Shown here one piece after another: positions 1 through 64,000 of a stretch of DNA of 64,000 nt. The stretch lies in assembly GCF_037038585.1 (NCBI RefSeq), contig NC_092556.1, forward strand, positions 450,619-514,618. The letters are read 5' to 3'. The position numbers and the translations under genes are program-made. The stretch comes from Patagioenas fasciata. Lineage: Eukaryota. The notes below the pieces were generated by a model. The model had not been told where the DNA came from and ran no database searches. It was given only the letters and a program-made list of their open reading frames with translations. Each line of letters starts with the position of its first letter. Within the stretch, counting starts at the first letter, position 1.

Positions 1-1650
1 GGGTGATGTGGGGTGATGTGGGGCGGGATGTGGGGCAGCTCGTAGCGGCCCTGCAGCGTCAGCAGGTGCAGCGCCTGCAGCCCTGGATGTGGGGCAGATG
101 TGGGGTGATGTGGGGTGATGTGGGGCGGGATGTGGGGCAGCTCGTAGCGGCCCTGCAGCGTCAGCAGGTGCAGCACCTGCAGCCCTGCGTGTGGGGTGAT
201 GTGGGGTGATGTGGGGTGATGTGGGGTGATGTGGGGCAGGATGTGGGGCGGGATGTGGGGCAGCTCGTAGCGGCCCTGCAGCGTCAGCAGGTGCAGCGCC
301 TGCAGCCCTGGATGTGGGGTGATGTGGGGCAGATGTGGGGCGGGATGTGGGGTGATGTGGGGCGGGATGTGGAGCAGATGTGGGGCAGATGTGGGGCGGG
401 ATGTGGGGTGATGTGGGGCAGGATGTGGGGCAGATGTGGGGTGATGTGGGGCGGGATGTGGGGTGATGTGGGGCAGATGTGGGGTGATGTGGGGCGGGAT
501 GTGGGGCAGCTCGTAGCGGCCCTGCAGCGTCAGCAGGTGCAGCGCCTGCAGCCCTGGATGTGGGGTGATGTGGGGTGATGTGGGGCAGATGTGGGGCGGG
601 ATGTGGGGTGATGTGGGGCGGGATGTGGGGCAGCTCGTAGCGGCCCTGCAGCATCAGCAGGTGCAGCGCCTGCAGCCCTGCAGGTGGGGTGATGTGGGGC
701 AGATGTGGGGCGGGATGTGGGGCGGGATGTGGGGTACTAATGGGGCACAGTGGGGCGGGATATGGGGTACAAATGGGGCACAGTGGGGTGGGGTATTGGG
801 CAGGATCTGGGCCATGATGTGGGTGGGATGTGGGGTGATGTGGGGCGGGATGTGGGGCAGCTCGTAGCGGCCCTGCAGCGTCAGCAGGTGCAGCGCCTGC
901 AGCCCTGGATGTGGGGTGATGTGGGGTGATGTGGGGTGATGTGGGTGGGATGTGGGGCGGATGTGGGGCGGGATGTGGGGTGATGTGGGGCAGATGTGGG
1001 GCAGGATGTGGGGCGGGATGTGGGGTGATGTGGGGCGGGATGTGGGGCAGCTCGTAGCGGCCCTGCAGCGTCAGCAGGTGTAGCGCCTGCAGCCCTGGAT
1101 GTGGGGTGGTGTGGGGCAGAAGATGGGGCAGGATATGGGGTACAAATGGGGCTCAGTGGGGTGGGATTTGGGGTACAAATGGGGCACAGTGGGGTGGGAT
1201 TTGGGGTACAAATGGGGCACAGTGGGGTGGGATATTGGGCAGGATGTGGGGCAGGATGTGTGTGGGATGTGGGGCAGATGTGGGGCAGAAGATGGGGCGG
1301 GATGTGGGGTACAAATGGGGCACAGTGGGGTGGGATATTGGGCAGGATCTGGGCCATGATGTGGGGCAGATGTGGGGTGATGTGGGGCAGAAGATGGGGC
1401 ACAGGGCAGCAAAACGTGGGGTGGGATGTGGGGTACAAATGGGGCACAGTGGGGTTGGATATTGGGCAGGATGTGGGGCACAACGTGGGTGGAATGTGGG
1501 GCAGATATGGGGGGCGATGTGGGGCAGAAGATGGGACAAGTGGGGCAGGATCTGGACCATGATGTGGGGCAGGATGTGGGGCAGGAGCTGGGGCACCATT
1601 GGGGATGTGGGGCGGGATCTATGGGGCGGGATCTATGGGGCAGAACCAAG
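1..1650. repeat. Tandem array built on a GATGTGGGG(C/T) 9-mer, interspersed with a ~50-bp core (cagctcgtagcggccctgcagcgtcagcaggtgcagcgcctgcagccctgg)
   Basis: Direct reading: gggtgatgtggggcgggatgtgggg units with the 50-bp core recurring at 36, 138, 261, 508, 631, 858 and 1048. Confidence 0.9.
36..1098 (-). other. Seven tandem copies of an MFAP4-like exon 5' fragment; minus strand reads ccag|GGCTGCAGGCGCTGCACCTGCTGACGCTGCAGGGCCGCTACGAGCTG = (G)LQALHLLTLQGRYEL
   Basis: The minus-strand translation matches MFAP4 ...EYWLG|LQNMHLLTLKQKYEL in the phase required by the upstream exon's phase-1 donor. Each copy keeps a pyrimidine-tract acceptor but runs into the CCCCACATC satellite instead of the rest of the exon. 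Confidence 0.6.
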
Positions 1651-1714
1651 GCCACCAAACCCCATAGAGCAACGGGAGCTGCTGCAAACCCAGGACTGGG
1701 AGGGACCCGGTCTG

Positions 1715-1812
1715 CGCTGTTCTGTACCAGTCTATACTGGTTTGTACTGGTCCATACTGGTCTATAGTGGTCTATACCGGTCCATACTGGTCTGTACTGG
1801 TCTATACTGGAC
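1715..1812. repeat. (ACTGGTCTAT)n 10-bp microsatellite immediately downstream of the MFAP4-like exon donor (intronic)
   Basis: ccagtctatactggtttgtactggtccatactggtctatagtgg... Confidence 0.85.
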
Positions 1813-1816
1813 TCAC

Positions 1817-1913
1817 CCAGCCAGTATTCGCCGTCCGCGCGTCCAAACCCCTGTTTGTAGTCGTTCCAGCCCCGGAAAAAACTGACGGAGCCGTTAAATC
1901 GCTTCTGAAAAAC
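1817..1913 (-). CDS. MFAP4: MFAP4-like (fibrinogen-related domain) exon encoding [33 protein letters not shown]
   Basis: Near-identical to human MFAP4 [35 protein letters not shown]. Minus-strand acceptor ttcag|GTTTTT and donor CTGG|gtgagt. It is part of the listed ORF 1071..2078 on the minus strand. Confidence 0.85.
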
Positions 1914-1924
1914 CTGAATTATGG

Positions 1925-3950
1925 GAGGGGGTTGGGGGGCACCCGGACGCCTGGGTCCCTCCCGGACGCCTGGGTCCCTCCCGAACTCCTGGGTGCCCCC
2001 CCAATCTCCTGCATCCCCCCCTATATCACACGGACCCCTTAGGCAGACCAGGTCTACCCAGGACCCTCCCAGGGCCACCAGGTCTACCCCGACCTTTCTC
2101 CCCCGAACTCCTGGGTCCCCCCCGAACTCCTGGGTTCCCCCCCGAACTCCTGGGTCCCTCGGGGCACTCCCGGGTCCCTCCCGAACTCCTGGGTCCCTTG
2201 GGGCACTCCTGGGTCCCTCCCGAACTCCTGGGTCCCCCCTATATCACACGGACCCCTTAGGCAGACCAGGTCTACCCAGGACCCTCCCAGGGCCACCAGG
2301 TCTACCCTGCTCTTTCTCCCCCGCACTCCTGGGTCCCCCCCGAACTCCTGGGTCCCCCCGGGTCCGTGGGGCACTCCGGGGTCCCTGGGGCACTCCCGGG
2401 TCCCTTGGGGCACTCCTGGGTCCCTCCCGTACCCCTACATCCCCCCTGTATCAGCTGGACCCCTTAGGCAGACCAGGTCTACCCAGGACCCTCCCAGGGC
2501 CACCAGGTCTACCCTGCTCTTTCTCCCCCGCACTCCTGGGTTCCCCCCCGCACTCCTGGGTTCCCCCGCCCCCCCGGGTCCCTTGGGGCACTCCTGGGTC
2601 CCTCCCGTACCCCTACATCCCCCCTATATCACACGGACCCCTTAGGCAGACCAGGTCTACCCAGGACCCTCCCAGGGCCACCAGGTCTACCCCGACCTTT
2701 CTCCCCCAAACTCCTGGGTTCCTCCCCGAACTCCTGGGTACCCCCCCGAACTCCTGGGTCCCCCCCCGCACTCCTGGGTCCCTCTCGAACTCCTGGATCC
2801 CTTGGGGCACTCCTGGGTCCCTTGGGGCACTCCTGGCTCCCTCCCCGAACTCCTGGTTCCCCCCATATTATATGGACCCCTTAGGCAGACCAGGTCTACC
2901 CAGGACCCTCCTAGGGCCACCAGGTCTACCCTGCTGTTTCTCCCCCGCACTCCTGGGTCCCCCCCGAACTCCTGGGTCTCCTCGGGTCCGTGGGGCACTC
3001 CGGGGTCCGTGGGGCACTCCTGGGTCCCTTGGGGCACTCCTGGGTCCCTCCCGTACCCCTACATCCCCCCTATATCACACGGACCCCTTAGGCAGACCAG
3101 GTCTACCCAGGACCCTCCCAGGGCCACCAGGTCTACCCTGCTCTTACTCCCCTGCACTCCTGGGTCCCCCCCGAACTCCTGGGTCCCCCCCGGGTCCGTG
3201 GGTCCCTCCGGGGTCCGTGGGTCCCTCCGGGGTCCGTGGGGCACTCCGGGGTCCCTTGGGGCACTCCCGGGTCTGTGGGGCACTCCTGGGTCCCCCCATA
3301 TTATATGGACCCCTTAGGCAGACCAGGTCTACCCAGGACCCTCCCAGGGCCACCAGGTCTACCCTGCTCTTTCTCCCCCGAACTCCTGGGTCCCTCCCCG
3401 CACTCCTGGGTCCCCCCCGCACTCCTGGGTCCCCCCGGGTCCGTGGGGCACTCCGGGGTCCGTGGGGCACTCCTGGGTCCCTTGGGGCACTCCGGGGTCC
3501 CTCCCCGAACTCCTGAGTCCCCCCATATTATATGGACCCCTTAGGCAGACCAGGTCTACCCAGGACCCTCCCAGGGCCACCAGGTCTACCCCGACCTTTC
3601 TCCCCCGAACTCTTGGGTCCCTCCCCGCACTCCTGGGTCCCCCCCGCCCCCCCGGGTCCCTGGGGCACTCCCGGGTCCCTCCTGAACTCCTGGGTCCCCC
3701 CTCGCACTCCTGGGTCCTCCTCAAACTCCTGGGTCCCACTCCTGGGTCTCCCCCAACCTCCTACATCCCCCCTATATCACACGGACCCCTTAGGCAGACC
3801 AGGTCTACCCAGGACCCTCCCAGGGCCACCAGGTCTACCCTGCTGTTTCTCCCCCGCACTCCTGGGTCCCCCCCGCACTCCTGGGTCCCCCCGGGTCCGT
3901 GGGTCCCTCCGGGGTCCGTGGGGCACTCCGGGGTCCCTTGGGGCACTCCG
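1925..3950. repeat. ~225-bp tandem repeat, about 9 units, containing CCCGGACGCCTGGGTCCC and ccctatatcacacggaccccttaggcagaccaggtctaccc
   Basis: The unit signature recurs at 2010, 2235, 2440, 2615, 2870, 3065, 3300, 3530 and 3770. It lies in the MFAP4-like intron. Confidence 0.85.
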
Positions 3951-3961
3951 GGGTCCCGTAC

Positions 3962-4105
3962 CGTCCAGACGTGGCCCAGCGTGCTCATGTCGCAGAAGAC
4001 GGGCAGGGGGGGCGCCCCGCTGCCCCCCGGGTACACCAGGTAGACGCCGTCCTCGCGCTCCCCCCCCGCGTGGATGTCGTGGCAGTCGCGGGGGGGCGGG
4101 GGCAC
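3962..4105 (-). CDS. MFAP4: MFAP4-like exon encoding VPPPPRDCHDIHAGGEREDGVYLVYPGGSGAPPLPVFCDMSTLGHVWT
   Basis: Matches human MFAP4 LDCDDIYAQGYQSDGVYLIYPSGPSVPVPVFCDMTTEGGKWT. Acceptor cgag|GTGCCC and donor ACG|gtacgg. It splices in phase 0 to the exon at 1817-1913 (WT|VFQKRF). Confidence 0.8.
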
Positions 4106-4139
4106 CTCGCAGGGGGGAGGGGCTGGCACAGCCACGGGG

Positions 4140-4900
4140 GGGTCATTGGGGGGGCCCCAGTGTCCCCGTGTCCCCATTGACCCCATTGACCCCATTGTTC
4201 CATTGCCCCCAGTGTCCCCATTGACCCCATTGTCCCCATTGACCCCATTATCCCATTAATTATCCCCATTGTTCCCATTGCCCCCATTGTCCCCATTGAT
4301 CCCCATTGTCCCATTCCCCCATTGTCCCCATTGTCCCAGTATCCCCATTATCCCATTAATTATCCCCATTGTCCCCATTCTCCCCATTGTCCCATTGCCC
4401 CCATTGTCCCCATTGCCCCCATTGCCCCCATTGCCCCCTATGTCCCCATTGTCCCAATGTCCCCATTGCCCCCAATGTCCCCATTGTCCCAATGTCCCCA
4501 TTGCCCCCATTGTCCCCATTGCGCCATTGTCCCCATTGCCCCCAATGTCCCCATTGCCCCATTATCCCCATTGCCCCCAATGTCCCCATTGTCCCAATGT
4601 CCCCATTGTCCCCATTGCCCCCAATGTCCCCATTGTCCCCATTGCCCCCAATGTCCCCATTGCCCCATTGTCCCCATTGCCCCCAATGCCCCCATTGTCC
4701 CCATTGCCCCCAATGTCCCCAATGTCCCCATTGCCCCATTGTCCCCATTGCCCCATTGTCCCCATTGCCCCCAATGTCCCCATTGTCCCAATGTCCCCAT
4801 TGTCCCCATTGCCCCCTTGTCCCCATGGTCTGTCCCCTCGTCCCCTGTCCGTCCCGTGTCCGTGGGTCCCACCTCGGGGGCTGATGGGTTGTCCCCCCCC
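4140..4900. repeat. (CCCCATTGTCC)n ~11-bp minisatellite
   Basis: Direct reading. It generates the listed spurious ORFs such as 4269..5249. Confidence 0.9.
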
Positions 4901-4929
4901 CAGTGTCCCCAGGGTCACCAGCGTCAGCA

Positions 4930-6440
4930 GCAGCACCTGCAATGGGGGCGTGTGGGGACCTATAGGATCCATAGGGGGTCCCTATAGAATCCATGGGGTG
5001 CTCTGGGGATCCCTGTTGGATCCACGGGGGGGTCTGGGGGTCCCTATAGGATCCATAGGGGGTCCCTATAGAATCCATGGGGTGCTCTGGGGATCCCTGT
5101 TGGATCCACAGGGGGGTCTGGGGGTCCCTATAGGATCCATAGGGGTTCCCTATAGAATCCATGGGGTGCTCTGGGGATCCCTATTGGATCCGCAGGGGGC
5201 TCTGGGGGGGTCCTATAGGATCCATAGGGGGTCCCCATATGATCCATAGGGGGCTCTGGGGGTCCCTATAGGATCTACAGGGGGGTCGAGTGGTCCCTAT
5301 AGGATCCATAGGAGGTCCCTATAAGATCCATAGTGGGGTCTTGGGGTCCCTATAGGATCCATAGGAGGTCCCTATAGGATCCATAGTGGGGTCTGGGGGT
5401 CCCTGTAGGATCTATGGGGGCTCTGGGGATCCATATAAGATCCATAGGGAGTCCCTATAGGATCCATAGTGGGGCCTGGGCGTCCCCATAGGATCCATAG
5501 GGGGGTCCCTATAGGATCTATGGGGGGCGGAATTTGATCCGTATAGGATCCATAGGGGGTCCCTATAGGATCCATAGGGGTGTCTGGGGGGGTCCCTATA
5601 AGGTCCATAGGGGATCAGTTTGATCCCTATAAGATCCATGGGGGAGTCTGGGGGTCCCTATAGAATCTATAGGGGAGTCTGGGGATCCCTATAGGACCCA
5701 TGGTGAGGGGGGTTGATCCCTATAGGATCCATAGGGGGTCCCTATAGGATCCATACGTCTATCTGGGGGTCCCTATTGGATCCATAGGGGGGTTTGGGGG
5801 TCCCTATAAGATCCATAGGGGATCCCTATAAGATGCATAAGGGGTTGGGGGCTCCCTATAGGATCTATAAGGGGTCCCTATAGGGCCCATAGGGGGTCAG
5901 GGGGTCCCTATTGAGTCCATAGGGGGGCTGGGGGTCCCTATAAGATCCATAGTGGGTCCCTATAGAATCCATAGGGTGCTCTGGGGGGCCCTATAGGATC
6001 CATAGGGGGTCCCTATAAGACCCATAGGGGTGCAGTTTGATCCCTATCGGATCCATAGGGGGGTGTGGGGGTCCCCATAGGATCCATAGGGGGTCTGGGG
6101 ATCCCTATAGGATCCATGGGCGGTCCCTATAGGATCCATAGGGGGTCCTTATAGGACCCACAGGGGTGCAGTTTGATCCCTATCGGATCCATAGGGGGGT
6201 CTGGGGGTCCCTATTGGACCCATAGGGGGTGTGGGGGTCCCTATAAGACCCATAGTGGGTCCCTATAGAATCCATGGGGTGCTCTGGGGGTCCCTATAGG
6301 ATCCATAGGGGGTCCCTATAAGACCCACAGGGGTGCAGTTTGATCCCTATCGGATCCATAGGGGGGCTGGGGGTCCCCATAGGATCCATAGGGGGGCTGG
6401 GGGTCCCCATAGGATCCATAGGGTGCCCGTAGGCCCCCGG
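4930..6440. repeat. ~22-bp minisatellite GGATCCATAGGGGGTCCCTATA
   Basis: Direct reading. Confidence 0.9.
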
Positions 6441-6649
6441 CTGTCCGTCCGTCCCGCCCGTTACCTCCGTCCGTCCGTCCATGGCGCCTCAGCCGCTTCC
6501 CCCCCCCCCAATCGGGGCCCCTCCCCGGACGCCTGGGTCCATTCCCGGACGCCTGGGTCCCTTCCCGGACGCCTGGGTCCCTTCCCGGACGCCTGGGTCC
6601 CCCAGCCCAGGGAGGCCCCTATGGGGGAAACGGCCCCGAATGGGCCATT

Positions 6650-7250
6650 TTAAGGCGGATTTGGGGCTTCTATAGGGGAAAAACGACTTTAAATCCGCTT
6701 TTCTATAGGGGAAACGCCCTTAATGGGGGGGTTATGCCACATTATCCCTATTTCTATACATTTTATAGCGAAAAACCCCCTAAAATCGCTATTTATCAGT
6801 CAAAAACCCCCTAATTGTGCCGCTTTATAACACCCACACCTTTAAATCCCCTTAATCTATAGGCAACGCGCCCTTAAACGCGTTTACATTCAACCTATAT
6901 ACATTAAACCTTAAGTGTGGCTGCTCTAGGGGGGAAACGCCCTAAATCTGCCCCCAAATGCGAAATAGCGCCCTAAATCCCGCCCTATTCACACAATGTA
7001 TACATTAATTAGGTGTTTTTGCGCTTTTTTATGTGCTATATACGTTTAAACTTCTGTTTCTATAAGGGAAACGCCCTTGAGTTGGTCCCTGAAGGGGCTG
7101 TGGGCAAAACTTGGTTCCCTATAGCGAAAATACCCTTAAATTGGCCCGGCTATAGGTCCAGGGCGTAGCTCCCCCCCTTATATGTGTGGTTTTATACATA
7201 AATAGTTTAATACTTACGTAATATTTTATATATATAGAGAAGTTTAGGCG
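6650..7250. promoter_or_regulatory. AT-richer unique island with ~8 dispersed copies of a 21-bp motif CTATAGGGGAAACGCCCTTAA, ending in a TATATATATAGAG tract
   Basis: Motif copies near 6670, 6705, 6755, 6850, 6925, 6965, 7060 and 7120, spaced 40-100 bp apart. This is the only AT-rich stretch in the window, and it lies directly upstream of the CpG promoter. Confidence 0.35.
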
Positions 7251-7259
7251 CCCCCCCAC

Positions 7260-7660
7260 TCCGGCCTCCTCACAAGATGGCGGCGCCGCGCGGGGCACGC
7301 TGGGAGTTGTAGTCCCGCCCCCTTAATCAGCCAATGCGCCTCAAGCACCGGGGGGACTACAACTCCCAGCGTGCACCGCGCCGGGTGGCGGCGGCCGCTG
7401 CTACAAGATGGCGGGCGGTGCGCGGTGTACGCTGGGAGTTGTAGTCCGCGTTGCCATTAAAAGCAATGGGGGTGGGCGGGGCTTGGGGACTACACCTCCC
7501 GGCGTGCCCCGCGCGTGGAGCGGGGACTTCCGGCGCTCGGCTGGACCGGAAGAGAAGGCGGGGGCGCGCGCGTGGCGTCGCCGTCTCGGCGTCTCCGCGG
7601 GTCCGGTTTGGGTTTTGCGTCGTTTTTTTTGGCTTTAAAAGCGCGAAAAAGGAGCAAAAA
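7260..7660 (+). promoter_or_regulatory. CpG-island promoter, possibly bidirectional, with two YY1 sites, four ZNF143/THAP11 SBS-like sites, CCAAT, two opposed ETS/GABP sites and a TTTAAAAG TATA-like element
   Basis: YY1 AAGATGGCGGC at 7274-7284 and 7405-7415. SBS-like ACTACAACTCCCAGCG in alternating orientation at 7300-7316, 7355-7372, 7432-7448 and 7488-7505. CCAAT at 7331-7335. ACTTCCGG at 7526-7533. CCGGAAG at 7545-7551. TTTAAAAG at 7635-7642. Confidence 0.6.
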
Positions 7661-7698
7661 AAGGGTGAAAAAGCCTCAAATCGGCGGCAGAGGAGCCG
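7560..7698 (+). other. SRRM2: Candidate non-coding first exon, putatively SRRM2 exon 1, ending at donor GGAGCCG|gtgagg
   Basis: A strong donor (gtgaggacc) sits about 40 nt downstream of the TATA-like element. The SRRM2 ATG exon has an upstream acceptor (ccccccgcag|GGCAGG at 13281), which implies an upstream 5'UTR exon. Confidence 0.4.
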
Positions 7699-7699
7699 G

Positions 7700-8320
7700 T
7701 GAGGACCCGGGGGGGGGGTTTGGGGGGTTTTTGGGGGGTTTTGGGGCCGTTGGTGGCGGTTGGGGGGGGGGGGGAAGATGGCGGTGTGAGGGAAAAAGGG
7801 TTAAAAAATGGGGTTTTTTTGGGGAAAAATGGGGGGTTTGAGGGAAAAATGGGCGGTTTGTGAGGGAAAGTGGGGGTCTATGAGGAAAAGTGGGGGTTTT
7901 TGGGGGGGAAAATGGGGGTTTTGGGGGGGGAAATGGGGGTGGGGAAATGGCGCGGGAAAAGGGGCTTTTGGGGGGGAAAAAAGGGGGGGTTGGGGGCTTT
8001 GTGAGGGGGAAAGGGGGGGTTGGGGGGAAAAAGGGGGAAGTTTGGGGGGAAAAGTGGATTTTGAGGGGAAAAAGGGGGTTTTGGGGTTTGTGGGGGAAAA
8101 TGGGAGGAGAAAAGGGGATTTGGGGGGGAAAAGGGGGATTTGGGGGCGGTTTTGAGGAGCAAAATGAGGGGAAATGGGAGGGGTTTAGGTGGAAAATGAG
8201 GTTTTTTAGGCAGAAAAAATTGGTGTTTCTAAGGGCAAAAAGTGAGGTTTTAGGTAAAAAGTTTGGGGGTTTGGGCCACGAAAAATTCGAGGTTTTGGGG
8301 GCGAAAAAGTGAGATTTTGG
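7700..8320. repeat. G-rich minisatellite (GGGGGAAAAGGGGGTTTTG family)
   Basis: Direct reading. Confidence 0.85.
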
Positions 8321-11210
8321 GACCAAAAAAAAGAGAGATTTTTAAGGGAAAAAAGTGAGATTTTTAAGGAAAAAAGTGAAATTTTTTAAGGAAAAATGAA
8401 ATTTTGGGGCAAAAAAGTGAGATTTTTTTTAGGGAAGAAAGTGAGATTTTTGAGGAAAAAAGTGAGATTTTTGGGGCGAAAAAAGTGAGGATTTTTGGGC
8501 GAAAAAGTGGGGATTTTGGGGGCCGAAAAAGTGAGATTTTGAGGCCGAAAAGGTGAGATTTTTAAGGAAAAAAGTGAGGTTTTGGGGGCCGAATAAAGTG
8601 AGGTTTTTGGGGCAGAAAAAGTGAGGTTTTGGGGGTGAAAAAGTGAGATTTTTGGGGCCAAAAAGGTGAGATTTTTAAGGAAAAAAGTGAGGTTTTTGGG
8701 ACCGAAGAAGTGAGATTTTTGGGGCGAAAAAGTGAGGTTTTTTAGGTAAAAAATTTGAGGGTTTTGGGGCGAAAATTTTGAGGTTTTGGGGCGAAAAATT
8801 TGAGGTTTTTTGGGTGAGAAGTTTTGGGGCAAAAGATTGAGGTTTTGGGGCAAAAGAACTTGAGGATTTTGGGCAAGAAAATCAGAAGGTTTGGGGTAAA
8901 AACAGTGAGGATTTTGGGGCAAAACAGTGAGGATTTTGGGGCCAAAAAAGTGAGATTTTTGGGGGCGAAAAAGTGAGATTTTTGGGGCAAAAAGTGAGAT
9001 TTTTTGGGGCGAAAAAGTGAGGTTTTAGGTAAAAAATTTGAGGGTTTTTGGGCGAAAATGTTGAGGTTTTGGGAGAAAAGTTTTGAGTTTTTTTGGGGTG
9101 AAAAATTTGAGATTTTTGGGGTGCGAAATTTTGAGGTTTTTGGGGCAAAAAAATCGAGGTTTTTGGGGCAAAAAAGTGAGGTTTTAGGTAAAAAAATTTG
9201 AGGGTTTTTGGGCAAAAATTTTGAGGTTTGGGGAGAAAAATTTTGAGGTTTTTTTGGGGTGAAAGATTGGAGGTTTTTGGGGGCCAAAAAAGTGAGGTTT
9301 TTGGGGGCCAAAAAAGTGAGGTTTTAGGTAAAAAATTTGAGGGTTTTTGGGCGAAAATGTTGAGGTTTAGGGTGAAAAATTTTGAGGTTTTTTGGGTGAA
9401 AGATTTGAGGTTTGGGGGTGAAAATTTTGAGTTTTTTGGGTGAGAAATTTTGAGGTTTTTGGGGCAAAAAGTGGAGGTTTTTGGGGCAAAAAAAATGGGA
9501 GGTTTTTAGTTAAAAAATGATGGTTTTGGGGAAAAAAAGAGGAAGAGATTTTTGGGGCAAAATTTGGAGGTTTTGGGGCAAAAAAAAATGGAGGTTGGGG
9601 GGCAAAATTTGGAGGTTTTTGGCCCAAAAGAGATTTGAGGGTTTTTGGGCAAAAAGATTGAGATTTTGGGGCAAAAATAGAGAGGTTTTGAGGTTAGAAA
9701 ATGAGATTTTTAGGCAAAAAAGTGAGGTTTTAGGTAAAAAATGGATGGGTTTGGGGCAAAAAAGGGGGTTTGGGTAAAAAAAATGGAGGTTTTTGGGAAA
9801 AAAGTGATTTTTTTGTTAAAAAAAGCGACTTTTAGGCAGAAAAAGTGGGATTTTTAAGGCAAAAGAAATGGAGATTTTGGGGTGGAAAAGGGAGATTTGG
9901 GGGCACAGAACTTGAGATTTTGAGGTGAAAAAAGTTGAGGGTTTTTTTAAGCCAAATTGAGGGGATTTTGGGTGAAAAAATGCGGGTTTTAGGTAAAAAA
10001 GGAGAGGTTTTGGGGTGAAAAACTTGAGGTTTTGGGGTGATAAAAATTGAGGGTTTTGGGCAAGAATGGGGACATTTTTAGGTTAGAAAATGGGGGTTTT
10101 GGGCAAAAAAAAATCGATGTTTTTAGGCAAAGAAATTGAGATTTTTAGGGCCAAAAAGTTAAGAAAGTTGAGGTTTTTGGGGTGAAAAATGTTGAGATTT
10201 TTGGGGTGAAAAATGTTGAGATTTTTGGGGTGAAAAATGTTGAGATTTTTGGGTGAAAAAAGTGAGATTTTGGGGCAAAAGAAGCTGAGATTTTTTTAGG
10301 CAAAACCCCTTGATTTTAAGCAAAAGAAATTGAAATTTTTTGGGGGAAAAAAATGAGGTTTTTAGGCAAAAATGTTGGGATTTTGGGGCAAAAGCGTTTG
10401 AGATTTTTAGGTGAAAATGTTGAGATTTGGGGGCGAAAATAAAGGGATTTTTAGGTTAGAAAATGAGGTTTTTAGGCAAAAGGGTTTGATGTTTTAAGGC
10501 AAAAAAAGAGATTTTTAGGTTAAAAATTGAAGGGGTTTGGGCGAAAAAATGAGGTTTTGGGGCAAAAAAAATGAGGTTTTTGGGTTAAAAAGGAGATTTT
10601 TAGGCAAAAAAAGTGAGATTTTGGGGCAAAAAACCCAGATTTGGGGTAAAATAATTTGAGGGGTTTTAGGTGAAAAAAGTGAGATTTTGGGTGAAAGGAA
10701 TTGAGGGTTTTTTAGGCCAAAAAATGAGGGGTTTTAGGTAAAAAATGTGAGGTTTTGGGGCCAAAAAAAATGAGGTTTTTGGGTGAAAAAATTGGGGGTT
10801 TTGGGTGAAAAAAAAAAGGGGTTTTGGGGCCAAAAAATTTGAGGTTTTGGGGCAAAAAGGAAGGAATTTTTGGGTTAGAAAATGGGGGTTTTAGGCAAAA
10901 AAAACCCTGATATTTTTAGGTGAAGAAATGGAGATTTTGGGGCAAAAAACGGAGTTTTTGGCCCCCAAAGTTTGATATTTTTAGGCAAAAAAAGTTGATG
11001 TTTTGGGGTGAAAAAAGTTGAGGGTTTTGGGCCAAAAAATGAGGTTTTTGGGCAAATTATTTGAGGTTTTGGGGGCCGAAAAATTGGGATTTTTTAGGTT
11101 AAAAAAGTGGGATTTTGGGGGCAAAGAAAACTGGAGAGTTTTGGGGCAAGAAAGTGAGGGATTTAGGGCAAAAAATGAGATTTTTTGGGGGCAAAAAAGT
11201 GAGGTTTTTG
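8320..11210. repeat. ~20-25-bp satellite GAAAAAGTGAGATTTTTGGGGC and variants
   Basis: Direct reading. It lies in the putative SRRM2 intron 1. Confidence 0.9.
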
Positions 11211-11219
11211 GGTAAAAAA

Positions 11220-13200
11220 AGGGGGTATGGGAGAAATTGGGGTTCAGGGAGGAACCAAGGGGTGAAATGGGGGGGATTTGGGGGTTCAGGGAGGAACCAA
11301 GGGGTGAAATGGGGGGGATTGGGGGTTCAGGGAGGAACCAAGGGGTGAAATGGGGGGGATTGGGGGTTCAGGGAGGAACCAAGGGGTGAAATGGGGGGGA
11401 TTTGGGGGTTCAGGGAGGAACCAAGGGGCGAAATGGGGGGGATTTGGGGGTTCAGGGAGGAACCAAGGGGTGAAATGGGGGGGATTGGGGGTTCAGGGAG
11501 GAACCAAGGGGTGAAATGGGGGGGATTGGGGGTTCAGGGAGGAACCAAGGGGCGAAATGGGGGGGATTTGGGGGTTCAGGGAGGAACCAAGGGGTGAAAT
11601 GGGGGGGATTGGGGGTTCAGGGAGGAACCAAGGGGTGAAATGGGGGGGATTTGGGGTTCAGGGAGGAACCAAGGGGTGAAATGGGGGGGATTTGGGGGTT
11701 CAGGGAGGAACCAAGGGGTGAAATGGGGGGGATTGGGGGTTCAGGGAGGAACCAAGGGGTGAAATGGGGGGGATTTGGGGGTTCAGGGAGGAACCAAGGG
11801 GTGAAATGGGGGGGATTGGGGGTTCAGGGAGGAACCAAGGGGTGAAATGGGGGGGATTGGGGGGTTCAGGGAGGAACCAAGGGGTGAAATGGGGGGATTG
11901 GGGGGTTCAGGGAGGAACCAAGGGGTGAAATGGGGGGATTGGGGGGTTCAGGGAGGAACCAAGGGGTGAAATGGGGGGGATTGGGGGTTCAGGGAGGAAC
12001 CAAGGGGTGAAATGGGGGGATTGGGAGGTTCAGGGAGGAACCAAGGGGTGAAATGGGGGGGATTTGGGGGTTCAGGGAGGAACCAAGGGGTGAAATGGGG
12101 GGGATTGGGGGTTCAGGGAGGAACCAAGGGGTGAAATGGGGGGATTGGGGGGTTCAGGGAGGAACCAAGGGGTGAAATGGGGGGGATTTGGGGGTTCAGG
12201 GAGGAACCAAGGGGTGAAATGGGGGGGATTTGGGGGTTCAGGGAGGAACCAAGGGGTGAAATGGGGGGGATTTGGGGGTTCAGGGAGGAACCAAGGGGTG
12301 AAATGGGGGGGATTGGGGGTTCAGGGAGGAACCAAGGGGTGAAATGGGGGGGATTGGGGGTTCAGGGAGGAACCAAGGGGTGAAATGGGGGGGATTTGGG
12401 GGTTCAGGGAGGAACCAAGGGGTGAAATGGGGGGGATTTGGGGGTTCAGGGAGGAACCAAGGGGTGAAATGGGGGGGATTGGGGGTTCAGGGAGGAACCA
12501 AGGGGTGAAATGGGGGGATTGGGGGGTTCAGGGAGGAACCAAGGGGTGAAATGGGGGGGATTTGGGGGTTCAGGGAGGAACCAAGGGGTGAAATGGGGGG
12601 GATTGGGGGTTCAGGGAGGAACCAAGGGGTGAAATGGGGGGGATTTGGGGGTTCAGGGAGGAACCAAGGGGTGAAATGGGGGGGATTGGGGGTTCAGGGA
12701 GGAACCAAGGGGCGAAATGGGGGGGATTGGGGGTTCAGGGAGGAACCAAGAGGTAAATGGGGGTGATTTGGGGGTTCAGGGAGGAACCAAGGGGTGAAAT
12801 GGGGGGTTGGATGGGGGGGTTTTGGGGGTTCAGGGAGGAACCAAGGGATGAATGGGGTGTTCCAGGGGGGTGGGTAAAGGGGGTTTTGGGGATTCAGGGA
12901 GGAACCACGGGGCGAGCGGGGGGTTGATGGATTTGGGGGTTCACTAAGGGGGTTTGGGGGTTCAGGGAGGAACCAAGGGGTGAAATGGGGGGGGTTGGTG
13001 GATTTGGGGGTTCACTAAGGGGGTTTGGGGGTTCAGGGAGGAACCAAGGGGCGAAATGGGGGGTTCCAGGGGTTTGGATAAAGGGGGCTTTGGGGGTTCA
13101 GGGAGGAACCATGGGGTGAAATGGGGGTGGGCTGTGGGGGTTCAGGGAGGAACCAAGGGCTGAAATGGGGGCTTCAGGGAGGAACCACGGGCCGAGCGGG
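11220..13200. repeat. 41-bp satellite GGGGTTCAGGGAGGAACCAAGGGGTGAAATGGGGGGGATT, about 45 units
   Basis: Direct reading. It is highly homogeneous. Confidence 0.95.
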
Positions 13201-13281
13201 GGGGTTGATGGATTTGGGGGTTCACTGCGGGGGTCTCGGGGTGCAGGGGGGGCGGGGGGTGGCTGACGCGTCCCCCCGCAG

Positions 13282-13581
13282 GGCAGGGGGTTTTCGGGGC
13301 GCCATGTACAATGGGATCGGGCTGGCGACGCCGCGGGGCAGCGGCACCAACGGCTACGTGCAGCGCAACCTGTCGGCCCTGCGGGGCAAACGGGAGCCCA
13401 GGACGGCCCAGAACGGGGGAGACCCCCCCCCCGGCCCCCCCGGCCCCGATCGGGACGACCCCCCCACCCTGGAAACCGGGGGGCTGCTCCGCAAACCCAA
13501 CCCCGACATCCTCGACCACCAGCGCAAGAGGAAGGTGGAGCTGAAATGCCTGGAGCTGGCCGAGCTCATGGAGGAGCAGGG
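13282..13581 (+). CDS. SRRM2: SRRM2 first coding exon (ATG at 13304): [34 protein letters not shown]...PNPDILDHQRKRKVELKCLELAELMEEQG
   Basis: Strong match to the human SRRM2 N-terminus [24 protein letters not shown]...KRPNPDILDHERKRRVELRCLELEEMMEEQG. Acceptor ccccccgcag| at 13281. Donor GG|gtgagt, phase 2. Confidence 0.9.
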
Positions 13582-13599
13582 GTGAGTGGCTCAAAGTGG

Positions 13600-14760
13600 C
13601 CCGAAACCGCACGAAATTAGCCCAAAACCGACCCGAAATGGGCCCGGACCGCCTTAAAATGCTCCCACATGGCCCCAGAATGGGCCCAGACGGCCTTAAA
13701 ATGAGCCCAGACCACCTTAAAATGCTCCCACGTGGCCCCAAGATGGGCCCAGACCACCTTAAAATGCTCCCAGATGACCCCAGAATGTGCCCAAATGACC
13801 CCAAAATGGGCCCAGAGGGCCTTAAAATGAGCCCAGACCACCTTAAAATGCTCCCACATGGCCCCAAGATGGGCCCAGACCACCTTAAAATGGGCCCAAA
13901 TGACCCCAGAATGGGCCCAGACCGCCTTAAAATGCTCCCGCATGGCCCCAAAATGGGTGCAAATGACCCCAAAATGGGCCCAGATGGCCTTAAAATGCTC
14001 CCATATGTGCCCAGACCACCTTAAAATGCTCCCACGTGGCCCCAAAATGGGCGCAAATGACCCTAAAATGGGCCCAGACCACCTTAAAATGCTCCCACAT
14101 GGCCCCAAAATGGGCCCAGACCACCTTAAAATGCTCCCAGATTAACCCAGAATGTGCCCAAATGACCCCAAAATGGGCCCAGATGGCCCCAAATTCCCCC
14201 CAACACCCCAAAACTCCACTTGGATCCTCCCAACTTCTCCTTCATCCCCATCTCCCGCACCCCCAAACTTCCCTTTTTCCCCCAAAAACCCCCTCTAGAC
14301 CCCCCAAGCACCCCCAAAACCCCTTCTAGACCCCCCAAAACCCCCTCTAGACCCCCCATGCACCCCCAAAACCCCCTCTAGACCCCCCATGCACCCCCAA
14401 AACCCCCTCTAGACCCCCCATGCACCCCCAAAACCCCCTCTAGACCCCCCCAGCACCCCCAAAACCCCCTCTAGACCCCCCCATGCACCCCCAAAACCCC
14501 CTCTAGACCCCCCCCATGCACCCCCAAAACCCCCTCTAGACCCCCCATGCACCCCCAAAACCCCCTCTAGACCCCCCCATGCACCCCCAAAACCCCCTCT
14601 AGACCCCCCCCATGCACCCCCAAAACCCCCTCTAGACCCCCCATGCACCCCCAAAACCCCCTCTAGACCCCCCCATGCACCCCCAAAACCCCCTCTAGAC
14701 CCCCCATGCACCCCCAAAACCCCCTCTAGACCCCCCAAGCACCCCCAACACCCCAAAAAT
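13600..14760. repeat. Two minisatellites in SRRM2 intron: a ~40-bp CCTTAAAATGCTCCCACATGGCCCCAAGATGGGCCCAGAC unit, then a ~30-bp CCCCAAAACCCCCTCTAGACCCCCCATGCA unit
   Basis: Direct reading. Confidence 0.9.
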
Positions 14761-15006
14761 CCCCCCAAAATCCCCCCGAATTCCCCCTCAACTCCACTTG
14801 GACCCTCCCAACTTCTCCTGCATCCCTGACTCCCGTACCCCCAAAACTCCCCTTTTTGCCCCCAAAACTCCCCTTTTTCCCCCCAAAACCCCCTTTTTCC
14901 TCCCCAACTCTCCCCCTTTTACCCCCCAACCCCCCTCCAATCCCCCCCCCAGCCCCCCAAAACCCCCCTTAGCCCCCCAAAAACCCCCTTCTCCCCCCAT
15001 TTCCAG

Positions 15007-15105
15007 GTACACGGAGAGCGAAATCCAGGACAAAGTCTCCACCTTCCGCACGATGCTCTTGGAACGCGACGTGGCCCTGGGGGACCCCGCCGACCCCAAA
15101 CCCGC
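15007..15105 (+). CDS. SRRM2: SRRM2 exon: (G)YTESEIQDKVSTFRTMLLERDVALGDPADPKP
   Basis: Matches human QGYEEQQIQEKVATFRLMLLEKDV. Acceptor ttccag|. Donor GC|gtgagt. The phase continues from the previous exon. Confidence 0.9.
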
Positions 15106-15190
15106 GTGAGTGCCCCCAAAACCCCCCCGAGACCCCCCAAAACCCCCCCTAATTAACCCCCCCCCCCTTAACGAGCTCCCCCCTCGTTAG

Positions 15191-15346
15191 CGTGACGGAA
15201 ACTCATCAGCTGGCCGAAGCTAACGAGAAGAAGAACGAGCGGCTGCGGGCGGCCTTCGGGATCAGCGACAGCTACGTGGACGGGAGCTCCTTCGACCCCG
15301 CGCGCCGCGCCAAAGAGACCCCCCCGGAGCCCCCCGAGCCCCCCAG
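15191..15346 (+). CDS. SRRM2: SRRM2 exon: AVTETHQLAEANEKKNERLRAAFGISDSYVDGSSFDPARRAKETPPEPPEPP
   Basis: Matches human PAVTETHQLAELNEKKNERLRAAFGISDSYVDGSSFDPQRRA. Acceptor cgttag|. Donor CCCCAG|gtaccg. Confidence 0.9.
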
Positions 15347-15439
15347 GTACCGACCCGGGGGTCCCCAAAACCCCCCGGTGCCCCCCAAAAACACCCCGGG
15401 CCCCCCAAGTTTTCCTGAGCCCCCCAAGTCCCCCTAAGT

Positions 15440-16330
15440 ACCATCAAACCCTTCTTAGTGTCTCAAACCCCTCATAGGGTTATACTGGGGTACAGGGGGG
15501 TCCCCAAACCCCATAGGGTTATACTGGGGTACAAGGGGGTCCCTGAAACCCCCCAGTGCCCCCCAAAAACACCCCAGGCCCCCCAAGTTTTCCTGAGCCC
15601 CCCAAGTCCCCCTAAGTACCATCAAACCCTTCTTAGTGTCTCAAACCCCATAGGGTTATACTGGGGTACAGGGGGGTCCCCAAACCCCATAGGGTTATAC
15701 TGGGGTACAAGGGGGTCCCCGAAACCCCCCTGTGCCCCCCAGAAATACCCCGGGCCCCCCAAGTTTTCCTGAGCCCCCCAAGTCCCCCCAAATCCCCCCC
15801 AAGTCCATCAAGCTCCCCTTAGTGTCTCAACCCCCCCCATAGGGTTATATTGGGGTACAGGGGGGATCCCCACACCCCATAGCGATATATTGGGGTACAG
15901 GGGGGATCCCCACACCCCATAGGTCAATATTGGGGTACAGGGGGGATCCTCAAACCCCATAGGGATATATTGGGGTACAGAGGGATCCCCACACCCCATA
16001 GGGATATATTGGGTACAGGGGGGATCCCCAAACCCCATAGGGATATATTGGGGTACAGAGGGATCCCCACACCCCATAGGGATATATTGGGGTACAGGGG
16101 GGATCCCCAAACCCCATAGGGATATATTGGGGTACAGGGGGATCCCCACACCCCATAGGGATATAATGGGGTCCTCACACCCCGTGGGTCAATATTGGGG
16201 TACAGGGGGATCCCCACACCCCATAGGGATATAATGGGGTACAGGGGGGTCCCCACACCCCATAGGGATATAATGGGGTCCCCACACCCCGTGGGTCAAT
16301 ATTGGGGTCCGGGGGGTCCCCCACACCCCC
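15440..16330. repeat. ~40-bp minisatellite CATAGGGATATATTGGGGTACAGGGGGGATCCCCACACC, plus a ~160-bp segmental tandem duplication (15370-15730)
   Basis: Direct reading. Confidence 0.85.
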
Positions 16331-16383
16331 AGGTGAACGTTGGGGTGCGGGGCCCCCCGTGGTGACCCCCCCCCGTTCCCCAG

Positions 16384-16461
16384 CGCCGGGCGCGAGGCCT
16401 CGAGCTCCCGCTCCCCGTCCCCCAAGCAGAAGAAGAAGAAGAAGAAGAAGGATCGGGGCAG
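16384..16461 (+). CDS. SRRM2: SRRM2 exon: SAGREASSSRSPSPKQKKKKKKKDRGR
   Basis: Matches human RESSSSRSPTPKQKKKKKKKDRGR. Acceptor cccag|. Donor GGCAG|gtgagg. Confidence 0.9.
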
Positions 16462-16529
16462 GTGAGGTGTGGGGAGGAAGGGGGCGCGGGGGGGTCGGGG
16501 TTGGGCCCCATGGAATGTGTGGGTCGCAG

Positions 16530-16583
16530 GTCGGCCAGCCGCTCCGGGGAGAGGAAGAAGAGCTCCAAGAAGAAGAAGCACAG
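16530..16583 (+). CDS. SRRM2: SRRM2 exon: RSASRSGERKKSSKKKKHR
   Basis: Matches human RSESSSPRRERKKSSKKKKHR. Acceptor tcgcag|. Donor CACAG|gtgggg. Confidence 0.9.
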
Positions 16584-16589
16584 GTGGGG

Positions 16590-18500
16590 TCTGTGGGGCG
16601 GGATCTGGGGGGGGGGATCTATGGGGGATCTGGGGGGGGATCTATGGGTTGGGGTGTATGGGGTGGGGTCTATGGGGCACGACCTAGGGGGGATCGGTTG
16701 GGGGATCTGTGGGGTGGGATCTGTGGGGTGGGATCTGTAGGGGGGATCTATGGGGTGGATCTATGGGGGAGCTGGTGGGGGGAATCTATGGGTTGGGGTC
16801 TATGGGGGGTGTATGGGGTGGGGTCTATGGGGCACGACCTAGGGGGGATCGGTTGGGGGATCTGTGGGGTGGGATCTATAGGGTAGATCTGTGGGGGATC
16901 TATGGGGTGGATCTATGGGGGATTGGAGGGGGAATCTATGGGGTGGATCTATGGGGGATCTGGGGGGGGGGAATCTATGGGTTGGGGTGTATGGGGTGGG
17001 GTCTATGGAGCACGACCTAGGGGGAATCAGTTGGGGGATCTGTGGGGTGGGATCTATAGGGTAGATCTGTGGGGGATCTGTGGGGTGGGATCTGTAGGGG
17101 GGGATCTATGGGGTGGATCTATGGGGGATCTGGGGGGGGAATCTATGGGTTGGGGTCTATGGGGGTGTATGGGGTGGGGTCTATGGGGCACGACCTAGGG
17201 GGGATCGGTTGGGGGATCTGTGGGGTGGGATCTGTAGGGGGGATCTATGGGGTGGATCTATGGGGGAGCTGGGGGGGGGAATCTATGGGTTGGGGTCTAT
17301 GGGGGGTGTATGGGGTGGGGTCTATGGGGCACGACCTAGGGGGGATCGGTTGGGGGATCTGTGGGGTGGGATCTGTAGGGGGGATCTATGGGGTGGATCT
17401 ATGGGGGATCTGGTGGGGGGAATCTATGGGTTGGGGTCTATGGGGGGTGTATGGGGTGAGATCTATGGGGCACGACCTAGGGGGGATCGGTTGGGGGATC
17501 TGTGGGGTGGGATCTATAGGGTAGATCTGTGGGGGATCTATGGGGTGGGATCTGTAGGGGGGGATCTATGGGGTGGAACTATGGGGGATCTGGTGGGGGG
17601 AATCTATGGGTTGGGGTCTATGGGGGGTGTATGGGGTGGGGTCTATGGGGCACGACCTAGGGGGGATCGGTTGGGGGATCTGTGGGGTGGGATCTGTAGG
17701 GTAGATCTGTGGGGGATCTGTGGGGTGGGATCTGTAGGGGGGGATCTATGGGGGATCTGGGGGGGGGGAATCTATGGGTTGGGGTCTATCGGTTGGGGTG
17801 TATGGGGTGGGGTCTATGGGGCACGATCTAGGGGGGATCTGTGGGGTGGGATCTATAGGGTAGATCTGTGGGGGATCCATGGGGTGGGGTCTATGGGGTG
17901 AGATCTATAGGGGGGATCTATGGGGTGGATCTATGGGGCATCTGGGGGGGAATCTATGGGGTGGATCTATGGGGGATCATCTATAGAGGATCTGTGGGGC
18001 GGGATCTATGGGGTGAATCTGTAGGGGATCTGTGGGGCGGGATCTATAGGGGATCTATGGGGTGAATCTATAGGGGATCTGTGGGGTGGGATCTATGGGG
18101 TGAATCTATAGGGGATCTGTGGGGCGGGATCTAGGGGGTGGATCTATGGGGGATCATCTATGGAGGATCTGGGGGGCGGGATCTATGGGGTGAATCTGTA
18201 GGGGATCTATGGGGCACGACCTATGGGGTGGATCTATGGGGTGGGTCTGTGGGGTGGAATCTAGGGGGGATCTCGGGTAGATCTATGGGGTATCTGTGGG
18301 ATGGGATCTATAGGGTGAGATCTATATGGGATCTCTGGGGCAGGATCTATGGGGTAGGATATGGAGTGGGATCTATAGGGTGAGATCTGTGGGGCACGAC
18401 TTACGGGGTAGGGTGTGGGGTGGGATCCATGGGGCAGAGTCCATAGGAGAGATCCATAGGGTGGAATCTGTGGGGCAGGATCCATAGGGCGGGATCCATG
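16590..18500. repeat. GGATCTATGGGGTGG-family minisatellite
   Basis: Direct reading. Confidence 0.9.
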
Positions 18501-18544
18501 GGTCGGGATCTATGGGGCTGCCCCTCACCCCCGTTTCCCCCCAG

Positions 18545-18577
18545 GTCTGAGTCGGAGGCCAAGAAGCGGAAGCACCG
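18545..18577 (+). CDS. SRRM2: SRRM2 micro-exon: SESEAKKRKHR
   Basis: Matches human SESESKKRKHR. Acceptor ccccag|. Donor CACCG|gtgagg. The phases are consistent on both sides. Confidence 0.85.
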
Positions 18578-18636
18578 GTGAGGGGGGGTAGGGGGGCAGA
18601 TTTTGGGGGGATTTGGGGGGATTTGGGGGTTGTGGT

Positions 18637-18667
18637 GACGTCACCGCTGACGTCACTGATGACGTCA
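18637..18667 (+). promoter_or_regulatory. Three tandem palindromic CRE-like octamers TGACGTCA within 31 bp, ending 12 bp before the exon-7 acceptor
   Basis: ggtgacgtcaccgctgacgtcactgatgacgtcatctccccccag|. This is intronic and therefore not a codon artefact, unlike the VTS-coding copies inside exon 10. Confidence 0.3.
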
Positions 18668-18678
18668 TCTCCCCCCAG

Positions 18679-18729
18679 CTCTCCCAGCCCCAAAACCAAA
18701 CACAAGGCCAAGGAGAAGAAGCGCAAGAG
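18679..18729 (+). CDS. SRRM2: SRRM2 exon: SPSPKTKHKAKEKKRKR
   Basis: Matches human SPTPKSKRKSKDKKRKR. Acceptor ccccccag|. Donor AAGAG|gtgagg. Confidence 0.85.
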
Positions 18730-18739
18730 GTGAGGCCCC

Positions 18740-20900
18740 AGTGTCCCCCCAGTGTCCCCCCAGTGTCCCCATTGTGTCCCCCCAGTGTCCCCATTGTGTC
18801 CCCCCAGTGTCCCCATTGTGTCCTCCCAATGTCCCCATTGTGTCCCCCCAGTGTCCCCATTGTGTCCCCTGTTGTGTCCCCCCAATGTGTCCCCATTGTC
18901 TCCCATTGTATTCCTCCCCATTGTGTCCCCCCACTGTCCCCATTGTGTCCTCCCAATGTCCCCATTGTGTCCCCCCAGTGTCCCCATTGTGTCCCCCCAC
19001 TGTCCCCATTGTGTCCCCCATGTCCTTCCCAGTGTCCCCATTGTGTCCCCCCAATGTCCCCCAATGTGTCCCCATTGTGTCCCCCATTGTGTCCCCATTG
19101 TGTCCCCCAGTGTCCCCATTGTGTCCCCTGTTGTGTCCCCCCAATGTCCCCCATTGTGTCCCCATTGTGTCCCCCCAATGTCCCCATTGTGTCCCCTGTT
19201 GTGTCCCCCCAATGTCCCCCAATGTGTCCCCATTGTCTCCCATTGTATTCCCCCCCATTGTGTCCCCCCAGTGTCCCCCCAATGTCCCCCCAGGGTCCCC
19301 ATTGTGTCCCCCCAGTGTCCCCCCAGTGTCCCCGTTGTGTCCCCTGTTGTGTCCCCCCAATGTCCCCCAATGTGTCCCCATTGTATTCCCCCCCATTGTG
19401 TCCCCCCACTGTCCCCATTGTGTCCCCCATGTCCTCCCCAGTGTCCCCATTGTGTCCCTCAGTGTCCCCTCCAGTGTCCCCCAGTGTCCCCATTGTGTCC
19501 CCCCATATCTCCCCATGTCCCCATTGTGTCCCCCCAGTGTCCCCATTGTCTCCCATTGCATCCCCTCCATTGTGTCCCCCATGTCCTCTGATGTCCCCCC
19601 ATTGTCCCCCCCAGGTCCCCATTGTGTCCCCCATGTCCTCCAGTGTCCCCCCAGATCCCCATTGTGTCCCCTATTGTCCCCCCAGATCCCCATTGTGTCC
19701 CCCCATATCTCCCTGTGTCCCCATTGTGTCCCCCCAATATCCCCCTGGTGTCCCCATTGTTTCCCATTGTGTCCCCCCAATGTCCCCATTGTGTCCCCCA
19801 TGTCCTCCAATGTCCCCAGTGTCCCCATTGTGTCCCCCAGTGTCCCCATTGTGACTCCTCCAATGTCCCCATTGTGTCCCCCAGTGTCCCCCCAGTATCC
19901 CCGTTGTGTCCCCCCATATCTCCCTGTGTCCTCAATGTGTCCCCCACCATGTCCCCCAGTGTCCCCATTGTCTCCCCGTTGTGTCCCCCACTGTGTCCCC
20001 CCAATATCCCCATTGTGTCCTCAATGACCTCCAGTGTCCCCCCAGGTCCCCATTGTGTCCCCCAGGTCCTCCTAATGTCCCCCAATGTCCCCATTGTGTC
20101 CCCCCATTGTGTCCCCCCATTGTGTCCCCCCATTGTGTCCCCCCATTGTGTCCCCCATTGTCCCCCATCATGTCCTATCCTCCCCCCCATTGTCCCCCCC
20201 ATTGTCCCCCCCATTGTCCCCTATCATGTCCTGTTGTCCCCCCCATTGTCCCCCCCATTGTCCCCCCCATTGTCCCCCCCATTGTCCCCTATCATGTCCT
20301 GTTGTCCCCCCCATTGTCCCCCCCATTGTCCCCCCCATTGTCCCCCCCATTGTCCCCCCCATTGTGTCCCCCATTGTCCCCCCCATTGTGTCCCCCATTG
20401 TCCCCCATTGTCCCCCATTGTCCCCCATTGTGTCCCCCATTGTGTCCCCCATTGTGTCCCCCATTGTCCCCTATCATGTCCTGTTGTCCCCCCCATTGTC
20501 CCCCCCATTGTCCCCCCCATTGTCCCCCCCATTGTCCCCCCCATTGTCCCCCCCATTGTCCCCCATTGTGTCCCCCATTGTCCCCTATCATGTCCTGTTG
20601 TCCCCCCCATTGTCCCCCATTGTCCCCCATTGTCCCCCATCATGTCCTATCCTCTCCCCATTGTCCCCTATCGTGTCCCCCATCCTGTGTCCCATTGCAT
20701 CCCCCATTGTCTCCTGTCATGTCCCCCATTGTCCCCCTCCATGTCCAATCACGTCTCCCCCATCATGTCCCCCATCGTCCCCCCTTGTCCCCCTTTGCAT
20801 CTTGTTGTGTCCCCCCTTGTGTCCCCCCTTGTGTCCCCCCTTGTGTCCCCCATTGTGTCCCCCATCGTGTCCCCCGTTGTGTCCCCATTGTCCCCGAGCC
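18740..20900. repeat. CCCATTGTGTCCCCCCAGTGTCC-family minisatellite
   Basis: Direct reading. It generates the spurious ORFs 18613..19854, 18741..20027 and others. Confidence 0.9.
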
Positions 20901-20924
20901 GTCGCTCACCCCCTGTCCCCCCAG

Positions 20925-20999
20925 ATCCCCCAGCGAGCCAGCGTCCCAGCGCAGCCGCCGCGACGACGCCCCCTCCTCCTCAGGCTCCTCCCCCTCACG
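20925..20999 (+). CDS. SRRM2: SRRM2 exon: RSPSEPASQRSRRDDAPSSSGSSPSR
   Basis: Acceptor ccccccag|ATCC. Donor TCACG|gtaagt. The phase chain is consistent, and the exon is RS-like. Confidence 0.75.
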
Positions 21000-21082
21000 G
21001 TAAGTCCCGCCCCCTTCCCCCCGCCCCACCCCCCCCCCGCCCCCCAAAACCCCACCAACCGACCCCCCCGTCCCCCCCGCAG

Positions 21083-21128
21083 GTGCCAGCGCCAGGAGGA
21101 GGAGCCGGGGCCGCCCCCCGCACCCCAG
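21083..21128 (+). CDS. SRRM2: SRRM2 46-nt exon: (R)CQRQEEEPGPPPAPQ
   Basis: Acceptor cccccgcag|. Donor CCCAG|gtgagc. Its length of 3n+1 is exactly what is needed to link the phase-2 end of the previous exon to the phase-0 start of the giant exon. Confidence 0.7.
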
Positions 21129-21209
21129 GTGAGCGCCGGGGGGGCCGGGGCCGCCCACCCCCGCCCGCCCCGCCCCCGCTCACCCCCCCCTCTCTCCCTC
21201 TCTCCGCAG

Positions 21210-26248
<5,039 letters not shown>

Positions 26249-26254
26249 GTGAGT

Positions 26255-28075
26255 GTCCCCAAGTGTCCCCAAGTGTCCCCTGGGGGTTCCTGGCCCCATA
26301 GTGGCCCCCAAGTGTCCCCAAATGTCACCCAGTGTCACCAGGTTATCAGCTCAGGGCCCCCCGAGTGTCCCCAAGTGTCACCTCAGGGTCCCCAAATGTC
26401 ACCCAGTGTCACCTTGGGGGTCCCCAGAGTGTCCCCAGATGTCACTCAGTGTCACCTTGGGGTCCCCAGAGTGTCCCCAGATGTCACCCAGTGTCACCAA
26501 GCATCAGCTCAGGGTCCCCCAAGTGTCCCCCGAGTGTCCCCGAATGTCACCCGGTGTCACCAAGTTATCAGCTCAGGGCCCCCCGAGTGTCCCCAAGTGT
26601 CACCTCAGGGTCCCCAAATGTCACCCAGTGTCACCTTGGGGGTCCCTAGAGTGTCCCCAAATGTCACTCAGTGTCACCTTGGGGTCCCCAGAGTGTCCCC
26701 AAATGTCACCCAGTGTCACCAAGCATCAGCTCAGGGTCCCCCGAGTGTCCCCAAATGTCACCCAGTGTCACCAAGTATCAGCTCAGGGGTCCCCAAGTGT
26801 CCCGAAGTGTCACCTCAGGGTCCCCAAATGTCACCCAGTGTCACCTTGGGGTCCCCAGAGTGTCCCCAAATGTCACCCAGTGTCACCTTGGGGTCCCCAG
26901 AGTGTCCCCAAATGTCACCCAGTGTCACCTTGGGGTCCCCAGAGTGTCCCCAAATGTCACCCAGTGTCACCAAGCATCAGCTCAGGGTCCCCCAAGTGTC
27001 CCCCGAGTGTCCCCAAATGTCACCCAGTGTCACCAGGTTATCAGCTCAGGGCCCCCCGAGTGTCCCCGAATGTCACCTCAGGGTCCCCCAATGTCCCCCA
27101 AGTGTCCCCAAATGTCACCCAGTGTCACCAAGCATCAGCTCAGGGCCCCCCGAGTGTCCCCCGAGTGTCCCCAAATGTCACCCAGTGTCACCAGGTTATC
27201 AGCTCAGGGCCCCCCGAGTGTCCCCAAATGTCACCTCAGGGTCCCCAAATGTCACCCAGTGTCACCAAGTATCAGCTCAGGGCCCCCTGAGTGTCCCCAA
27301 ATGTCACCCAGTGTCACCTTGGGGTCCCCAGAGTGTCCCCAAATGTCACCCAGTGTCACCAAGCATCAGCTCAGGGTCCCCCGAGTGTCCCCAAATGTCA
27401 CCCAGTGTCACCAAGTATCAGCTCAGGGGTCCCCAAGTGTCCCCAAGTGTCACCTCAGGGTCCCCAAATGTCACTCAGTGTCACCTCAGGGTCCCCCAAT
27501 GTCCCCCAAGTGTCCCCAAATGTCACCCAGTGTCACCAAGCATCAGCTCAGGGCCCCCCGAGTGTCCCCCGAGTGTCCCCAAATGTCACCCAGTGTCACC
27601 AGGTTATCAGCTCAGGGCCCCCCGAGTGTCCCCAAATGTCACCTCAGGGTCCCCAAATGTCACCCAGTGTCACCAAGCATCAGCTCAGGGCCCCCTGAGT
27701 GTCCCCAAGTGTCACCCAGTGTCACCTTGGGGTCCCCAGAGTGTCCCCAAATGTCACCCAGTGTCACCAGGTTATCAGCTCAGGGCCCCCTGAGTGTCCC
27801 CAAATGTCACCCAGTGTCACCTTGGGGGTCCCTAGAGTGTCCCCAAATGTCACCCAGTGTCACCTTGGGGGTCCCTAGAGTGTCCCCAAATGTCACTCAG
27901 TGTCACCTTGGGGTCCCCAGAGTGTCCCCAAATGTCACCCAGTGTCACCAAGCATCAGCTCAGGGTCCCCCAAGTGTCCCCAAGTGTCACCTCAGGGTCC
28001 CCCAAGTGTCCCCATTGTCCCCCATGTTGCCCCCATTGTCCCCGGGCCTGGTGTCCCCGGTGTCCCCAATGTCCC
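26255..28075. repeat. Minisatellite GTGTCCCCAAATGTCACCCAGTGTCACC... in the intron between the two SRRM2 poly-Ser exons
   Basis: Direct reading. It generates the spurious ORFs 26249..27793 and 26671..28947. Confidence 0.9.
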
Positions 28076-28089
28076 CCTTGTCCCCACAG

Positions 28090-28255
28090 GTGCCCCGCCC
28101 CCCCGGCGCTGCCATCGGCCCCCGACGCCCCCGACGTCCCCGCCATCGTCCCCGTGGTCCCCGTGGTCCCCAAGCGCCGCAAGCGCCGCAGCTCCAGCTC
28201 CTCCTCCTCCTCCTCTTCCTCCTCCTCCTCCTCCTCTTCCTCTTCCTCCTCCTCC

Positions 28256-28290
<35 letters not shown>

Positions 28291-28780
28291 CTCCTCTTCT
28301 TCCTCCTCCTCCTCCTCCTCCTCCTCCTCTTCCTCCTCCCCCGACGCCCCCCCCGCCCCCGACTCCGCCCCCGACTCCGCCCCCGCCGCCAAATCCCCGC
28401 CCCCTGCCCCCGCGCAGACCCCGCCCCCCGCCGTGACGTCAGCGGTGACGTCAGCGACCACCTCGGCGCCGCCCCCCGCCACCTCGGCCCCGCCCCCCGC
28501 CACCTCCGCCCCCGCCGCCCCCTCCCTGCTGTCCATCAAACCCTCGCCCCGCCCCCTGGCCCCGCCCACCCCCCGCCCCGCCCTCCCCCGCCCCTCGGGC
28601 ACCCCCCGCCCCTCCCCCAACCCCCTGCTGTCCCTCAGCCCCTCCCCCAGCCGAGGGGGCGTGGCCACCCGCGGGCCCCTCCCCCTGTTGGGGCGCGGCC
28701 CCGCCTTCCCCCGCCCCCCCACCCCCTTCCTGGCCACGCCCACCCGCTCCCCATTGGCCGCTTGTTACACCCCGCCCTCC
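28090..28780 (+). CDS. SRRM2: SRRM2 second poly-Ser exon: (P)CPAPPALPSAPDAPDVPAIVPVVPVVPKRRKRRSSSS(~55 S)PDAPPAPDSAPDSAPAAKSPPPAPAQTPPP...; 3' end unresolved
   Basis: Acceptor ccccacag|GTGCCC with correct phase (CC+G). KRRKRR-polySer corresponds to human PAKRKRRSSSSS...SPSPAKPGPQALPKPASPKKPPP. An interspersed CCCGGACGCCTGGGTCCC element is present by ~28790, so the coding sequence probably ends before that point. No downstream RS-rich terminal exons were found. Confidence 0.6.
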
Positions 28781-29132
28781 CCGGCCCGGACGCCCGGGTC
28801 CCCCTTTTGGCGCGGGCTCCCCGGACGCCTGGGTCCCTGCGTTCACCGCTATCACGGGATTGGCTGCGGCGGCCCCGGACGCCTGGGTCCCTGCTCCTCC
28901 TCCTCCTCCTCCTCCTCCTCCTCCTGCCTCCACCGTTTCTACGGTAACGGGGGGGCGCTGGGCGGGGGGGGGGATGGGCAGCCCCGGACGCCTGGGTCCC
29001 CAGCGCTTGGCGGGAAGCGCCCTGATTGGCGGAGGGCTGGGGGGGGGGGGCGGGTGCTGCCACCACCACCACCACCCCCCGCGCCCCTCCCCCCCCCGAA
29101 ACCCCTCCCCCTTCGCGGCCACGCCCACCAGC

Positions 29133-29753
29133 ATGGCCGCCCGCGCCTACAGCGGCGCCTCCCAGTACAACCTGGGGCTCTCCCAGTACAACCTGGGGGG
29201 CGCCCAGTACAGCGTGGGCGGGGCCTCCCAGTACAGCGTGGGCGGGGCCTCCCAGTACAGCATGGGCGGGGCCTCCCAGTACAACATGGGCGGGGCCTCC
29301 CAGTACAACCTGGGCGTCTCCCAGTATAACATGGGGGTCTCCCAGTACAACATGGGGGGCTCCCAGTACAACCTCCAGTACGCCCAGTATGCCCAGTACA
29401 CCCAGTACGAGGCCGCCGGGGGGGGAGGGGAGGCCCAGTACGCCCAGTTCGCCGCCAGCGCCGCCCAGTACGCGGCCGCCCAGCAGGGGGCGGCGCCCGC
29501 CGAGGGCTCCGCCCACCCGGCCGGCGCCGGCCAATCGGGGGCCGCGGGGGGCGGGGCCTGGGCCGCGGGGGAGGGGCAGCAGGAGGCCTGGGGGGGAGCG
29601 GCTGCTGGGGGGGGAGGGGCCGGGGCGGCGGGGGGGGCGGGGGGGGGGAGGGGCGGGGGGGAGCACGGGGGTGACCTGGGGGGCGTGGGTGGCGGGGGGG
29701 ACCGCCCCATAAGTGGGGGGCGGGGACCCAGAGACGGAGCCTCTGCCCCATAG
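29133..29753 (+). CDS. Uncharacterised ORF: MAARAYSGASQYNLGLSQYNLGGAQYSVGGASQYSVGG... with about ten 9-aa (27-bp) GASQYN(L/M/S)G repeats, then a QY/A/G-rich tail
   Basis: Listed ORF 28860..29753, with a strong Kozak ATG (accagcATGG) at 29133. The repeat period is a multiple of 3 and the variation sits at the codon level, which is unlike the surrounding satellites. A GCCACGCCCACC box lies immediately upstream. No homolog was recognised. Confidence 0.35.
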   Translation: MAARAYSGASQYNLGLSQYNLGGAQYSVGGASQYSVGGASQYSMGGASQYNMGGASQYNLGVSQYNMGVSQYNMGGSQYNLQYAQYAQYTQYEAAGGGGEAQYAQFAASAAQYAAAQQGAAPAEGSAHPAGAGQSGAAGGGAWAAGEGQQEAWGGAAAGGGGAGAAGGAGGGRGGGEHGGDLGGVGGGGDRPISGGRGPRDGASAP

Positions 29754-29759
29754 GAGGAG

Positions 29760-31210
29760 CCTCTGACGTGGAACAGGGGGTTCTGACCCATAAGTGGGGG
29801 GTGGACCCATAGAAGGAGCCTCTGCCCCATAGGAGGAGCCTCTGCCCCATAGAAGGAGCCTCTAACGTGGAACAGGGCGTTCTGACCCATAAGTGGGGGG
29901 TGGACCCATAGGTTGGGGGGTTGACCCATAGAAGGAGCCTCTGCCCCATAGGAGAAGCATCTGATGCAGAACAAGGGCGTGCGACCCATAAGTGGGGGGT
30001 GGACCCATAGAAGGAGCCTCTGCCCCATAGATGGAGCATCTGACGTGGAACAGGGGGTTCTGACCCATAAGTGGGGGGTGGACCCATAGGTTGGGGGGTG
30101 ACCCATAGAAGGAGCCTCTGCCCCATAGACGGAACCTCTGCCCCATAGAAGGAGCCTCTGCCCCATAGGAGAAGCATCTGGTGCAGAACAAGGGGGTGCG
30201 ACCCATAAATGGGGGAGTTGACCCATAGAAGGAGCCTCTGCCCCATAGATGGAGCCTCTGACATGGAACAGGGGGTTCTGACCCATAAGTGGGGGGTGGA
30301 CCCATAGAAGGAGCCTTTGCCCCATAGATGGAGCCTCTGACGTGGAACAGGGGGTTCTGACCCATAAGTGGGGGGTGGACCCATAGGTTGGGGGGTGACC
30401 CATAGAAGGAGCCTCTGCCCCATAGACGGAACCTCTGCCCCATAGAAGGAGCCTCTGCCCCATAGACGGAGCATCTGATGTGGAACAGGGTTCTGACCCA
30501 TAAGTGGGGGGTGTGACCCATAGATGGAGCCTCTGCCCCATAGATGGAACATCTGACATGGAACAAGGGGTTCTGACCCATAAGTGGGGGGTGTGACCCA
30601 TAGAGCATCTGACATTGGACAAGGGGGTCTGACCCAGAGATGGAGACTCTGCCCCATAGATGAAGCCTCTGCCCCATAGATGAAGCCTCTGCCCCATAGA
30701 AGGGAACATCTGACCCATAAGTAAGGGGTGTGACCCATAGGTTGGGGTTTCTGCCCCATAAGTGGGGGGTTGACCCATAGATGGAGCCTCTGCCCCATAG
30801 AAGGAACATCTGACCTGTAATGAGGGGGTCTGACCCATAAGTGGGGATGTGACCCATAGGTTGGGGGGGGATGTGACCCATAGGTTGGGGGGGGGTCTGA
30901 CCCATAAGTGGGGGGTGTGACCCATAAGTGGGGACTCTGCCCCAGAGAAACAACATCTGGTCCATAGTGGGGGGCTTGACCCATAGAAGGAGCTTCTGCC
31001 CCATAGCGGGTCCCCATAGGTGGGGGGTTCTGCCCCATAGAATGAACATCTGAGCCGTAACAAGGGGGGCTGCCCCATAGAAGGAGCCTCTGCCCCATAG
31101 AGGGGGGTCTGCCCCATAGAAGGATCATCAGCCCCATAGCGGGGGGTGCGACCCATAGAAAGCTCATCTGCCCCATAGTGGGGTGTTCCCTGCCCCATAG
31201 CGGGGGGTCC
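29760..31210. repeat. Complex minisatellite (ccatagaaggagcctctgccccatag / gacccataagtggggggtggaccc units)
   Basis: Direct reading. It generates the 826-aa spurious minus-strand ORF 28939..31419. Confidence 0.9.
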
Positions 31211-31329
31211 TGACCCACATTGGGGGAGGGGGGGTCTCTGCCCCATAGCGGGCGGCTCTGGCCCCACATGTCACCCCCCGCCCCACATCTGTGCCCCACA
31301 CCGGACACGGGAGCTCCCCTGGGACTCGG

Positions 31330-32250
31330 TGGAGGTGAGGAGATGTGGGGCAGGATGTGGGGCAGGATGTGGGGTGAACGCGGCCACTCGGGGGGCAGAG
31401 CCGCGGGTCGTGTTGTCACTTGGGGGGCAGATCTATGGGGCCTGTGAAGGTTGCGCTGACTCGGGGGGCAGATCTATGGGGCGCGGTCCCACTTGGGGGG
31501 CAGATCCGTGGGGCTCAATGGGGTGAATTGTTCTTACTTGGGGGGCAGAGCTGTGGGGCTTATGGGGTGGTGTTTGTTCCTACTTGGGGGGCTGACCTAT
31601 GGGGCTCTATGGGGCGTGTGTTGTGTTCAGTTGGGGGGCAGATCTATGGGGCTCAATGGGGCAAGTTGTTCCCACTTGGGGGGCAGATCTATGGGGCGCC
31701 GCGTCAGTTCAGCTGCTTCCAATGGGGCTTATGGGGCAGGCGCCCCACACTTGTGGGGCAGAGATGCTTTTCTTATGGGGGGCGGCTGTGGGGCTGGGAT
31801 CTGTGGGGCTGGGGGGGCATCTATGGGGCTGGCAGCATGTGGGGCAGCTTGGGCTGGCAATGCCATGTGGGGCAGGTTATGGGGCTGGGGGAGGGACCTA
31901 TGGGGCTGCCACGTTTCTATGGGGCTAGGGAGGGATCTATGGGGCTGCCACGTCGCTATGGGGCTGGGGAGGGATCTATGGGGCTGGGGGGGGAGTCTAT
32001 GGGGCCGCCATGTTTCTATGGGGCTGGGGCGGGATCTACGGGGCCACCATGTTTCTGTGGGGCTGGGGAGGGATCTATGGGGCAGCCATCACAATGTGGG
32101 GCTGGGGAGGGATCTATGGGGCTGGGGCAGGATCTATGGGGCCGCCACGTCGCTGTGGGGCTGGGGGCGGATCTCTGGGGCTGGCAGGCATCCGTGGGTC
32201 CGGGCGCCGTGGGGCAGCGCCGTGGGGCTGACCCATATCCCCCCCCAGGG
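31330..32250. repeat. GGGGCAGATCTATGGGGC-family minisatellite
   Basis: Direct reading. Confidence 0.85.
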
Positions 32251-32409
32251 GGCTGAGTCCCGCGCCGGCGCCGAGGAACCCGCGGCCACTTGTGGGGCGG
32301 CCGGTAGGTCTGTGGGGCACGATCCGTGGGGCGCAAACCCCATCCATGGGGCACAAACCCCATCCGTGGGGCGCAAACCCCATCCGTGGGGCGCAAACCC
32401 TCACCCCCT

Positions 32410-32650
32410 CTTTTCTATTGCAGCCCGGAAGCCCCGCCCCCTCCGCTGGCCACGCCCCCTCTCAAACCCCGCCCATTCCAACCCCGCCCACACCTTCCCC
32501 CCCCCCTTCCCTCAAACCCCGCCCCCTTTTCACCCGGTTGCCCCCGCCCACTCTCTCGGCCCCGCCCACTGTTTGTTAACCCCGCCCCTTCACTGTTAAC
32601 CCCGCCCCTTTTCCCGCGTGTTTTATCAATAGAAACCGACCAATGGCGGC
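32410..32650. promoter_or_regulatory. Cluster of about eight (A)CCCCGCCC GC-boxes plus a CCAAT box (gaccaatggcgg); orphan promoter-like element about 0.8 kb past the ELOB 3' end
   Basis: aaccccgcccattcc, aaccccgcccacacc, ccccgccccctt and gaccaatggcgg. It is preceded by an acceptor-like ttttctattgcag at 32411-32423. Confidence 0.3.
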
Positions 32651-32739
32651 TCTGGGTGTGTCTGTGGGCGGGGCTGGGGAAGGGGGCGGGGCCTGGGAAA
32701 GGGGGTGGGGCTTGGGCGGCTTCACTTCCATCGGGATAT

Positions 32740-33110
32740 TGGGGGGTGCTGAGCTCGGTCCCCCTGGGACCCACATTGGGGGCCCCACCCCCCCACCCCA
32801 AGACCCCTTGGGACCCCCAATAATCCCCCTGGGACCCCCCCCCCCCAACACCCTTGGGACCCCCACCCCAATATTGGGGTCCCCCAAACCCCCCTTGGGA
32901 CCCACATTGGGGACACCCCCCTTTACATTGGGGACCCCCCCAAGTCACCCTGGGTCCCCCCAATAATCCCCCTGGGACCCCCCCACCCCCACATTGGGAA
33001 CCTCCCCCAACCCCCAAATATTGGGCACCCCCGCTCCCAATCCCCCTGGGACCCACATTGGGACCCCCCCCCCCCTCCCCCCATCGTGACCCCAAATGAC
33101 ACCAGAGACC
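32740..33110. repeat. GGGACCCCCAATAATCCCCCT-type minisatellite
   Basis: Direct reading. Confidence 0.8.
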
Positions 33111-33433
33111 CCCAGGCTTTGATTCCTGCACCGCTTGATTGACACCTGTCACTCAACGAGAAGGAAACACCCCCGAGGGGGCGGAGCCGGGGAGGGGGGG
33201 GGGCGTGTCCGTGTCTCATTGGAGCGCTGCGGGGAGTGGGCGTGGCCATGGTGGGGTGGGCGGGGCCGGCTCTCAGTGACCGGTTTGTGTGGGGGCGTGG
33301 CCGGGGATGAGTGGGCGGGGCCGAGGCTCAGTGGTTTCAATGGGGGTTGGGGGCGTGGCCAGGAGTGGGGTGGGCGGAGTCTGGTGGCGAGTGGGCGGCG
33401 CCTGGGCAGCGCATTCGCGTCTGAACGAAGGGG

Positions 33434-33439
33434 TTTAAT
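33434..33439 (-). terminator. ELOB: ATTAAA polyadenylation-signal variant for ELOB (minus strand), about 85 nt after the stop codon
   Basis: Plus-strand tttaat at 33434-33439. Position only; weak evidence. Confidence 0.35.
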
Positions 33440-33521
33440 GGGGGGAGGCTGGGTGGGCGTGGCCGGAGCGGGGTGGGTGGGACCAGGGGAGGGTTGGGCG
33501 TGGTCAGGGGAGGGGGCGTGG

Positions 33522-33631
33522 TCAGGGGAGGGGCGGCTCCTGCGCCGCCCCCGCCGAGTCCTGGGGTTTCATGACGTCCGGCAGCTCGGGGGGGCTGGAG
33601 AAGGGGTCGATGCGCAGCCCCTCGAACGCCT
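33522..33631 (-). CDS. ELOB: ELOB terminal coding exon: (E)[35 protein letters not shown]
   Basis: Matches human elongin B [35 protein letters not shown]. Acceptor ccccccag|AGGCG. Stop TGA at 33524-33522. Confidence 0.85.
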
Positions 33632-33639
33632 CTGGGGGG

Positions 33640-35560
33640 CGACCGCGGTCAGGGGGGGGCCCCAGACCCACAGAGACCCCCATAGAGCCCCCCCAGACCC
33701 ACAGAGACCCCACAGAGCCCATAGAACCCCCCAGACCCACAGAGACCCCATAGAGCCCCCCCAGACCCACAGAGACCCCATAGAGCCCCCCCAGACCCAC
33801 AGGGACCCCGTAGAGCCCCCCCAGACCCACAGGGACACCATAGAATCCCCCCAGACCCACATGGACCCCCATGGGACCCCATAGAACCCCCCAGACCCAC
33901 ATGGGACCCTCAGACCCACATGGGACCCACAGAGACCCCACAGAAACCCCCAGACCCACAGAGACCCCATAGACCCACACAGACCCACATGGGACCCATA
34001 GAACCCCCCAGACCCACATGGACCCCATAGACCCCCCAATGAGGCCCCAGACCCACACAGACCCCCAGACCCCAAAACAACCAATGGGGACCCCAAAATG
34101 GGGCAGCCCCACATCCATGGGGCAGCCCCACTGCGACCCCCAAAATCCCACCTGGGGACCCCAAACACCCCCCCCCCGGGCACCCCAGAGCGTCCCCCAT
34201 GTCCCACTATGGGTCAGACCCACATCCATGGGGCAGACCCACTGCGACCCCCAACCCCCCTCCTGGGGACCCCAAGCCCCCCCCCAGGGCACCCCAGAGC
34301 GTCCCCCGTGCCCCACTATGGGTCAGCCCCACATCCATGGGTCAGCCCCACCTCTATGGGGCAGCCCCACTGCGACCCCCAAAATCCCCCCTGGGGACCC
34401 CAAACCTCCCCAGGGCACCCCAGAGCGTCCCCCGTGCCCCACTATGGGTCAGCCCCACATCTATGGGGCAGCCCCACTGCGACCCCCAACCCCCCTCCTG
34501 GGGACCCCAAGCCCCCCCCCAGGGCACCCCGGAGCGTCCCCCATGCCCCGCTATGGGTCAGCCCCACATCTATGGGTCAGCCCCACATCCATGGGTCAGC
34601 CCTACTGCGACCCCCAAAATCCCCCCTGGGGACCCCAATTTCCCCCCCCGGGCACCCCAGCGCGTCCCCCGTGCCCCGCTCTGGGGCGGCCCCAGACGTG
34701 TGGGGCGGACCCACCGCTGCCCCTCAGCGCCAGCCCCACGGTGGCGGGCGCCTGGGGCCGCGCGGTCTGGCTGGTGAAGCCGCAGTCCCCCAGGGTCTTG
34801 GAGTCATCCAGGAGTTGGTCATCCTGGGGGGCAGAGCCACGGAGAGCCAGGAGTGAGCGGCAGGGACCCACAGAGACCCATAGAGACCCATAGGGACCCA
34901 TAGAGACCCATAGAGACCATAGGGACCCATAGAGACCCATAGGGACCCATAGGGACCCATAGAGACCCATAGAGACCCATAGGGACCCATAGAGACCACA
35001 GAGACCCATAGGGACCCATAGGGACCCATAGAGACCCATAGAGACCCATAGGGACCCATAGAGACCACAGAGACCCATAGGGACCCATAGAGACCCATAG
35101 GAACCCATAGGGACCCATAGGGACCCATGGAGACCCATAGAGACCCATAGAGACCATAGGGACCCATAGGGACCGATAGAGACCCATAGGGACCATAGAG
35201 ACCCATAGAGACCCATAGAGACCATAGAGACCCATAGGGACCCATAGAGACCCATAGAGACCCATAGAGACCCATAGGGACCCACAGAGACCCACGGAAA
35301 TACACAGAGACCCATAGAGACCCATAGGGACCCATAGAGACCTCAGAGCCCCATAGGGACCCACAGAGACCCATAGAGACCCATAGAGACCCATAGGGAC
35401 CCAGAGAGACCCACAGAGCCCCATAGGGACCCATAGGGACCCATGGAGACCCATAGAGACCCATAGAGACCCATAGAGACCCATAGAGACCCATAGAGAC
35501 CATAGGGACCATAGGGACCCATAGAGACCCATAGGGACCATAGAGACCCTATGGGTCTCT
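33640..35560. repeat. GACCCATAGAGACCCATAGG 10/11-bp minisatellite filling ELOB introns, interrupted by the exon island at 34715-34823
   Basis: Direct reading. It generates the spurious ORFs 34602..35315, 34724..35512 and others. Confidence 0.9.
34715..34823 (-). CDS. ELOB: ELOB exon: [36 protein letters not shown]
   Basis: Matches human [35 protein letters not shown]. Acceptor ccccccag|GATGAC. Donor GCAGCG|gtgggt, phase 1. Confidence 0.85.
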
Positions 35561-35738
35561 ATGGTCCCTATGGGTCCCTATGGTCTCTATGGTTTCTCTG
35601 ATGATCTCTGTGGTGCTCTCTATGGTCTCTATGGTGAACTCTATGGTCCCTATGTTGCTCTCTATGGTCCCTATGTTGCTCTATCTGAACTCTATGGTGT
35701 GTATGACGCTATAGGTGCCGTATGGATGCCATGGGTAC

Positions 35739-35873
35739 CTTGTAGAGGCGCTGGTCCTGGGGGGGCCGGTGCAGGATCCCCTCCACCACGCGCTTGAGCT
35801 CCAGCACGGTGCTGGACTCCTTGGCATCGGTGAAGATGGTGGTCTTGTGCCGCCGGATCATCAGGAACACGTC
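35739..35873 (-). CDS. ELOB: ELOB exon: [45 protein letters not shown]
   Basis: Matches human [45 protein letters not shown]. Acceptor cccccag|GACGTG. Donor TACAAG|gtaccc. Confidence 0.9.
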
Positions 35874-35889
35874 CTGGGGGTCACGGGGT

Positions 35890-36900
35890 CACGGGGTCAC
35901 CGGGGTCACGGGGGGGTGGGGTTCTAGGGGGTTCTATGGGGGTCGTGGGGGTCATATGGGGTTCTATGGGGGTCGTGGGGGTCATATGGGGTTCTATGGG
36001 GGTTTGGGGTCACATGGGGTCATGGGGGTTCTATGGGGGTCACATGGGGTCATGGGGGGTCAGGGGTCATGGGGGTGGGGTCATGTGGGGTTCTATGGGG
36101 GTCATGGGGGTCATATGGGGTTCTATGGGGGTCACGGGGGGTGGGGTCATATGGGGTTCTATGGGGGTTTGGGGTCACATGGGGTCATGGGGGTTATATG
36201 GGGTCATGGGGGTCTGGGGTCATATGGGGTTCTATGGGGGTCACGGGGGGTGGGGTCATATGGGGGTTTGGGGTCACATGGGGTCATGGGGGTTATATGG
36301 GGGTCACATGGGGGTCATGGGGGTCACAGGGGCTTGGGGGTTATGGTGGGGTGGGGTCATGTGGGGTTCTATGGGGGGTCATGGGGGTTCTATGGGGGTT
36401 ATAGGGGGGTCACATGGGGTCATGGGGGGTCAGGAGTCATGGGGGTCTGGGGTCATGTGGGGTTCTATGGGGGTCATTTGGGGTCATGGGGGTCAGGGGT
36501 CATGGGGTCATACGGGGTTCTATGGGGGTCATGGGGGTTCTATGGGGGTCACATGGGGTCATGGGGGTGGGGTCATCTGGAGTTCTATGGGGGTCATTGG
36601 GGGTCATAAGGGGTTATATGGGGGTCATGGGGGATGGGGTCATATGGGGTTCTATGGGGTCACATGGGGTCATGGGGGTCAGGGGTCATGGGGGGCTGGG
36701 GTCACATGGGGTCACATGGGGTGGGGTCATAGGGGGTTAAATGGGGGTCACATGGGGGTCATGGGGGGCTGGGGTCATATGGGGTTATGGGGGGGGTCTG
36801 GGGTCATGGGGGTCACATGGGGGTCATGGGGGGGTCAGGGGTCATGGGGGGTGGGGTTATATGGGGGTCATGGGGGGTCAGGGGGTCCCATTTCAGGGGG
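35890..36900. repeat. GGGGTCATGGGGGTCACATGG-family minisatellite in ELOB intron 1
   Basis: Direct reading. Confidence 0.9.
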
Positions 36901-37140
36901 GCCCTGTGGGCGTGGCCAGGGCCATGGGGGCGTGGCCAGGCCCCTGTGAGCGCGGGAAGGGGCGTGGCCTCCAATGGGAGGCGTGGTATCCCCTAAAAGG
37001 AAAAGGGGGCGTGGCCTCCGCGCGGGGCCCGGGGGGCGGGGGGTGTTCGCTTTTCCCGCGCAAATCCGCTCTTTCCCGCCCAAACGCGGGTTTTCCCGCG
37101 CAAACCCGGGGTTTTCCCCCCCCCGGGGGGGTTTCTCGAA
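36900..37140. promoter_or_regulatory. Intronic promoter-like cluster: five GGCGTGGCC GT/GC boxes, a CCAAT box, CCTAAAAGGAAAAG, then three E2F consensus sites TTTCCCGCGCAAA / TTTCCCGCCCAAA
   Basis: gcttttcccgcgcaaatcc, ctctttcccgcccaaacgcgggttttcccgcgcaaaccc. It lies in ELOB intron 1, about 100-300 bp downstream of exon 1. Confidence 0.35.
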
Positions 37141-37209
37141 GTGGGAGGAGGGGCCCCGGGGGGGATTTTGGGGTAAATTCGGGGCTTTTTGGGGTTTTTT
37201 GGCGCTCAC

Positions 37210-37212
37210 CAT
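37210..37212 (-). CDS. ELOB: ELOB exon 1 coding part: ATG only (GGAACGAGCAGCGGCCGCCATTATG|gtgagcgcc)
   Basis: As in human ELOB, the first exon ends right after the start codon. The donor is gtgagc, and the next exon begins [10 protein letters not shown] in frame. Confidence 0.75.
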
Positions 37213-37214
37213 AA

Positions 37215-37560
37215 TGGCGGCCGCTGCTCGTTCCGGGTCCGGGCGATCCCAGCGGCCCCCGCGGCCGCCGCAGCCAATGGGGAGCGAGGCCACGCCCCCT
37301 GGCGGCGCCGCCATCTTGGGGAGGGCGGGTGGGAGCGGGGGGCGAAGGTGCCGGGCGCCATGTTGAAAGGGTCGAATTCCCGCCCTTTTTCCGGGCGCCA
37401 TGTTGAAAGGGTCGAATTCCCGCCCTTTTCGGGCGCCATCCTGGGAAGGTCTGATTTCCCGCCCTTTTCCCGGGCACCATTTTGAGAGGGTTCAAAGCCC
37501 CCCCCCCCACTCACTTCCGGGCGCCATTTTGAGCCGTTCAGCCATCTTGAGAAGGTCAAA
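37215..37560 (-). promoter_or_regulatory. ELOB: ELOB TATA-less promoter with a YY1 site (CAAGATGGCGGCGCC on the minus strand, 37303-37317), an inverted CCAAT (37271-37280) and GC/GT boxes; upstream it has four degenerate ~45-bp tandem units each carrying GCGCCATnTTG and TTCCCGCC (E2F-like)
   Basis: Direct reading of 37261-37320, and of the tandem units ccgggcgccatgttgaaagggtcgaattcccgccctttt at 37330-37540. Confidence 0.55.
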
Positions 37561-37599
37561 GGGGTTTTGGGGGCTTTTGGGGTGAATTTGGGGGTTTTG

Positions 37600-39060
37600 G
37601 GGGGTCCTGGGGGGGTTTTATGGGGTTATTTGTGCTCCTTGACGTATTTTGGGGGGTTTTGGGGGCGTTTTGGGGCTGTTTTGGGCGGATTTGGGGCTCT
37701 GGGTGGGGGTTTGGGGTCCTGAGCCGCGCATGGGCGGGGTTTAGGTGTCCATGGAGGTGCCTGTTTGGGGGTTTTGGGGGGGATTTGGGGGGACTTGGGG
37801 GTCCGGCTGCCCCATGGGGGGTGTTTGGGGGCAGTTTTGGGGGTTTTGGGGGGTTTGGGGGGCTGGGCGCCCCATAGATTCCGTTTTGGGGGGGGGTTGG
37901 GGGGCTGGGGGGGTTGGGGTCCTCAGGGCCCCCATTGGGGCGCATTGGGGGGGTTTGGGTGGCCAAGGAGGTGCCTGTTGGGGGGTTTGGGGGGGATGGG
38001 GGAGGGGAGGGGGGGAGGGGAAGGGACCCAGGCGTCCGGGCCCCACGGGTTTTGCTGACGGGGCAGGAGGCGCTGGGTGTGGGGGGAGGGAGGGACCCAG
38101 GCGTCCGGGCCCCACGCCCCGCCCCGCCCCCCCCCGGGGCACAGGGAGGGGGGGAGGGGGAGGGGGAGGGGGAGGGGGAGGGGGAGGGGGAGGGGGAGGG
38201 GGAGGGGGAGGGGGAGGGGGAGGGGGAGGGGGGGACCCAGGCGTCCGGGCCCCACATGTGGGGCTGATGTGGGGTGAGGGACCCAGGCGTTCGGGCCCCA
38301 TAAGTGACCCCCAACCAAGGGACCCAGGCGTCCGGGCCCCACATGTGGGGGTGACATGAGGTGAAGGACCCAGGCGTTCGGGCCCCACATCTGCCCCATA
38401 AGTGATCCCCAAGGAAGGGACCCAGGCGTTCGGGCCCCATAAGTGACCCCCAACCAAGGGACCCAGGCGTTCGGGCCCCACATCTGCCCCACAAGTGACT
38501 CCGCCCAACCAAGGGACCCAGGCGTCCGGGCCCCACATGTGGGGGTGATGTGGGGTGAGGGACCCAGGCGTTCGGGCCCCACACATGGGGCTGATGACAA
38601 GTGAGGGGACCCAGGCGTTCGGGCCCCACATCTGCCCCATAAGTGAACCTCAACGAAGGGACCCAGGCGTCCGGGCCCCATAAGTGACCCCCCCACCAAG
38701 AGACCCACGCGTCCGGGCCCCACATCTGCCCCATAAGTGAACCCCAAATCCAGGGGACCCAGGCGTCCGGGCCCCATAAGTGACCCCCCCACCAAGGGAC
38801 CCAGGCGTCCGGGCCCCACATCTGCCCCATAAGTGAGCCCCAAATCCAGGGGACCCAGGCGTCCAGGCCCCACATCTGCCCCATAAGTGACTCCGCCCAA
38901 CCAAGGGACCCAGGCGTCCGGGCCCCATAAGTGACCCCCACCGAAGGGACCCAGGTGTCCGGGCCCCATGGCGGGGGTGCCGTGGGGTGAGGACCCAGGC
39001 GTCCGGGCCCCACCCCGCCCCCCCCGCGTGGGCGAACCCGTTGGGCGAGGCCCCCGCCCC
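37600..39060. repeat. Satellite built on GGGACCCAGGCGTCCGGGCCCCA(CATCTGCCCCATAAGTGACC); includes a (GGGGGA)n tract at 38150-38230
   Basis: Direct reading. The same core appears in five other arrays in the window. Confidence 0.9.
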
Positions 39061-39156
39061 ACGGCCCCCGCCCCACGGCCCCGCCCCACGGCCCCGCCCC
39101 ATGGGCCCCATTTAAACGGCGGCGCCGTGGGGCGGGGGTTGGGGGGCAGGGCCGCT

Positions 39157-39241
39157 ATGGGGACCCCCGACCCCCTCCTCCCGCTGCTGCTGCTGCTGCT
39201 GCTCCCGGACCCACGGCGCGCGACCCACGGCTGCGAATCAG
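39157..39241 (+). CDS. Serine protease exon 1, signal peptide: MGTPDPLLPLLLLLLLPDPRRATHGCES(G)
   Basis: ATG with a hydrophobic poly-Leu core. Donor AATCAG|gtgggg, phase 1. It lies in the same frame as listed ORF 38968..39594. Confidence 0.7.
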
Positions 39242-39244
39242 GTG

Positions 39245-40020
39245 GGGCCCGGACGCCTGGGTCCCTCTGGGGGTCATGGGGGTCACTTATGGGGCCCGGA
39301 CGCCTGGGTCCCTATAAGGGGGTCATGGGGGTCACTTATGGGGCCCGGACGCCTGGGTCCCTCTGGGGGGTCACTTGTGGGGCCCGGACGCCTGGGTCCC
39401 TCTGGGGGTCACTTGTGGGGCCCGGACGCCTGGGTCCCTATAAGGGGGTCATGGGGGGGATGTGGGGCCCGGACGCCTGGGTCCCTATAAGGGGGTCATG
39501 GGGGTCACTTATGGGGCCCGGATGCCTGGGTCCCTCTGAGGTTTGGGGGTCACTTATGGGGCCCGGACGCCTGGGTCCCCTGGGGTTGGGGTGAGCTATG
39601 GGGTCACTTATGGGGCCCGGACGCCTGGGTCCCCTGGGGTTGGGGTGAGCTATGGGGGTCACTTGTGGGGCCCGGACGCCTGGGTCCCCTGGGGTTGGGG
39701 GTGAGCTATGGGGTCACTTGTGGGGCCCGGACGCCTGGGTCCCCTGGGGTTGGGGGTGAGCTATGGGGTCACTTGTGGGGCCCGGACGCCTGGGTCCCCT
39801 GGGGTTGGGGGTGAGCTATGGGGTCACTTGTGGGGCCCGGACGCCTGGGTCCCCTGGGGTTGGGGGTGAGCTATGGGGTCACTTGTGGGGCCCGGACGCC
39901 TGGGTCCCCTGGGGTTGGGGGTGAGCTATGGGGTCACTTATGGGGCCCGGACGCCTGGGTCCCCTGGGGTTGGGGGTGAGCTATGGGGTCACTTGTGGGG
40001 CCCGGACGCCTGGGTCCCTG
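39245..40020. repeat. ~60-bp satellite GGGGCCCGGACGCCTGGGTCCCCTGGGGTTGGGGGTGAGCTATGGGGTCACTTGTG
   Basis: Direct reading. Confidence 0.9.
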
Positions 40021-40038
40021 AGCGGGCGCCCCCTGCAG

Positions 40039-40071
40039 GTTCCCCGGGGCCGCTGACGAGGTCCAAGTTCA
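40039..40071 (+). CDS. Candidate 33-nt micro-exon of the protease: (G)SPGPLTRSKF
   Basis: Acceptor ccctgcag|. Donor TTCA|gtgagt. Its length is a multiple of 3, so the reading frame is preserved whether or not it is included. Confidence 0.45.
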
Positions 40072-40079
40072 GTGAGTGG

Positions 40080-41290
40080 GGGATGGGGACCCCAATGTCC
40101 CTGCGATGTCGTTAATTACCCCACTAATTAATTACCCCACTAATTACCCCATTGATTACCCCACTAATTACCCCATTGATTACCCCATTGATTTACCCAT
40201 TAACCCATTAATTACCCCCATTCCCCCACTAATTACCCCCATTAACCCCATTGATCCCATTGATCCCATTACCCCATTAATTACCCCATTACCCCATTAA
40301 TTACCCCCATTGTCCCAATGTCCCCATTGATCCCATTACCCCATTAATTACCCCATTACCCAGTTAATTACCCCCTTGTCCCCATTGTCCCAATGTCCCC
40401 ATTGTCCCCATTGTCCCCAATGTCCCCATTGATCCCATTGATCCCATGACCTCATTAATTACCCCATTAATTACCCCATTACCCCATTAATTATCCCATA
40501 ACCCCCATTACCCCCATTATCCCATTACCCCATTGTCCCATTGTCCCCACTGTCCCCACTGTCCCCATTGTCCCCGTTATCCCCACTAATTATCCCCATT
40601 ACCCCATTAATTACCCCCATTGTCCCATTGCCCCCATCGCTCCCATTGATCCCCATTGTCCTCAGTGTCCCCATTGTCCCCATTGTCCTTCATTGTCCCC
40701 ATTGTCCCCATTGATCCCCATTGTCCCCATTGTCCCCCATTGTCCCCCATTGTCCCCCATTACCCCCATTGCCCCCATTGATCCCCATTGTCCCCAATGT
40801 CCCCATTGCCCCCATGACCCCCATCACCCCCAATGTCCCCATCACCCCCATTGTCCCCATTGCCCCCAATGCCCCCATTGCCCCCATTGCCCCCATTGTC
40901 CCCATTGTCCCCATTACCCCCATTGCCCCCATTGCCCCCATTGCCCCCAATGCCCCCATTGCCCCCATTGCCCCCATTGTCCCCATTGTCCCCATTACCC
41001 CCATTGCCCCCATTGCCCCCATTGCCCCCATTGCCCCATTACCCCCATTGCCCCCATTGCCCCCATTGCCCCCATTGCCCCATTGTCCCCATTGCCCCAT
41101 TGCCCCATTGCCCCATTACCCCCATTGTCCCCAATGTCCCCATCACCCCCATTGCCCCCATCACCCCCATCGCCCCCATTGCCCCCATTGCTCCCATTGC
41201 CCCCATGACCCCCATGTACCCATCACCCCCATTGCCCCCAATGCCCCCATAGCCCCCACTGTCCCCATCGCCCCCATCACCCCCATCGCC
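40080..41290. repeat. (TAATTACCCCA)n changing into (CCCCATTGCCC)n minisatellite
   Basis: Direct reading. Confidence 0.9.
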
Positions 41291-41313
41291 CCCGCTGTCC
41301 CCGCTGTCCCCAG

Positions 41314-41529
41314 GCTGCGGGCGCCCCCTGGCGGGGCTGTCGCGCAACGTGGGCGGCGAGGACGCGGGGGCGGGGCGGTGGCCCTGGCAGGGGTCCCTGC
41401 CCCCATTGCCCCCATTGTCCCCTCTGTCCCCATTGTCCCCAGGCTGCGGGCGCCCCCTGGCGGGGCTGTCGCGCAACGTGGGCGGTGAGGACGCGGGGGA
41501 GGGGCGGTGGCCCTGGCAGGGGTCCCTGC
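41314..41529 (+). other. Two tandem pseudo-copies (41314-41400 and 41443-41529) of the first 87 nt of protease exon 3 (acceptor + [19 protein letters not shown](A/E)GRWPWQGSL), each truncated at TCCCTGC| into the CCCCATTG satellite
   Basis: The sequence is identical to the real exon (41599-41685) apart from two substitutions. Each copy keeps the ccccag acceptor but has no donor. Confidence 0.8.
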
Positions 41530-41598
41530 CCCCATTGTCCCCATTGTCCCCATTGCCCCCATTGTCCCCAATGTCCCCTCTGTCCCCGCTGTCCCCAG

Positions 41599-41764
41599 GC
41601 TGCGGGCGCCCCCTGGCGGGGCTGTCGCGCAACGTGGGCGGTGAGGACGCGGGGGAGGGGCGGTGGCCCTGGCAGGGGTCCCTGCAGCGCCGCGGCCGCC
41701 ACGTCTGCGGGGCCTCGCTGGTGGCGCCCGCCTGGGTGCTCACGGCCGCCCACTGCTTCCAGAC
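41599..41764 (+). CDS. Serine protease exon 3: (S)[54 protein letters not shown](T), containing the catalytic His
   Basis: Matches testisin/PRSS21 [54 protein letters not shown]. Acceptor ccccag|GCTGCG. Donor CAGAC|gtgaga. Confidence 0.85.
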
Positions 41765-41799
41765 GTGAGAGCGGGGGGGGGGGCATGGGGATGGGGGGG

Positions 41800-43325
41800 T
41801 CACATGGGGGGGGTCACATGACGGGGGGTGGTTATGGGGCTGGGGGGGGCAGATGGGGCTGAGGGGTGGGGGTCACATGGGGCTGGGGGGGTCACATGGG
41901 GCTGGGGGGCGTGGTTATGGGGCTGGCGGGTGGGGGTCCCATGGGGCTGGGGGGGTCACATGGGGCTGGGGGTGGGGTCCCATGGGGCTGGGGGGGTCCC
42001 ATGGGGCTGGGGGGGTTGTGGGGTGGGGGGCTATGGGGCTGGAAGGGGGTTGTGCGGGTAAGGGGGATCACATGGGGCTGGGGTGACCCCATCGCCCCCC
42101 ATTGCCCCCATTGCCCCCATTGCCCCATTGTCCCCATTGCCCCCATTGTCCCCATTGCCCCCATTGCCCCCATTGCCCCAAATGTCCCCATTGCCCCCAT
42201 TGCCCCCATTGTCCCCATTGCCCCCATTGCCCCCATTGCCCCATTGTCCCCATTGCCCCATTGCCCCATTGCCCCCATTGCCCCATTGCCCCCATTACCC
42301 CCATTGCCCCATTGCCCCCATTGCCCCCATTGCCCCCATTGCCCCATTGTCCCCATTGTCCCATTGCCCCCATTGCCCCCATTGCCCCATTGTCCCCATT
42401 GCCCCCATTGCCCCATTGCCCCCATTGCCCCCATTGCCCCATTGCCCCCATTGCCCCCCATTGCCCCATTGCCCCCATTGCCCCCATTGCCCCATTGTCC
42501 CCATTGCCCCATTGCCCCATTGCCCCCATTGCCCCATTGCCCCCATTACCCCCATTGCCCCATTGCCCCCATTGCCCCCATTGCCCCCATTGCCCCCATT
42601 GCCCCATTGCCCCCATTGCCCCATTGTCCCCATTGCCCCCAATGTCCCCATTGCCCCCATTGCCCCCATTGTCCCCATTGCCCCCATTGCCCCCATTGAC
42701 CCCCATTGCCCCCATTGCCCCCATTGCCCCCATCGCCCCCATTGTCCCCATTGCCCCCATTGCCCCCATTGACCCCCATTGCCCCCATCGCCCCCATTGT
42801 CCCCATTGCCCCCATTGCCCCCAATGCCCCATTGCCCCATTACCCCCATTACCCCCATTGCCCCATTGCCCCCATTGCCCCCATTGCCCCATTGCCCCCA
42901 TTGCCCCCATTACCCCCATTACCCCCAATGTCCCCATTGCCCCCATCGCCCCCATTGCCCCCATTGCCTCATTGCCCCCATTGTCCCCATTGTCCCCATT
43001 ACCCCCATTGCCCCATTGCCCCCATTGTCCCCATTGCCCCCATTGTCCCCATTGCCCCCATTGCCCCCATTGCCCCCATTACCCCCATTGCCCCCATTGC
43101 CCCCATTACCCCCATTGCCCCCATTGCCCCCATTGCCCCCATTACCCCCATTACCCCCATTGTCCCCAATGTCCCCATTACCCCCAATGCCCCCATTACC
43201 CCCACCGCCCCCATTACCCCCACCGCCCCCATTACCCCCAATGCCCCCATTACCCCCACCGCCCCCATTGCCCCCATTACCCCCATCCCCCCCATCCCCC
43301 CCATCCCCCCCATCCCCCCCATCGC
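41800..43325. repeat. GGGGCTGGGGGGGTCACATGG-type array, then a long (CCCCATTGCCC)n minisatellite
   Basis: Direct reading. It generates the spurious ORFs 42102..43643 and 42068..42964 (minus strand), among others. Confidence 0.9.
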
Positions 43326-43333
43326 CCCCACAG

Positions 43334-43605
43334 GGACCGCGACCCCCGCTCGTACTCGGTGCTGCTGGGCGCCCCGGAGCTGTCGGGCCCGCCGGGGGTG
43401 GGCGTGGCCATCCCGCTGGGGCGGGTCCTGCCCCACCCCTCGTACGCGGGCGAGGCCACCAGCGGGGACATCGCGCTGGCCCAGCTGGCCCGGCCCGTCC
43501 CCCTCTCGGCCGCGGTGCTGCCCGTCTGCCTGCCCGGGCCGCGCCTCCGCTTCCCGCCCGGCACCCCCTGCGTGGCCACCGGCTGGGGGGACATCGCCGA
43601 GGGAG
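43334..43605 (+). CDS. Serine protease exon 4: DRDPRSYSVLLGAPELSGPPGVGVAIPLGRVLPHPSYAGEATSGDIALAQLARPVPLSAAVLPVCLPGPRLRFPPGTPCVATGWGDIAEG, containing the catalytic Asp (DIAL)
   Basis: Matches the testisin region RYLGNSPYDIALVKLSAPV...CWVTGWGYIKEDE. Acceptor cccacag|GGACC. Donor GGGAG|gtcagg. Confidence 0.85.
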
Positions 43606-43619
43606 GTCAGGGGGACACG

Positions 43620-45800
43620 GGGGTGAGGGGGGCGTGGGGGTGATGGGGGTCATGGGGGCATTGGGGGTGATGGGGGTAATGGGGGCATTGAGGGTGATGG
43701 GGGCAATGGGGGTGGTAGGGACATTGGGGGTGATGGAGGTGATGGGGACATTGGGGACAATGGGGACAATGGGGACGTGGGGGGCAATGGGGGCAATGGG
43801 GACATTGGGGCAATGGGGGTAATGGGGGCAATGGGGGCAATGGGGACATTGGGGGTAATGGGGACAATGGGGACATGGGGGGCAATGGGGGCAATGGGGG
43901 TGATGGGGACATTGGGGGCAATGGGGACATTGAGGGTGATGGGGGCAATGGGGGTGGTAGGGACATTGGGGGCAATGGGGACATTGGGGGCAATGGGGAC
44001 AATGGGGACGATGGGGACATGGGGGACAATGGGGGCAATGGGGGCAATGGGGACATTGGGGGTGATGGGGGCAATGAGGACATGGGGGCAGTGGGGGCAT
44101 TGGGGGTGATGGGGACATTGGGGGCAATGGGGGCAATGGGGGCATTGGGGAAATTGGGGGTAATGGGGACATTGAGTGTAATGGGGGCAATGGGGGTGGT
44201 AGGGACATTGGGGGAAATGGAGGTGATGGGGACATTGGGGGTGATGGGGGCAATGGGGACATGGGGGGCAATGGGGACGATGGGGACGTGGGGGACAATG
44301 AGGACAATGGGGGCAATGGGGGCTATGGGGACATTGGGGACAATGGGGACATGGGGGACAATGGGGGCAATGGGGACAATGGGGGCAATGGGGACATTGG
44401 GGACGATGGGGACATGGGGGACAATGGGGACAATGGGGGCAATGGGGACATTGGGGACGATGGGGACATGGGGGACAATGGGGGCAATGGGGGCAATGGG
44501 GGCAATGGGGACATTGGGGACGATGGGGACATGGGGGACAATGGGGGCAATGGGGGCAATGGGGGCAATGGGGACATTGGGGACGATGGGGACATTGGGG
44601 GTGATGGGGAAATGGGCACCCAAGGGCACCCAACCATGGCCAAGGGCCCCCAATGGGGGTCAAGGGCACTCAGTGTGGGTCAAGGGCACCCAACGGGGAT
44701 CAAGGGCACCCAATGAGGATCAAGGGCACCCAGTGGGACTCAATGGGGATCAAGGGCACCCAAGGGCACCCAATGGGGATCAAGGGCACCCAACAGGGAT
44801 CAAGGGCACCCAACCATGACCAATGGCCCCCAATGGGGATCAAGGGCACCCAACCATGGTCAAGATGACCCAATGGGCGTCAAGGGCACCCAATCACACC
44901 CAAGGGGACCCAACGGGATCAAGGGCACTCAATGAGGATCAAGGGCACCCAGTGGGGGTCAATGGGGATCAAGGGCACCCAAGGGCACCCAATGGGGATC
45001 AAGGGCACCCAGTGGGGTCAAGGGCACCCAACCATAACCAACGGCCCCCAATGGGGATCAAGGCCACCCAAGGGCACCCAAAGGGGATCAAGGGCACCGA
45101 ACCATGACCAAGGGCCCCCAATGGGGATCAAGGCCACCCAAGGGCACCAACCATGACCAAGGGCCCCCAGTGGGACCCAACGGGGATCAAGGGCACCCAA
45201 GGGCCCCCAACCATGGTCAAGATGACCCAATGGGGGTCAAGGGCAACCAACCACACCCAAGGGGACCCAATGGGGATCAAGGGCACCCAAGGGCACCCAA
45301 TGGGACTCAATGGGGATCAAGGGCACCCAAGGGCACCCAATGGGGATCAGGGGCACTCAATGGGGATCAAGGGCACCCAACAGGGATCAAGGGCACCCAA
45401 CCATGACCAAGGGCCCCCAATGGGGATCAATGGCACTCAGTGGGGGTCAAGGGCACCCAGTGGGGGTCAAGGGCACCCAAGGGCACCCAATGGGGATCAA
45501 GGGCACTCAGTGGGGATCAAGGGCCCCCAATGGGGATCAAGGGCACCCAACCATGACCAAGGGCCCCCAATGGGGATCAAGGGCACCCAAGGGCACCAAC
45601 CATGACCAAGGGCACCCAATGGGGATCAAGGGCACCCAACCATGACCAAGGGCACCCAGTGGGGACCAAGGCCACCCAAGGGCACCAACCATGACCAAGG
45701 GCACCCAGTGGGGACCAAGGCCACCCAAGGGCACCAACCATGACCAAGGGCACCCAGTGGGACCCAATGGGGATCAAGGGCACCCGAGGGCCCCCAACGG
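43620..45800. repeat. (GGGGCAATGG / GGGGACATTGG)n, then a GGGATCAAGGGCACCCAAT-family minisatellite
   Basis: Direct reading. Confidence 0.9.
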
Positions 45801-45834
45801 GCTCCAGCGCGCCCCCCGCGCCCCTCCCCCGCAG

Positions 45835-46004
45835 AGGACCTCCCGTCGCCGCGGCGGCTGCAGCAGCTGGAGGTGCCGCTGTTGGCGCAGCAGACGTGCC
45901 AGCGCCTCTACCGCACCGACATGGGGCGCGCGCGGCCCCCGCGGCCCATCCAGCCCGACATGCTCTGCGCCGGCTACGCCGACGGCCGCAAGGACACCTG
46001 CAAG
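45835..46004 (+). CDS. Serine protease exon 5: (E)DLPSPRRLQQLEVPLLAQQTCQRLYRTDMGRARPPRPIQPDMLCAGYADGRKDTCK
   Basis: Matches testisin ALPSPHTLQEVQVAIINNSMCNHLF...DMVCAGNAQGGKDACF. Acceptor ccccgcag|. Donor TGCAAG|gtaccc. Confidence 0.85.
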
Positions 46005-46009
46005 GTACC

Positions 46010-49000
46010 CGGAGGTGTCACCGGGGGGGGTGGAACCACTGGGTGGGCACCAGAACCCCCTGAGATGTCACCATGGGGGGTGGAACCATTGGGTGGGCAC
46101 CAGAACCCCCTGGAGATGCCACCATAGGGGTCACCAACCCACCCTTGATCCCCAAGATGTCCTCAAGAACCACTGGGTGGGCACCAGAACCCCCTGGAGA
46201 TGTCACCATGGGGGGTGGAACCATTGGGTGGGCACCAGAACCCCCTGGAGATGCCACCATGGGTGTCCCCAACCCATCTTTGACCCCCAAAATGTCCTCA
46301 AGAACCACTTGGTGGGCACCAAAAGGTCCTTGAGGTGTCACCATGGGGGGATGGAACCATTTGGTGGGCACCAGAACCCCCTGGAGATGTCACCATGGGG
46401 GGTGGAACCATTGGGTGGGCACCAGAACCCACTTGAGATGCCACCATGGGGGGTGGAACCATTGGGTGGGCACCAGAACCCACTTGAGATGCCACCATGG
46501 GGGGTGGAACCATTGGGTGGGCACCAGAACCCCCTGGAGATGTCACCATGGGGGGTGGAACCATTGGGTGGGCACCAGAAGCCCCTGGAGATGTCACCAT
46601 GGGGGGTGGAACCATTGGGTGGGCACCAGAACCCCCTGGAGATGCCACCATGGGGGGTGGAACCATTGGGTGGGCACCAGAACCCCCTGGAGATGTCACC
46701 ATGGGGGGTGGAACCATTGGGTGGGCACCAGAACCCCTGGAGATGTCACCATGGGGGGTGGAACCATTGGGTGGGCACCAGAACCCCCTGGAGATGCCAC
46801 CATGGGGGGTGGAACCATTGGGTGGGCACCAGAACCCCCTGGAGATGTCACCATGGGGGGTGGAACCATTGGGTGGGCACCAGAACCCCCTGGAGATGCC
46901 ACCATGGGGGGTGGAACCACTGGGTGGGCACCAGAACCCCCTGGAGATGCCACCATGGGTGTCCCCAACCCATCCTTGACCCCCAATGGGGGTCAATGGG
47001 ACCCAACAGGGACTGGATGGGGTCAAGGGCACCCAATGGGATCCAACCGTGGCCAAGGGTACCCAATGGGGGTCAACGGCACCCAATGAGATCCAGCCGT
47101 GGACAAGGGTACCCAATGGGGATCAAGGGCACCCAATGGGGGTCAAGGGCACCCAATGAGATCCAACCATGGCCAAGGGCACCCAATGGGGGATCCAATG
47201 GGAGTCAAGGGCACCCAAGGGCACCCAACAGGGGTCAAGGGCATCCAATGGGGGTCAAGGGCACCCAATAGGACCCAACCATGGCCAAGGGCTCCCAATG
47301 AAGATCAAGGGCACCCAATGAAGATCAAGGGCACCCAATGGGGGTCAAGGGCACCCAATGGGGAACAAGGGCACCCAATGGGACCCAACCATGGCCAAGG
47401 GCTCCCAATGAAGATCAAGGGCACCCAATGGGGGTCAAGGGCACCCAATGGGGATCAAGGGCACCCAATGGGACCCAACCATGGCCAAGGGCTCCCAATG
47501 AAGATCAAGGGCACCCAATGGGGGTCAAGGGCACCCAATGAGGGTCAAGGGCACCCAACGGGACCCAACCATGTCCAAGGGCACCCAATGGGGGTCAATG
47601 GCACCCAATGGGGTCCAAGGGCACCCAACAGGACCCAACCATGGCCAAGGGCTCCCAATGAAGATCAAGGGCACCCAATAGGACCCAACCATGGCCAAGG
47701 GCACCCAATGGGGGTCAAGGACACCCAATGGGGTTCAAGGGCACCCAATGGGACCCAACCATGGCCAAGGGCACCCAATGAAGATCAAGGGCACCCAATG
47801 GGGGTCAAGGGCACCCAACGGGACCCAACCATGGCCAAGGGCTCCTAATGAAGATCAAGGGCACCCAATGGGGGTCATGGGCACCCAATGGGACCCAACC
47901 ATGGCCAAGGGCTCCCAATGAAGATCAAGGGCACCCAACGGGGGTCAAGGACACCCAATGGGACCCAACCATGGCCAAGGGCACCCAATGGGGGTCAATG
48001 GCACCCAATGGGGGTCAAGGACACCCAATGGGACCCAACCATGGCCAAGGGCACCCAATGAAGATCAAGGGCACCCAATGGGGGTCAAGGGCACCCAATG
48101 GGGATCAAGGACACCCAATGGGACCCAACCATGGCCAAGGGCTCCCAATGAAGATCAAGGGCACCCAATGGGGGTCAAGGGCACCCAATGGGGAACAAGG
48201 GCACCCAATAGGACCCAACCATGGCCAAGGGCACCCAATGAAGATCAAGGGCACCCAATGGGGGTCAAGGGCACCCAATGGGGAACAAGGGCACCCAATA
48301 GGACCCAACCATGGCCAAGGGCACCCAATGAAGATCAAGGGCACCCAATGAAGATCAAGGGCACCCAACGGGACCCAACCATGGCCAAGGGCACCCAATG
48401 GGGGTCAAGGGCACCCAACGGGACCCAACCATGGCCAAGGGCACCCAATGGGGGTCAAGGACACCCAATGGGGTTCAAGGGCACACAATGGGACCCAACC
48501 GTGGCCAAGGGCACCCAATGAAGATCAAGGGCACCCAATGGGGGTCAAGGGCACCCAACGGGACCCAACCATGGCCAAGGGCACCCAATGGGGGTCAAGG
48601 GCACCCAATGGGGGTCAAGGGCACCCAACAGGACCCAACCATGGCCAAGGGCTCCCAATGAAGATCAAGGGCACCCAATAGGACCCAACCATGGCCAAGG
48701 GCACCCAATGGGGGTCAAGGACACCCAATGGGGTTCAAGGGCACCCAATGGGACCCAACCATGGCCAAGGGCACCCAATGGGGGTCAAGGACACCCAATG
48801 GGGTTCAAGGGCACCCAATAGGACCCAACCATGGCCAAGGGTTCCCAATGAAGATCAAGGGCTCCCAATGGGGAACAAGGGCACCCAATGGGACCCAACC
48901 ATGGCCAAGGGCACCCAATGAAGATCAAGGGCACCCAATGGGGGTCAAGGGCACCCAATGGGGATCAAGGACACCCAACGGGACCCAACCATGGCCAAGG

Positions 49001-49620
49001 GCTCCCAATGAAGATCAAGGGCACCCAATGGGGGTCAAGGGCACCCAATGGGGATCAAGGACACCCAATGGGACCCAACCATGGCCAAGGGCTCCCAATG
49101 AAGATCAAGGGCACCCAATGGGGGTCAAGGGCACCCAATGGGGAACAAGGGCACCCAATAGGACCCAACCATGGCCAAGGGCACCCAATGAAGATCAAGG
49201 GCACCCAATGGGGGTCAAGGGCACCCAATGGGGAACAAGGGCACCCAATAGGACCCAACCATGTCCAAGGGCTCCCAATGAAGAACAAGGGCACCCAATA
49301 GGACCCAACCATGGCCAAGGGCACCCAATGGGGGTCAAGGGCACCCAATGGGGGTCAAGAACACCCAATGGAACCCAACCATGGCCAAGGGCACCCAATG
49401 AAGATCAAGGGCACCCAACGGGACCCAACCATGGCCAAGGGCTCCGAATGAAGATCAAGGGCACCCAATGGGGGTCATGGGCACCCAATGGGACCCAGCC
49501 ATGGCCAAGGGCTCCCAATGGGGATCAAGGGCACCCAACAGGACCCAACCGTGTCCAAGGGCACCCAATGGGGGACCCAACGTGGGTCAATGGCACCCAA
49601 GCTGCCCCCCCCATGTCCCC
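46010..49620. repeat. ~59-bp GGGGGTGGAACCATTGGGTGGGCACCAGAACCCCCTGGAGATGTCACCAT satellite, then a long GGGTCAAGGGCACCCAATGG(GACCCAACCATGGCCAAGG) satellite
   Basis: Direct reading. It generates dozens of the listed spurious ORFs. Confidence 0.9.
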
Positions 49621-49648
49621 CCCCTCGGTGACCCCACCCTCCCCCTAG

Positions 49649-50047
<399 letters not shown>

Positions 50048-50049
50048 GG

Positions 50050-51110
50050 GGGGAAATGGGGGATTGGGGGGGACCCCAAAAATAGGGGAGAGGGGGGAGG
50101 GCGCCCAAAAATGGGGGAGGGGCAAACCACCCCGATTTAGCCCCAAAATGGGCCCCAAACCCACCCGATTTAGCCCCAAAATGGGCCCCAAACCCACCCG
50201 ATTTAGCCCGAAAATGGGGTCAAAAACCCCCCGGCTTCGCCCCAAAATGATCATGGGGGAGGCACAAAACGCCCCGATTTCCCCCCAAAAGCCCCATAGG
50301 GGACCCCAAAACCTCCTGATTTTCCCCCAAAATGAGCCCCAGAACCCCCCCAATTTGCCCCCAAGGGGACCCCAAAACCTCCCGATTTCCCCCAAAATGA
50401 GCCCCAGAACCCCCCCAATTTGCCCCCAAGGGGACCCCAAAACCCCCCGATTTCCCCCCAAAATGAGCCCCAGAACCCCCCCAATTTGCCCCCAAGGGGA
50501 CCCCAAAACCCCCCGATTTTCCCCCAAAATGAGCCCCAGAACCCCCCCAATTTGCCCCCAAGGGGACCCCAAAACCCCCCGATTTCCCCCCAAAATGAGC
50601 CCCAGAACCCCCCCAATTTGCCCCCAAGGGGACCCCAAACCCCCCGATTTCACCCCCAAAAGCCCCATAGGGACCCCAAAATCCCCATAGGGGACCCCAA
50701 AAGCCCCCAAGGGACCCCAACTCCCCCCGATTTCCCCCCAAAAGCCCCATAGGGACCCCAAAACCTCCCAATTTAGACCCAAAATGTCCATAGGGGACCC
50801 CAAAACCCCCCGATTTAGCCCCAAAAGCCCCATAGGGACCCCAAACCCCCCAAATTTACCCCCAAAGGGACCCTAAAACCCCCCAATTTACCCCCAAAAG
50901 GGGCCCCAGAAGCCCCAATTTGCCCCCAAAGGGACCCCAAAAGCCCCCAATTTACCCCCAAAGGGACCCCAAAACCCCCCAATTTAGCCCCAAAATGGTC
51001 ATAGGGGACCCCAAAACCTCCCGATTTAGCCCCAAAAGGGACCCCAGAAGCCCCAATTTGCCCCCAAAGGGACCCCAAAACCCCCCGATTTCCCCCCAAA
51101 GGGACCCCGG
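50050..51110. repeat. CCCCAAAATGGGCCCCAAACCCACCCGATTTAGC-type minisatellite
   Basis: Direct reading. Confidence 0.9.
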
Positions 51111-51137
51111 GGGGGGCAGTGGGGTCCCATGTGGGTC

Positions 51138-51143
51138 AATAAA
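51138..51143 (+). terminator. AATAAA hexamer (gggtcaataaaggtg), a candidate polyadenylation signal for the protease gene about 1.1 kb after its stop
   Basis: This is the only plus-strand AATAAA between the protease stop and the LAT region. Confidence 0.3.
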
Positions 51144-51179
51144 GGTGAAAATGGGGCAAAAAGTGGCGGATTTGGGTCT

Positions 51180-54100
51180 TTTTTGGGGTTGTTGGGTTGG
51201 GGGGAATCTATGGGGCTGGGGGTCTATGGGGCTGGGGGTCTATGGGGCTGGGGGGCCTATGGGGCTGGGGGGATCTATGGGGCTGGGGGGCCTATGGGGG
51301 CTTCTATGGGGCTGGGGGGGTCTCTGGGGGTTTCTATGGGGCTGGGGGGATCTATGGGGGCTTCTATGGGGCTGGGGGGTCTATGGGGCTGGGGGGATTC
51401 TATGGGGCAGAGGAGGATTCTATGGGGCTGGGGGCGTCTATGGGGGCTTCTATGGGGCTGGGGGGTCTATGGGGCAGAGAAGGATTCTATGGGGCTGGGG
51501 GGGTCTATGGGGGTTTCTATGGGGCGGGGGGGTCTATGGGGGTTTCTATGGGGCTGGGGGGGATTCTATGGGGCTGGAGGGGACCTATGGGGCTGGGGGG
51601 TCTATGGGGGTTTCTATGGGGCTGGGGGGTCTATGGGGCAGAGGGGGATTCTATGGGGCTGGGGGTTTCTATGGGGCAGAGGGGGATTCTATGGGGCTGG
51701 GTGGTCTATGGGGGTTTCTATGGGGCTGGGGGAGATCTGTGGGGCTGAGGGGGATTCTATGGGGCTGGGGGGTCTCTGTGGGTTTCTATGGGGGTCAGAC
51801 CTATGGGGCAGGTGGGTGGGGCAGCGCTATGGGTCCGGCCGGGTCCCCGCCCCACACGTCCCCTCTGCCCCACAACCCCCCCCAGCCCCACGGCCGGAGC
51901 CTTCGCATCAACGAGGAGGAGGAGCCGCTTATGGGGCAGGACCCATAAGTGACCCCCAGACCCATAACTGACCCATAAGTGATTCCCAGACCCACATCTG
52001 CCCCCCAAGTGAACCCCAATGCCGAGGGACCCAGGCGTCCGGGCCCCACATCTGCCCCATAAGTGCCACCAAACCCCAGCGGACCCAGGCGTCCGGGCCC
52101 CACATCTGCCCCACACTTTGACTTTGGGGTCCAGTTTTATTGATGGTTGGGGGGCAATGGGGGGGTCTGTGGGTCACAGAGGAATCTATGGGTCACAGGG
52201 GGGAGATCTATGGGGCCCATCAAGGATCTATGGGTCACAGAGTAGATCTATGGGTCCCGGTGTGGTCTATGGGTCTGGGGGAGATCTATGGGGTGCAGGG
52301 CAAATCTGTGGGTCTGGGGGGATCTATGGGTCCCATAAGGAATCTATGGGGCCCAGGGCAAATCTATGGGGCCCAGGGTGAATCTGTGGGTCCCATAAAG
52401 AATCTATGGGTCTCAGGACAAGTCTATGGGTCCCAGAGCAAATCTGTGGGTCCCATAAGGAATCTGTGGGTCCCAGGACAAAACTATGGGTCACGGAGTA
52501 AATCTATGGTTCTCAGGACAAATCTATGGGGCCCATGGTGGGGATCTATGGGTCCCATAAAGAATCTATGGGTCCCAGGCCAAATCTATGGGTCCCAGAG
52601 AAAACCTATGGGTCCCATAAGGAATCTGTGGGTCACAGGACAGGTCTATGGGTCTCTATGGTCCCTATGGTCTCTATGGGTCCCTATGGGGCCCTATGGG
52701 TCTCTATGGGTCTCTATGGGTCTGTGTGGGTCTCTATGGGTCCCCATGGGTCTCTATGGGTCCTTATGGGTCTCTATGGGTCCCTATGGGTCTCTATGGT
52801 CTCTATGGGTCCCTATGGTCGCTATGGGTCTCTATGGGTCCCTATGGTCTCTATGGGTCCCTATGGGTCCCTATGGGTCCCTATGGGTTTCTATGGTCTC
52901 TATGGTCCCTATGGGTCTCTATGGTCTCTATGGGTCCCTATGGGTCCCTATGGGTCCCCATGGGGGTCTATGGGTCCTTATGGGTCTCTATGGGTCCGTG
53001 TGGGTCTCTATGGGTCTCTATGGTCTCTATGGTCTCTATGGGTCCCTATGGGTCCCTATGGGTCTCTATGGTCCCTATGGGTCTCTATGGGTCCGTGTGG
53101 GTCTCTATGGGTCTCTATGGTCCCTATGGTCTCTATGGGGCCCTATGGGTCTCTATGGGTCTCTATGGGTCTGTGTGGTCCCTATGGGTCTGTGTGGGTC
53201 TCTATGGGTCCCCATGGGTCTCTATGGGTCTGTGTGGTCTCTATGGGTCCCTATGGTCTCTATGGGTCCCTATGGGTCTCTATGGGTCTGTGTGGTCTCT
53301 ATGGGTCCCTATGGGTCTCTATGGGTCTCTATGGGTCCCTATGGGTCTCTATGGTCTCTATGGGTCTCTATGGTCTCTATGGGTCCCTATGGGTCCCTAT
53401 GGGTCTCTATGGGTCCCTATGGGTCTCTATGGGTCCGTGTGGGTCCCCATGGGGCGTCCGTGGGTCCGGGGTCCGTGGGTCCGATCTCAGCTGCGTCAGC
53501 GATTTTTTGGGGGCCAAAGCCCATAAGTTAGGGGGGGGGGAGGGGCAGCGGCTCCCGGGGCCTGCGGGGAGAATTTGGGGTGAAAAACGGGGGATTTGGG
53601 AAAAATGGGGTTGGGGGAAAATGGGGTTTTGGGGGGAAAAAAGGGGATTTTGGGGGTGAAAAATGGGGATTTTGGGGGACAAAAAATAGCGGGGGTTTTG
53701 GGGAAAATGGGGATTTTTGGGGGAAAAACGGGGGATTTTGGGTTAAAAATGGGGGTTTTTGGGGGTGAAAAATGGGGATTTTGGGGGGGGAATATTGGGG
53801 GTTTTTGGGGTGAAAAAAGGGGATTTTGGGGAAAAAATTGGGGTTTTGGGGGGGGAAATTTTGGGGTTTTTTGGGGTGAAAAATGGGGATTTTTGAGGGG
53901 AAAATTGGGGTTTTTTGGGGGAGAAAAATTGGGATTTTTGAGGGGGAAATATTGGGGGTTTTTTTGGGGTGAAAAAATGGGGATTTGGGGAAAAAAATGG
54001 GGGTTTTGAGGGGAAAAATTTTGGGACTTTTTTGGGTGAAAAAAGGGGATTTTTGAGGGAAAAATTGGGGTTTTTTTGGGGTGAAAAAAGGGGGTTTTGG

Positions 54101-54650
54101 GGTGGAAAACGGGGATTTTTGGGGTGAAAAAAGGGATTTTTGGGGTGAAAAAAGGGGATTTTCGGGTCAAAAATGGAGATTTTTGGGGTGAAAAATGGTT
54201 TTTTGGGGGTTGAAAATCGGGATTTTTGGGGTGAAAAAGGGCGATTTTGGGGTGGAAAATGGGGACATTTGGGGTGAAAAAGGGGGATTTTGGGATCAAA
54301 AAGGCGATTTTTGGGGTGAAAAAAGGGGTTTTTGGGGCGGAAAATGGGGATTTTTGGTGTGAAAATGGGGATTTTTGGCATAAAAAGGGGATTTTGGGGT
54401 CAAAAATGGGGATTTTTGGGGTGGAAAATGGGGATTTTTGGTGTGAAAATGGGGATTTTTGGCATAAAAAGGGGATTTTGAGGTCAAAAATGGGGATTTT
54501 TGGGGTGAAAAAGGGCGATTTTGGGGTGGAAAATGGGGATTTTGGGGTGAAAAAGGGGATTTGGGGGTGAAAACGTGGATTTTGGGGGTGAAAAGGGGGT
54601 TTTGGGGTGAAAAAGGGGATTTTTGGGGTGAAAAAGGGGATTTTTGGGGC
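51180..54650. repeat. Series of minisatellites: CTATGGGGCTGGGGGG (51180-51800), GGGTCTCTATGGGTCCCTATGG (52140-53460), GGGGTGAAAAATGGGGATTTTTGG (53550-54650)
   Basis: Direct reading. A small unique island at 51830-52140 separates the arrays. Confidence 0.9.
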
Positions 54651-54654
54651 AGAC

Positions 54655-54695
54655 CCACATGTTCTCGTAGTTGGCGGCGTCTTCGCTGTCGCTGC
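54655..54695 (-). CDS. LAT: LAT C-terminal exon carrying the YENM motif: (G)SDSEDAANYENMW...; 3' end unresolved because the ORF runs on into satellite
   Basis: Minus-strand acceptor cccccccag|GCAGCGAC. Matches human LAT EEEGAPDYENLQELN (Grb2 YxN site). The phase is compatible with the EYVNV exon. Confidence 0.55.
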
Positions 54696-54832
54696 CTGGG
54701 GGGGAAGGGAGAATTTTGGGGTGAAAAAGGGGGATTTTGGGAAAAAAGAAGAGGATTTGGGGGTGAAAAGGGGGAATTTTGGGGGGGAATGGGGGATTTT
54801 TGGGGTGAAAAAGGGGGATTTTGGGCACTCAC

Positions 54833-54874
54833 CGTGGTGGGGGGAGGGGACGTTGACGTATTCCTGGCTGCCCC
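54833..54874 (-). CDS. LAT: LAT exon: (G)GSQEYVNVPSPHH
   Basis: Minus-strand acceptor ccccag|GGGGCAGCC and donor CCACG|gtgagt. Matches human LAT GSREYVNVSQE, the canonical Grb2-SH2 pYVNV site. Confidence 0.65.
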
Positions 54875-54899
54875 CTGGGGGATGGGAGGATGTGGGGCG

Positions 54900-56520
54900 G
54901 TTATGGGGCACAGTGTGGGGCTATGGGGCTGCTTATGTGGGGCAGGATGTGGGGCTATGGGGCTGGGTATGGGGCACAATGTGGGGCTATGGGGCAGAGT
55001 TATGGGGCAGAATGGGGGGGTCTATGGGGCAGAATGGGGGGGTCTATGGGGTAGAGTTATGGGGCAGAATGGGGGGTCTATGGGGCAGGTTATGGGGCAG
55101 AATGGGGGGGTCTATGGGGCAGAATGGGGGGGTCTATGGGGCAGGTTATGGGGCAGAATGGGGGGTCTATGGTGCAGGTTATGGGGCAGAATTGTGGGGT
55201 CTGTGGGGCAGAGTTATGGGGCAGAATGGGGGGTCTATGGGGCAGGTTATGGGGCAGAATTGTGGGGTCTGTGGGGCAGAGTTATGGGGCAGAATGGGGG
55301 TCTATGGGGCTTCTTATGGGGCAGGTTGTGGGGCAGGTTATGGGGCAGAATGAGGGTCTATGCGGCAGGTTCTGGGGCTGGTTATGGGGCGGGATGTGGG
55401 GTGGGATATGGTGCTGGTTATGGGGCAGGTTGTGGGTCTACGGGGCTGGTTATGGGGCAGGATGTGGGGTGGGATATAGGGCAGGTTATGAGGCTGCTTA
55501 TGGGTCTGGTTATGGGGCAGAATGAGGGTCTATGGGGCAGGATCTGGGGCTGGTTATGGGGCAGGATGTGGGGCTATGGGGCTGGCTATGGGGTTGGTTA
55601 CGGGACTGGTTATGGGGCTGGATGTGGGGTGGGATATGGGGCTGGTTATGGGGTAGGTTGTGGGTCTATGGGGCAGGTTATGGGGCAGGATGTGGGGCAG
55701 GTTATGGGGCGGGATGGGGGTCTATGGGGCGGGTTATGGGGCTGGTTATGGGGCACATTATGGGGCACAATGTTGGTGTATGGGGCTAGTTATGGGGCAG
55801 GATGCGGGTCCATGGGGCAGGTTCTGAGGCAGGATGTGGGGCAGGTTATGGGGCAGTATATGGGGCAGGTTATGGGGTGGGATGTGGGTCGATGGGGCAG
55901 GTTATGGGGGGATCTATGGGGCTGGTTATGGGGCAGAATGGGGCTCTATGGGGCTGGTTCTGGGGCAGGTTGTGGGTCTATGGGGCAGGATATGGGGCAG
56001 GTTATAGGGCTGGTTATGGGGCAGAATGTGGGGCAGGTTATGGGGGCAGGATGTGGGTCTATGGGGCAGGTTATGGGGCAGGATGTGGGTCTATGGGGCT
56101 GGTTATGGGGCAGGATGTGGGGTGGGATGTGAGTCTATGGGGTTGGTTATGGGGCAGGTTATGGGGCAGGATGCGGGTCTACGGGGCTGGTTATGGGGCT
56201 GGTTATGGGGCGGGATGTGGGTCTATGGGGCTGGTTATGGGGCTGGTTATGGGGCGGGATGTGGGTCTATGGGGCTGGTTATGGGGCTGGTTATGGGGCG
56301 GGATGTGGGTCTATGGGGTTGGTTATGGGGCTGGTTATGGGGCAGGACGCGACTCTATGGGGCAGGTTACAGGGCTGGTTATGGGGTGGGATGTGGATCT
56401 ATGGGGCAGATCCATGGGGCAGATCCGTGGGTCTATGGGTCAGATCCATGGGGCAGATCCGTGGGTCTATGGGGCAGATCCATGGGGCAGATCCGTGGGT
56501 CTATGGGGCAGATCCATGGG
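54900..56520. repeat. GGTTATGGGGCAGGATGTGG-family minisatellite
   Basis: Direct reading. Confidence 0.9.
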
Positions 56521-56539
56521 GCAGATCCGTGGGTCTCAC

Positions 56540-56590
56540 CCAATGAGCTCCCGGTGCCTTTGGGGACGTTGACGTAATCGTCACCTTGAG
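56540..56590 (-). CDS. LAT: LAT exon: QGDDYVNVPKGTGSSL
   Basis: Minus-strand acceptor ttcccag|CTCAAGG and donor CATTGG|gtgaga. Identical to the human LAT motif IDDYVNVPES. Its phase-1 end joins the EYVNV exon as GGG. Confidence 0.7.
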
Positions 56591-56720
56591 CTGGGAATTA
56601 ACGGCAATTAACGGTAATTAACGGGTAATTAACGGTAATTAACGGGTAATTAACGGTAATTAAGGGGTAATTAACGGTAATTAACGGGTAATTAGCGGGT
56701 AATTAACGGTAATTAAGGGT
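56590..56720. repeat. (TAATTAACGG(G))n, about 12 units, AT-rich microsatellite directly abutting the LAT DDYVNVP exon acceptor
   Basis: attaacggcaattaacggtaattaacgggtaattaacgg... Confidence 0.9.
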
Positions 56721-56799
56721 AATTAAGGGGACCATGGGTCCCGTTGTCACCCACCCGAGGACTCGCTGTCCCCACCCGGGGGGGTCCCGTTTGTCACCT

Positions 56800-58960
56800 C
56801 CTGGTCGGGCAGAACGTGCCTGGGGACAATGGGGGGCAATGGGACACAATGGGGACAATGGGGGCAATGGGGACAATGGGACACAATGGGGACAATGGGG
56901 ACAATGGGGACAATGGGGGAATGGGGACAATGGGGACAATGGGGACAATGGGGACATTGGGGACAATGGGAGTCAATGGGAGTCAATGGGGTCAATGGGG
57001 GTGAATGGGGGTCAATGGGGGTCAATGGGAATCAATGGGGGTCAATGGGGTCAATGGGGTCAATGGGGTCAATGGGGACAATGGGGACAATGGGACAATG
57101 GGGACATTGGGGAAAATGGGGACAATGGGGACAATGAGGACAATGGGAGTCAATGGGGGTCAATGGGGATCAATGAGGGTCAATGGGGTTCAATGGGAGT
57201 AAATGGGGGTCAATGGGGGGCAATGGGGGCAATGGGGACAATGGGACACAATGGGGACAATGGGGACAATGGGGGCAATGGGGGCAATGGGGACAATGGG
57301 GGCAATGGGGACAATGAGGACAATGGGAGTCAATGGGGGTCAATGGGGATCAATGGGGGTCAATGGGGATCAATGGGAGTCAATGGGGGTCAATGGGGGT
57401 CAATGGGGGTCAATGGGGGTCAATGGGGTCAATGGGGTCAATGGGGACATTTGGTGACGTCACGCACACGTAGCCCATGTAGGTGACGTCATCGTCATCG
57501 GGGTCCGGGGGGACGGGGGGACCTGTGGGGACAATGGGGACAATGGGTCAATGGGGACAATGGGGTCGATGGGGGTCAATGGGAGTCAATGGAGATCAAT
57601 GGGGGTCAATGGGAGTCAATGGGGTCAATGGGGGTCTACGGGGGTCAATGGGGACAATGGGGACAATGGGGGTCAATGGGGTCTATGGGGTCAATGGGGG
57701 TCTATGGGGGGCAATGGGAGTCAATGGGGATCAATGGGGATCAATGGGGGTCAATGGGGGTCTACGGGGGTCTATGGGGGTCAATGGGGGTCAATGGGGT
57801 CAATGGGGGGCAATGGGGTCAATGGGGGTCAATGGGTCAATGGGGGGCAATGGGGTCAATGGGTCAATGGGGGGTCAATGGGGTCAATGGGAGTCAAAGG
57901 GGGGCAATGGGGATCAATGGGGTCTTTGGGGGTCTACGGGGGTCAATGGGGACAATGGGGATCAATGGGGGTCAATGGGGGTCTACGGGGGTCAATGGGG
58001 TCAATGGGGGTCAATGGGGGTCTATGGGGGTCAATGGGGGTCAATGGGGTCAATGGGGGGTCAATGGGTCAATGGGGGTCAGTGGGGTCAATGGGGTCAA
58101 TGGGGTCATGGGGTCAATGGGGGTCAATGGGGGTCAATGGGGTCAATGGGGGTCAACGGGGTCAATGGGAGTCAATAGGGATCAATGGGGGTCAATGGGG
58201 ATCAATGGGGGGTCAATGGGAGTCAATGGGGGTCAATGGGGGTCAATGGGGATCAATGGGGACACTTGGGGGTCAATGGGGGTCAATGGGGTCAATGGGA
58301 GTCAATGGGGGGCAATGGGTCAATGGGGGTCAATGGGTCAATGGGTCAATGGGGGTCAATGGGGGTCAATGGGGACAATGGGGGTCAATGGGGGGCAATG
58401 GGGATCAATGGGGTCTTTGGGGGTCTACAGGGGTCAATGGGGGTCAATGGGGGTCAATGGGTCAGTGGGGATCAATGGGGTCAATGGGGGTCAATGGGGG
58501 TCAATGGGGTCAATGGGATCAATGGGGTCAATGGGGTCAATGGGGGTCAATGGGGTCTTTGGGGGTCTACGGGGGTCAATGGGGGTCTATGGGGGTCAAT
58601 GGGTCAATGGGGGTCAATGGGGTCAATGGGGGTCAATGGGGGTCAATGGGGGTCAATGGGTCAATGGGGGTCAATGGGGGTCAATGGGGATCAATGGGGT
58701 CAATGGGGTCAATGGGGGTCAATGGGGGTCAATGGGTCAATGGGGGTCAATGGGGGTCAATGGGGGTCTATGGGGGTCAATGGGTCAATGGGTCAATGGG
58801 TCAATGGGGGTCAATGGGGGTCAATGGGGATCAATGGGGTCAATGGGGTCAATGGGGGTCAATGGGGGTCAATGGGTCAATGGGTCAATGGGTCAATGGG
58901 GGTCAATGGGGTCAATGGGGGTCTATGGGGGTCAATGGGTCAATGGGGTCCATGGGGACA
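56800..58960. repeat. (GGGGTCAATGG)n ~11-bp minisatellite
   Basis: Direct reading. It generates the spurious ORFs 57551..59815 and 57589..58992. Confidence 0.9.
57449..57522 (-). CDS. LAT: Candidate LAT exon: PPVPPDPDDDDVTYMGYVCVTSPN (homolog of the human EDEDDYHNPGYLVVLPDS PLCgamma-binding region); 3' boundary uncertain
   Basis: Minus-strand acceptor ccccacag|GTCCCC. Shares the DD-Y-x3-GY(V/L)xV pattern. The donor is weak (AAAT|gtcccc). Confidence 0.4.
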
Positions 58961-58982
58961 AGGGGTCCCCATTGTCACTCAC

Positions 58983-59186
58983 CGTTCGTTGACCCCCGGT
59001 GGCTCTGGGGGGGTTGGGGGGACCTGGGGGCCCATTGGGGACACTGGGGACATTGCCCCCCCGGCTCCGCCCCCATTGGCCCCAGGGGCCCCATTGTTGT
59101 CCCCACTGTCCCCGTTGTCCCCAGGGGCGCCCGCGGCGTCGGGTCCCTCGGCGCTTCCCACGGGTGGGGGAGGGGCTGGGGGGGAC
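58983..59186 (-). CDS. LAT: Candidate LAT Pro/acidic-rich exon: (R)SPPAPPPPVGSAEGPDAAGAPGDNGDSGDNNGAPGANGGGAGGAMSPVSPMGPQVPPTPPEPPGVNER
   Basis: Acceptor cccacag|GTCCCCC and donor AACGAACG|gtgagtgac. Its phase joins the PRIQF exon (AG+G). The composition resembles the human LAT proline-rich then acidic stretch. Confidence 0.4.
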
Positions 59187-59199
59187 CTGTGGGGGAGGG

Positions 59200-59790
59200 G
59201 ACACGCGGGGGTCACGGGGGACACTGGGGGTCAATGGGGACATTGGGGTCAGTGGGGACTTTGGGGACATTGGGGTCACTTGGGGGTCATTGGGGACATT
59301 GGGGACACTTGGGGGTCAATGGGGACATTGGGGGTCAATGGGGACACTGGGGGGTCATGGGGGACATTGGGGGACATTGGGGACATTGGGGACACTTGGG
59401 GGTCATGGGGGACATTGGGGGTCAATGGGGACTTTGGGGACATTGGGGACACTTGGGGGTCAATGGGGACATTGGGGGTCAATGGGGACACTGGGGGTCA
59501 ATGGGGACACTTGGGGGTCAATGGGGACACTGGGGGTCAATGGGGACACTTGGGGGTCAATGGGGACACTGGGGACACTTGGGGGTCAATGGGGACACTG
59601 GGGGGTCAGTGGGGACATTGGGGGTCAATGGGGACATTGGGGACACTTGGGGGTCAATGGGGACATTGGGGGTCAATGGGGACACTTGGGGGTCACTGGG
59701 GTCCTTTGGGGGTCACTTATGGGTCGCGGGGTCACTTGGGGGTCACTGGGGGGTCACTTGGGGGTCACTTGGGGGTCACTTGGGGGTCAC
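59200..59790. repeat. GGGGGTCAATGGGGACATTGG-family minisatellite
   Basis: Direct reading. Confidence 0.9.
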
Positions 59791-59794
59791 TGAC

Positions 59795-59838
59795 CTCTGC
59801 AAGGGGTCACGATGACAAAACTGGATCCGGGGGGCGGC
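59795..59838 (-). CDS. LAT: LAT exon: AAPRIQFCHRDPLQ(R)
   Basis: Acceptor cccccccag|GCCGCC and donor GCAGAG|gtcagt. Matches human LAT LYPRGIQFKRPHTV. Confidence 0.5.
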
Positions 59839-59999
59839 CTGGGGGGGGCGGGGGGGAGGGGCCAGTTGGGGGTCAGGCCCCTCCCCCCCAGCCCCATAGA
59901 AGGGACCCAGGAGTCCGGGAGGGACCCAGGAGTCCGGGACCCACAAGTGCTGCCCCCCTCCCCCCCACTCACTTGTCAGCGGCGTCCAATGGGGGGAGG

Positions 60000-62140
60000 G
60001 GACCTGTGGGGAGACCCATAAGTGACCCACAAGTGACCCAGGGAGACCCCCACCCAGCCCCACAAGTGCCCCATAGCGACCCCCGAGTGCCCCATAGCGA
60101 CCCCCAAGTGCCCCATAGTGACCCCCAAGTGCCCCATAGCGACCCCCAAGTGCCCCATAGCGAACCCCCAGGAGCCCCAGAGCGCCCCCCAAGTGCCCCA
60201 TAGTGACCCCCAAGTGCCCCATAGCGACCCCCCAAGTGCCCCATAGTGCCCCCCAAGTGCCCCATAGCGACCTCTAACTGCCCCCTAAGTGCCACCCCAG
60301 CCCCATAAGTGCCCCAGAGCGCCCCCCAAGTGCCCCATAGTGCCCCCCAAGTGCCCCCCATAGCGACCCCCAAGTGCCCCCCAGCCCCATAAGTGCCCCA
60401 TATTGACCCCTCTTAGTGCCCCCCAAGTGCCCCATAGTGACCCCCAAGTGCCCCATAGCGACCCCCAAGTGCCCCCATAGTTTCCTCCCCAGCCCCCCAA
60501 ATGCCCCATAGCGCCCCCTAAGTGCCCCCCAGTGCCACCCCAGCCCCATAAGTGCCCCAGAGCGCCCCCCAAGTGGCCCCATAGTGACCCCCAAGTGCCC
60601 CATAGTGCCCCCCAAGTGCCCCATAGCGACCTCCCAAGTGCCCCATAGCGATCCCCAAGTGCCCCATAGCGAACCCCCAGGTGCCCCATAGCGACCCCCA
60701 AGTGGCCCCCAAGTGCCCCCCAAGTGCCCCCCATAGCGACCCCCAAGTGCCCCCCAGCCCCATAAGTGCCCCATATTGACCCCTCTTAGTGCCCCCCAAG
60801 TGCCCCATAGTGACCCCCAAGTGCCCCATAGCGACCCCCAAGTGCCCCCCATAGTTTCCTCCCCAGCCCCCCAAATGCCCCATAGCGCCCCCTAAGTGCC
60901 CCCCAGTGCCACCCCAGCCCCATAAGTGCCCCAGAGCGCCCCCCAAGTGGCCCCATAGTGACCCCCAAGTGCCCCATAGTGCCCCCCAAGTGCCCCATAG
61001 CGATCCCCAAGTGCCCCATAGCGAACCCCCAGGTGCCCCATAGCGACCCCCAAGTGGCCCCCAAGTGCCCCCCATGTGCCCCCCATAGCACCCCCCAAGT
61101 GCCCCCCAGCCCCATAAGTGCCCCATATTGACCCCTCTTAGTGCCCCCCAAGTGCCCCATAGTGACCCCCAAGTGCCCCATAGCGACCCCCAAGTGCCCC
61201 CATAGTTTCCTCCCCAGCCCCCCAAATGCCCCATAGCGCCCCCTAAGTGCCCCCCAGTGCCACCCCAGCCCCATAAGTGCCCCAGAGCGCCCCCCAAGTG
61301 GCCCATAGTGACCCCCAAGTGCCCCATAGCGACCCCCAAAGTGCCCCATGGTGACCTCCCAACTGCCCCATAGCGACCCCCAAAGTGCCCCATAGTGCCC
61401 CACAAGTGCCCCATAGCGACCTCCCAAGTGCCCCACAGCGACCCCCCAAGTGCCTCCCATGTGCCCCCCATAGCGACCCCCAAGTGCCCCCATAGTTTCC
61501 TCCTCAGCCCCCCAAGTGCCCCATAGCGCCCCATAAGTGCCCCCTAAGTGCCGCCCCAACCCCATAAGTGCCCCATAGCGACCCCCAAAGTGCCCCATGG
61601 TGCCCCACAAGTGCCCCATAGCGACCTCCCAAGTGCCCCACAGCGACCCCCCAAGTGCCCCATAGCGACCCCCAAGTGCCCCCCAAGTACCCCCCATGTG
61701 CCCCCATAGCACCCCCAAGTGCCCCCCAGCCCCATAAGTGCCCCATATTGACCCCTCTTAGTGCCCCCCAAGTGCCCCACAGCGACCCCCGAAGCGCCCC
61801 ATAGCGCCCCCCAAGTGCCCCATAGCGCCCCCTAAGTGCCCCCCAGTGCCACCCCAGCCCCGTAAGTGCCCCAGAGCGCCCCCCAAGTGCCCCATAGTGA
61901 CCACCAAGTGCCCCATAGTGCCCCCCAAATGCCCCACAGCGACCTCTAACTGCCCCCTAAGTGCCACCCCAGCCCCATAAGTGCCCCATAGTGCCCCCCA
62001 AGTGCCCCATAGTGCCCCCCAAGTGCCCCATAGCGACCTCTAACTGCCCCCTAAGTGCCACCCCAGCCCCATAAGTGCCCCAGAGTGCCCCCCAAGTGCC
62101 CCATAGTGACCCCCAAGTGCCCCCCAAGTGCCCCATAGCG
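60000..62140. repeat. CCCCAAGTGCCCCATAGCGACC-family minisatellite
   Basis: Direct reading. It generates many spurious minus-strand ORFs (60274..60852, 60518..61534, 60786..61718). Confidence 0.9.
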
Positions 62141-62153
62141 CCCCCCAACTCAC

Positions 62154-62250
62154 GGCGGCGGCACCGGGTGCAGAGGCCGAGCAGCAACAGGAGGGTGGGG
62201 GGCAGCAGGATCAGGCCCCACAACCCGCTATGGGGCCCGGGACCCTCCAT
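62154..62250 (-). CDS. LAT: LAT exon 1: MEGPGPHSGLWGLILLPPTLLLLLGLCTRCRR(R), with a short ectodomain, a TM helix and a juxtamembrane CxxC palmitoylation motif
   Basis: Minus-strand ATG at 62250-62248 with Kozak cccagccccATGG, and donor CGCCGCC|gtgagt. The architecture matches human LAT MEEAILVPCVLGLLLLPILAMLMALCVHCHRLPG. Confidence 0.65.
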
Positions 62251-62399
62251 GGGGCTGGGGGGAGGGCGTCAGCCGTGGGGCCCGGACGCCTGGGTCCCCC
62301 CCTCATCCCGCCCCACGGGATCCCATTGGGGGCGTTGGGGGGGTCTGACCCATAAGTTGGGGGGCCCAGAAGTACAGTGGTTCCTGCCCCATAAGTTGG

Positions 62400-63840
62400 G
62401 GGTCTGGGAAGCCCATAACTGAGGGACCCAGGCGTCCGGGCCCCACATCTCCCCCCCAAATGCCACCTAAGGGAGGGACCCAGGCGTCCGGGCCCCACAT
62501 CTCCCCCCCAAATGCCACCTGAAGCAGGGACCCAGGCGTCCGGGCCCCACATCTCCCCCCCAAATGCCACCTGAAGCAGGGACCCAGGCGTCCGGGCCCC
62601 ACATCTCCCCCCCAAATGTCACCTAAGGAAGGGACCCAGGCGTCCGGGAGGGACCCAGGCGTCCGGGCCCCACATCTCCCCCCACCCAAATGCCACCTAA
62701 GGGAGGGACCCAGGCGTCCGGGCCCCACATCTCCCCCCCAAATGCCCCCTAAGGGAGGGACCCAGGCGTCCGGGCCCCACATCTCCCCCCCAGATGCCAC
62801 CTGAAGCAGGGACCCAGGTGTCCGGGAGGGACCCAGGCGTCCGGGCCCCACATCTCCCCCCCCAAATGCCCCCTAAGGGAGGGACCCAGGCGTCCGGGCC
62901 CCACATCTCCCCCCCCAAATGCCACCTAAGGGAGGGACCCAGGCGTTCGGGCCCCACATCTCCCCCCCAAATGCCACCTAAGGGAGGGACCCAGGCGTCC
63001 GGGCCCCACATCTCCCCCCCCAAATGCCCCCTAAGGGAGGGACCCAGGCGTCCGGGCCCCACATCTCCCCCCCCAAATGCCCCCTAAGGGAGGGACCCAG
63101 GCGTCCGGGCCCCACATCTCCCCCCCCAAATGTCACCTAAGGGAGGGACCCAGGCGTCCGGGAGGGACCCAGGCATCCGGGCCCCACATCTCCCCCCCAA
63201 ATGCCCCCTAAGGGAGGGACCCAGGCGTCCGGGCCCCCCATCTCCCCCCCCAAATGCCCCCTAAGGGAGGGACCCAGGTGTCCGGGCCCCACATCTCCCC
63301 CCCCAAATGCCCCCTAAGGGAGGGACCCAGGCGTCCGGGCCCCACATCTCCCCCCCAAATGCCCCCTAAGGGAGGGACCCAGGCGTCCGGGCCCCACATC
63401 TCCCCCCCAGATGTCACCTAAGGGAGGGACCCAGGCGTCTGGGCCCCACATCTCCCCCCCAAATGCCCCCTAAGGGAGGGACCCAGGCGTCCGGGCCCCA
63501 CATCTCCCCCCCAAATGTCACCTAAGGGAGGGACCCAGGCGTCCGGGCCCCACATCTCCCCCCCCAAATGCCACCTAAGGGAGGGACCCAGGCGTCCGGG
63601 CCCCACATCTCCCCCCCCAAATGTCACCTAAGGGAGGGACCCAGGCGTCCGGGCCCCACATCTCTCCCCCAAATGCCCCCTAAGGGAGGGACCCAGGCGT
63701 CCGGGCCCCACATCTCCCCCCCAAATGCCCCCTAAGGGAGGGACCCAGGCGTCCGGGCCCCACATCTCCCCCCCCAAATGCCCCCTAAGGGAGGGACCCA
63801 GGCGTCCGGGAGGGACCCAGGCGTCCGGGCCCCACATCTC
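62400..63840. repeat. 60-bp satellite GGGACCCAGGCGTCCGGGCCCCACATCTCCCCCCCAAATGCCCCCTAAGGGA, about 24 units
   Basis: Direct reading. It shares the GGGACCCAGGCGTCCGGG core with the arrays at 1925-3950, 6520-6610, 37990-39060, 39245-40020 and 52020-52100. Confidence 0.95.
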
Positions 63841-64000
63841 CCCCATCCCCCGCTACCTCCTCCCGGCGCCGCCACCTCCGGGTCCCCGAGCGCACGTGGG
63901 GGGAGGGGCCACCCCCCCTCCCCTCCCCCACCCCCAGGAAGCTGCGGGCGCCGTGGGGCAGGAAACGTGTGGGGCAGGAAATGTGTGGGGCAGGAAACGT

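What the first reader, a model, noticed from the sequence alone, without database searches (positions are those of the whole stretch)
36..1098. MFAP4 exon fragment amplified seven times inside a satellite array
A 50-bp core recurs seven times within the GATGTGGGG minisatellite. On the minus strand it reads ccag|GGCTGCAGGCGCTGCACCTGCTGACGCTGCAGGGCCGCTACGAGCTG. That is exactly the continuation (G)LQALHLLTLQGRYEL expected after the phase-1 donor of the real MFAP4-like exon at 1817-1913. Each copy keeps an acceptor but is truncated into the satellite. This looks like satellite expansion capturing an exon edge, and the copies could act as cryptic or decoy acceptors or mark a disrupted terminal exon.
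Basis: partly seen in the sequence, partly recalled or inferred. Interest (0 to 1): 0.65.

Follow-up and report, generated by a model that had tools for sequence, protein, structure and literature searches.

The report
Exon-edge copies in pigeon MFAP4 intron
Seven truncated copies of the start of MFAP4 exon 5, each with its splice acceptor, sit inside an intronic minisatellite of a band-tailed pigeon gene; this is a real, species-specific example of the recently published "exon stuttering" of bird dot chromosomes, not a new kind of element.

Summary
A 50-bp core occurs seven times (0-1 mismatches; none expected by chance) in a CCCCACATC-type minisatellite on the minus strand. Each copy is CAG plus the first 47 nt of MFAP4 exon 5.

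The window is band-tailed pigeon (Patagioenas fasciata). Its MFAP4 gene lies head-to-head with SRRM2.

In the Nicobar pigeon the orthologous intron 4 is only about 705 bp. It holds the same repeat family but no exon copies, and it ends in an intact exon 5 whose first 47 nt differ from the window's copies by one base. The amplification is therefore lineage-specific and young: copies differ by 1.7%, against dS 0.38 between the two pigeons.

Mousebird and wrentit show independent copies of both exon edges flanking this same intron. A second case, in the PRSS33-like gene of this window, shows the intact source exon as the last member of its series.

This matches "exon stuttering" (Hron et al. 2026, GBE), whose supplement lists chicken MFAP4 (chr38). 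Exons 3-4 are under purifying selection (dN/dS 0.09-0.18), so gene disruption is unlikely.

The window stops before this species' own exon 5, and use of the copies as decoy acceptors is untested.

Verdict: new member of a known kind, modest interest.

The parts
1048..1097 (-). Copy 1, the most upstream in gene orientation: CAG acceptor plus the first 47 nt of MFAP4 exon 5. It carries one silent difference (CTG to CTA).
   Evidence: bit score 81.8 against Nicobar pigeon exon 5
858..907 (-). Copy 2, consensus sequence.
   Evidence: 89.7 bits
631..680 (-). Copy 3. It has one CpG transition (Thr to Met), and its acceptor context is ...CCTGCAG|.
507..556 (-). Copy 4, consensus sequence.
261..310 (-). 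Copy 5, consensus sequence.
138..187 (-). Copy 6. It has one CpG transition (Ala to Val) that creates CAG|GTGCTG inside the copy. Its acceptor context is ...CACGCAG|.
36..85 (-). Copy 7, the last one visible. The array continues to window position 1.
1..1640 (-). C-rich minisatellite on the coding strand, filling the 3' part of MFAP4 intron 4. Units are CCCCACATC plus A, TG, CCG or CTG, with about 33-nt variant units at 717-800 and 1110-1640. The template (+) strand is G-rich, and G4 motifs cover 53% of it.
1641..1722 (-). Unique segment of intron 4, orthologous to Nicobar pigeon intron 4 (ccagtcctgggtttgcagcagctcc...).
1723..1810 (-). 10-nt GACCAGTAnn minisatellite directly after the exon-4 donor. 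It is also present in mousebird and wrentit, with remnants in Nicobar pigeon.
1817..1913 (-). MFAP4 exon 4 (VFQKRF...EYWL + G, ending in phase 1; donor GTGAGT at 1816-1811). It is single-copy in the window.
1914..3961 (-). Intron 3, filled by 19-nt units organised in about 207-nt higher-order repeats. It holds no exon copies.
3962..4122 (-). MFAP4 exon 3 (..PPPCEVPPPPRDCHDIH...GHVWT). The start of the exon was inferred from an AG acceptor and phase consistency.
4155..4830 (-). Intron 2 minisatellite: about 76 nine-nt units, CCCCATTGT on the + strand, which reads ACAATGGGG on the coding (minus) strand.
4873..4936 (-). MFAP4 signal-peptide exon ([21 protein letters not shown]). The boundaries were inferred from the splice motifs ttgcag| and |gtggga.

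Best explanation
This is lineage-specific 'exon stuttering' in intron 4 of the band-tailed pigeon MFAP4 gene, which sits on a dot-chromosome-type region.

Proposed sequence of events:

1. A block was tandemly duplicated once. It consisted of a few CCCCACATC-type minisatellite units, the 3' splice site (CAG) and the first 47 nt of exon 5. The new junction joined exon position 47 (...GAGCTG|C) to a satellite unit (CTGC|CCCACATC), so the two sides share 3-4 nt.

2. Unequal exchange or replication slippage within the G4-prone minisatellite then multiplied the block to at least 7 copies. It also varied the spacers by whole 10-12-nt units.

3. The truncated copies accumulate on the intron side. The intact exon 5 should be the last member of the series, just beyond the left edge of the window.

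4. The copies are most likely neutral by-products. They carry the same acceptor as the real exon but have no downstream donor, so exon definition should favour the true exon.

Shown here: the copies, their identity to the orthologous exon start, their absence in the sister lineage, the identical junctions, the purifying selection on the gene, and the parallel cases.

Inferred: the founding microhomology event, the growth mechanism, the position of the intact exon, and neutrality in splicing.
For: - Seven direct copies exist, with 0 expected by chance.
- Every copy has identical flanks ('# A #'-CAG-exon47-'# CCG #', where # = CCCCACATC). The spacers of 52-196 nt differ only in the number of units.
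- In Nicobar pigeon, intron 4 is about 705 bp and holds the same repeat family but no exon copies. It ends in cccccag|GGCTGCAGACGCTG...GAGCTG|CGCGTGGAGCTC..., an intact 185-nt exon 5.
- The published screen criterion is met: blastn-short hits of 49 nt at 96-98% identity, 81.8-89.7 bits. The paper's threshold is 42.1 bits, and the maximum over 50 shuffled introns was 16.4 bits.
- Mean pairwise divergence among the copies is 0.017, against dS 0.38 between the two pigeons.
- Purifying selection acts on exons 3-4: dN/dS is 0.09 against Nicobar pigeon and 0.16-0.18 against and between mousebird and wrentit.
- Independent parallel events flank the same intron. In mousebird the exon-4 donor edge occurs 6 times and the exon-5 edge 3 times; in wrentit, 3 times and 2 times. 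Breakpoints and satellites differ between species, and the junctions fall on CTGACCC-type microhomology.
- Within this window, the PRSS33-like exon at 41599 has two upstream truncated copies (CAG + 86 nt), and the intact exon is the last member of the series.
- G4 motifs cover 53-55% of the template strand of this intron in both pigeons.
- Only 6 GT dinucleotides occur on the coding strand in 1..1097, and none is a plausible donor after a copy.
- Hron et al. 2026 (PMC12954441) define exon stuttering with the same anatomy, and their supplement lists chicken MFAP4, chr38.
Against: - The source exon 5 of this species is not in the window. No match to the rest of exon 5 or to FReD residues 129-255 was found, so its intactness is inferred from orthologs and selection only.
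- The protein databases hold no full-length band-tailed pigeon MFAP4, and the contig could not be fetched.
- There is no read-level confirmation of copy number and no RNA evidence.
- The junction microhomology is only 3-4 nt in a low-complexity, C-rich context and could be coincidental.
- Which molecular process (mitotic slippage or template switching, versus meiotic unequal exchange or gene conversion) generated the array cannot be told from one haplotype.
Confidence: 0.82

Rival explanations
1. Gene decay. Satellite expansion destroyed exon 5 in this lineage, the seven fragments are relics, and MFAP4 is a pseudogene in the band-tailed pigeon.
For: No sequence matching the rest of exon 5 or the C-terminal FReD is in the window. 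NCBI models in wrentit and mousebird stop inside this exon edge. Hron et al. report heavy gene loss on dot chromosomes.
Against: - Exons 3-4 are intact, with canonical splice sites, and have dN/dS 0.09-0.18 at dS 0.38-0.79.
- The Nicobar pigeon ortholog has an intact exon 5 and a 258-aa product.
- All seven fragments share one identical breakpoint. That indicates copying of one duplication product, not independent erosion.
- The PRSS33-like case in the same window keeps its source exon.
- The truncated models in other birds coincide with contig ends.
Confidence: 0.08
2. Assembly artefact. The array, or its copy number, results from mis-assembly of long reads in a low-complexity, G4-rich region.
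For: Such regions are known to be hard to sequence and assemble. Two other bird contigs end in the equivalent arrays.
Against: - The copies carry three distinct point variants, and the spacers have different lengths and unit orders. A collapsed or duplicated read artefact would not look like this.
- The same architecture occurs in three independent assemblies of other species.
- It was validated with raw nanopore reads for chicken stuttering introns.
Confidence: 0.05
3. Functional splice decoys. The acceptor-bearing copies are used by the spliceosome. They would yield truncated or Pro/His-rich-tailed isoforms, NMD substrates or intron retention, and so regulate MFAP4 output. This is compatible with the structural explanation and adds a function to it.
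For: Each copy has the same 3' splice-site sequence as the presumed true exon. The reading frame from most copies stays open through the array. Hron et al. note 'potential alternatively spliced transcripts'.
Against: - No plausible 5' splice site follows any copy; only 6 GT dinucleotides occur in 1.1 kb of coding strand.
- The copies are absent in Nicobar pigeon, and breakpoints differ between species, so no decoy is conserved.
- Two of the three substitutions among the copies are non-synonymous.
- No RNA data are available.
Confidence: 0.07

Closest known systems
Exon stuttering / sequence stuttering of avian dot-chromosome genes (Hron et al. 2026, Genome Biol Evol 18:evag038; PMC12954441)
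   Same: - It is a direct tandem repetition of a lateral part of a coding exon, including its splice site, through the adjacent, minisatellite-filled intron.
- The source starts at the exon border. The exon part is 47 nt (published range 20-187, median 36). There are at least 7 copies (published 1-44, median 4). The span is at least 1.06 kb (published 112-23,555 bp).
- Expansions are species-specific.
- Chicken MFAP4 (chr38) is one of the 115 genes listed.
   Different: - This is a different species (band-tailed pigeon), and the event is absent in Nicobar pigeon.
- The source exon lies outside the window.
- This analysis adds junction-level detail (identical breakpoints, short microhomology) and shows recurrence at both edges of the same intron in mousebird and wrentit. 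The paper does not discuss either point.
Classical intronic minisatellite/VNTR expansion by unequal exchange or replication slippage
   Same: The units are 10-12 nt, and copy number varies between neighbouring blocks. The strand is G-rich and G4-prone. Dot-chromosome introns of several birds are dominated by minisatellites with units in multiples of 10-11 bp.
   Different: Here the higher-order repeat unit contains unique coding sequence and a splice site. That marks the array as locally born and lets its origin and age be traced.
Decoy exons and pseudo splice sites in introns
   Same: Intronic sequences carry bona fide-looking splice sites that are not productively spliced.
   Different: Decoy exons are usually conserved and shown to act in intron retention. 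These copies are young and not conserved, lack donors, and have no expression evidence.

Membership tests
Exon stuttering (Hron et al. 2026) | [quoted passage not shown] | tested here: met
   Seven same-strand copies lie downstream of exon 4, inside the satellite that precedes exon 5 in the ortholog. Caveat: the adjacent source exon of this species is outside the window.
Exon stuttering (Hron et al. 2026) | The copied source lies at most 1 nt from the exon border, so the splice site is copied too | tested here: met
   The alignment to Nicobar pigeon exon 5 starts at the G of the CAG acceptor, immediately before exon nt 1 (0 nt from the exon border). Every copy carries CAG|.
Exon stuttering (Hron et al. 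2026) | blastn-short hit of at least 20 nt with a bit score above the shuffled-intron control (42.1 in the paper) | tested here: met
   Seven hits of 49 nt scored 81.8-89.7 bits. The maximum over 50 shuffles was 16.4 bits. The query was the orthologous exon, not the species' own.
Exon stuttering (Hron et al. 2026) | The source exon itself stays intact (the coding region is unaltered) | tested here: inconclusive
   The exon is not in the window. Indirect support: dN/dS 0.09-0.18, an intact exon 5 and a 258-aa product in Nicobar pigeon, and an intact source exon in the PRSS33-like case.
Exon stuttering (Hron et al. 2026) | The host intron is heavily covered by simple or tandem repeats | tested here: met
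   TRF rows cover essentially all of 1-1640 and 1723-1810. The units were parsed.
Exon stuttering (Hron et al. 2026) | Location on a dot chromosome (a strong preference, not absolute) | tested here: met
   The evidence is indirect. The ortholog lies on the 774,814-bp chromosome record CM069743.1 in Nicobar pigeon, and chicken MFAP4 is on chr38. The window has 54-74% GC over most of its length and is packed with minisatellites.
Exon stuttering (Hron et al. 2026) | Extensive intraspecific intron-length polymorphism | not testable with these tools
   This needs long reads from several band-tailed pigeons.
MFAP4 / fibrinogen-related domain (FReD) gene | Encodes a Fibrinogen_C domain with MFAP4-type sequence and exon phases | tested here: met
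   Pfam PF00147 scores E 2.3e-28, covering profile positions 2-93 of 221. Exon 4 is 97% identical to human MFAP4 residues 81-113 (the recalled human sequence was verified over 143 aa by P0003). The best named hits are bird 'MFAP4-like' proteins. Synteny with SRRM2 holds in four birds. Only the N-terminal 42% of the domain is in the window.
Unitary pseudogene | Relaxed constraint, or disabling mutations in the remaining exons | tested here: not met
   Exons 2-4 have no stops or frameshifts, and their splice sites are canonical. dN/dS is 0.09-0.18.
Functional decoy exon / regulated cryptic splice site | Spliceosome engagement shown by RNA evidence, and evolutionary conservation of the decoy | tested here: not met
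   Conservation fails: the copies are absent in Nicobar pigeon, and breakpoints differ in other birds. RNA evidence cannot be tested here.

The most novel reading that the evidence does not exclude
MFAP4 intron 4 may be an intrinsic, recurrent hotspot. Both of its flanking exon edges have been captured independently in at least three bird orders examined here (pigeon, mousebird, wrentit); chicken MFAP4 is also listed as a stuttering gene, though which intron is not stated. The junctions fall on short microhomologies next to a G4-rich template strand. If so, this would point to replication-fork template switching as the mechanism of 'stuttering'. The multiplied, identical acceptors might also be engaged by the spliceosome and tune MFAP4 output.
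Probability: 0.08. Interest if true: 0.55.

Novelty: new member of a known kind. Interest (0 to 1): 0.3.

Why it matters
This is a clean, sequence-resolved example of exon stuttering outside chicken, with a sister-lineage "before" state. Nicobar pigeon has a short intron with the same repeat family, a single exon and no copies. That contrast dates the event as recent and lineage-specific.

It also exposes the junction: all seven copies share one breakpoint, with 3-4 nt shared with the satellite unit. The published description leaves the mechanism open, so cases like this could be mined to test slippage or template-switch models.

There is a practical side too. These arrays explain why bird MFAP4-like gene models are truncated exactly here and why contigs break at this point. 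Annotators should expect acceptor- or donor-bearing exon fragments in dot-chromosome introns.

It does not reveal a new class of element.

Tried and rejected
1. A search with the exon-5 peptide for bird proteins returned only non-avian LKQKYEL-type exons. It did not even return the duck protein P0009, so the word index is patchy.

2. Contig look-ups failed for duck P0009 and for band-tailed pigeon P0045. I therefore could not walk left of the window to the species' own exon 5.

3. I first guessed the window was chicken or another galloanserine, from QGRYEL shared with duck and from the dS pattern. I rejected this: the PRSS33-like protein of Patagioenas fasciata maps to the window at 98-100% over all four exons, while Nicobar pigeon maps at 77-91%.

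4. Unfiltered tblastx against the other bird loci was swamped by proline-rich translations of satellites. It was useful only after filtering for high identity.

5. I considered an RNA hairpin between the exon-4 end (ATACTGG) and the CCAGTA satellite that might mask the donor. The fold z-score was -1.0, which is not significant.

6. I asked whether other MFAP4 exon edges in the window, or SRRM2 exons, are also copied. None were found.

7. The spacings 102, 123 and 246 nt keep four copies in frame with each other. With only three spacings and no conservation I treat this as chance.

8. I asked whether the satellite derives from the downstream part of exon 5. No similarity was seen.

Full report
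**Observation**

The 50-bp core is present seven times on the + strand, at 36, 138, 261, 507, 631, 858 and 1048. Each copy has 0-1 mismatches. None of 100 dinucleotide-preserving shuffles gave a match, and there is no copy elsewhere in the 64-kb window.

The core lies in a minisatellite of 10-12-nt units. Read on the minus strand, each copy is CAG|GGCTGCAGGCGCTGCACCTGCTGACGCTGCAGGGCCGCTACGAGCTG. This encodes (G)LQALHLLTLQGRYEL.

That peptide continues the phase-1 end of the exon at 1913-1817 ([32 protein letters not shown], donor G|GTGAGT). All seven copies break off at the same nucleotide into ...GAGCTG|CCCCACATCCCGCCCCACATC.

**The gene**

A tblastn with human MFAP4 was run against the window. 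I recalled the human sequence from memory; its first 143 residues are confirmed by database protein P0003. It finds minus-strand exons at 4093-3959 and 1913-1815, plus the seven fragments. Nothing matches residues 129-255.

With splice motifs and phases, the gene in the window is:
- exon 2: 4936-4873
- exon 3: 4122-3962
- exon 4: 1913-1817
- intron 4: at least 1816 nt

Every intron is filled by minisatellites. Exons 3-4 plus one copy score as Fibrinogen_C (Pfam E 2.3e-28, profile positions 2-93 of 221).

Exon 5 is an internal exon, not the terminal one. Duck, mammalian and Nicobar pigeon sequences all run GLQ...DGGAG and then meet a donor.

**Provenance and neighbourhood**

A composite query of the window's neighbouring genes found 'serine protease 33-like [Patagioenas fasciata]' at 100% identity. 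The next best was Nicobar pigeon at 85%. All four exons of that protein map to window 41571-50044 at 98-100%. The window is therefore band-tailed pigeon.

An SRRM2-like (cwf21) gene starts at 13304 on the + strand, head-to-head with MFAP4. The same arrangement holds in mousebird, wrentit and Nicobar pigeon.

The Nicobar pigeon ortholog lies on a 774,814-bp chromosome record, which is dot-chromosome size, and has a 258-residue product.

**Decisive comparison**

In Nicobar pigeon (L003, minus strand) exon 4 is followed by an intron of about 705 bp. That intron contains a degenerate version of the same CCCCACATC repeat family. It ends in cccccag|GGCTGCAGACGCTGCACCTGCTGACGCTGCAGGGCCGCTACGAGCTG|CGCGTGGAGCTCGAGGACTTC..., an intact 185-nt exon 5.

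The window's copies differ from the first 47 nt of this exon by one base, and all seven copies share that difference. I applied the published screen's method: blastn-short with no dust filter, keeping hits of at least 20 nt. Nicobar pigeon exon 5 gives seven hits of 49 nt at 96-98% identity, scoring 81.8-89.7 bits. The published threshold is 42.1 bits, and the maximum over 50 shuffled introns was 16.4 bits. Nicobar pigeon's own intron 4 holds no exon copy of even 15 nt.

The rest of exon 5 is nowhere in the window (best blastn E 0.97). So the amplification arose in the Patagioenas lineage after its split from Caloenas. Mean pairwise divergence among the copies is 0.017, against dS 0.38 between the two pigeons. 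The array, or its last homogenisation, is therefore young.

**How the array was built**

Write # for CCCCACATC. Every copy is embedded as '# A #'-CAG-exon47-'# CCG #'. The spacers of 52-196 nt differ only in the number and order of 10-12-nt units, apart from one insertion of about 33-nt variant units.

Identical junctions with variable spacers fit one founding tandem duplication of [satellite + acceptor + 47 nt], followed by unequal exchange or slippage.

At the junction the exon reads GAGCTGC|GCG and the copy reads GAGCTGC|CCCACATC. CTGCCCCACATC is a common unit, so 3-4 nt are shared. That is suggestive, but weak in such low-complexity sequence.

G4 motifs cover 53% of the template strand of this intron (55% in Nicobar pigeon) and 0% of the coding strand. 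This fits the replication-stress idea raised in the literature.

**Parallel cases**

1. Mousebird. The exon-4 donor edge (GGCGAGTACTGGCTGG|GTACGG...) is repeated six times with a 51-nt period. The exon-5 edge (CAG|GGCTGCAGTGGCTGCACCTCCTGACCCC) occurs three times in a CCCCCCATTGCCCCCCTGA satellite before the contig ends.

2. Wrentit. The donor edge occurs three times. The exon-5 edge occurs twice, as a 70-nt tandem duplication of 41 intron nt plus 29 exon nt, joined at CTGACCC(C)TG.

The breakpoints fall after LLT, after LLTL and after YEL in mousebird, wrentit and the window respectively, and the satellites also differ, so these are independent events. The NCBI 'MFAP4-like' models of these two birds stop inside the copies, and the contigs end there.

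3. Inside this window. The PRSS33-like exon starting at 41599 has two upstream copies of CAG + 86 nt, at 41311-41399 and 41440-41528. They score 196 and 210 bits and differ from the source at 0-2 positions. Each breaks off into a CCCCATTGY satellite, and the intact exon is the last member of the series. This is the architecture I infer for MFAP4.

**Is the gene alive?**

For exons 3-4, dN/dS is 0.09 against Nicobar pigeon. It is 0.16-0.18 in the comparisons against mousebird and wrentit and between those two, with dS 0.38-0.79. The splice sites are canonical. This argues against long-standing pseudogenisation.

The species' own exon 5 is unobserved, however, so intactness remains an inference.

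**Splicing**

All copies share the acceptor and 47 exon nt. The true acceptor in this species is presumably the same.

On the coding strand of 1..1097 there are only six GT dinucleotides, and none is a plausible donor downstream of a copy. One, CAG|GTGCTG, was created by a point mutation inside copy 6. Under exon definition, which is established knowledge and was not tested here, the true exon with its donor 185 nt downstream should win.

Decoy use is possible but unsupported. The copies are not conserved.

**Comparison with what is known**

Hron et al. 2026 (GBE 18:evag038) describe 'sequence stuttering' on chicken dot chromosomes. Its subtype 'exon stuttering' copies a lateral part of a coding exon, with its splice donor or acceptor, in direct tandem through the adjacent intron. 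Their figures are:
- the source lies within 1 nt of the exon border in more than 90% of cases
- the exon part is 20-187 nt
- there are 1-44 copies
- the span is 112-23,555 bp
- 115 genes are affected, mostly on dot chromosomes
- the expansions differ between species

Their supplement lists MFAP4 (chr38:1462727-1477796) among the 115 genes. They offer only speculation on mechanism and do not mention microhomology or slippage. No other paper in the library uses the term, apart from one citing it.

The present finding meets every sequence-level criterion I could test. The two exceptions are the intact source exon, which is inconclusive, and population polymorphism, which is not testable here.

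**Verdict**

It belongs to a recently described kind, and the chicken ortholog of this very gene has already been catalogued.

This window adds three things: a non-chicken member with a clear ancestral-state comparison, junction-level anatomy, and evidence that both edges of this intron are captured repeatedly in different bird orders.

Novelty: new member of a known kind. Interest: 0.3.

Noticed in passing
window 41311-41399, 41440-41528; source exon from 41599 (+ strand): This is a second exon-stuttering case. Two truncated copies (CAG + the first 86 nt) of a PRSS33-like exon lie upstream of the intact exon, and each breaks into a CCCCATTGY satellite. Copy 2 is identical to the source and copy 1 differs at 2 of 90 positions. 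The periods are 129 and 156 nt.
   Followed up: yes
window 41571-41598 (+ strand): The N-terminus (MSPLSPLSP) of the NCBI model for Patagioenas fasciata 'serine protease 33-like' is a translation of the minisatellite directly upstream of the acceptor (ATGTCCCCTCTGTCCCCGCTGTCCCCAG|). This is probably an annotation artefact, and the real signal-peptide exon lies elsewhere.
   Followed up: partly
L001 18196-18480 (mousebird); L002 12810-13150 (wrentit): The 3' edge of MFAP4 exon 4 is tandemly repeated together with its donor (GT), six times in mousebird (51-nt period, 100% identity) and three times in wrentit. It is single-copy in the window and in Nicobar pigeon.
   Followed up: yes
window 1723-1810 (- strand); also L001, L002, with remnants in L003: The 10-nt satellite GACCAGTAnn that starts right after the exon-4 donor is the reverse complement of the exon's last bases (ATACTGG). 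It occurs in the window and in mousebird and wrentit, with only remnants in Nicobar pigeon. The RNA fold of the region is not unusually stable (z = -1.0), so no structural role is indicated.
   Followed up: partly
window 13304-13390, 13490-13587, 15177-15296, ~16366-16737 (+ strand): An SRRM2-like (cwf21-domain) gene lies head-to-head with MFAP4. This arrangement is conserved in mousebird, wrentit and Nicobar pigeon. Its first three exons have no copies in the window above the screen threshold.
   Followed up: partly
window 36-556 (- strand): The spacings between copies 4-7 (246, 123 and 102 nt) are all multiples of three, so these four copies are in frame with each other through a Pro/His-rich satellite translation. 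This is probably chance.
   Followed up: no
window 1-1660 (+ strand): The G4 motifs in this intron are all on the template strand (53% coverage, against 0% on the coding strand). A 2026 preprint reports the opposite general trend in bird introns, with G4s over-represented on the coding strand.
   Followed up: no
whole window: Most of the window consists of tandem minisatellites, for example 19-nt units in about 207-nt blocks at 1940-3958 and a 9-nt unit repeated about 76 times at 4155-4830. GC content is 54-74% in most 2-kb windows, with a lower-GC, strongly G-skewed stretch at 8-12 kb (GC 0.39-0.46, GC skew about 0.75-0.8). The nature of that stretch was not examined.
   Followed up: no

What the first reader, a model, noticed from the sequence alone, without database searches (positions are those of the whole stretch)
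1..64000. Gene islands surviving in a window that is about 75-80% minisatellite, with 16p13.3 synteny
The order MFAP4-like(-) / SRRM2(+) / ELOB(-) / PRSS(+) / LAT(-) is packed into 62 kb. Every intron and intergenic spacer is filled with a different GC-rich tandem array, and exons sit as 30-300-bp unique islands. SRRM2-ELOB-PRSS reproduces the human 16p13.3 order. This is the kind of region historically missing from bird assemblies, so annotations here are likely absent or fragmented.
Basis: inference. Interest (0 to 1): 0.55.

Follow-up and report, generated by a model that had tools for sequence, protein, structure and literature searches.

The report
Pigeon dot-chromosome genes amid minisatellites
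This is a stretch of a tiny, GC-rich chromosome of the band-tailed pigeon in which five intact genes sit as small exon islands in introns and spacers almost entirely filled with minisatellites, a recently published feature of bird "dot" chromosomes called sequence stuttering, so it is real but not new.

Summary
Tandem Repeats Finder covers 75-83% of the window, against 0.3% or less in randomised sequence. The 19 long introns (over 600 bp) are each 84-100% repeat, and 95% of all intron bases are repeat. The 32 small exons (3-399 bp) are 12% repeat.

The five genes are real and in the stated order:
- MFAP4-like (-)
- SRRM2 (+)
- ELOB (-)
- a PRSS33/27-like protease (+)
- LAT (-)

All 19 introns I solved exactly are GT-AG. 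ELOB, the protease and LAT match RefSeq proteins of Patagioenas fasciata exactly, all on one 2.11-Mb sequence, so the bird inference is right.

Synteny is only partly right. SRRM2-ELOB-PRSS33 matches the human 16p13.3 order, but LAT lies at 16p11.2 and MFAP4 at 17p11.2.

The prediction about annotation is half right:
- ELOB is annotated correctly.
- LAT is annotated only as an "uncharacterized protein".
- The protease model lacks its two signal-peptide exons.
- No pigeon MFAP4 protein was found.

The arrays are not all different; two motif families make up about half of the repeat DNA.

The phenomenon, including copies of exon edges inside neighbouring introns (seen here in the protease and MFAP4-like genes), has been published for chicken, zebra finch and seven other bird genomes. 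It is already known, and interest is low.

The parts
1..4969 (-). MFAP4-like gene (fibrinogen C-terminal domain), 5' part only. Exons at about 4846-4969 (signal peptide; the ATG is tentative and lies at the edge of an array), about 3962-4122, and 1815-1913. The rest of the gene runs off the left end of the window.
   Evidence: Pfam Fibrinogen_C, E = 2.9e-28. Best hits are bird 'microfibril-associated glycoprotein 4' proteins at 79-84% identity, all fragments of 120-171 aa. tblastn with the Athene noctua protein places the exons. Exon boundary sequences were read.
36..1095 (-). Exon stuttering: seven tandem copies of the first 48 bp of the next MFAP4-like exon (GLQALHLLTLQGRYEL). Each copy is cut off and followed by the GGATGTGGGG-type minisatellite. 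None continues into the RVELEDF... sequence of the orthologue.
   Evidence: Copies at 1095-1048, 905-858, 678-631, 554-507, 308-261, 185-138 and 83-36. TRF periods of 102-246 span them. Chicken MFAP4 (chr38) is listed as an exon-stuttering gene in PMC12954441.
7250..7699 (+). Probable SRRM2 promoter and non-coding first exon. It holds four ACTACAACTCCCAGC-type motifs (ZNF143-like) and two AAGATGGCGGC motifs (YY1-like). The exon ends at 7699, followed by GTGAGG.
   Evidence: Read directly from the sequence. The motif names rest on my own knowledge. The assignment to SRRM2 is inferred from strand and position.
13304..29000 (+). SRRM2 coding region. ATG at 13304. Exons 13304-13581, 15007-15105, 15191-15346 (3' end approximate), about 16385-16462, 16530-16583, 18546-18578, 18679-18730, 20925-21001, 21084-21129, and a giant exon from 21210 to a donor at or before the stop at 26250. 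A poly-Ser exon lies around 28198-28339. The 3' end is not resolved.
   Evidence: Pfam cwf21, E = 2.1e-16. Human SRRM2 chain 5mqf_S, E = 1.2e-61 over residues 1-178. Splice sites read. Stop-free frame of 2058 aa at 20076-26249.
21210..26249 (+). SRRM2 giant exon made of in-frame coding minisatellites (Arg/Ser/Pro-rich).
   Evidence: 79% TRF-covered. 15 of its 16 arrays have a period divisible by 3, against 20 of 51 non-coding arrays at base-unit level.
33522..37212 (-). ELOB (elongin B). Four coding exons: 37212-37210 (ATG only), 35873-35739, 34823-34715 and 33631-33522. All three introns are GT-AG.
   Evidence: The conceptual protein is identical to XP_065715606.1 / XP_071657420.1, elongin-B of Patagioenas fasciata. 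PDB elongin B, E = 4e-63. Exact splice solution.
39157..50047 (+). PRSS33/27-like trypsin-family serine protease of 374 aa. Exons 39157-39241, 40039-40071, 41599-41764, 43334-43605, 45835-46004 and 49649-50047. The His/Asp/Ser triad motifs are intact. It has a coding 21-bp repeat (GENGAET) and a hydrophobic C-terminal tail.
   Evidence: Pfam Trypsin, E = 9e-66. 100% identity to XP_071657427.1 over the shared part. The full model aligns from residue 1 with the Caloenas nicobarica orthologue, 84% identity. All 5 introns are GT-AG.
41286..41598 (+). Exon stuttering: two extra tandem copies of the splice acceptor plus the first 88 bp of protease exon 3, lying in the upstream intron. Spacings are 129 and 156 bp, and the frame stays open through them. 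The RefSeq model's start codon (41571) lies in this stretch.
   Evidence: BLASTN hits at 41313-41400 (97.7%) and 41442-41529 (100%). 40-mer matches at 41286, 41415 and 41571. Open frame 41253-41765. P0001 begins [14 protein letters not shown].
53528..62250 (-). LAT (linker for activation of T cells). Ten coding exons of 31-204 bp. It has a transmembrane segment followed by CTRC, a YMGYVHVLP motif, and YVNV, YVNV and YENM motifs. All nine introns are GT-AG.
   Evidence: Pfam LAT PF15234, 33.2 bits against a cut-off of 27. Exact 10-exon mapping of P0123, 'uncharacterized protein [Patagioenas fasciata]', which carries a precomputed PF15234 hit. Only 2 proteins in 5.8 billion matched at E <= 0.001.
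7804..13248 (.). SRRM2 first intron. It is filled by an A/T-rich G-run array (8281-11212, GC 0.37, 65% match between units) and a young 41-bp array (11239-12806, 96-97% match).
56822..58957 (.). Example of the recurrent CCCCATTGT / GGGGTCAATG family (about 224 copies of a 10-bp unit) in LAT introns, surrounding the 55-bp LAT exon 5. Related arrays lie at 4155-4830, 18736-20585 (family extends to about 20895), 40372-41302, 42087-43330, 43643-44616 and 59197-59701.
   Evidence: The exon inside the array is shown.
38023..40018 (.). Clusters of the dispersed core motif GGGACCCAGGCGTCCGGG(CCCCAC). They flank protease exon 1 in inverted orientation ('+' copies at 38023-39007, '-' copies at 39248-40018). 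Other loci: 1942-3889, 6524-6601, 28785-29000, 52026-52097, 59902-59938 and 62281-63829.
   Evidence: 96 sites with up to 2 mismatches, against 0.08 expected. 9 loci, with the shared extension CCCCAC.

Best explanation
The window is euchromatin from a very small, GC-rich 'dot' microchromosome of the band-tailed pigeon (Patagioenas fasciata). It carries five functional genes whose long introns and intergenic spacers have been almost wholly replaced by locally generated minisatellites. This is the process published as 'sequence stuttering'.

Inferred mechanism: short G/C-run motifs with base units of about 10 and 20 bp are prone to form G-quadruplexes and hairpins. They expand and contract by replication slippage and by unequal exchange or gene conversion in a compact, highly recombining, GC-biased compartment. 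Purifying selection preserves only exons, splice signals and promoters. Where an expansion crosses an exon border, it leaves truncated exon copies in the adjacent intron. Inside coding DNA, only in-frame units persist.

What is shown here: the repeat architecture, the intact genes, the species, the exon-edge copies and the in-frame coding arrays. What is inferred from the literature: the mutational mechanism and the assignment to a dot chromosome.
For: - Repeat coverage is 75-83%, against 0.3% or less in randomised sequence.
- Introns are 95% repeat and small exons 12%.
- All 19 exactly solved introns are GT-AG with pyrimidine tracts.
- ELOB, the protease and LAT are identical to P. fasciata RefSeq proteins on one 2.11-Mb sequence.
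- Match between units ranges from 63% to 98%, so old and very young arrays coexist.
- Exon-edge copies occur in the protease (2 extra copies of 88 bp) and in MFAP4-like (7 copies of 48 bp). The published exon-stuttering description gives source sequences at the exon border in over 90% of cases, 20-187 bp long, with 1-44 copies (PMC12954441).
- Base periods cluster near 10 and 20 bp. Zebra finch dot-chromosome introns are over 70% tandem repeat, with units in multiples of 10-11 bp (bioRxiv 10.1101/2025.10.17.683159).
- There are 620 canonical G4 motifs, 9.7 per kb, which is 3.6 times the Markov expectation.
- Coding arrays in SRRM2 are in frame for 15 of 16.
- Chicken MFAP4 lies on dot chromosome 38 and is a listed stuttering gene.
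Against: - Variation in intron length within the species, which is a defining feature of stuttering, could not be tested.
- Chromosome identity is inferred from the size of the sequence and from chicken orthologues, not shown.
- Two motif families recur across genes, and an 18-24-nt core is dispersed over 9 loci. This fits poorly with a purely local origin for every array.
- Absence of transposable elements was not tested with a repeat library.
- The lengths of individual arrays in the assembly may be wrong.
Confidence: 0.88

Rival explanations
1. The arrays are largely an assembly artefact, that is, mis-joined, collapsed or inflated low-complexity reads, rather than the real structure of the locus.
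For: GC-rich, G4-dense sequence is known to cause HiFi dropout on dot chromosomes. Several arrays are 95-98% identical between units and therefore hard to size. No reads were available to check.
Against: - Exons of five genes appear in the correct order and frame, with 19 of 19 introns GT-AG across the arrays.
- Three conceptual proteins equal the RefSeq models.
- The same architecture was confirmed with nanopore reads in chicken and in a telomere-to-telomere (T2T) zebra finch assembly.
- Most arrays are degenerate (63-85% match between units), which assembles reliably.
Confidence: 0.04
2. This is a decaying or heterochromatic satellite region in which the gene fragments are pseudogenes.
For: The MFAP4-like gene has no unambiguous start codon outside a repeat, has truncated exon copies, and has no pigeon protein in the database. 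The protease has an unusual activation site, R|NVGG.
Against: - All five genes have open frames, and splice sites are canonical at every intron solved exactly in four of them.
- ELOB is about 90% identical to mammalian (mouse and human) elongin B.
- The protease keeps its catalytic triad, and the NVGG site is conserved in Caloenas and chicken.
- LAT keeps its transmembrane segment, CxxC and all the YxN motifs.
- SRRM2 has a housekeeping-type promoter.
Confidence: 0.03
3. The minisatellites are not only mutational debris but are used. They could act as recombination hotspots, as G4-based regulators of transcription or splicing, or as arrays of binding sites seeded by the dispersed GGGACCCAGGCGTCCGGGCCCCAC core. 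This is compatible with the main explanation; it adds a function to it.
For: - G4 density is 9.7 per kb.
- The core motif occurs at 96 sites against 0.08 expected, clustered around the 5' ends of the protease and LAT in inverted orientation.
- The same motif families recur in unrelated introns.
- A functional role is proposed as a hypothesis in the zebra finch preprint.
Against: - There is no consistent strand bias of G4 motifs relative to transcription.
- Arrays differ widely in sequence, age and GC content (0.35-0.94).
- In chicken, intron arrays differ between individuals and species, which argues against constraint.
- The core motif was found in no paper and no metagenome contig.
Confidence: 0.12

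Closest known systems
'Sequence stuttering' of genes on chicken dot chromosomes (Hron et al., Genome Biol Evol 2026, PMC12954441)
   Same: Introns are almost entirely imperfect tandem repeats, with units of tens to hundreds of bp. Partial exon copies that start at the exon border lie in the adjacent intron. Intergenic DNA is affected too. The genes are GC-rich and were once 'missing'. MFAP4 itself is a listed chicken example on chr38.
   Different: The species and order differ (Columbiformes). Length polymorphism was not tested here. In this window a large share of the arrays belongs to motif families shared between genes, whereas the paper stresses local origin.
Intronic minisatellites and non-B DNA on zebra finch and other bird dot chromosomes (bioRxiv 10.1101/2025.10.17.683159; complete zebra finch genome)
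   Same: Tandem repeats make up over 70% of dot-chromosome introns. Units come in multiples of 10-11 bp. G4 and direct-repeat motifs are strongly enriched in introns and intergenic euchromatin. Here introns are 95% repeat, base periods are about 10 and 20 bp, and there are 9.7 G4 motifs per kb.
   Different: That study reports more intronic G4s on the coding strand. In this window the template strand has as many or more, but this is a single locus.
Chicken dot chromosomes as defined by Huang et al. (PNAS 2023, PMC9974502)
   Same: They are very small (about 4 Mb), extremely GC-rich, repeat-rich, gene-dense and enriched for housekeeping genes, and were previously unassembled. This window has GC 0.62, 5 genes in 62 kb, and a source sequence of 2.1 Mb.
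   Different: The chromosome assignment of the pigeon sequence was not shown here. No CNM-type centromeric satellite was identified.
Human 16p13.3 gene block KCTD5-PRSS27-SRRM2-ELOB-PRSS33
   Same: The order SRRM2, ELOB, PRSS33-like is the same, and SRRM2 and ELOB lie tail to tail (window models).
   Different: The flanking genes LAT (16p11.2) and MFAP4 (17p11.2) come from other human regions. The protease is head to head with ELOB here. From memory, human PRSS33 is on the same strand as ELOB. Human introns there are not filled with minisatellites.

Membership tests
Sequence stuttering (avian dot-chromosome genes) | Introns largely composed of imperfect short tandem repeats that TRF recognises | tested here: met
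   94.8% of 30.9 kb of intron is TRF-covered, and every intron over 600 bp is 84-100% covered. Randomised controls give 0.3% or less.
Sequence stuttering (avian dot-chromosome genes) | Occasional partial copies of an exon edge in the neighbouring intron (exon stuttering) | tested here: met
   Protease exon 3: 2 extra copies of the acceptor plus 88 bp, BLASTN 150-159 bits against the paper's threshold of 42.1. MFAP4-like: 7 copies of a 48-bp exon start.
Sequence stuttering (avian dot-chromosome genes) | Extensive variation in intron length between individuals | not testable with these tools
   No reads and no second haplotype or individual were available.
Sequence stuttering (avian dot-chromosome genes) | Location in the euchromatin of a dot chromosome | tested here: inconclusive
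   The source sequence is 2,114,529 bp. Chicken MFAP4 and the 16p11.2 orthologues lie on chr38. No direct chromosome assignment exists for the pigeon sequence.
Sequence stuttering (avian dot-chromosome genes) | Euchromatin devoid of interspersed repeats (transposable elements) | not tested
   No transposon library was available. No Pfam domain, including reverse transcriptase or transposase, was found in the ten unassigned frames tested, which had the most repeat-free DNA. That is only weak support.
Human 16p13.3 synteny block | Adjacent SRRM2, ELOB and PRSS33 in that order | tested here: met
   Window order. Human order from PMC6418362 and PMC11918891.
Human 16p13.3 synteny block | All genes of the window belong to 16p13.3 | tested here: not met
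   LAT and the MFAP4-like gene are confirmed, but they map to human 16p11.2 and 17p11.2 (established knowledge). Chicken chr38 combines MFAP4 with 16p11.2 genes.
LAT (PF15234) | N-terminal transmembrane segment with a juxtamembrane CxxC, plus several YxN Grb2-type motifs and a PLC-gamma-type Y-hydrophobic motif | tested here: met
   The protein begins MEGPGPHSGLWGLILLPPTLLLLLGLCTRCRRR and carries YMGYVHVLP, DDYVNVP, QEYVNVP and ANYENM. The Pfam LAT score is above the cut-off.
S1 (trypsin-family) serine protease, PRSS27/33 group | Signal peptide, activation site, His/Asp/Ser catalytic triad, and closest relatives named PRSS33 or PRSS27 | tested here: met
   TAAHC, DIAL and GDSGGP motifs are present. 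Pfam Trypsin, E = 9e-66. The signal-peptide exons are supported by the Caloenas orthologue. Best mammalian hits are PRSS33 at 55-56% and PRSS27 at about 50% identity. Which human paralogue is the true orthologue remains unresolved.

The most novel reading that the evidence does not exclude
Not every array arises locally. A dispersed 18-24-nt GC-rich core, GGGACCCAGGCGTCCGGG(CCCCAC), together with a few other shared G-run motifs such as CCCCATTGT, may act as portable seeds or preferred substrates that start stuttering at many places. These places include the 5' ends of the protease and LAT, where the core forms inverted clusters. In addition, some exon borders may be intrinsically prone to stuttering: MFAP4 is stuttered in both chicken and pigeon, lineages that are deeply diverged. 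If so, stuttering would be sequence-directed rather than random, and the seed could be a binding site or a recombination or replication-stall signal.
Probability: 0.15. Interest if true: 0.45.

Novelty: already known. Interest (0 to 1): 0.2.

Why it matters
The window is a clean, fully resolved example in a pigeon of how bird dot-chromosome genes survive inside minisatellite-saturated DNA. It has three practical lessons.

- Automated annotation still fails in these regions in specific ways. The protease model starts inside a repeat and loses its signal peptide. LAT is left unnamed. No protein from the MFAP4-like gene was found in the database.
- Exon-edge copies create decoy splice acceptors that can mislead gene prediction and possibly splicing.
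- Avian LAT is so divergent that only two proteins in 5.8 billion matched it.

None of this changes the current understanding of dot chromosomes. The phenomenon, its repeat-unit sizes, its G4 content and exon stuttering are all already published.

Tried and rejected
- Rfam at gathering thresholds found nothing in the window. The two ARAGORN tRNA-Gly calls (83 and 89 nt, at 16285 and 49638) lie in GC-rich exon or intron DNA and have no Rfam tRNA support. I reject them as false positives.
- The look-up of encoding contigs had no record for the protease or ELOB proteins, so neighbouring RefSeq gene calls could not be retrieved.
- A PDB search with the SRRM2 C-terminal frame hit only poly-Ser low-complexity sequence, so the 3' end of SRRM2 stays unresolved.
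- Pfam scans of ten unassigned frames, those with the most repeat-free DNA (4.9-7.5 kb, 26-33.5 kb and 37.3-39.1 kb), found no further domain, so there is no evidence for a sixth gene.
- Literature searches for the core motif, the 41-bp unit and the 9-bp unit found nothing. A metagenome scan for the 24-mer found nothing.
- An apparent excess of 3n periods among non-coding arrays (53 of 87) disappeared when the smallest TRF period was used (20 of 51). I reject it as an artefact of composite periods.
- I looked for a strand rule linking G-richness to transcription direction and found none.
- My first LAT model used wrong frames in two exons and missed the exon hidden at 57468-57522. I corrected it with the RefSeq protein.

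Full report

Yes. Tandem Repeats Finder, run over the whole window, covers 83.2% of bases at score >=50, 79.3% at >=100 and 75.5% at >=200. Five first-order-Markov randomisations of the same sequence gave 0-0.3%. After removing overlapping rows there are 103 arrays. Their periods run from 3 to 624 bp, their median GC is 0.62 (range 0.35-0.94), and the match between units is 63-98%. The window as a whole has GC 0.62, with sharp local swings in GC skew.

**2. Which genes are present?**

I made six-frame translations of the repeat-free gaps and followed them with profile and structure-sequence searches.

- A fibrinogen-C-domain gene lies on the minus strand at the left edge (Pfam E = 2.9e-28). 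Its best hits are bird 'microfibril-associated glycoprotein 4' proteins at 79-84% identity.
- SRRM2 lies on the plus strand (cwf21 domain; human SRRM2 chain 5mqf_S, E = 1.2e-61).
- ELOB lies on the minus strand (PDB elongin B, E = 4e-63).
- A trypsin-family protease lies on the plus strand (E = 9e-66).
- LAT lies on the minus strand (PF15234 above its cut-off).

Exact splice solutions gave GT-AG with pyrimidine tracts for all 19 introns solved: 9 in LAT, 5 in the protease, 3 in ELOB and 2 in SRRM2. No further Pfam domain was found in the ten unassigned frames tested, those with the most repeat-free DNA. No Rfam family was found.

**3. Where does the window come from?**

- The protease matches 'serine protease 33-like [Patagioenas fasciata]' (XP_071657427.1) at 100% identity.
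- My ELOB model is letter for letter XP_065715606.1, elongin-B of the same species.
- A 219-aa 'uncharacterized protein [Patagioenas fasciata]' maps exactly onto ten exons of the LAT locus.

All three proteins are recorded on one sequence of 2,114,529 bp. The window is therefore band-tailed pigeon DNA from a very small chromosome-scale sequence.

**4. Anatomy**

Introns total 30.9 kb and are 94.8% repeat. All introns longer than 600 bp are 84-100% repeat, while four of SRRM2's five 67-100-bp introns have none. The 32 small exons (3-399 bp) are 11.6% repeat.

Three refinements to 'unique exon islands' are needed.

- SRRM2's 5-kb exon is itself 79% TRF-covered. It consists of coding minisatellites whose periods are divisible by 3 in 15 of 16 arrays. 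Only 20 of 51 non-coding arrays show this at base-unit level.
- One LAT exon (57468-57522) is buried inside a 10-bp array. LAT exon 4 and the last protease exon contain minisatellite-like coding repeats.
- Exon edges have been copied into introns. The acceptor plus the first 88 bp of protease exon 3 occurs twice more just upstream, at 100% and 97.7% identity with spacings of 129 and 156 bp. The first 48 bp of an MFAP4-like exon occurs seven times at 36-1095, each copy truncated and followed by the array unit.

**5. Are the arrays all different?**

Only partly. Linking arrays that share 12-mers groups the 103 arrays into 44 families. A CCCCATTGT-like family (13.6 kb) appears in introns of MFAP4-like, SRRM2, the protease and LAT. 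A second group (11.5 kb) shares CTATGGGGC-type units and the core GGGACCCAGGCGTCCGGG.

That 18-mer occurs 96 times with up to 2 mismatches, against 0.08 expected. It sits at nine loci, on both strands, and within arrays of different periods. At five of those loci it extends to a 24-nt core ending in CCCCAC. It brackets protease exon 1 in inverted orientation, and one copy lies about 30 nt upstream of the LAT start codon.

Base periods cluster near 10 and 20 bp. Canonical G4 motifs number 620, or 9.7 per kb, covering 31% of bases. This is 3.6 times the Markov expectation, with no consistent strand bias relative to transcription.

**6. Synteny**

The human order KCTD5, PRSS27, SRRM2, TCEB2/ELOB, PRSS33 at 16p13.3 is documented in PMC6418362 and PMC11918891. 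The window reproduces SRRM2-ELOB-PRSS33-like.

LAT (16p11.2) and MFAP4 (17p11.2) are not 16p13.3 genes; this rests on established knowledge. Chicken MFAP4 lies on dot chromosome 38 beside SLC5A2 and KAT8, and ALDOA is also on chr38. These three are human 16p11.2 genes. The window is therefore best seen as part of the pigeon counterpart of that dot chromosome, which mixes several human regions. This last step is inference.

**7. Annotation status**

The result is mixed.

- ELOB is exact.
- LAT is complete but unnamed.
- The protease model begins MSPLSPLSP, which is translated from the minisatellite just upstream of exon 3. It omits two exons (39157-39241 and 40039-40071) that encode a signal peptide. 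With those exons my 374-aa model aligns from residue 1 with the Caloenas nicobarica orthologue.
- No P. fasciata protein containing the MFAP4-like exons was returned, and the bird 'MFAP4' hits are all fragments of 120-171 aa.

**8. What is it, and how does it work?**

The architecture matches a published phenomenon point for point.

- Hron et al. 2026 (PMC12954441) describe 'sequence stuttering' on chicken dot chromosomes. Median coverage of introns by simple repeats reaches 93%. The repeats are imperfect and in tandem. Exon fragments that start at the exon border in over 90% of cases (20-187 bp, 1-44 copies) are copied into the adjacent intron. Intergenic DNA is affected as well. Intron lengths vary between individuals. 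The authors suggest replication-associated instability or meiotic gene conversion as causes.
- A 2026 preprint on non-B DNA reports that tandem repeats make up over 70% of dot-chromosome introns in the T2T zebra finch. Units are mostly multiples of 10-11 bp, with strong G4 enrichment, and seven other bird genomes show similar patterns.
- Huang et al. 2023 (PMC9974502) define dot chromosomes as about 4 Mb, extremely GC-rich, gene-dense and rich in housekeeping genes.

I therefore conclude with high confidence that the window is dot-chromosome euchromatin undergoing sequence stuttering. The mix of array ages, the exon-edge copies and the in-frame coding arrays are what is shown in this window. 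The slippage, gene-conversion and GC-biased-conversion mechanism is inferred from those papers.

**9. Rivals**

- An assembly artefact is unlikely. Five genes are collinear and in frame across the arrays, and three conceptual proteins equal the RefSeq models. However, the lengths of individual arrays remain unverified.
- A pseudogene graveyard is contradicted by intact frames, splice sites, catalytic and signalling motifs, and a housekeeping-type SRRM2 promoter.
- A functional role for the arrays or for the dispersed core cannot be excluded, and nothing here supports it directly.

**10. Verdict**

The phenomenon is already known, and this is one more instance of it, in a pigeon.

The residual points of interest are modest:
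- the mis-modelled protease;
- the unnamed, highly divergent LAT;
- MFAP4 exon stuttering in both chicken and pigeon;
- the dispersed 18-24-nt core motif, which fits poorly with a purely local origin for all arrays.

Noticed in passing
window 1942-3889, 6524-6601, 28785-29000, 38023-40018, 52026-52097, 59902-59938, 62281-63829: The dispersed core GGGACCCAGGCGTCCGGG has 96 sites against 0.08 expected and often extends to ...CCCCAC. It sits in arrays of different periods and on both strands. It forms inverted clusters around protease exon 1 and upstream of the LAT start. No match was found in papers or metagenome contigs.
   Followed up: partly
window 39157-39241, 40039-40071, 41571: The RefSeq protease model XP_071657427.1 starts at an ATG inside the intron-2 minisatellite and lacks two upstream exons that encode the signal peptide. 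With those exons, the protein matches the Caloenas orthologue from residue 1.
   Followed up: yes
window 41286-41598: The two decoy copies of the exon-3 acceptor plus 88 bp are spaced 129 and 156 bp apart, both multiples of 3, and the exon frame stays open from 41253 to 41765. Use of an upstream acceptor would therefore add an in-frame duplicate of the activation-site peptide.
   Followed up: partly
window 7250-7699: A housekeeping-type promoter with four ACTACAACTCCCAGC-like motifs (ZNF143-type) in alternating orientation and two AAGATGGCGGC motifs (YY1-type). It is followed by a non-coding exon that ends at a GTGAGG donor. This is probably SRRM2 exon 1, with a 5.6-kb repeat-filled first intron.
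   Followed up: partly
window 21210-26249: SRRM2's giant exon is 79% tandem repeat, and 15 of its 16 arrays have periods divisible by 3. This shows that in-frame expansion of minisatellites is tolerated inside coding sequence.
   Followed up: yes
window 53528-62250: Pigeon LAT is extremely divergent: only two proteins in the 5.8-billion-sequence collection matched at E <= 0.001, and RefSeq calls it 'uncharacterized protein'. Exon 4 shares stretches of 80-90% identity with CCCCATTGT-type minisatellites of the flanking introns and of other genes.
   Followed up: partly
window 4944-4970: The only in-frame ATG upstream of the MFAP4-like signal-peptide exon lies in the last unit of the adjacent CCATGGATCC-containing array. 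The start codon may therefore derive from a repeat, or it may lie on an exon I did not find.
   Followed up: no
window 11239-12806: A very young array: 38 copies of a 41-bp unit at 96-97% match, organised in 83- and 124-bp higher-order periods, inside the SRRM2 first intron. The unit length equals that of the chicken CNM satellite, but the sequences could not be compared.
   Followed up: no
window 8281-11212, 53611-54825, 56596-56730: Not all arrays are GC-rich. Seven of the 103 arrays have GC below 0.5, for example AAAAAGTGAGGTTTTTGGGG-type units at GC 0.37. They keep one G-run per 10-11-bp half-unit.
   Followed up: partly
window 16285-16367, 49638-49726: ARAGORN calls two 'tRNA-Gly' genes of 83 and 89 nt in GC-rich exon or intron DNA. 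Rfam finds no tRNA, so these are false positives.
   Followed up: yes
window 41620-41640: The protease activation site reads R|NVGG rather than the usual R|IVGG. The same NVGG occurs in the Caloenas and chicken homologues, so it is a conserved avian feature rather than a lesion.
   Followed up: partly

What the first reader, a model, noticed from the sequence alone, without database searches (positions are those of the whole stretch)
7260..13581. SRRM2 promoter candidate 5.6 kb upstream, with four ZNF143-type motifs, and an intron 1 made entirely of satellite
Positions 7260-7660 form a textbook CpG promoter. It has two YY1 sites (AAGATGGCGG), four SBS/ZNF143-THAP11 motifs (ACTACAACTCCCAGCG) arranged as two inverted pairs, CCAAT, two opposed GABP/ETS sites and a TTTAAAAG box. 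A clean donor follows at 7698. The SRRM2 ATG exon has an upstream acceptor at 13281. The 5.6 kb between them consists of three homogeneous satellites (8320-11210, 11220-13200, 7700-8320). If these are linked, intron 1 is pure satellite.
Basis: partly seen in the sequence, partly recalled or inferred. Interest (0 to 1): 0.5.

Follow-up and report, generated by a model that had tools for sequence, protein, structure and literature searches.

The report
SRRM2 promoter with satellite-filled first intron
This is the ordinary housekeeping promoter and untranslated first exon of a pigeon-family SRRM2 gene, separated from the start-codon exon by a 5.6-kb intron made almost wholly of tandem repeats, which is a recently described habit of genes on very small bird chromosomes rather than a new kind of element.

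Summary
The window comes from a columbid (pigeon/dove).

- **Motifs.** Positions 7262-7552 hold four full-length ACTACA+SBS (ZNF143/THAP11) motifs, two YY1 sites and an opposed ETS pair. The SBS motif occurs nowhere else in the 64 kb.
- **Conservation.** These blocks are 90-100% invariant across three columbids, while the spacers are 41-69% invariant. The CCAAT and TTTAAAAG boxes are not conserved.
- **Splice sites.** The donor (7698|7699) is invariant in the three columbids. The acceptor (13281|13282, 22 nt before the ATG at 13304) has a counterpart in all five sauropsid sequences aligned.
- **Transcript evidence.** A spliced cDNA contig from another bird joins the homologue of 7552-7698 directly to the homologue of 13282 onward.
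- **Intron 1.** It is 95% tandem arrays, G 42% and C 6%. However, 83% of the whole window is tandem repeat, so the intron is not exceptional here.
- **Orthologous introns.** In Columba, Caloenas and Colius they are also G-rich arrays, with different lengths (2.9-6.9 kb). Only Columba shares the window's repeat units.

The intron matches the "sequence stuttering" described for chicken dot chromosomes in 2026. The promoter grammar matches the known HCFC1/ZNF143/THAP11/YY1/GABP class. No RNA data exist for this species. Interest is low.

The parts
7272..7284 (+). YY1 site a (AAGATGGCGG at 7274-7283)
   Evidence: All 13 columns are invariant in three columbids.
7289..7313 (-). Full ACTACA+SBS motif 1 (ZNF143/THAP11 type)
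   Evidence: It matches 20 of 27 positions of the SBS2 consensus quoted in PMC7154149. The block is 100% invariant in columbids.
7356..7380 (+). Full ACTACA+SBS motif 2
   Evidence: It matches 21 of 27 positions of the SBS2 consensus. The block is 91% invariant.
7403..7415 (+). YY1 site b (AAGATGGCGG at 7405-7414)
   Evidence: 100% invariant in columbids.
7421..7445 (-). Full ACTACA+SBS motif 3
   Evidence: 95% invariant.
7489..7513 (+). Full ACTACA+SBS motif 4 (slightly degenerate)
   Evidence: 90% invariant.
7262..7530 (.). About 131-bp tandem duplication (unit A 7262-7394, unit B 7393-7530). Each unit is YY1 + SBS(-) + spacer + SBS(+), so the whole forms a nested palindrome.
   Evidence: Alignment A1. 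As single-stranded DNA it folds with z = -10.9. The same two-unit layout is present in Colius.
7527..7552 (.). Opposed ETS/GABP-type pair (CTTCCGG at 7527-7533, CCGGAAG at 7546-7552)
   Evidence: 90% invariant in columbids. The cDNA homology begins at 7552.
7552..7698 (+). Non-coding exon 1 of SRRM2. The 5' end is a minimum; the true start site is probably about 7520-7555.
   Evidence: L007 5'UTR nt 1-28 match 7552-7582, the best hit in the window (E 0.002), and nt 98-117 match 7681-7699. There is no ATG in the 169-nt spliced UTR. TRF coverage is 0%.
7699..13281 (+). Intron 1, 5,583 bp, 95% tandem arrays, G 42% and C 6%
   Evidence: The donor GTGAGGACCC is invariant in three columbids.
7775..7784 (+). 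Third YY1-type site, 77 nt into intron 1
   Evidence: It is conserved as AAAATGGCGG in Columba and Caloenas.
7711..8146 (+). Degenerate ~20-bp G-rich arrays
   Evidence: TRF, 67-84% matches.
8279..11221 (+). ~22/23-bp array (CGAAAAAGTGAGATTTTTGGGG), about 130 units
   Evidence: TRF, 65-72% matches. A related 22-mer array occurs in C. livia intron 1. The core is found only here in the window.
11239..13248 (+). 41-bp array (GGGGTTCAGGGAGGAACCAAGGGGTGAAATGGGGGGGATTG). It has 38 copies at 96% identity with 83/124-bp higher-order periods, decaying to 71-bp variants after 12757.
   Evidence: The related core in C. livia occurs as 43/72-bp units.
13263..13281 (+). Branch-point-like CTGAC, C-tract and AG acceptor
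   Evidence: All five sauropsid sequences carry a C-rich tract and an AG acceptor (inferred position) just before the ATG exon; GCTGACG precedes it in the three columbids and L004 but not in L003.
13282..13581 (+). Exon 2: 22 nt of 5'UTR, the ATG at 13304, and the cwf21-domain N-terminus
   Evidence: 88% identical to Caloenas SRRM2.
13582..15006 (+). Intron 2, with C-rich tandem arrays (skew -0.60)
15007..15106 (+). Exon 3 (YTESEIQDKVSTFRTMLLERDVALG...)

Best explanation
Positions about 7262-7552 are the CpG-island core promoter of the SRRM2 gene of a columbid bird. It belongs to the known housekeeping class that carries ZNF143/THAP11 (ACTACA+SBS), YY1 and GABP/ETS motifs. Here the module is a two-unit tandem duplication, which gives four SBS motifs as two inverted pairs.

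Transcription starts near the ETS pair, at about 7520-7555, and produces a non-coding exon 1 that ends at 7698. The 5,583-nt intron 1 (7699-13281) is removed, joining exon 1 to exon 2 at 13282, 22 nt before the ATG at 13304.

The intron is filled with locally expanded, G-rich imperfect tandem arrays. This is the 'sequence stuttering' described for introns of avian dot-chromosome genes. The arrays turn over between species while the splice sites and promoter blocks stay fixed.

Shown here: the motifs, their conservation, the splice-site conservation, the exon 1-exon 2 junction in a related bird's cDNA, and the repeat structure with its turnover. Inferred: factor occupancy, the exact start site, and use of this junction in this particular species.
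For: - Motif counts are far above chance.
- All four SBS are full 25-nt motifs. They resemble the SBS2 consensus quoted in PMC7154149.
- The ZNF143/THAP11 + YY1 + GABP combination is the signature of HCFC1-bound CpG-island promoters (PMC3668359).
- Phylogenetic footprint across three columbids: motif blocks and the donor are 89-100% invariant, against 41-69% for spacers.
- The same cluster lies upstream of SRRM2 in Columba, Caloenas and, in degraded form, Colius.
- SBS motifs lie upstream of the ATG exon in a mammal, a cobra and another amniote.
- All five sauropsid sequences keep a C-rich tract and an AG acceptor (inferred position) a few tens of nt before the ATG; the GCTGACG branch-like motif is shared by the three columbids and L004.
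- The cDNA contig L007 is spliced across seven window exons, and its 5'UTR joins the exon 1 homologue to the exon 2 homologue.
- L007's post-junction bases equal the first exon 2 bases of Colius genomic DNA.
- The promoter/exon 1 and exon 2 are the only repeat-free islands nearby: 0% TRF, against 95% in the intron.
- The spliced UTR has no upstream ATG.
- Synteny is as expected: an MFAP4-like gene upstream on the minus strand, as in Caloenas and Colius, and ELOB downstream on the minus strand.
- Nothing promoter-like lies upstream of 13282. The 41-bp array runs to within 33 nt of the acceptor.
Against: - There is no RNA, CAGE or ChIP evidence from this species.
- The UTR homology between L007 and the window is short and individually weak: E 0.002 and 0.28 in the window, 4e-5 and 0.006 in C. 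livia. The L007 species is unidentified.
- ETS sites are not enriched over chance in the window.
- Two mammalian cDNA contigs retained intron 1, so they gave no junction. The non-coding status of mammalian exon 1 therefore rests on my reading of L001 and on memory of the human RefSeq model.
- Public annotations of Caloenas and Columba begin at or after the ATG and do not show exon 1.
- The array lengths could be partly mis-assembled.
Confidence: 0.87

Rival explanations
1. The cluster is primarily, or additionally, the promoter of the divergent minus-strand neighbour (an MFAP4-like, fibrinogen-C-domain gene) or of an upstream antisense transcript. In that case the inverted SBS pairs would serve bidirectional transcription.
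For: - Two of the four SBS point to the minus strand.
- ZNF143 has been reported to have inherently bidirectional activity (Anno et al. 2011, as summarised in PMC7154149).
- The annotated 5' end of the fibrinogen-C gene in Caloenas lies 1.3 kb from the cluster. That corresponds to about window 6470, roughly 0.8 kb away.
Against: - MFAP4-like genes are tissue-restricted matrix genes, not typical HCFC1-class targets (established knowledge).
- The stretch between about 6470 and 7260 is AT-rich or repeat sequence, not CpG island.
- No transcript evidence exists for a minus-strand start here.
- A minus-strand role would not remove the SRRM2 role, which the cDNA junction supports.
Confidence: 0.12
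2. The inverted SBS pairs are hairpin (miRNA-like) RNA genes rather than transcription-factor sites.
For: - There are sub-threshold Rfam matches on both strands to mir-5408, mir-3160, mir-1990 and mir-1805 across 7284-7508.
- The region folds very stably (z = -10.9).
Against: - All scores are far below the gathering thresholds, for example 42 against 90 bits.
- The matches hit both strands equally, as any palindrome would.
- The region lies upstream of the cDNA 5' end.
- The mir-5408 consensus itself contains ACTACAACTCCCA. This suggests that family was built on an SBS palindrome rather than the reverse.
Confidence: 0.02
3. The 5.6-kb size and the homogeneous 41-bp array are partly an assembly artefact, and the true intron is shorter or different.
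For: - Orthologous introns are 3,650 bp in C. livia and 2,919 bp in Caloenas.
- The Caloenas locus contains a 200-N gap, although not inside intron 1.
- Highly identical arrays are error-prone to assemble.
Against: - Colius has a 6.9-kb intron 1 of the same character.
- Hron et al. verified such introns with raw nanopore reads and found real length polymorphism among chickens (PMC12954441).
- The array has orderly 41/83/124-bp periodicity and degenerate flanks.
Confidence: 0.1

Closest known systems
HCFC1-bound CpG-island promoters with ZNF143/THAP11, YY1 and GABP motifs (Michaud et al. 2013, PMC3668359; SBS2 motif of Ngondo-Mbongo et al. 2013 as quoted in PMC7154149)
   Same: It shares a CpG island, the 20-25-nt ACTACA+SBS motif, a YY1 AAGATGGCGG box, ETS/GABP CCGGAAG close to the start site, and a housekeeping target gene.
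   Different: The module here is tandemly duplicated, giving four complete SBS as two inverted pairs (a nested palindrome). Factor binding has not been measured in any bird at this locus.
Mammalian (human-type) SRRM2 5' region (locus L001)
   Same: SBS motifs (ACTACAACTCCC, ACTACACTTCCC) and a YY1-like box lie upstream of an inferred non-coding exon 1. The acceptor lies about 30 nt before the ATG exon.
   Different: The mammalian SBS are all in the sense orientation. Intron 1 is 3.2 kb of ordinary sequence (G 29%, C 21%) with essentially no G4 motifs: one or two matches, against 49-60 in the window.
'Sequence stuttering' of introns on chicken dot chromosomes (Hron et al., Genome Biol Evol 2026, PMC12954441)
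   Same: The arrays are locally expanded, imperfect tandem arrays of tens of bases, confined to single introns. Exons are left intact, and length and unit sequence differ between related species. TRF coverage reaches about 93-95%.
   Different: This is a columbid SRRM2, which that paper's main text does not mention. No exon-derived copies occur in this window, though Colius has one. The G-rich sense-strand polarity of intron 1 is shared by five sauropsid sequences. I found no mention of this in the parts of the paper that I searched and read.
Satellite-filled gigantic introns of Drosophila Y-linked genes (Fingerhut and Yamashita 2022; seen only as a reference in PMC12954441, not read here)
   Same: Both are transcribed introns composed mostly of satellite DNA.
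   Different: Those introns are megabase-scale, made of simple satellites, and testis-specific. This one is 5.6 kb of minisatellite in a ubiquitously needed splicing-factor gene.

Membership tests
HCFC1-class CpG-island promoter (ZNF143/THAP11 + YY1 + GABP) | CpG island at the start site | tested here: met
   Positions 7260-7700 have GC 0.66 and CpG observed/expected 1.16.
HCFC1-class CpG-island promoter (ZNF143/THAP11 + YY1 + GABP) | ZNF143 SBS with the ACTACA submotif that recruits THAP11/HCFC1 | tested here: met
   There are four 25-nt matches and none elsewhere in the 64 kb (0.18 expected). They match 18-21 of 27 positions of the published SBS2.
HCFC1-class CpG-island promoter (ZNF143/THAP11 + YY1 + GABP) | YY1 and GABP motifs near the start site | tested here: met
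   YY1 occurs twice, plus once in the intron. The ETS pair is at 7527 and 7546. ETS is not enriched by count but is 90% invariant in columbids.
HCFC1-class CpG-island promoter (ZNF143/THAP11 + YY1 + GABP) | Occupancy by ZNF143, THAP11, HCFC1, YY1 and GABP in cells | not testable with these tools
   This needs ChIP or CUT&RUN in columbid cells.
SRRM2 5' gene structure (non-coding exon 1 spliced to the ATG exon) | Downstream exon encodes the SRRM2 cwf21 N-terminus, in conserved synteny | tested here: met
   (88% to Caloenas SRRM2). ELOB lies downstream. A fibrinogen-C/MFAP4-like gene lies upstream, as in Caloenas and Colius.
SRRM2 5' gene structure (non-coding exon 1 spliced to the ATG exon) | Conserved acceptor just upstream of the ATG and conserved donor after exon 1 | tested here: met
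   All five sauropsid sequences have a C-rich tract and an AG acceptor just before the ATG. The donor is invariant in three columbids.
SRRM2 5' gene structure (non-coding exon 1 spliced to the ATG exon) | Exon 1-exon 2 junction observed in RNA | tested here: inconclusive
   The junction is seen in the cDNA-like contig L007 of another, unidentified bird. No RNA is available from the window's species.
Avian intronic 'sequence stuttering' (PMC12954441) | Intron dominated by local imperfect tandem arrays that stop at the exons | tested here: met
   TRF covers 95% of intron 1 and 0% of exons 1 and 2. The array cores occur only inside intron 1.
Avian intronic 'sequence stuttering' (PMC12954441) | Orthologous introns of related species differ in length and repeat unit | tested here: met
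   Lengths are 5,583, 3,650, 2,919 and 6,945 bp. Units are shared only with C. livia.
Avian intronic 'sequence stuttering' (PMC12954441) | Gene lies on a dot microchromosome | tested here: inconclusive
   The window's chromosome is unknown. The Caloenas orthologue lies on a 774,814-bp chromosome-level record, and 83% of the window is tandem repeat. Both fit a dot chromosome.
Avian intronic 'sequence stuttering' (PMC12954441) | Copies of adjacent exon sequence inside the intron (the exon-stuttering subtype only) | tested here: not met
   No exon 1, exon 2 or promoter hit in introns 1 or 2 exceeded the dinucleotide-shuffle maxima. The case is therefore purely intronic stuttering.
Avian intronic 'sequence stuttering' (PMC12954441) | Intron length polymorphism within the species | not testable with these tools
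   This needs long reads from several individuals.
Rfam miRNA precursor families (mir-5408, mir-3160, mir-1990, mir-1805) | Score at or above the family's gathering threshold | tested here: not met
   The best score is 42.2 bits against a threshold of 90, and matches occur on both strands.

The most novel reading that the evidence does not exclude
The strong G-rich sense-strand polarity of SRRM2 intron 1 may not be an accident of stuttering. The skew is +0.61 to +0.83, with 5-16 G-quadruplex motifs per kb. It is kept in the window species, Columba, Caloenas, Colius and one more amniote, even though the repeat units are replaced.

The polarity could instead be tied to the promoter. A promoter-proximal R-loop/G4 zone downstream of a duplicated, palindromic ZNF143/THAP11-YY1 module might either seed the expansions or be selected to keep the island open. 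If so, this locus would offer a tractable link between promoter-proximal non-B DNA and the unexplained stuttering instability of bird dot chromosomes.
Probability: 0.1. Interest if true: 0.5.

Novelty: new member of a known kind. Interest (0 to 1): 0.2.

Why it matters
The main value is for annotation.

- **Missing 5' end.** The public gene records fetched here for Caloenas and Columba SRRM2 begin at or after the ATG. The Columba N-terminus is in the wrong frame. The true 5' exon and promoter therefore do not appear in the records fetched. This analysis places them.
- **Another example of stuttering.** The locus adds a documented non-chicken example of intronic sequence stuttering. The orthologous intron was compared in four birds, with fixed splice sites and promoter blocks around rapidly changing arrays.
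- **Age of the duplication.** The duplicated YY1-SBS-SBS promoter module predates the pigeon-mousebird split.

None of this changes current understanding of promoters or of satellites.

Tried and rejected
- **Exon stuttering test.** I ran BLASTN of exon 1, exon 2 and the promoter against introns 1 and 2, with 20 dinucleotide shuffles as control. No hit exceeded the shuffle maxima, so the arrays are not exon-derived.
- **Mammalian cDNA contigs.** L008 and L009 were fetched to show the exon 1-exon 2 junction in mammals. Both retain intron 1 and were uninformative.
- **Budgerigar model.** The N-terminal extension of the Melopsittacus model (P0122) was compared with the in-frame translation of the window's spliced UTR. 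There was no alignment, so it was dropped as evidence.
- **RNA genes.** Rfam and ARAGORN scans of 6000-14000 looked for snRNA, tRNA-Sec or other Staf-driven RNA genes. There were no tRNAs and only sub-threshold palindrome hits.
- **Pangshura tecta locus.** No DNA was returned because the gene range was too long.
- **First protein search.** Using exon 2 alone, the search found no close relative; the best hit was 68% identical. Only the spliced three-exon query revealed the columbid origin.
- **CCAAT and TTTAAAAG as functional boxes.** Rejected for lack of conservation. TTTAAAAG is also rejected for its position inside exon 1.
- **A rule that arrays are G-rich on the transcribed sense strand.** Rejected, because intron 2 is C-rich (skew -0.60) and the skew alternates along the gene.


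Full report
**What the window is.** The ORF at 13304-13581 encodes the cwf21-domain N-terminus of SRRM2. When exons 2-4 are joined (13304-13581, 15007-15106, 15191-15347), the peptide is 88% identical to Caloenas nicobarica SRRM2. It is 96% identical, over the aligned part, to a Columba livia protein. Promoter DNA is 87% identical to C. livia and 80% to Caloenas. The window is therefore a columbid other than those two.

The neighbours fit this picture:
- An MFAP4-like fibrinogen-C gene lies upstream on the minus strand, as in Caloenas and Colius.
- ELOB lies downstream on the minus strand.
- A trypsin-like protease exon lies beyond that.

Tandem repeats cover 83% of the whole 64 kb. The Caloenas orthologue sits on a 774,814-bp chromosome-level record. 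Both observations fit a dot microchromosome.

**Checking the observation: motifs.**
- The SBS 16-mer occurs four times, only at 7298-7504, against 0.18 expected. Each copy is in fact a complete 25-nt ACTACA+SBS ending in TRCNCCGCG. They match 18-21 of 27 positions of the SBS2 consensus quoted in PMC7154149.
- AAGATGGCGG occurs at 7274 and 7405.
- The opposed ETS pair is present, as are CCAAT and TTTAAAAG.
- The segment is CpG-island-like (GC 0.66, CpG observed/expected 1.16) and is free of tandem repeats.

**Checking the observation: splice sites and satellites.** The donor (exon end 7698) and the acceptor (exon start 13282) read as described. A CTGAC branch-like site lies 18 nt upstream of the acceptor AG, and the ATG is at 13304. 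The intervening 5,583 bp is 95% tandem array:
- ~20-bp G-rich units (7711-8146).
- A ~22/23-bp unit (8279-11221, 65-72% matches).
- A 41-bp unit (11239-12806, 38 copies, 96% matches, with 83/124-bp higher order), which decays toward the acceptor.

Only the 41-bp array deserves the word 'homogeneous'.

**Structure of the promoter.** Positions 7262-7530 are a tandem duplication of a ~131-bp unit: YY1, then SBS(-), then a spacer, then SBS(+). This explains the 'two inverted pairs'. The arrangement is a nested palindrome and folds with z = -10.9 as single-stranded DNA. It also attracts sub-threshold Rfam miRNA hits on both strands. I regard those hits as a by-product of the palindrome.

**Is it the SRRM2 promoter? 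Evidence from orthologous loci.** In C. livia (L006) and Caloenas (L005) the identical order YY1/SBS-/SBS+/YY1/SBS-/SBS+/ETS-/ETS+ lies 3.8 and 3.1 kb upstream of the SRRM2 ATG. In a three-species alignment:
- The motif blocks and the last 28 nt of exon 1 plus the donor are 89-100% invariant.
- The spacers, the CCAAT region and the TTTAAAAG region are only 41-69% invariant.

Colius striatus (a mousebird) has the same two-unit layout in degraded form, plus the conserved GCGTGGCGTCGC block and a GTGAGG donor, about 7 kb upstream of its ATG. The duplication therefore predates the pigeon-mousebird split.

Further out, SBS motifs lie upstream of the ATG exon in three more sequences. These are a mammalian contig (with a YY1-like box and an inferred donor), Naja naja, and an unidentified GC-rich amniote contig that also has a YY1 site and a G-rich repetitive 569-bp intron 1. 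All five sauropsid sequences aligned have a C-rich tract and an AG acceptor just before the ATG.

**Is it the SRRM2 promoter? Evidence from a transcript.** Logan contig L007 (SRR21676487; its protein P0123 is 73% identical) is a processed transcript. It maps collinearly onto seven separate coding exons of the window.

Its 139-nt 5'UTR behaves as the model predicts:
- Nt 1-28 hit window 7552-7582, the best hit in the whole window (E 0.002; E 4e-5 at the equivalent place in C. livia).
- Nt 98-117 hit 7681-7699, ending at the donor.
- The next bases, GGGTCGGCAGC...ATG, align to exon 2.
- Those bases are identical to the first bases after the AG acceptor in Colius genomic DNA.

So in a related bird the homologue of 7552-7698 is spliced to the homologue of 13282.

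The spliced UTR of the window has no upstream ATG. Nothing promoter-like precedes 13282, and the 41-bp array runs to within 33 nt of the acceptor.

**What the intron is.** The 22-mer and 41-mer cores occur only inside intron 1 of the window, all in one orientation.
- C. livia intron 1 (3,650 bp, 93% TRF) has a related 22-mer array and 43/72-bp units with the same GGTTCAGGGAGGAACC core.
- Caloenas (2,919 bp, 82% TRF) has different G-rich units.
- Colius (6,945 bp, 90% TRF) again has different units, plus a perfect 140-bp copy of the acceptor and start of exon 2.

No exon-derived copies exist in the window.

This matches the 'sequence stuttering' of Hron et al. (PMC12954441). That paper describes local imperfect tandem expansions confined to single introns of dot-chromosome genes. 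TRF coverage medians reach 93%, and lengths and units differ between related species. The Nicobar pigeon is named there among genomes with dot-like chromosomes.

Intron 1 is G-rich on the sense strand in every sauropsid sequence examined: skew +0.61 to +0.83 and 5-16 G4 motifs per kb, against +0.14 and essentially none (one or two matches) in the mammal. Intron 2 of the window is C-rich (-0.60), and the skew alternates along the gene. There is thus no general sense-strand rule.

**Mechanism and rivals.** The best reading (confidence 0.87) is a conventional HCFC1-class housekeeping promoter (PMC3668359). It drives a ~150-nt non-coding exon 1, followed by a stuttered intron that is simply spliced out.

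A bidirectional role toward the MFAP4-like neighbour remains possible. Its annotated 5' end corresponds to roughly window 6470, about 0.8 kb away. It has no transcript support. The miRNA reading fails the Rfam thresholds. Array length may be imperfectly assembled, but the character of the intron is reproduced in four species.

**Verdict.** The CCAAT and TTTAAAAG boxes are discounted, and 'intron of pure satellite' is placed in context as the norm for this chromosome type. It is a new member of known kinds, useful mainly for annotation, and of low interest.

Noticed in passing
window 7775-7784: A third YY1-type box (AAGATGGCGG) lies 77 nt inside intron 1. It is conserved as AAAATGGCGG at the same relative place in Columba (L006 6388) and Caloenas (L005 7159). 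It is one of the few non-repeat stretches of the intron.
   Followed up: partly
window 7284-7508: The four SBS form a nested palindrome (single-stranded DNA fold z = -10.9). It gives sub-threshold hits on both strands to the Rfam miRNA families mir-5408, mir-3160, mir-1990 and mir-1805. The mir-5408 consensus itself contains GgaCuacaaCuCCCa, so that family may have been built on an inverted SBS pair at a promoter.
   Followed up: partly
window 8279-11221: The 22-mer array carries many decoy RNA-processing signals on the sense strand. There are 34 GTGAG (27 as AAGTGAG), two consensus-grade AAGGTGAG donors (8550, 8663), 37 T-run+AG acceptor-like sites and two AATAAA hexamers (8592, 10438). How the spliceosome ignores them was not examined.
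   Followed up: no
window 1750-4195 (minus strand), putative 5' end near 6470: These are exons of an MFAP4-like fibrinogen-C-domain gene (best PDB match MFAP4, E 5e-34), head-to-head with SRRM2. The same neighbour is annotated in Caloenas and Colius. Its introns are also repeat-filled.
   Followed up: partly
window 33537-35873 (minus strand) and 37250-37560: Three coding exons of ELOB (elongin B) lie tail-to-tail with SRRM2. About 1.4 kb upstream of its ATG exon is a cluster of repeated GCCAT boxes (minus-strand YY1-type motifs, including AAGATGGCGG at 37308). A CCAAT box (37272) and an ETS site (37514) lie in the same cluster. This is a likely ELOB promoter with its own non-coding first exon.
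   Followed up: no
window 43300-43640 (plus strand): An ORF fragment resembles a trypsin-like serine protease exon (…PVCLPGP…GTPCVATGWG…), judged by eye only and not checked with a tool. I recall an SRRM2-ELOB-PRSS gene order in human 16p13.3, which was not verified here.
   Followed up: no
L010 (Colius striatus JARBXP010000049.1) 9157-9296 vs 9945-10084: A 140-bp, 100% identical copy of the SRRM2 intron 1 acceptor plus the first ~90 nt of exon 2 (including the ATG) sits 790 bp upstream of the real exon, followed by a 20-bp array. This is a clear case of exon stuttering in SRRM2 of another bird, and it creates a decoy start exon.
   Followed up: partly
L006 (Columba livia JAVLUT010000922.1) 10001 onward; protein P0125: The public C. 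livia protein model starts at an internal ATG in the wrong frame (MGSGWRRRG…, the same +1-frame ORF as window 13311-13544). It rejoins the SRRM2 frame later. This points to an indel in that assembly or a faulty model. Neither it nor the Caloenas model shows exon 1.
   Followed up: no
whole window: 83% of the 64 kb is tandem array by TRF. Arrays in successive SRRM2 introns alternate between G-rich and C-rich on the sense strand: for example +0.76 in intron 1, -0.60 in intron 2, +0.68 at 17-18 kb and -0.5 at 19-21 kb.
   Followed up: partly
L008 and L009 (mammalian Logan cDNA-like contigs): Both mammalian SRRM2 transcript contigs that were retrieved are spliced at downstream introns but retain the 3' part of intron 1 up to the acceptor. 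This may reflect frequent intron 1 retention, slow removal, or an assembly bias.
   Followed up: no

Follow-up and report, generated by a model that had tools for sequence, protein, structure and literature searches.

Mammalian SRRM2 ends in Arg/Ser-rich exons that follow its second poly-Ser tract. Nuclear speckles depend on two proteins, SRRM2 and SON, for their assembly, and it is the disordered C terminus of SRRM2 that matters for this role (PMC7671692). The splicing factor Rbfox carries a Tyr-rich C-terminal domain that, in the work of Ying et al. 2017 as cited in PMC9410892, drives aggregation, speckle localization and splicing activation.

Here we analyze a Gln/Tyr (Q/Y)-rich open reading frame (ORF) found between SRRM2 and ELOB in a 64,000-nt stretch of the Patagioenas fasciata genome (contig NC_092556.1; hereafter, the window). 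A preliminary description, made from the same DNA, had listed it as an unassigned, separate ORF. We favor, with a probability of roughly 0.72, the reading that this ORF forms the 3' portion of the terminal coding exon of bird SRRM2.

A Q/Y-rich repeat sequence downstream of the SRRM2 RS exon

Gene identity and strand (SRRM2, +) were set by the cwf21-type exons, which were located by tblastn with a human SRRM2 query sequence.

13304-15317, + strand: SRRM2 N-terminal (cwf21-type) exons; tblastn E ~5e-25, 58-93% identity in three exons

An RS-rich open frame of 2058 codons lies at 20076-26249 (+ strand), with RS repeats at ~21000-22400, and closes with the first poly-Ser tract. ELOB was found by tblastn with a human ELOB query downstream of SRRM2, at 35873-33537 on the - strand; the ELOB protein encoded in the window shares 97% identity with Nicobar pigeon ELOB. 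The Q/Y-rich sequence is on the same strand as the SRRM2 N-terminal and giant RS exons and downstream of both, ~800 bp 3' of the second SRRM2 poly-Ser tract, with 3.8 kb separating it from the ELOB stop. An ORF of 206 codons runs from the ATG at 29133 to 29753 and contains the following regions.

29152-29375, + strand: ten SQY(N/S)-(L/M/V)-G(G)(A) repeats, each 21 or 24 bp long, from TRF; all CAGTAY cores in frame
29376-29486, + strand: QYAQYAQYTQY ... AQYAQFAASAAQYAAAQQ, the best-conserved part of the Q/Y region
29487-29638, + strand: Ala/Gly-rich linker in very G-rich DNA (GC 0.90), poorly conserved (translation, alignments)

The ten SQY(N/S) units lie within the first ~81 codons and are followed in the translation by the QYAQY sequence and then by Ala/Gly-rich sequence, as previously described. 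The earlier count of about ten imperfect units also stands. Their period had been put at 9 residues (27 bp) and is instead 21 or 24 bp (7-8 residues); TRF reports a period of 24 at 29152-29372, with 9.8 copies, 84% matches and a score of 232. The period is nonetheless a multiple of three, unlike the base units of the neighboring satellites, which TRF gives as 10/52/158 bp at 26295-28014 and 20/79 bp at 29725-30944. By inspection of the DNA, the units differ from one another by synonymous (GGC/GGG, TAC/TAT, CTG/CTC) or conservative (L/M/V, N/S) changes, as had been noted. All 16 CCAGTAY cores at 29162-29465 are in one frame, at spacings of 21, 24, 12, 9, 33 and 30, and the cluster is unique within the window; the motif occurs only three times more on the + strand in the other 63 kb. 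The GC content at codon position 3 is 0.97 in the Q/Y frame versus 0.62 and 0.50 in the other frames. Because all six frames are open across the Q/Y stretch, where GC is 72-76%, ORF length is no evidence of coding, and the length of 206 codons to which the preliminary description had drawn attention carries no weight.

Residues 1-118 comprise 18.6% A, 16.9% G, 16.1% Q, 14.4% Y, 11.9% S and 5.9% N, with E and R together below 3%. The Q/Y region is a prion-like low-complexity sequence, enriched in Q, N, S, G and Y and poor in charged and aliphatic residues, in agreement with the composition first proposed for it. It is also predicted to be intrinsically disordered: a single-sequence AlphaFold2 model, which is weak evidence for disorder, is unstructured, with a mean pLDDT of 44.7, a pTM of 0.16 and 0 residues at or above 70.

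The Q/Y sequence is conserved and under frame-specific selection in birds

The DNA flanking ELOB was compared with that of Caloenas (pigeon), Buteo (buzzard), Larus (gull), Taeniopygia and Lonchura (estrildid finches) and Myiozetetes (suboscine passerine). In all six birds, a Q/Y-rich sequence occupies the same position and orientation between the SRRM2 poly-Ser and ELOB. Against buzzard and zebra finch, the Q/Y block is the only conserved DNA between poly-Ser and the last ELOB exon, with the exceptions of poly-Ser-type simple repeats and of a satellite common to the window and buzzard. The sample for the presence of the sequence is Neoaves. Quail, parrot, cuckoo and alligator have an ELOB or ELOB-like gene with other neighbors (QPRT, ATP2A1-like, INO80E), and two turtle loci show nothing within 10 kb. 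Features at the two ends of the Q/Y sequence are as follows.

29133-29135, + strand: conserved internal Met codon (M-A-A/S-R), kept in seven birds
29668-29712, + strand: conserved C-terminal peptide G-VTWGAWVAGGTAP and stop TAA (29710-29712), in the +1 frame relative to 29133
29713-29753, + strand: remainder of the 206-codon ORF past the conserved stop, outside the conserved coding sequence; enters the 20-bp satellite starting at 29725

The CAGTAY motifs share one frame with the conserved Met in each of five species (16/16, 22/22, 18/18, 20/20 and 19/19). Their units vary by order, being SQYNLG in pigeons, AQYGMGG in buzzard and SQYSPAS in finches, with Q-Y and the frame constant, and in the multispecies alignments the sequence AQ(Y/F)AxSAAQYAA is nearly invariant. 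The fourth codon, which follows Met-Ala-Ala/Ser, encodes Arg throughout by way of CGC, CGG or AGG. The frame of the motifs is kept in five of seven birds, and in the others it is broken by single 1-bp indels with the downstream Q-Y periodicity intact. Thus, neither satellite copies of the repeat elsewhere in the window nor the frame-breaking drift that the preliminary description had set as a point against coding was found.

The C-terminal peptide, GV(T/S)WGxWV..A(P/Q), is present in all seven birds and is followed by a stop in six of them, Myiozetetes being the exception. All differences within this block are synonymous, both between the window and Caloenas (four of four, including a TAA to TAG change) and between zebra finch and Lonchura (three of three). 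Eight of the nine indels between zebra finch and Lonchura that lie within the ORF are multiples of 3, and those directly after the stop measure 2, 6 and 1; the alignment of the window with Caloenas breaks down directly after the stop. The ORF end at 29753 is not the end of the conserved coding sequence, which is the TAA in the +1 frame.

Selection was compared between frames by dN/dS, a simple Nei-Gojobori count on pairwise, frame-agnostic DNA alignments of repetitive sequence. The values for the Q/Y region were as follows.

Finches: 0.44 in the Q/Y frame versus 0.70 and 1.51 in the other sense frames
Pigeons: 0.64 in the Q/Y frame versus 1.04 and 1.03 in the other sense frames
Buzzard/gull: 0.28 in the Q/Y frame versus 1.08 and 3.12 in the other sense frames

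When all six frames were compared as a control, the sole frame with a value near that of the Q/Y frame was, as expected, the antisense one with the same wobble position, and this antisense frame has stops. The dN/dS check that had been suggested thus separates a range of 0.28-0.64 in the Q/Y frame from 0.70-3.1 in the other sense frames, and the proposal of coding selection rather than satellite drift is borne out by frame-specific purifying selection in comparisons with six other birds. Judged by these alignments, the Q/Y sequence is a real, conserved coding sequence.

A noncoding minisatellite, or a conserved noncoding element, built from triplet-based units could display a 3-bp periodicity without being translated. 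Such an element would be at home between the satellites found on both sides, the locus has much GCC/GGC-like triplet sequence that would slip in steps of three, and no homologous protein is on record. However, slippage of this kind is set against dN/dS values well below those of other frames in four independent species pairs, an Arg codon kept through three different spellings, a conserved stop with a change in indel behavior right after it, and a CCAGTAY cluster that has no second copy within 64 kb. We regard a noncoding origin as very improbable.

Coding signal continues upstream toward the SRRM2 poly-Ser tract

Coding signal is not confined to the ORF that begins at 29133. The features that precede it are as follows.

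28088-28089, + strand: putative acceptor site, an AG preceded by a long run of pyrimidines, ...cccttgtccccacag followed by gtgcccc; inferred from DNA
28151-28339, + strand: KRRKRR, then long poly-Ser ((TCC/AGC)n at 28198-28339), from translation and TRF
28340-28963, + strand: Pro/Ala/Thr-rich region, then conserved motifs, read in the poly-Ser frame
28974-29132, + strand: coding sequence directly 5' of the ATG, (M)GSPGRLGPQRLAG...GCCHHHHH...PSPFAATPTS, in frame with 29133

The acceptor at 28088-28089 (...ccccacag, then g) probably starts the terminal coding exon. The KRRKRR-poly-Ser sequence, which matches ...AKRKRRSSSS... of human SRRM2, is also found in buzzard, gull and finches. Downstream of it, the window encodes the motifs PLLSL, GPLPLLGRG, TPFLATPTR, SPFWRG and PGRLGPC-HR(Y/F)HG repeats at 28340-28963, all of which are conserved in five birds, and every species shares a series of consensus peptides 5' of the Met: PRPPGSLLSL, GPFPLL, ATPFLATP, SPF(L/W)RG, repeated GRLGxCLHRFHGN, GCC(Y/H)H and PSPFAxTP. 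The last two are kept in all birds examined with synonymous third-position differences. Short motifs recognized along the tail are ATPFLATP, CLHRFHGN, AASAAQYAA and GVTWGSWVSPAP.

For the 600 nt 5' of the Met, dN/dS in the frame of the tail was as follows.

Zebra finch/Lonchura: 0.09 (25 synonymous and 6 nonsynonymous changes)
Zebra finch/Myiozetetes: 0.17
Buzzard/gull: 0.33
Buzzard/zebra finch: 0.22

In those four comparisons the other frames gave 1.6-4.2, and these 600 nt are under stronger constraint than the Q/Y part. Between the window and Caloenas, the interval 28550-29132 gave 0.33 in the tail frame versus 1.7-2.3 in the others. The segment adjoining poly-Ser gave 0.45 versus 0.75 and 2.84 in the other frames. 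Overall, from poly-Ser to the stop, dN/dS is 0.09-0.64 versus at least 0.7 and up to 4.2 in other sense frames (four species pairs, three segments).

In Buteo, Larus and Taeniopygia, the frame is open from KRRKRR-poly-Ser into the Q/Y region without a stop. The description of a separate ORF between SRRM2 and ELOB is accordingly not supported, as the open frame reaches the SRRM2 poly-Ser in these three birds. The earlier suggestion that the ORF be examined as a 3' exon of SRRM2 had a positive outcome: it is most likely the distal part of the SRRM2 terminal coding exon. From the DNA alone, we infer that this exon is continuous from poly-Ser to the Q/Y region and that the tail would be translated as part of SRRM2.

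A stand-alone gene would account for some of the same observations. It would have its own promoter just 5' of 29133 and would yield a Q/Y-rich protein of ~190 residues from the conserved Kozak ATG, and it might be nested in the SRRM2 3' end or directly follow it. Seven birds retain both the Met codon and the sequence around it (RCC/AGC-ATG-G), CCAAT/ATTGG and GC-box-like sequences are located 50-135 nt upstream in most species, and the ORF has a conserved stop. However, the supposed promoter and 5' untranslated region are under purifying selection in the same frame, conserved peptides run right up to the Met (PSPFAxTPxM), and three species have no stop between the SRRM2 poly-Ser and the Met. 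An independent gene is hence improbable, and the Q/Y ORF is most likely not a new gene.

An own promoter made up of CCAAT, GC boxes and a TOP-like pyrimidine block was considered and dropped, since those sequences are coding; on that ground the ATG at 29133 is read as an internal Met codon and not as a start. The preliminary description had thus located the ATG and the end of the 206-codon ORF correctly, but the Kozak ATG does not open the coding sequence, the signal of which continues upstream. With its strong Kozak context, the conserved internal Met might in addition serve as the start of a separate protein of ~190 residues that consists of the Q/Y module, although an internal alternative start is not required by the data.

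Two splice sites were likewise rejected. An acceptor directly 5' of the ATG would use an AG that is not conserved, and a donor at the conserved GTGACC/GTGAGC near the end is replaced by GTCAGC in Lonchura, the changes at this site being synonymous. The window has no GT dinucleotide between 29470 and 29671. No AATAAA or ATTAAA polyadenylation signal occurs in the window between the tail stop and ELOB, a point against the SRRM2-tail reading.

Exons of the mammalian RS type (...RSRSPRKPIDSLRDSRS...HRSSRSP, a human query) had no match 3' of poly-Ser in the window, and local alignments of the human SRRM2 C terminus with three bird tails scored no better than shuffles. The dissimilarity to the SRRM2 C-terminal RS exons that was remarked on at the outset is thus tentatively upheld for the human sequence, and it weighs against the SRRM2-tail reading.

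Frameshifts at homopolymers interrupt the frame in the window

As assembled, the window reads through poly-Ser to a stop at 29327-29329, with the Q/Y sequence in a second frame and the C-terminal peptide in a third. The changes of frame map to two runs of G.

28964-28973, + strand: first G10 homopolymer, apparent +1 G; the poly-Ser frame slips here into the frame of 29133
29639-29648, + strand: second G10 homopolymer, apparent +1 G; the window leaves the conserved frame here

With one G removed from each of the two G10 runs, the window contains a single ORF of 519 codons (28151-29712). The last ~45 codons of the 206-codon ORF fall outside the conserved frame because of the extra G in the second run. 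A comparable extra G, again within a G10 run, distinguishes zebra finch from Lonchura. As assembled, there are two frameshifts in the window, at least four in Caloenas, one in Larus, one in zebra finch and several in Myiozetetes. The Larus break is one 1-bp deletion, and Caloenas has two such deletions in the Q/Y part and more upstream.

So many frameshifts would be unusual in a coding sequence under constraint, unless assembly is poor in regions of extreme GC content, and their number counts against the SRRM2-tail reading. They raise the possibility that the tail is real in other birds and has been inactivated in pigeons, such that pigeon SRRM2 ends at 29327-29329 and the Q/Y sequence is an untranslated relic. 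The stop of the poly-Ser frame at 29329 as assembled agrees with such a loss, as do the two frameshifts in the window and the four or more in Caloenas relative to buzzard and Lonchura. Yet both breaks in the window consist of one extra G in a G10 run, a typical homopolymer error, and between the pigeons dN/dS amounts to 0.33 for the upstream interval and 0.64 for the Q/Y region, compared with ~1.0-2.3 in other frames. In addition, because the differences in the C-terminal block between the two pigeons are all synonymous, one of them from stop to stop, selection appears to have acted on the full frame after the two pigeon lineages split. Inactivation in pigeons is thus unlikely. The two G10 breaks in the window are taken to be assembly errors or very recent changes. 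Since the Q-Y periodicity is intact downstream of the breaks and selection is detectable between pigeons, most breaks across birds are also read as assembly errors, the sequence being extremely GC-rich.

The SRRM2 annotations of Buteo, Lonchura, Myiozetetes and Larus reach this region and end at stops within or adjacent to it, in different frames. These annotated stops fit read-through models that were derailed by homopolymer frameshifts, and the reach of the four annotations is an indirect hint that one mRNA might span poly-Ser and the Q/Y region. Because homopolymer frameshifts give arbitrary stops, the true SRRM2 C terminus is probably misannotated in these birds.

Protein searches retrieve no homologue

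A Pfam scan of the Q/Y ORF found no family at E up to 10, an exact look-up of its product found no record, and a PDB sequence search gave matches only to His-tags and no relatives. A single-query protein search returned no matches, its sensitivity being low, as a cross-order orthologue would score E 0.42 in a local test. A profile search built from four birds also returned none; by a local test a true orthologue would score E ~6e-10 in it, and its 8000 candidates were probably swamped by poly-Ala/Gly words. With phmmer against representatives there were 38 matches, and the 15 retrieved were all unrelated tandem-repeat proteins; four of the phmmer matches were looked up and are hypothetical or unnamed. 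None of these searches retrieved an annotated protein containing the Q/Y region, which counts against the SRRM2-tail reading, and we found no literature on a bird-specific SRRM2 tail.

Proposed architecture and role of the bird SRRM2 tail

If the Q/Y ORF is the end of SRRM2, the KRRKRR-poly-Ser exon would not be spliced to mammalian-type RS exons and would instead run on for ~1.4 kb. It would encode, in order, a Pro/Ala/Thr-rich stretch, short motifs, two or three Cys/His repeats (GRLGxC-L-H-R-F-H-G-N) and a GCC(Y/H)H(H)n patch. Next would come Met-Ala-Ala-Arg, 16-22 Q-Y dipeptides amid Gly, Ser, Ala, Asn and Met, the Ala/Gly linker, and GV(T/S)WGxWV..A(P/Q) before the stop. The many tyrosines could serve as aromatic "stickers" beside the Arg-rich RS regions of SRRM2 and, by analogy with Rbfox and FUS-type domains, may add self-association valency to a speckle-building scaffold.

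Read as the end of SRRM2, the bird tail is a new, lineage-specific C-terminal module of a known scaffold protein. A further proposal, which we make tentatively and consider doubtful, is that Neoaves at least have replaced the Arg/Ser-rich SRRM2 C terminus with a module of Cys/His repeats that may bind metal (C-x7-8-C-x-H-x2-H), a patch of His and a prion-like domain rich in Tyr and Gln. The repeat units of this domain turn over between bird orders with Q-Y retained. If such a replacement took place, bird speckles would assemble with a different sticker chemistry, combining Tyr and Arg in one polypeptide. If the tail is translated, it would provide a natural Tyr-rich prion-like variant of the speckle scaffold, conserved and selected in birds, and it raises the question of whether aromatic stickers added to an Arg-rich scaffold alter condensate properties. 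The locus also illustrates how coding sequence can escape notice in the GC-rich "dark" parts of bird microchromosomes.

Comparison with known systems

The bird gene and mammalian SRRM2 are the same gene by their cwf21-type exons, giant RS exon, KRRKRR-poly-Ser and tail-to-tail ELOB neighbor. The C-terminal region of mammalian SRRM2 (PMC7671692, PMC9410892) and the bird tail are both long, disordered and of low complexity, without a folded domain. However, the bird tail differs in its Cys/His repeats, Q/Y-rich region and Trp-containing end, and apparently forms one continuous exon.

The [G/S]Y[G/S]Q-rich domains of FUS, EWSR1 and TAF15 resemble the bird tail in composition, in regularly spaced tyrosines, in predicted disorder and in having an RNA-processing host that is rich in Arg elsewhere. 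There is no sequence homology between them, and the bird tail is richer in Ala, Met and Asn. Moreover, FUS-type domains are N-terminal in RRM proteins, whereas the bird tail would be C-terminal in a splicing scaffold and has units that differ between bird orders.

The oligopeptide repeats of yeast Sup35 are 9 residues in length, with the sequence PQGGYQQYN. Sup35 and the bird tail both have short imperfect tandem repeats that contain Q-Y-N and Gly and whose DNA period is divisible by three. The likeness is compositional only: Sup35 is an unrelated protein from another kingdom, with units of 9 residues compared with 7-8 in the bird tail.

Rbfox, like the bird tail, places a Tyr-rich low-complexity region at the C terminus of a splicing factor. 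Although the two have neither sequence, protein family nor repeat architecture in common, Rbfox provides the closest functional analogy to the bird SRRM2 tail.

A Cys/His-Encoding Repeat Upstream of the Q/Y Region

A 19-bp motif, CCCCGGACGCCTGGGTCCC, occurs in three copies in the window and codes for a conserved Cys/His peptide repeat, PGRLGxC-L-H-R-F-H-G-N, with the approximate pattern C-x7-8-C-x-H-x2-H; a GCC(Y/H)H(H)n patch comes after the peptide repeats. The repeat is found at the following positions.

Cys/His-encoding repeat in three birds
Window, 28819-29003
Buzzard ELOB locus (L003), ~18900-19100, - strand
Zebra finch ELOB locus (L002), ~22750-22950, - strand

The repeat may be a metal-binding motif; it matched no described domain. 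Within one of the repeats in the window, a (CCT/TCC)n tract of ~14 copies (28890-28931) adds about ten serines, an insertion missing in the other birds compared (Caloenas, buzzard, gull, and passerines).

Public Models of the SRRM2 C Terminus

Annotation of the bird SRRM2 C terminus appears inconsistent. The public models of buzzard, Lonchura, Myiozetetes, and gull have final stops in differing frames, inside or beside the tyrosine/glutamine-rich (Q/Y) region, and the zebra finch model (816 aa) reaches 2.4 kb past it.

Annotated 3' ends of the gene at each ELOB locus
Buzzard (L003), 18654
Lonchura (L009), 24083
Myiozetetes (L010), 17209
Gull (L013), 7972
Zebra finch (L002), 19732

Satellites and the First Exon Match

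Two tandem arrays lie in the SRRM2 portion of the window and in the gap between its conserved stop (TAA, 29710-29712) and ELOB.

Satellites
26295-28014, 1.7 kb, units of 10, 42, 52, and 158 bp, consensus approximately GTCCCCAAATGTCACCCAGTGTCACC
29725-30944, continuing to ~33100, 20-bp units GACCCATAGAAGGAGCCTCT with higher-order periods of 79 and 297 bp

The first array is placed between the first poly-Ser tract of SRRM2, which ends at ~26249, and the exon encoding KRRKRR and the second poly-Ser tract. Several frames are open across it, but its base periods are not divisible by three, which makes an intron occupied by a tandem array the probable reading. A strong putative splice acceptor is located downstream, at 28088-28089. 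The second array begins immediately 3' of the conserved stop, takes up a large part of the interval before ELOB, and has a counterpart in Caloenas at ~68-70% identity; between this stop and ELOB the + strand of the window contains no AATAAA or ATTAAA. At the other end of the gene, the first SRRM2 exon match (13304-13582) harbors ~11 extra residues, together with a stretch that diverges (…GKREPRTAQNGGDPPPGPPGPDRDDPPTLETGG…), when compared with the human N terminus. The extra residues could be a genuine insertion or an unrecognized short intron.

ELOB Loci with Other Neighbors

SRRM2 is not the gene flanking the ELOB or ELOB-like gene at the quail, parrot, alligator, and cuckoo loci (L004, L005, L006, L011, and L012), where the flanks are instead QPRT, an ATP2A1-like ATPase, INO80E, or a RabGAP-TBC gene. 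With a span of just 574 bp, the copy in alligator may be a retrocopy. These loci reflect either relocation or duplication of ELOB in some lineages or else assembly artifacts.

Follow-up and report, generated by a model that had tools for sequence, protein, structure and literature searches.

The annotated gene "serine protease 33-like" of Patagioenas fasciata encodes a trypsin-like S1 protease and lies on the plus strand of a window of 64,000 nucleotides, which is the whole stretch of DNA analysed here. It is divided into six exons, whose boundaries were set by reading the splice junctions. The spliced six-exon model encodes an S1 protease without interruptions, which agrees at 100% identity with the annotated protein P0001 over the part common to both, and P0001 and all its orthologs carry the precomputed domain PF00089. 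Six-frame inspection of the plus strand places the His, Asp and Ser of the catalytic triad in TAAHC (41742), DIAL (43467) and GDSGGP (49649), in exons 3, 4 and 6 respectively. A homologue of ELOB is located directly upstream on the minus strand (35873-33537; tblastn, 72-89% identity, with human ELOB as the query); the same position is occupied by a 118-aa ubiquitin-fold gene in the Nicobar pigeon (Caloenas) and by a ubiquitin-fold gene in the emu (Dromaius). The S1 proteases PRSS33, PRSS27 (marapsin) and testisin belong to an ELOB-linked locus, which in human is found at 16p13.3. The parts of the pigeon gene, with exon 3 and its immediate surroundings given further below, are:

39157..39241, plus strand: exon 1, with the ATG, a Leu-rich signal peptide and the donor CAG|GTGGGG; it matches the N-terminus of the Caloenas ortholog P0002 (blastn) and is missing from P0001.
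40039..40071, plus strand: exon 2, 33 nt, GSPGPLTRSKF, phase 1 to phase 1; 94% identical to L001:8453-8485, in the Caloenas locus.
40232..41311, plus strand: minisatellite of intron 2, (CCCCATTGY)n, about 110 units, nearly AG-free (TRF, AG map), with 27 G-quadruplex motifs on the opposite strand.
41765..43333, plus strand: intron 3, a 19-mer array rich in G and, after it, the CCCCATTGC satellite (42087-43330) as in intron 2; 94% repeat (TRF).
43334..43605, plus strand: exon 4, with the catalytic Asp in DIAL.
45835..46004, plus strand: exon 5.
49649..50047, plus strand: exon 6, with GDSGGP and the catalytic Ser, a repetitive stalk, a hydrophobic C-terminus and the stop.

The NCBI model P0001 starts at an ATG (41571) that lies inside the satellite, just 5' of the third of the copies described below, and therefore lacks exons 1 and 2 together with the signal peptide. 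The N-terminus of the Caloenas ortholog P0002 reads MGTPDPLL...THGCDTGSPGQLTRSKISCGRP, and this protein includes GSPGQLTRSKIS, which supports exon 2. Since exons 1 and 2 of our model align to the Caloenas locus, "exon 3" is the correct label for the duplicated exon, as it had been called in a preceding interpretation made from the letters of the DNA (hereafter, the sequence-only reading), which was also right in taking the DNA for that of a bird. The activation site of the protease is SR|NVGG and does not match the canonical R|(I/V)VGG; RNVGG is conserved in ostrich, emu, pigeons, cuckoos, parrots and chicken and is a feature of the lineage rather than a defect of the pigeon gene.

The window has a GC content of 62% and consists for 83% of tandem repeats. 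Each of the introns 1-5 is 94-97% tandem repeat (97% for intron 2, by TRF) and the exons are 0% tandem repeat, save exon 3 (52%, corresponding to the duplicated part) and exon 6 (40%, corresponding to the repetitive stalk). One 9-mer family is present in introns 2 and 3 in a single orientation and in parts of introns 4 and 5 inverted, and elsewhere in the window it is found in both orientations. In Caloenas the same family, in the form CCCCATTGT, stands directly upstream of the orthologous exon 3, though exon 3 is single-copy there; intron 2 is longer in Patagioenas (1527 nt) than in Caloenas (1247 nt). The contig of P. fasciata has a length of 2.1 Mb, and the records that contain the orthologs are of 0.77 Mb (Caloenas and Phaenicophaeus), 0.84, 1.06, 3.3, 4.8 and 5.7 Mb. 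A GC-rich, repeat-filled and G4-dense locus on small records fits the signature of the euchromatic part of avian dot chromosomes (PMC12954441; 10.1101/2025.10.17.683159), and the pigeon locus may lie on one of these.

At the border between intron 2 and exon 3, three tandem blocks made of a ccccag acceptor and the first 87 nt of exon 3 start at 41314, 41443 and 41599. This structure was determined in the single P. fasciata assembly by direct reading (40900-42300), TRF, a repeat finder and a three-way alignment, all of which agree on the three tandem copies that the sequence-only reading had reported. The region is organised as follows:

41272..41313, plus strand: satellite-derived 42 nt 5' of copy 1, ending in a putative decoy acceptor ccccag; pyrimidine fraction 0.82.
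41314..41400, plus strand: copy 1, exon 3 nt 1-87, a truncated pseudo-exon; C at 41357 (ancestral, without GT) and C at 41371.
41401..41442, plus strand: spacer 1, 42 nt of satellite, ending in a putative decoy acceptor ccccag (direct reading, alignment).
41443..41529, plus strand: copy 2, exon 3 nt 1-87, equal to the real exon sequence; cryptic donor GCG|GTGAGG with GT at 41485.
41530..41598, plus strand: spacer 2, 69 nt of satellite, equivalent to spacer 1 with three more 9-mers and bounded at its 3' end by the authentic acceptor; it holds the ATG at 41571.
41599..41764, plus strand: authentic exon 3, with SR|NVGG, the His in TAAHC and the donor GAC|GTGAGA; four other birds have the acceptor at the same position.

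The layout of the blocks is ...tgtccccag|GCTGCGGGCGCCCCCTGGCGGGGCTGTCGCGCAACGTGGGCGG(C/T)GAGGACGCGGGGG(C/A)GGGGCGGTGGCCCTGGCAGGGGTCCCTGC, which breaks up the long (CCCCATTGY)n array three times. TRF detects periods of 129 and 156 nt over 41242-41685, the repeat finder a family (D3) of three copies with spacings of 129 and 156 nt, and the three-way alignment shows only two variable columns in the block and its acceptor. These columns are the two substitutions already noticed in the sequence-only reading, and both set copy 1 apart from the other two: at exon offset 44 copy 1 has C (41357) and copies 2 and 3 have T (41486 and 41642), and at offset 58 copy 1 has C (41371) and copies 2 and 3 have A (41500 and 41656). 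Copies 2 and 3 show 0 differences over the 87 nt. The identity among the copies extends upstream of the exon edge, where it takes in the ccccag acceptor and some 11-25 nt of intron. Downstream, copies 1 and 2 stop at TCCCTGC| and continue with the CCCCATTG minisatellite; this break had been recognised correctly, and the statement that these copies have no donor holds for the authentic one but needs a qualification for copy 2, which carries GCG|GTGAGG. Copy 3 alone proceeds after TCCCTGC with AGCGCC (AGCGCCGCGG) up to the GT donor after 41764, so it is indeed, as had been claimed, the only complete one. The source of both extra copies is the first 87 nt of the authentic exon 3.

When exon 3 is used as query, blastn-short gives two intronic 87-nt matches (exon positions 1-87) of 157 and 172 bits, and the same search in base-shuffled introns gives 0 matches of at least 20 nt, a comparison by which a chance repeat or a low-complexity artefact was ruled out. 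Mutually exclusive or alternative full exons were ruled out as well, because copies 1 and 2 stop short of the catalytic His, at nt 87, and do not have the real donor.

Structures of this kind have recently been described by Hron et al. (Genome Biol Evol 2026, PMC12954441; bioRxiv 2025), who reported "sequence stuttering" of introns on the dot chromosomes of chicken. By their definition, exon stuttering is the spread of tandem copies of a lateral exon part, together with the donor or acceptor that borders it, over the neighbouring intron, "creating potential alternatively spliced transcripts" (PMC12954441). In that work, where chicken alone was screened and no transcript evidence was given, 115 genes and 236 introns were found, 190/236 of them on dot chromosomes, a strong but not absolute association; the copied exon parts measure 20-187 nt (median 36) and are present in 1-44 copies (median 4), and more than 90% of the source segments are no further than 1 nt from the exon border (PMC12954441). 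A case was accepted when blastn-short matched 20 nt or more in the proximal intron and scored over the shuffled-intron ceiling of 42.1 bits (PMC12954441). A further mark of exon stuttering is that the intron varies widely in length among individuals of a species (PMC12954441). The two pigeon matches, obtained with the settings of this screen at 157 and 172 bits, are above the ceiling, the copied segment starts at exon 3 nt 1 and spans the exon-intron junction with its splice site, the intron is 97% TRF repeat, and the exon itself is intact in a protease that keeps its triad. At the sequence level the pigeon case thus answers to all the criteria of the screen of Hron et al. We consider it probable, at roughly 85%, that the triplicated edge is a real, lineage-specific exon stuttering, in which the minisatellite that fills intron 2 up to its boundary pulled the exon 3 acceptor and 87 nt into its own tandem amplification.

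This reading depends on the assembly being right, and the possibility that the assembler over-expanded a single exon edge, the true count being one, has to be considered in a repeat-rich and G4/i-motif-prone region. Tandem repeats make up 97% of the region, its G4 motifs are dense, and a preprint on non-B DNA in bird genomes reports that dot-chromosome sequence of such composition is hard for PacBio (10.1101/2025.10.17.683159); the whole structure, however, measures about 450 nt, much less than a long read. Its copies are moreover distinguishable, by the two substitutions in copy 1, by the length of the spacers (42 and 69 nt) and by the spacer sequences themselves, and if the stutter were an artefact, copy 1 should not carry a base that other birds mark as ancestral. 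No independent sequence with the copy junctions was found: a protein database search with the 150-aa read-through peptide matched only a single exon 3 part (30-50% of the query) and no junction. Against this, similar structures occur at other exon edges in four independent assemblies of other species, and the repeat structure of PHF8 in chicken was checked with raw nanopore reads (PMC12954441). On balance, an assembly artefact appears very unlikely.

The sequence-only reading had proposed a comparison with orthologous loci in other birds as a check, and it was carried out on nine species (Patagioenas, Caloenas, Cuculus, Guaruba, Dromaius, Phaenicophaeus, Struthio, Taeniopygia and Gallus). Exon 3 is single-copy in seven of the eight others, namely Caloenas, Cuculus, Guaruba, Dromaius, Phaenicophaeus, Struthio and Taeniopygia, and the chicken has a copy of independent origin; the pigeon duplication is therefore lineage-specific. 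It postdates the split from the Nicobar pigeon, where exon 3 is single-copy, which bears out the earlier proposal of a recent partial duplication within the flanking 9-mer minisatellite. The structural and evolutionary part of that proposal is supported, with at least two successive events in place of one. Other exon edges of the same gene have been copied in other birds:

Caloenas: exon 4 acceptor and first 14 nt, about 10 extra copies (L001:11276-11977, period 83/166).
Guaruba: about 90 nt of the exon 4 3' end with the donor, 2 extra copies (L003:5827-5976 and 6318-6466, 97-99% over about 150 nt).
Gallus: exon 3 acceptor and about 94 nt, 1 extra copy (L007:6725-6859, 97.8%).
Taeniopygia: exon 5 3' end and donor, at least 8 extra copies (L008:14110-15514).

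No exon-edge copies were found in the orthologous gene of Cuculus, Dromaius, Phaenicophaeus and Struthio. Exon-edge copying of this gene is thus seen in 5/9 birds, pigeon included, and at four different exon edges, and the fact that the same gene was affected independently in five species argues for a continuing propensity of the locus and not for rare accidents. The independent origin of the chicken copy, which is seen on the GRCg7b scaffold, follows from its breakpoint at about offset 94, from the different satellite into which it runs (CCCCATAGAGA) and from its 97.8% identity to its own exon. The chicken and pigeon breakpoints in exon 3 are about 4 nt apart in homologous coordinates, a proximity expected by chance in roughly 5% of cases, so that a non-random position is suggestive only.

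The states of the three copies give information on their history. The real 87-nt segment of the pigeon has six differences from Caloenas (93% identity); five of these six are common to all three pigeon copies, which have two differences at most among themselves. Caloenas, Cuculus and Dromaius all carry C at offset 44, which makes the base of copy 1 ancestral and the synonymous T of copies 2 and 3 a shared derived state. The spacers of copies 2 and 3 also have a derived CCCCTCTGT unit in common and, set against the ancestral C of copy 1, these shared derived states indicate at least two steps. Offset 58 is without clear polarity, with A in Caloenas and C, as in copy 1, in Cuculus, Dromaius and Guaruba. 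The copies diverge much less in their exon parts (0-2/87) than in the preceding satellite (4-7/42; Fisher p = 0.005-0.01), so that plain duplication followed by drift is insufficient and satellite turnover or gene conversion is needed too.

This last difference could also be produced by an old duplication, kept alike by gene conversion with the selected real exon, the absence from Caloenas being a secondary loss. The C of copy 1 at offset 58, found in distant birds and not in Caloenas, and the presence in chicken of a copy of the same exon edge would agree with such a history. However, the chicken copy differs in breakpoint and in satellite and arose independently, seven other species are without an extra exon 3 copy, and a quick turnover of the 9-mers can by itself account for the more diverged spacers. 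We regard the old duplication as quite unlikely.

Under recent stuttering, the simplest history would be one of two duplications in the Patagioenas lineage, one after the other: copy 1 would come from the first and copy 2, after the C-to-T change, from the second; a later slippage of three 9-mers may then have added 27 nt to one of the spacers (69 instead of 42 nt). Two substitutions are too few for an absolute date. The junction TCCCTGC|CCCCATTG is identical in both truncated copies and reads as a usual unit boundary of the satellite (...ATTGC|CCCCATTG...); its presence in both suggests a single founding junction, which was then amplified as a unit. The founding misalignment could have been caused by replication slippage, template switching or unequal exchange, in which the exon GTCCCTGC would have paired with the satellite GTCCCCATTGC via a 3-nt TGC microhomology, and the resulting unit would subsequently have been multiplied by unequal exchange. 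At the place of the exon GTCCCTGC Caloenas has GTCGCTGC, so the resemblance between exon and satellite is greater in Patagioenas, an observation that is suggestive only.

The extra copies also bring splice signals into intron 2. The three acceptors have their last 11 nt in common and pyrimidine fractions of 0.82-0.86, the stretch from the exon 2 donor to 41312 contains AG only three times, and each acceptor is the first AG behind an AG-free pyrimidine tract of about 50-80 nt. Being nearly identical and similarly placed, all three acceptors look equally usable, and it is reasonable to regard the upstream ones as potential competitors of the real exon 3 acceptor. The cryptic donor GCG|GTGAGG is found in copy 2 (GT 41485) and in the real exon (GT 41641), at a place where copy 1 has GC; it agrees with 6/9 positions of the donor consensus, a value equal to that of four of the gene's five real donors.

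The reading frame is open over 41253-41765 and a read-through product of 458 aa is possible. A potential read-through from 41314 would add 285 nt and one from 41443 would add 156 nt, and a potential micro-exon (41443-41484) that ends at the cryptic donor would add 42 nt, in each case in frame. With unit lengths of 129, 156 and 42 nt and an open frame, any use of a decoy would remain in frame and its extra residues would be confined to the propeptide, ahead of the last SR|NVGG; neither this final activation site nor the catalytic domain would be altered. This property is nearly automatic, because the period of the satellite is 9 nt, its units are stop-free in three frames and 87 = 3 x 29. Taken as a sign of selection it was rejected, since it is expected almost by default. 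The copies are likely decoy 3' splice sites, and most probably neutral or mildly deleterious by-products without a function of their own. Such decoys can persist because all their uses would be in frame and would spare the activation site and the catalytic domain, and the in-frame property may be the reason why the copies are tolerated.

Two bird annotations bear on the coding use of such sequence: the zebra finch protein P0068 (445 aa) contains two stuttered copies in frame, and P0030 of a tinamou (Eudromia) has a long repetitive N-terminus that resembles translated satellite. Models that take stuttered or satellite sequence as coding, together with the in-frame uses, the quality of the acceptors, which equals that of the real one, and the consensus-grade donor of copy 2, would be in line with a selected functional exonisation, in which the copies are used for isoforms with a longer propeptide and two extra activation-like sites. 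We find this highly improbable: the prior for frame retention is at least 1 in 3, the propeptide would gain unpaired Cys residues, none of the other birds examined has the copies, which are hence not a conserved feature, and the annotated models are more simply explained as annotation errors. A bolder extension of the stuttering reading, based on the near-coincident breakpoints and on the splice signals, would combine a non-random origin, at a sequence-specified fragile or template-switch site in exon 3, with in-frame splicing of the pigeon decoys, which would extend the propeptide by 14-95 residues. We hold this to be unlikely; if true, satellite-driven stuttering would be a route to new coding repeats in genes of the dot chromosomes. 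For annotation there are practical effects too, as the pigeon model loses its signal peptide and the zebra finch model counts stuttered copies as coding.

Exon stuttering has been described only in 2025-26 and only in chicken, and the pigeon gene is an instance outside chicken. It represents a compact, datable example in another bird order, with two steps, a clean microhomology junction, distinguishable copy states and only a few possible splice outcomes. The terms PRSS27, PRSS33, PRSS8, TPSAB1 and "serine protease" were not found in the supplementary text of Hron et al., so that the gene did not turn up among the 115 chicken genes despite its copy in GRCg7b, and a literature search on partial exon duplication with minisatellite and splice acceptor gave no relevant paper. 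The novelty is modest and consists of the non-chicken instance, the repeated independent stuttering of one gene and the fact that all the potential splice uses would be in frame.

Compared with the PRSS33/PRSS27/testisin group, the pigeon gene has the same kind of organisation, with PF00089, the triad, six exons, a signal peptide, a hydrophobic C-terminus and the ELOB homologue adjoining on the opposite strand. Unlike that group, the bird orthologs have R|NVGG in place of the canonical R|IVGG, and the introns are filled with minisatellites.

Like the stuttered exons of chicken, the pigeon locus shows direct tandem copies of an exon edge in a neighbouring intron that is repeat-filled and GC-/G4-rich, the exon is intact and the event is apparently recent; its 87 nt and two extra copies are inside the published ranges. 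It differs in its host, in having copies that are long and few for those ranges, and in its amplifying 9-mer, which is not "strictly local" as it recurs in introns 2 to 5, elsewhere in the window and at the orthologous positions of Caloenas. The higher-order repeats of minisatellites (VNTRs) share with this locus the head-to-tail units (here of 129/156 nt) on a base period (9 nt), the microhomology at the junction, the differences by whole 9-mers and the fast-changing satellite. Unlike an ordinary VNTR, the pigeon unit holds a splice acceptor that looks functional, together with 87 nt of coding sequence that is unique.

Finally, the locus resembles the pseudo-exons and competing 3' splice sites that originate from intragenic duplications of exon parts, because duplicated and nearly identical acceptors, each with its own AG-free pyrimidine tract, precede the real one. 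As in systems of competing 3' splice sites, the pigeon acceptors would be expected, from the sequence alone, to vie for one upstream donor. In contrast to many partial-exon duplications that cause disease, any use of the pigeon copies would be in frame and upstream of the zymogen activation site, and the mature enzyme would stay unchanged.

The NCBI protein model of the P. fasciata serine protease 33-like gene (P0001) starts at an ATG at window position 41571, inside the satellite directly 5' of exon 3 (41571-41598), and because of this placement the predicted protein is devoid of a signal peptide. Two exons that are backed by the Caloenas ortholog are absent from the model:

39157-39241, + strand, exon 1
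40039-40071, + strand, exon 2

The truncation of the model is probably an annotation error caused by the repeats. Exon 6, 40% of which lies under TRF repeats, contains a coding tandem repeat with units GENGAETG and GQNGAGMG; this repeat forms a stalk (window ~49850-49960) that links the protease domain to the hydrophobic C-terminus, and the C-terminus of the Caloenas protein is strongly unlike the P. fasciata stalk region.

Upstream of the protease gene, and head-to-head with it, a match to Elongin B (ELOB) was found:

33537-35873, - strand, three-exon ELOB match, 72-89% identity to the human sequence

This neighbour supports the view that the region is orthologous to the ELOB-PRSS33 neighbourhood.

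The zymogen activation site of the encoded protease (window 41626-41640) reads SR/NVGG, the canonical form being R/IVGG. An Asn N-terminus would be unusual for an active S1 protease. R/NVGG is also present in the Caloenas ortholog (P0002) and in the orthologous proteins P0018, P0020, P0023, P0024, P0028, P0030, P0038 and P0082, and the Asn is kept across ostrich, emu, chicken, pigeons, cuckoos and parrots; the sole passerine sequence retrieved, from Chamaea (P0048), has R/AVGG.

The two parts of the repeated exon 3 segment have diverged to different extents. Between copies, the exon-derived 87 nt (41314-41400, 41443-41529 and 41599-41685) show 0-2 differences, whereas the satellite-derived 42 nt preceding each of them (41272-41313, 41401-41442 and 41557-41598) show 4-7 (Fisher p = 0.005-0.01). 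The greater divergence of the satellite part may reflect either a fast turnover of the 9-mer or homogenisation of the exon parts by gene conversion.

The GT donor of intron 1 opens a 25-nt motif, GTGGGGCCCGGACGCCTGGGTCCCT (window 39242-39266), which forms the core of the minisatellite in that intron. Its copies number in the dozens and lie at 38022-39014 (inverted), 39290-40019, 52025-52103 and 62275-63835. The motif is found again, in both orientations, 5' of the gene and ~12-24 kb downstream, so that the exon 1 boundary directly adjoins a dispersed repeat family. A 9-mer family, CCCCATTGC, is spread in both orientations through the whole 64-kb window, with inverted copies filling the first part of intron 4:

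window bins 4-5, 18-21, 40-44 and 60-62 kb, + orientation, CCCCATTGC 9-mer
window bins 11-13, 43-50 and 56-60 kb, inverted, CCCCATTGC 9-mer

In Caloenas the same family is likewise located upstream of the orthologous exon 3. A purely local origin of the repeats of each intron does not agree with this distribution, within the window and in the second species.

Repeated exon edges are also found at the orthologous loci of other birds:

Taeniopygia guttata CM109805.1 (L008), 14110-15514, at least 8 repeats of the exon 5 3' end with its donor
Caloenas nicobarica CM069743.1 (L001), 11276-11977, ~10 repeats in intron 3; real exon 4 at 12037
Guaruba guarouba CM098568.1 (L003), 5827-5976 and 6318-6466, two extra copies; real exon 4 end at ~5621
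Gallus gallus MU179263.1 (L007), 6725-6859, one extra copy; real exon 3 at 8059-8229

The zebra finch repeats have a period of ~160 nt, and in the annotated protein of this species (P0068, 445 aa) GDMVCAGDPRGGGDTCK occurs three times immediately before GDSGGP, which indicates that stuttered copies have been annotated as coding exons. In Caloenas the repeated segment, detected with a 39-nt probe, comprises the exon 4 acceptor and the 14 exonic nt that follow it, and it is embedded in an 83/166-nt higher-order repeat; with less than 20 nt of exon, it is too short to pass the published exon-stuttering screen (Hron et al. 2026). The chicken locus also holds, over ~8 kb (17681-25267), numerous tblastn matches of weak to moderate strength (48-82% identity) to the chicken protein in its exon 4/5 part; these matches could represent stuttering on a larger scale or gene fragments arrayed in tandem.

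The Guaruba copies (97-99% identity) are composed of ~90 nt from the 3' end of exon 4, the GT donor and ~57 nt of a (TAATGGGGTTA)n satellite, and are the donor-side mirror image of the acceptor-side exon 3 case of the pigeon. The chicken extra copy, composed of the exon 3 acceptor and ~94 nt, is 97.8% identical over 136 nt and gives way to a CCCCATAGAGA satellite; in homologous coordinates its exon 3 breakpoint lies no more than ~4 nt from that of the pigeon.
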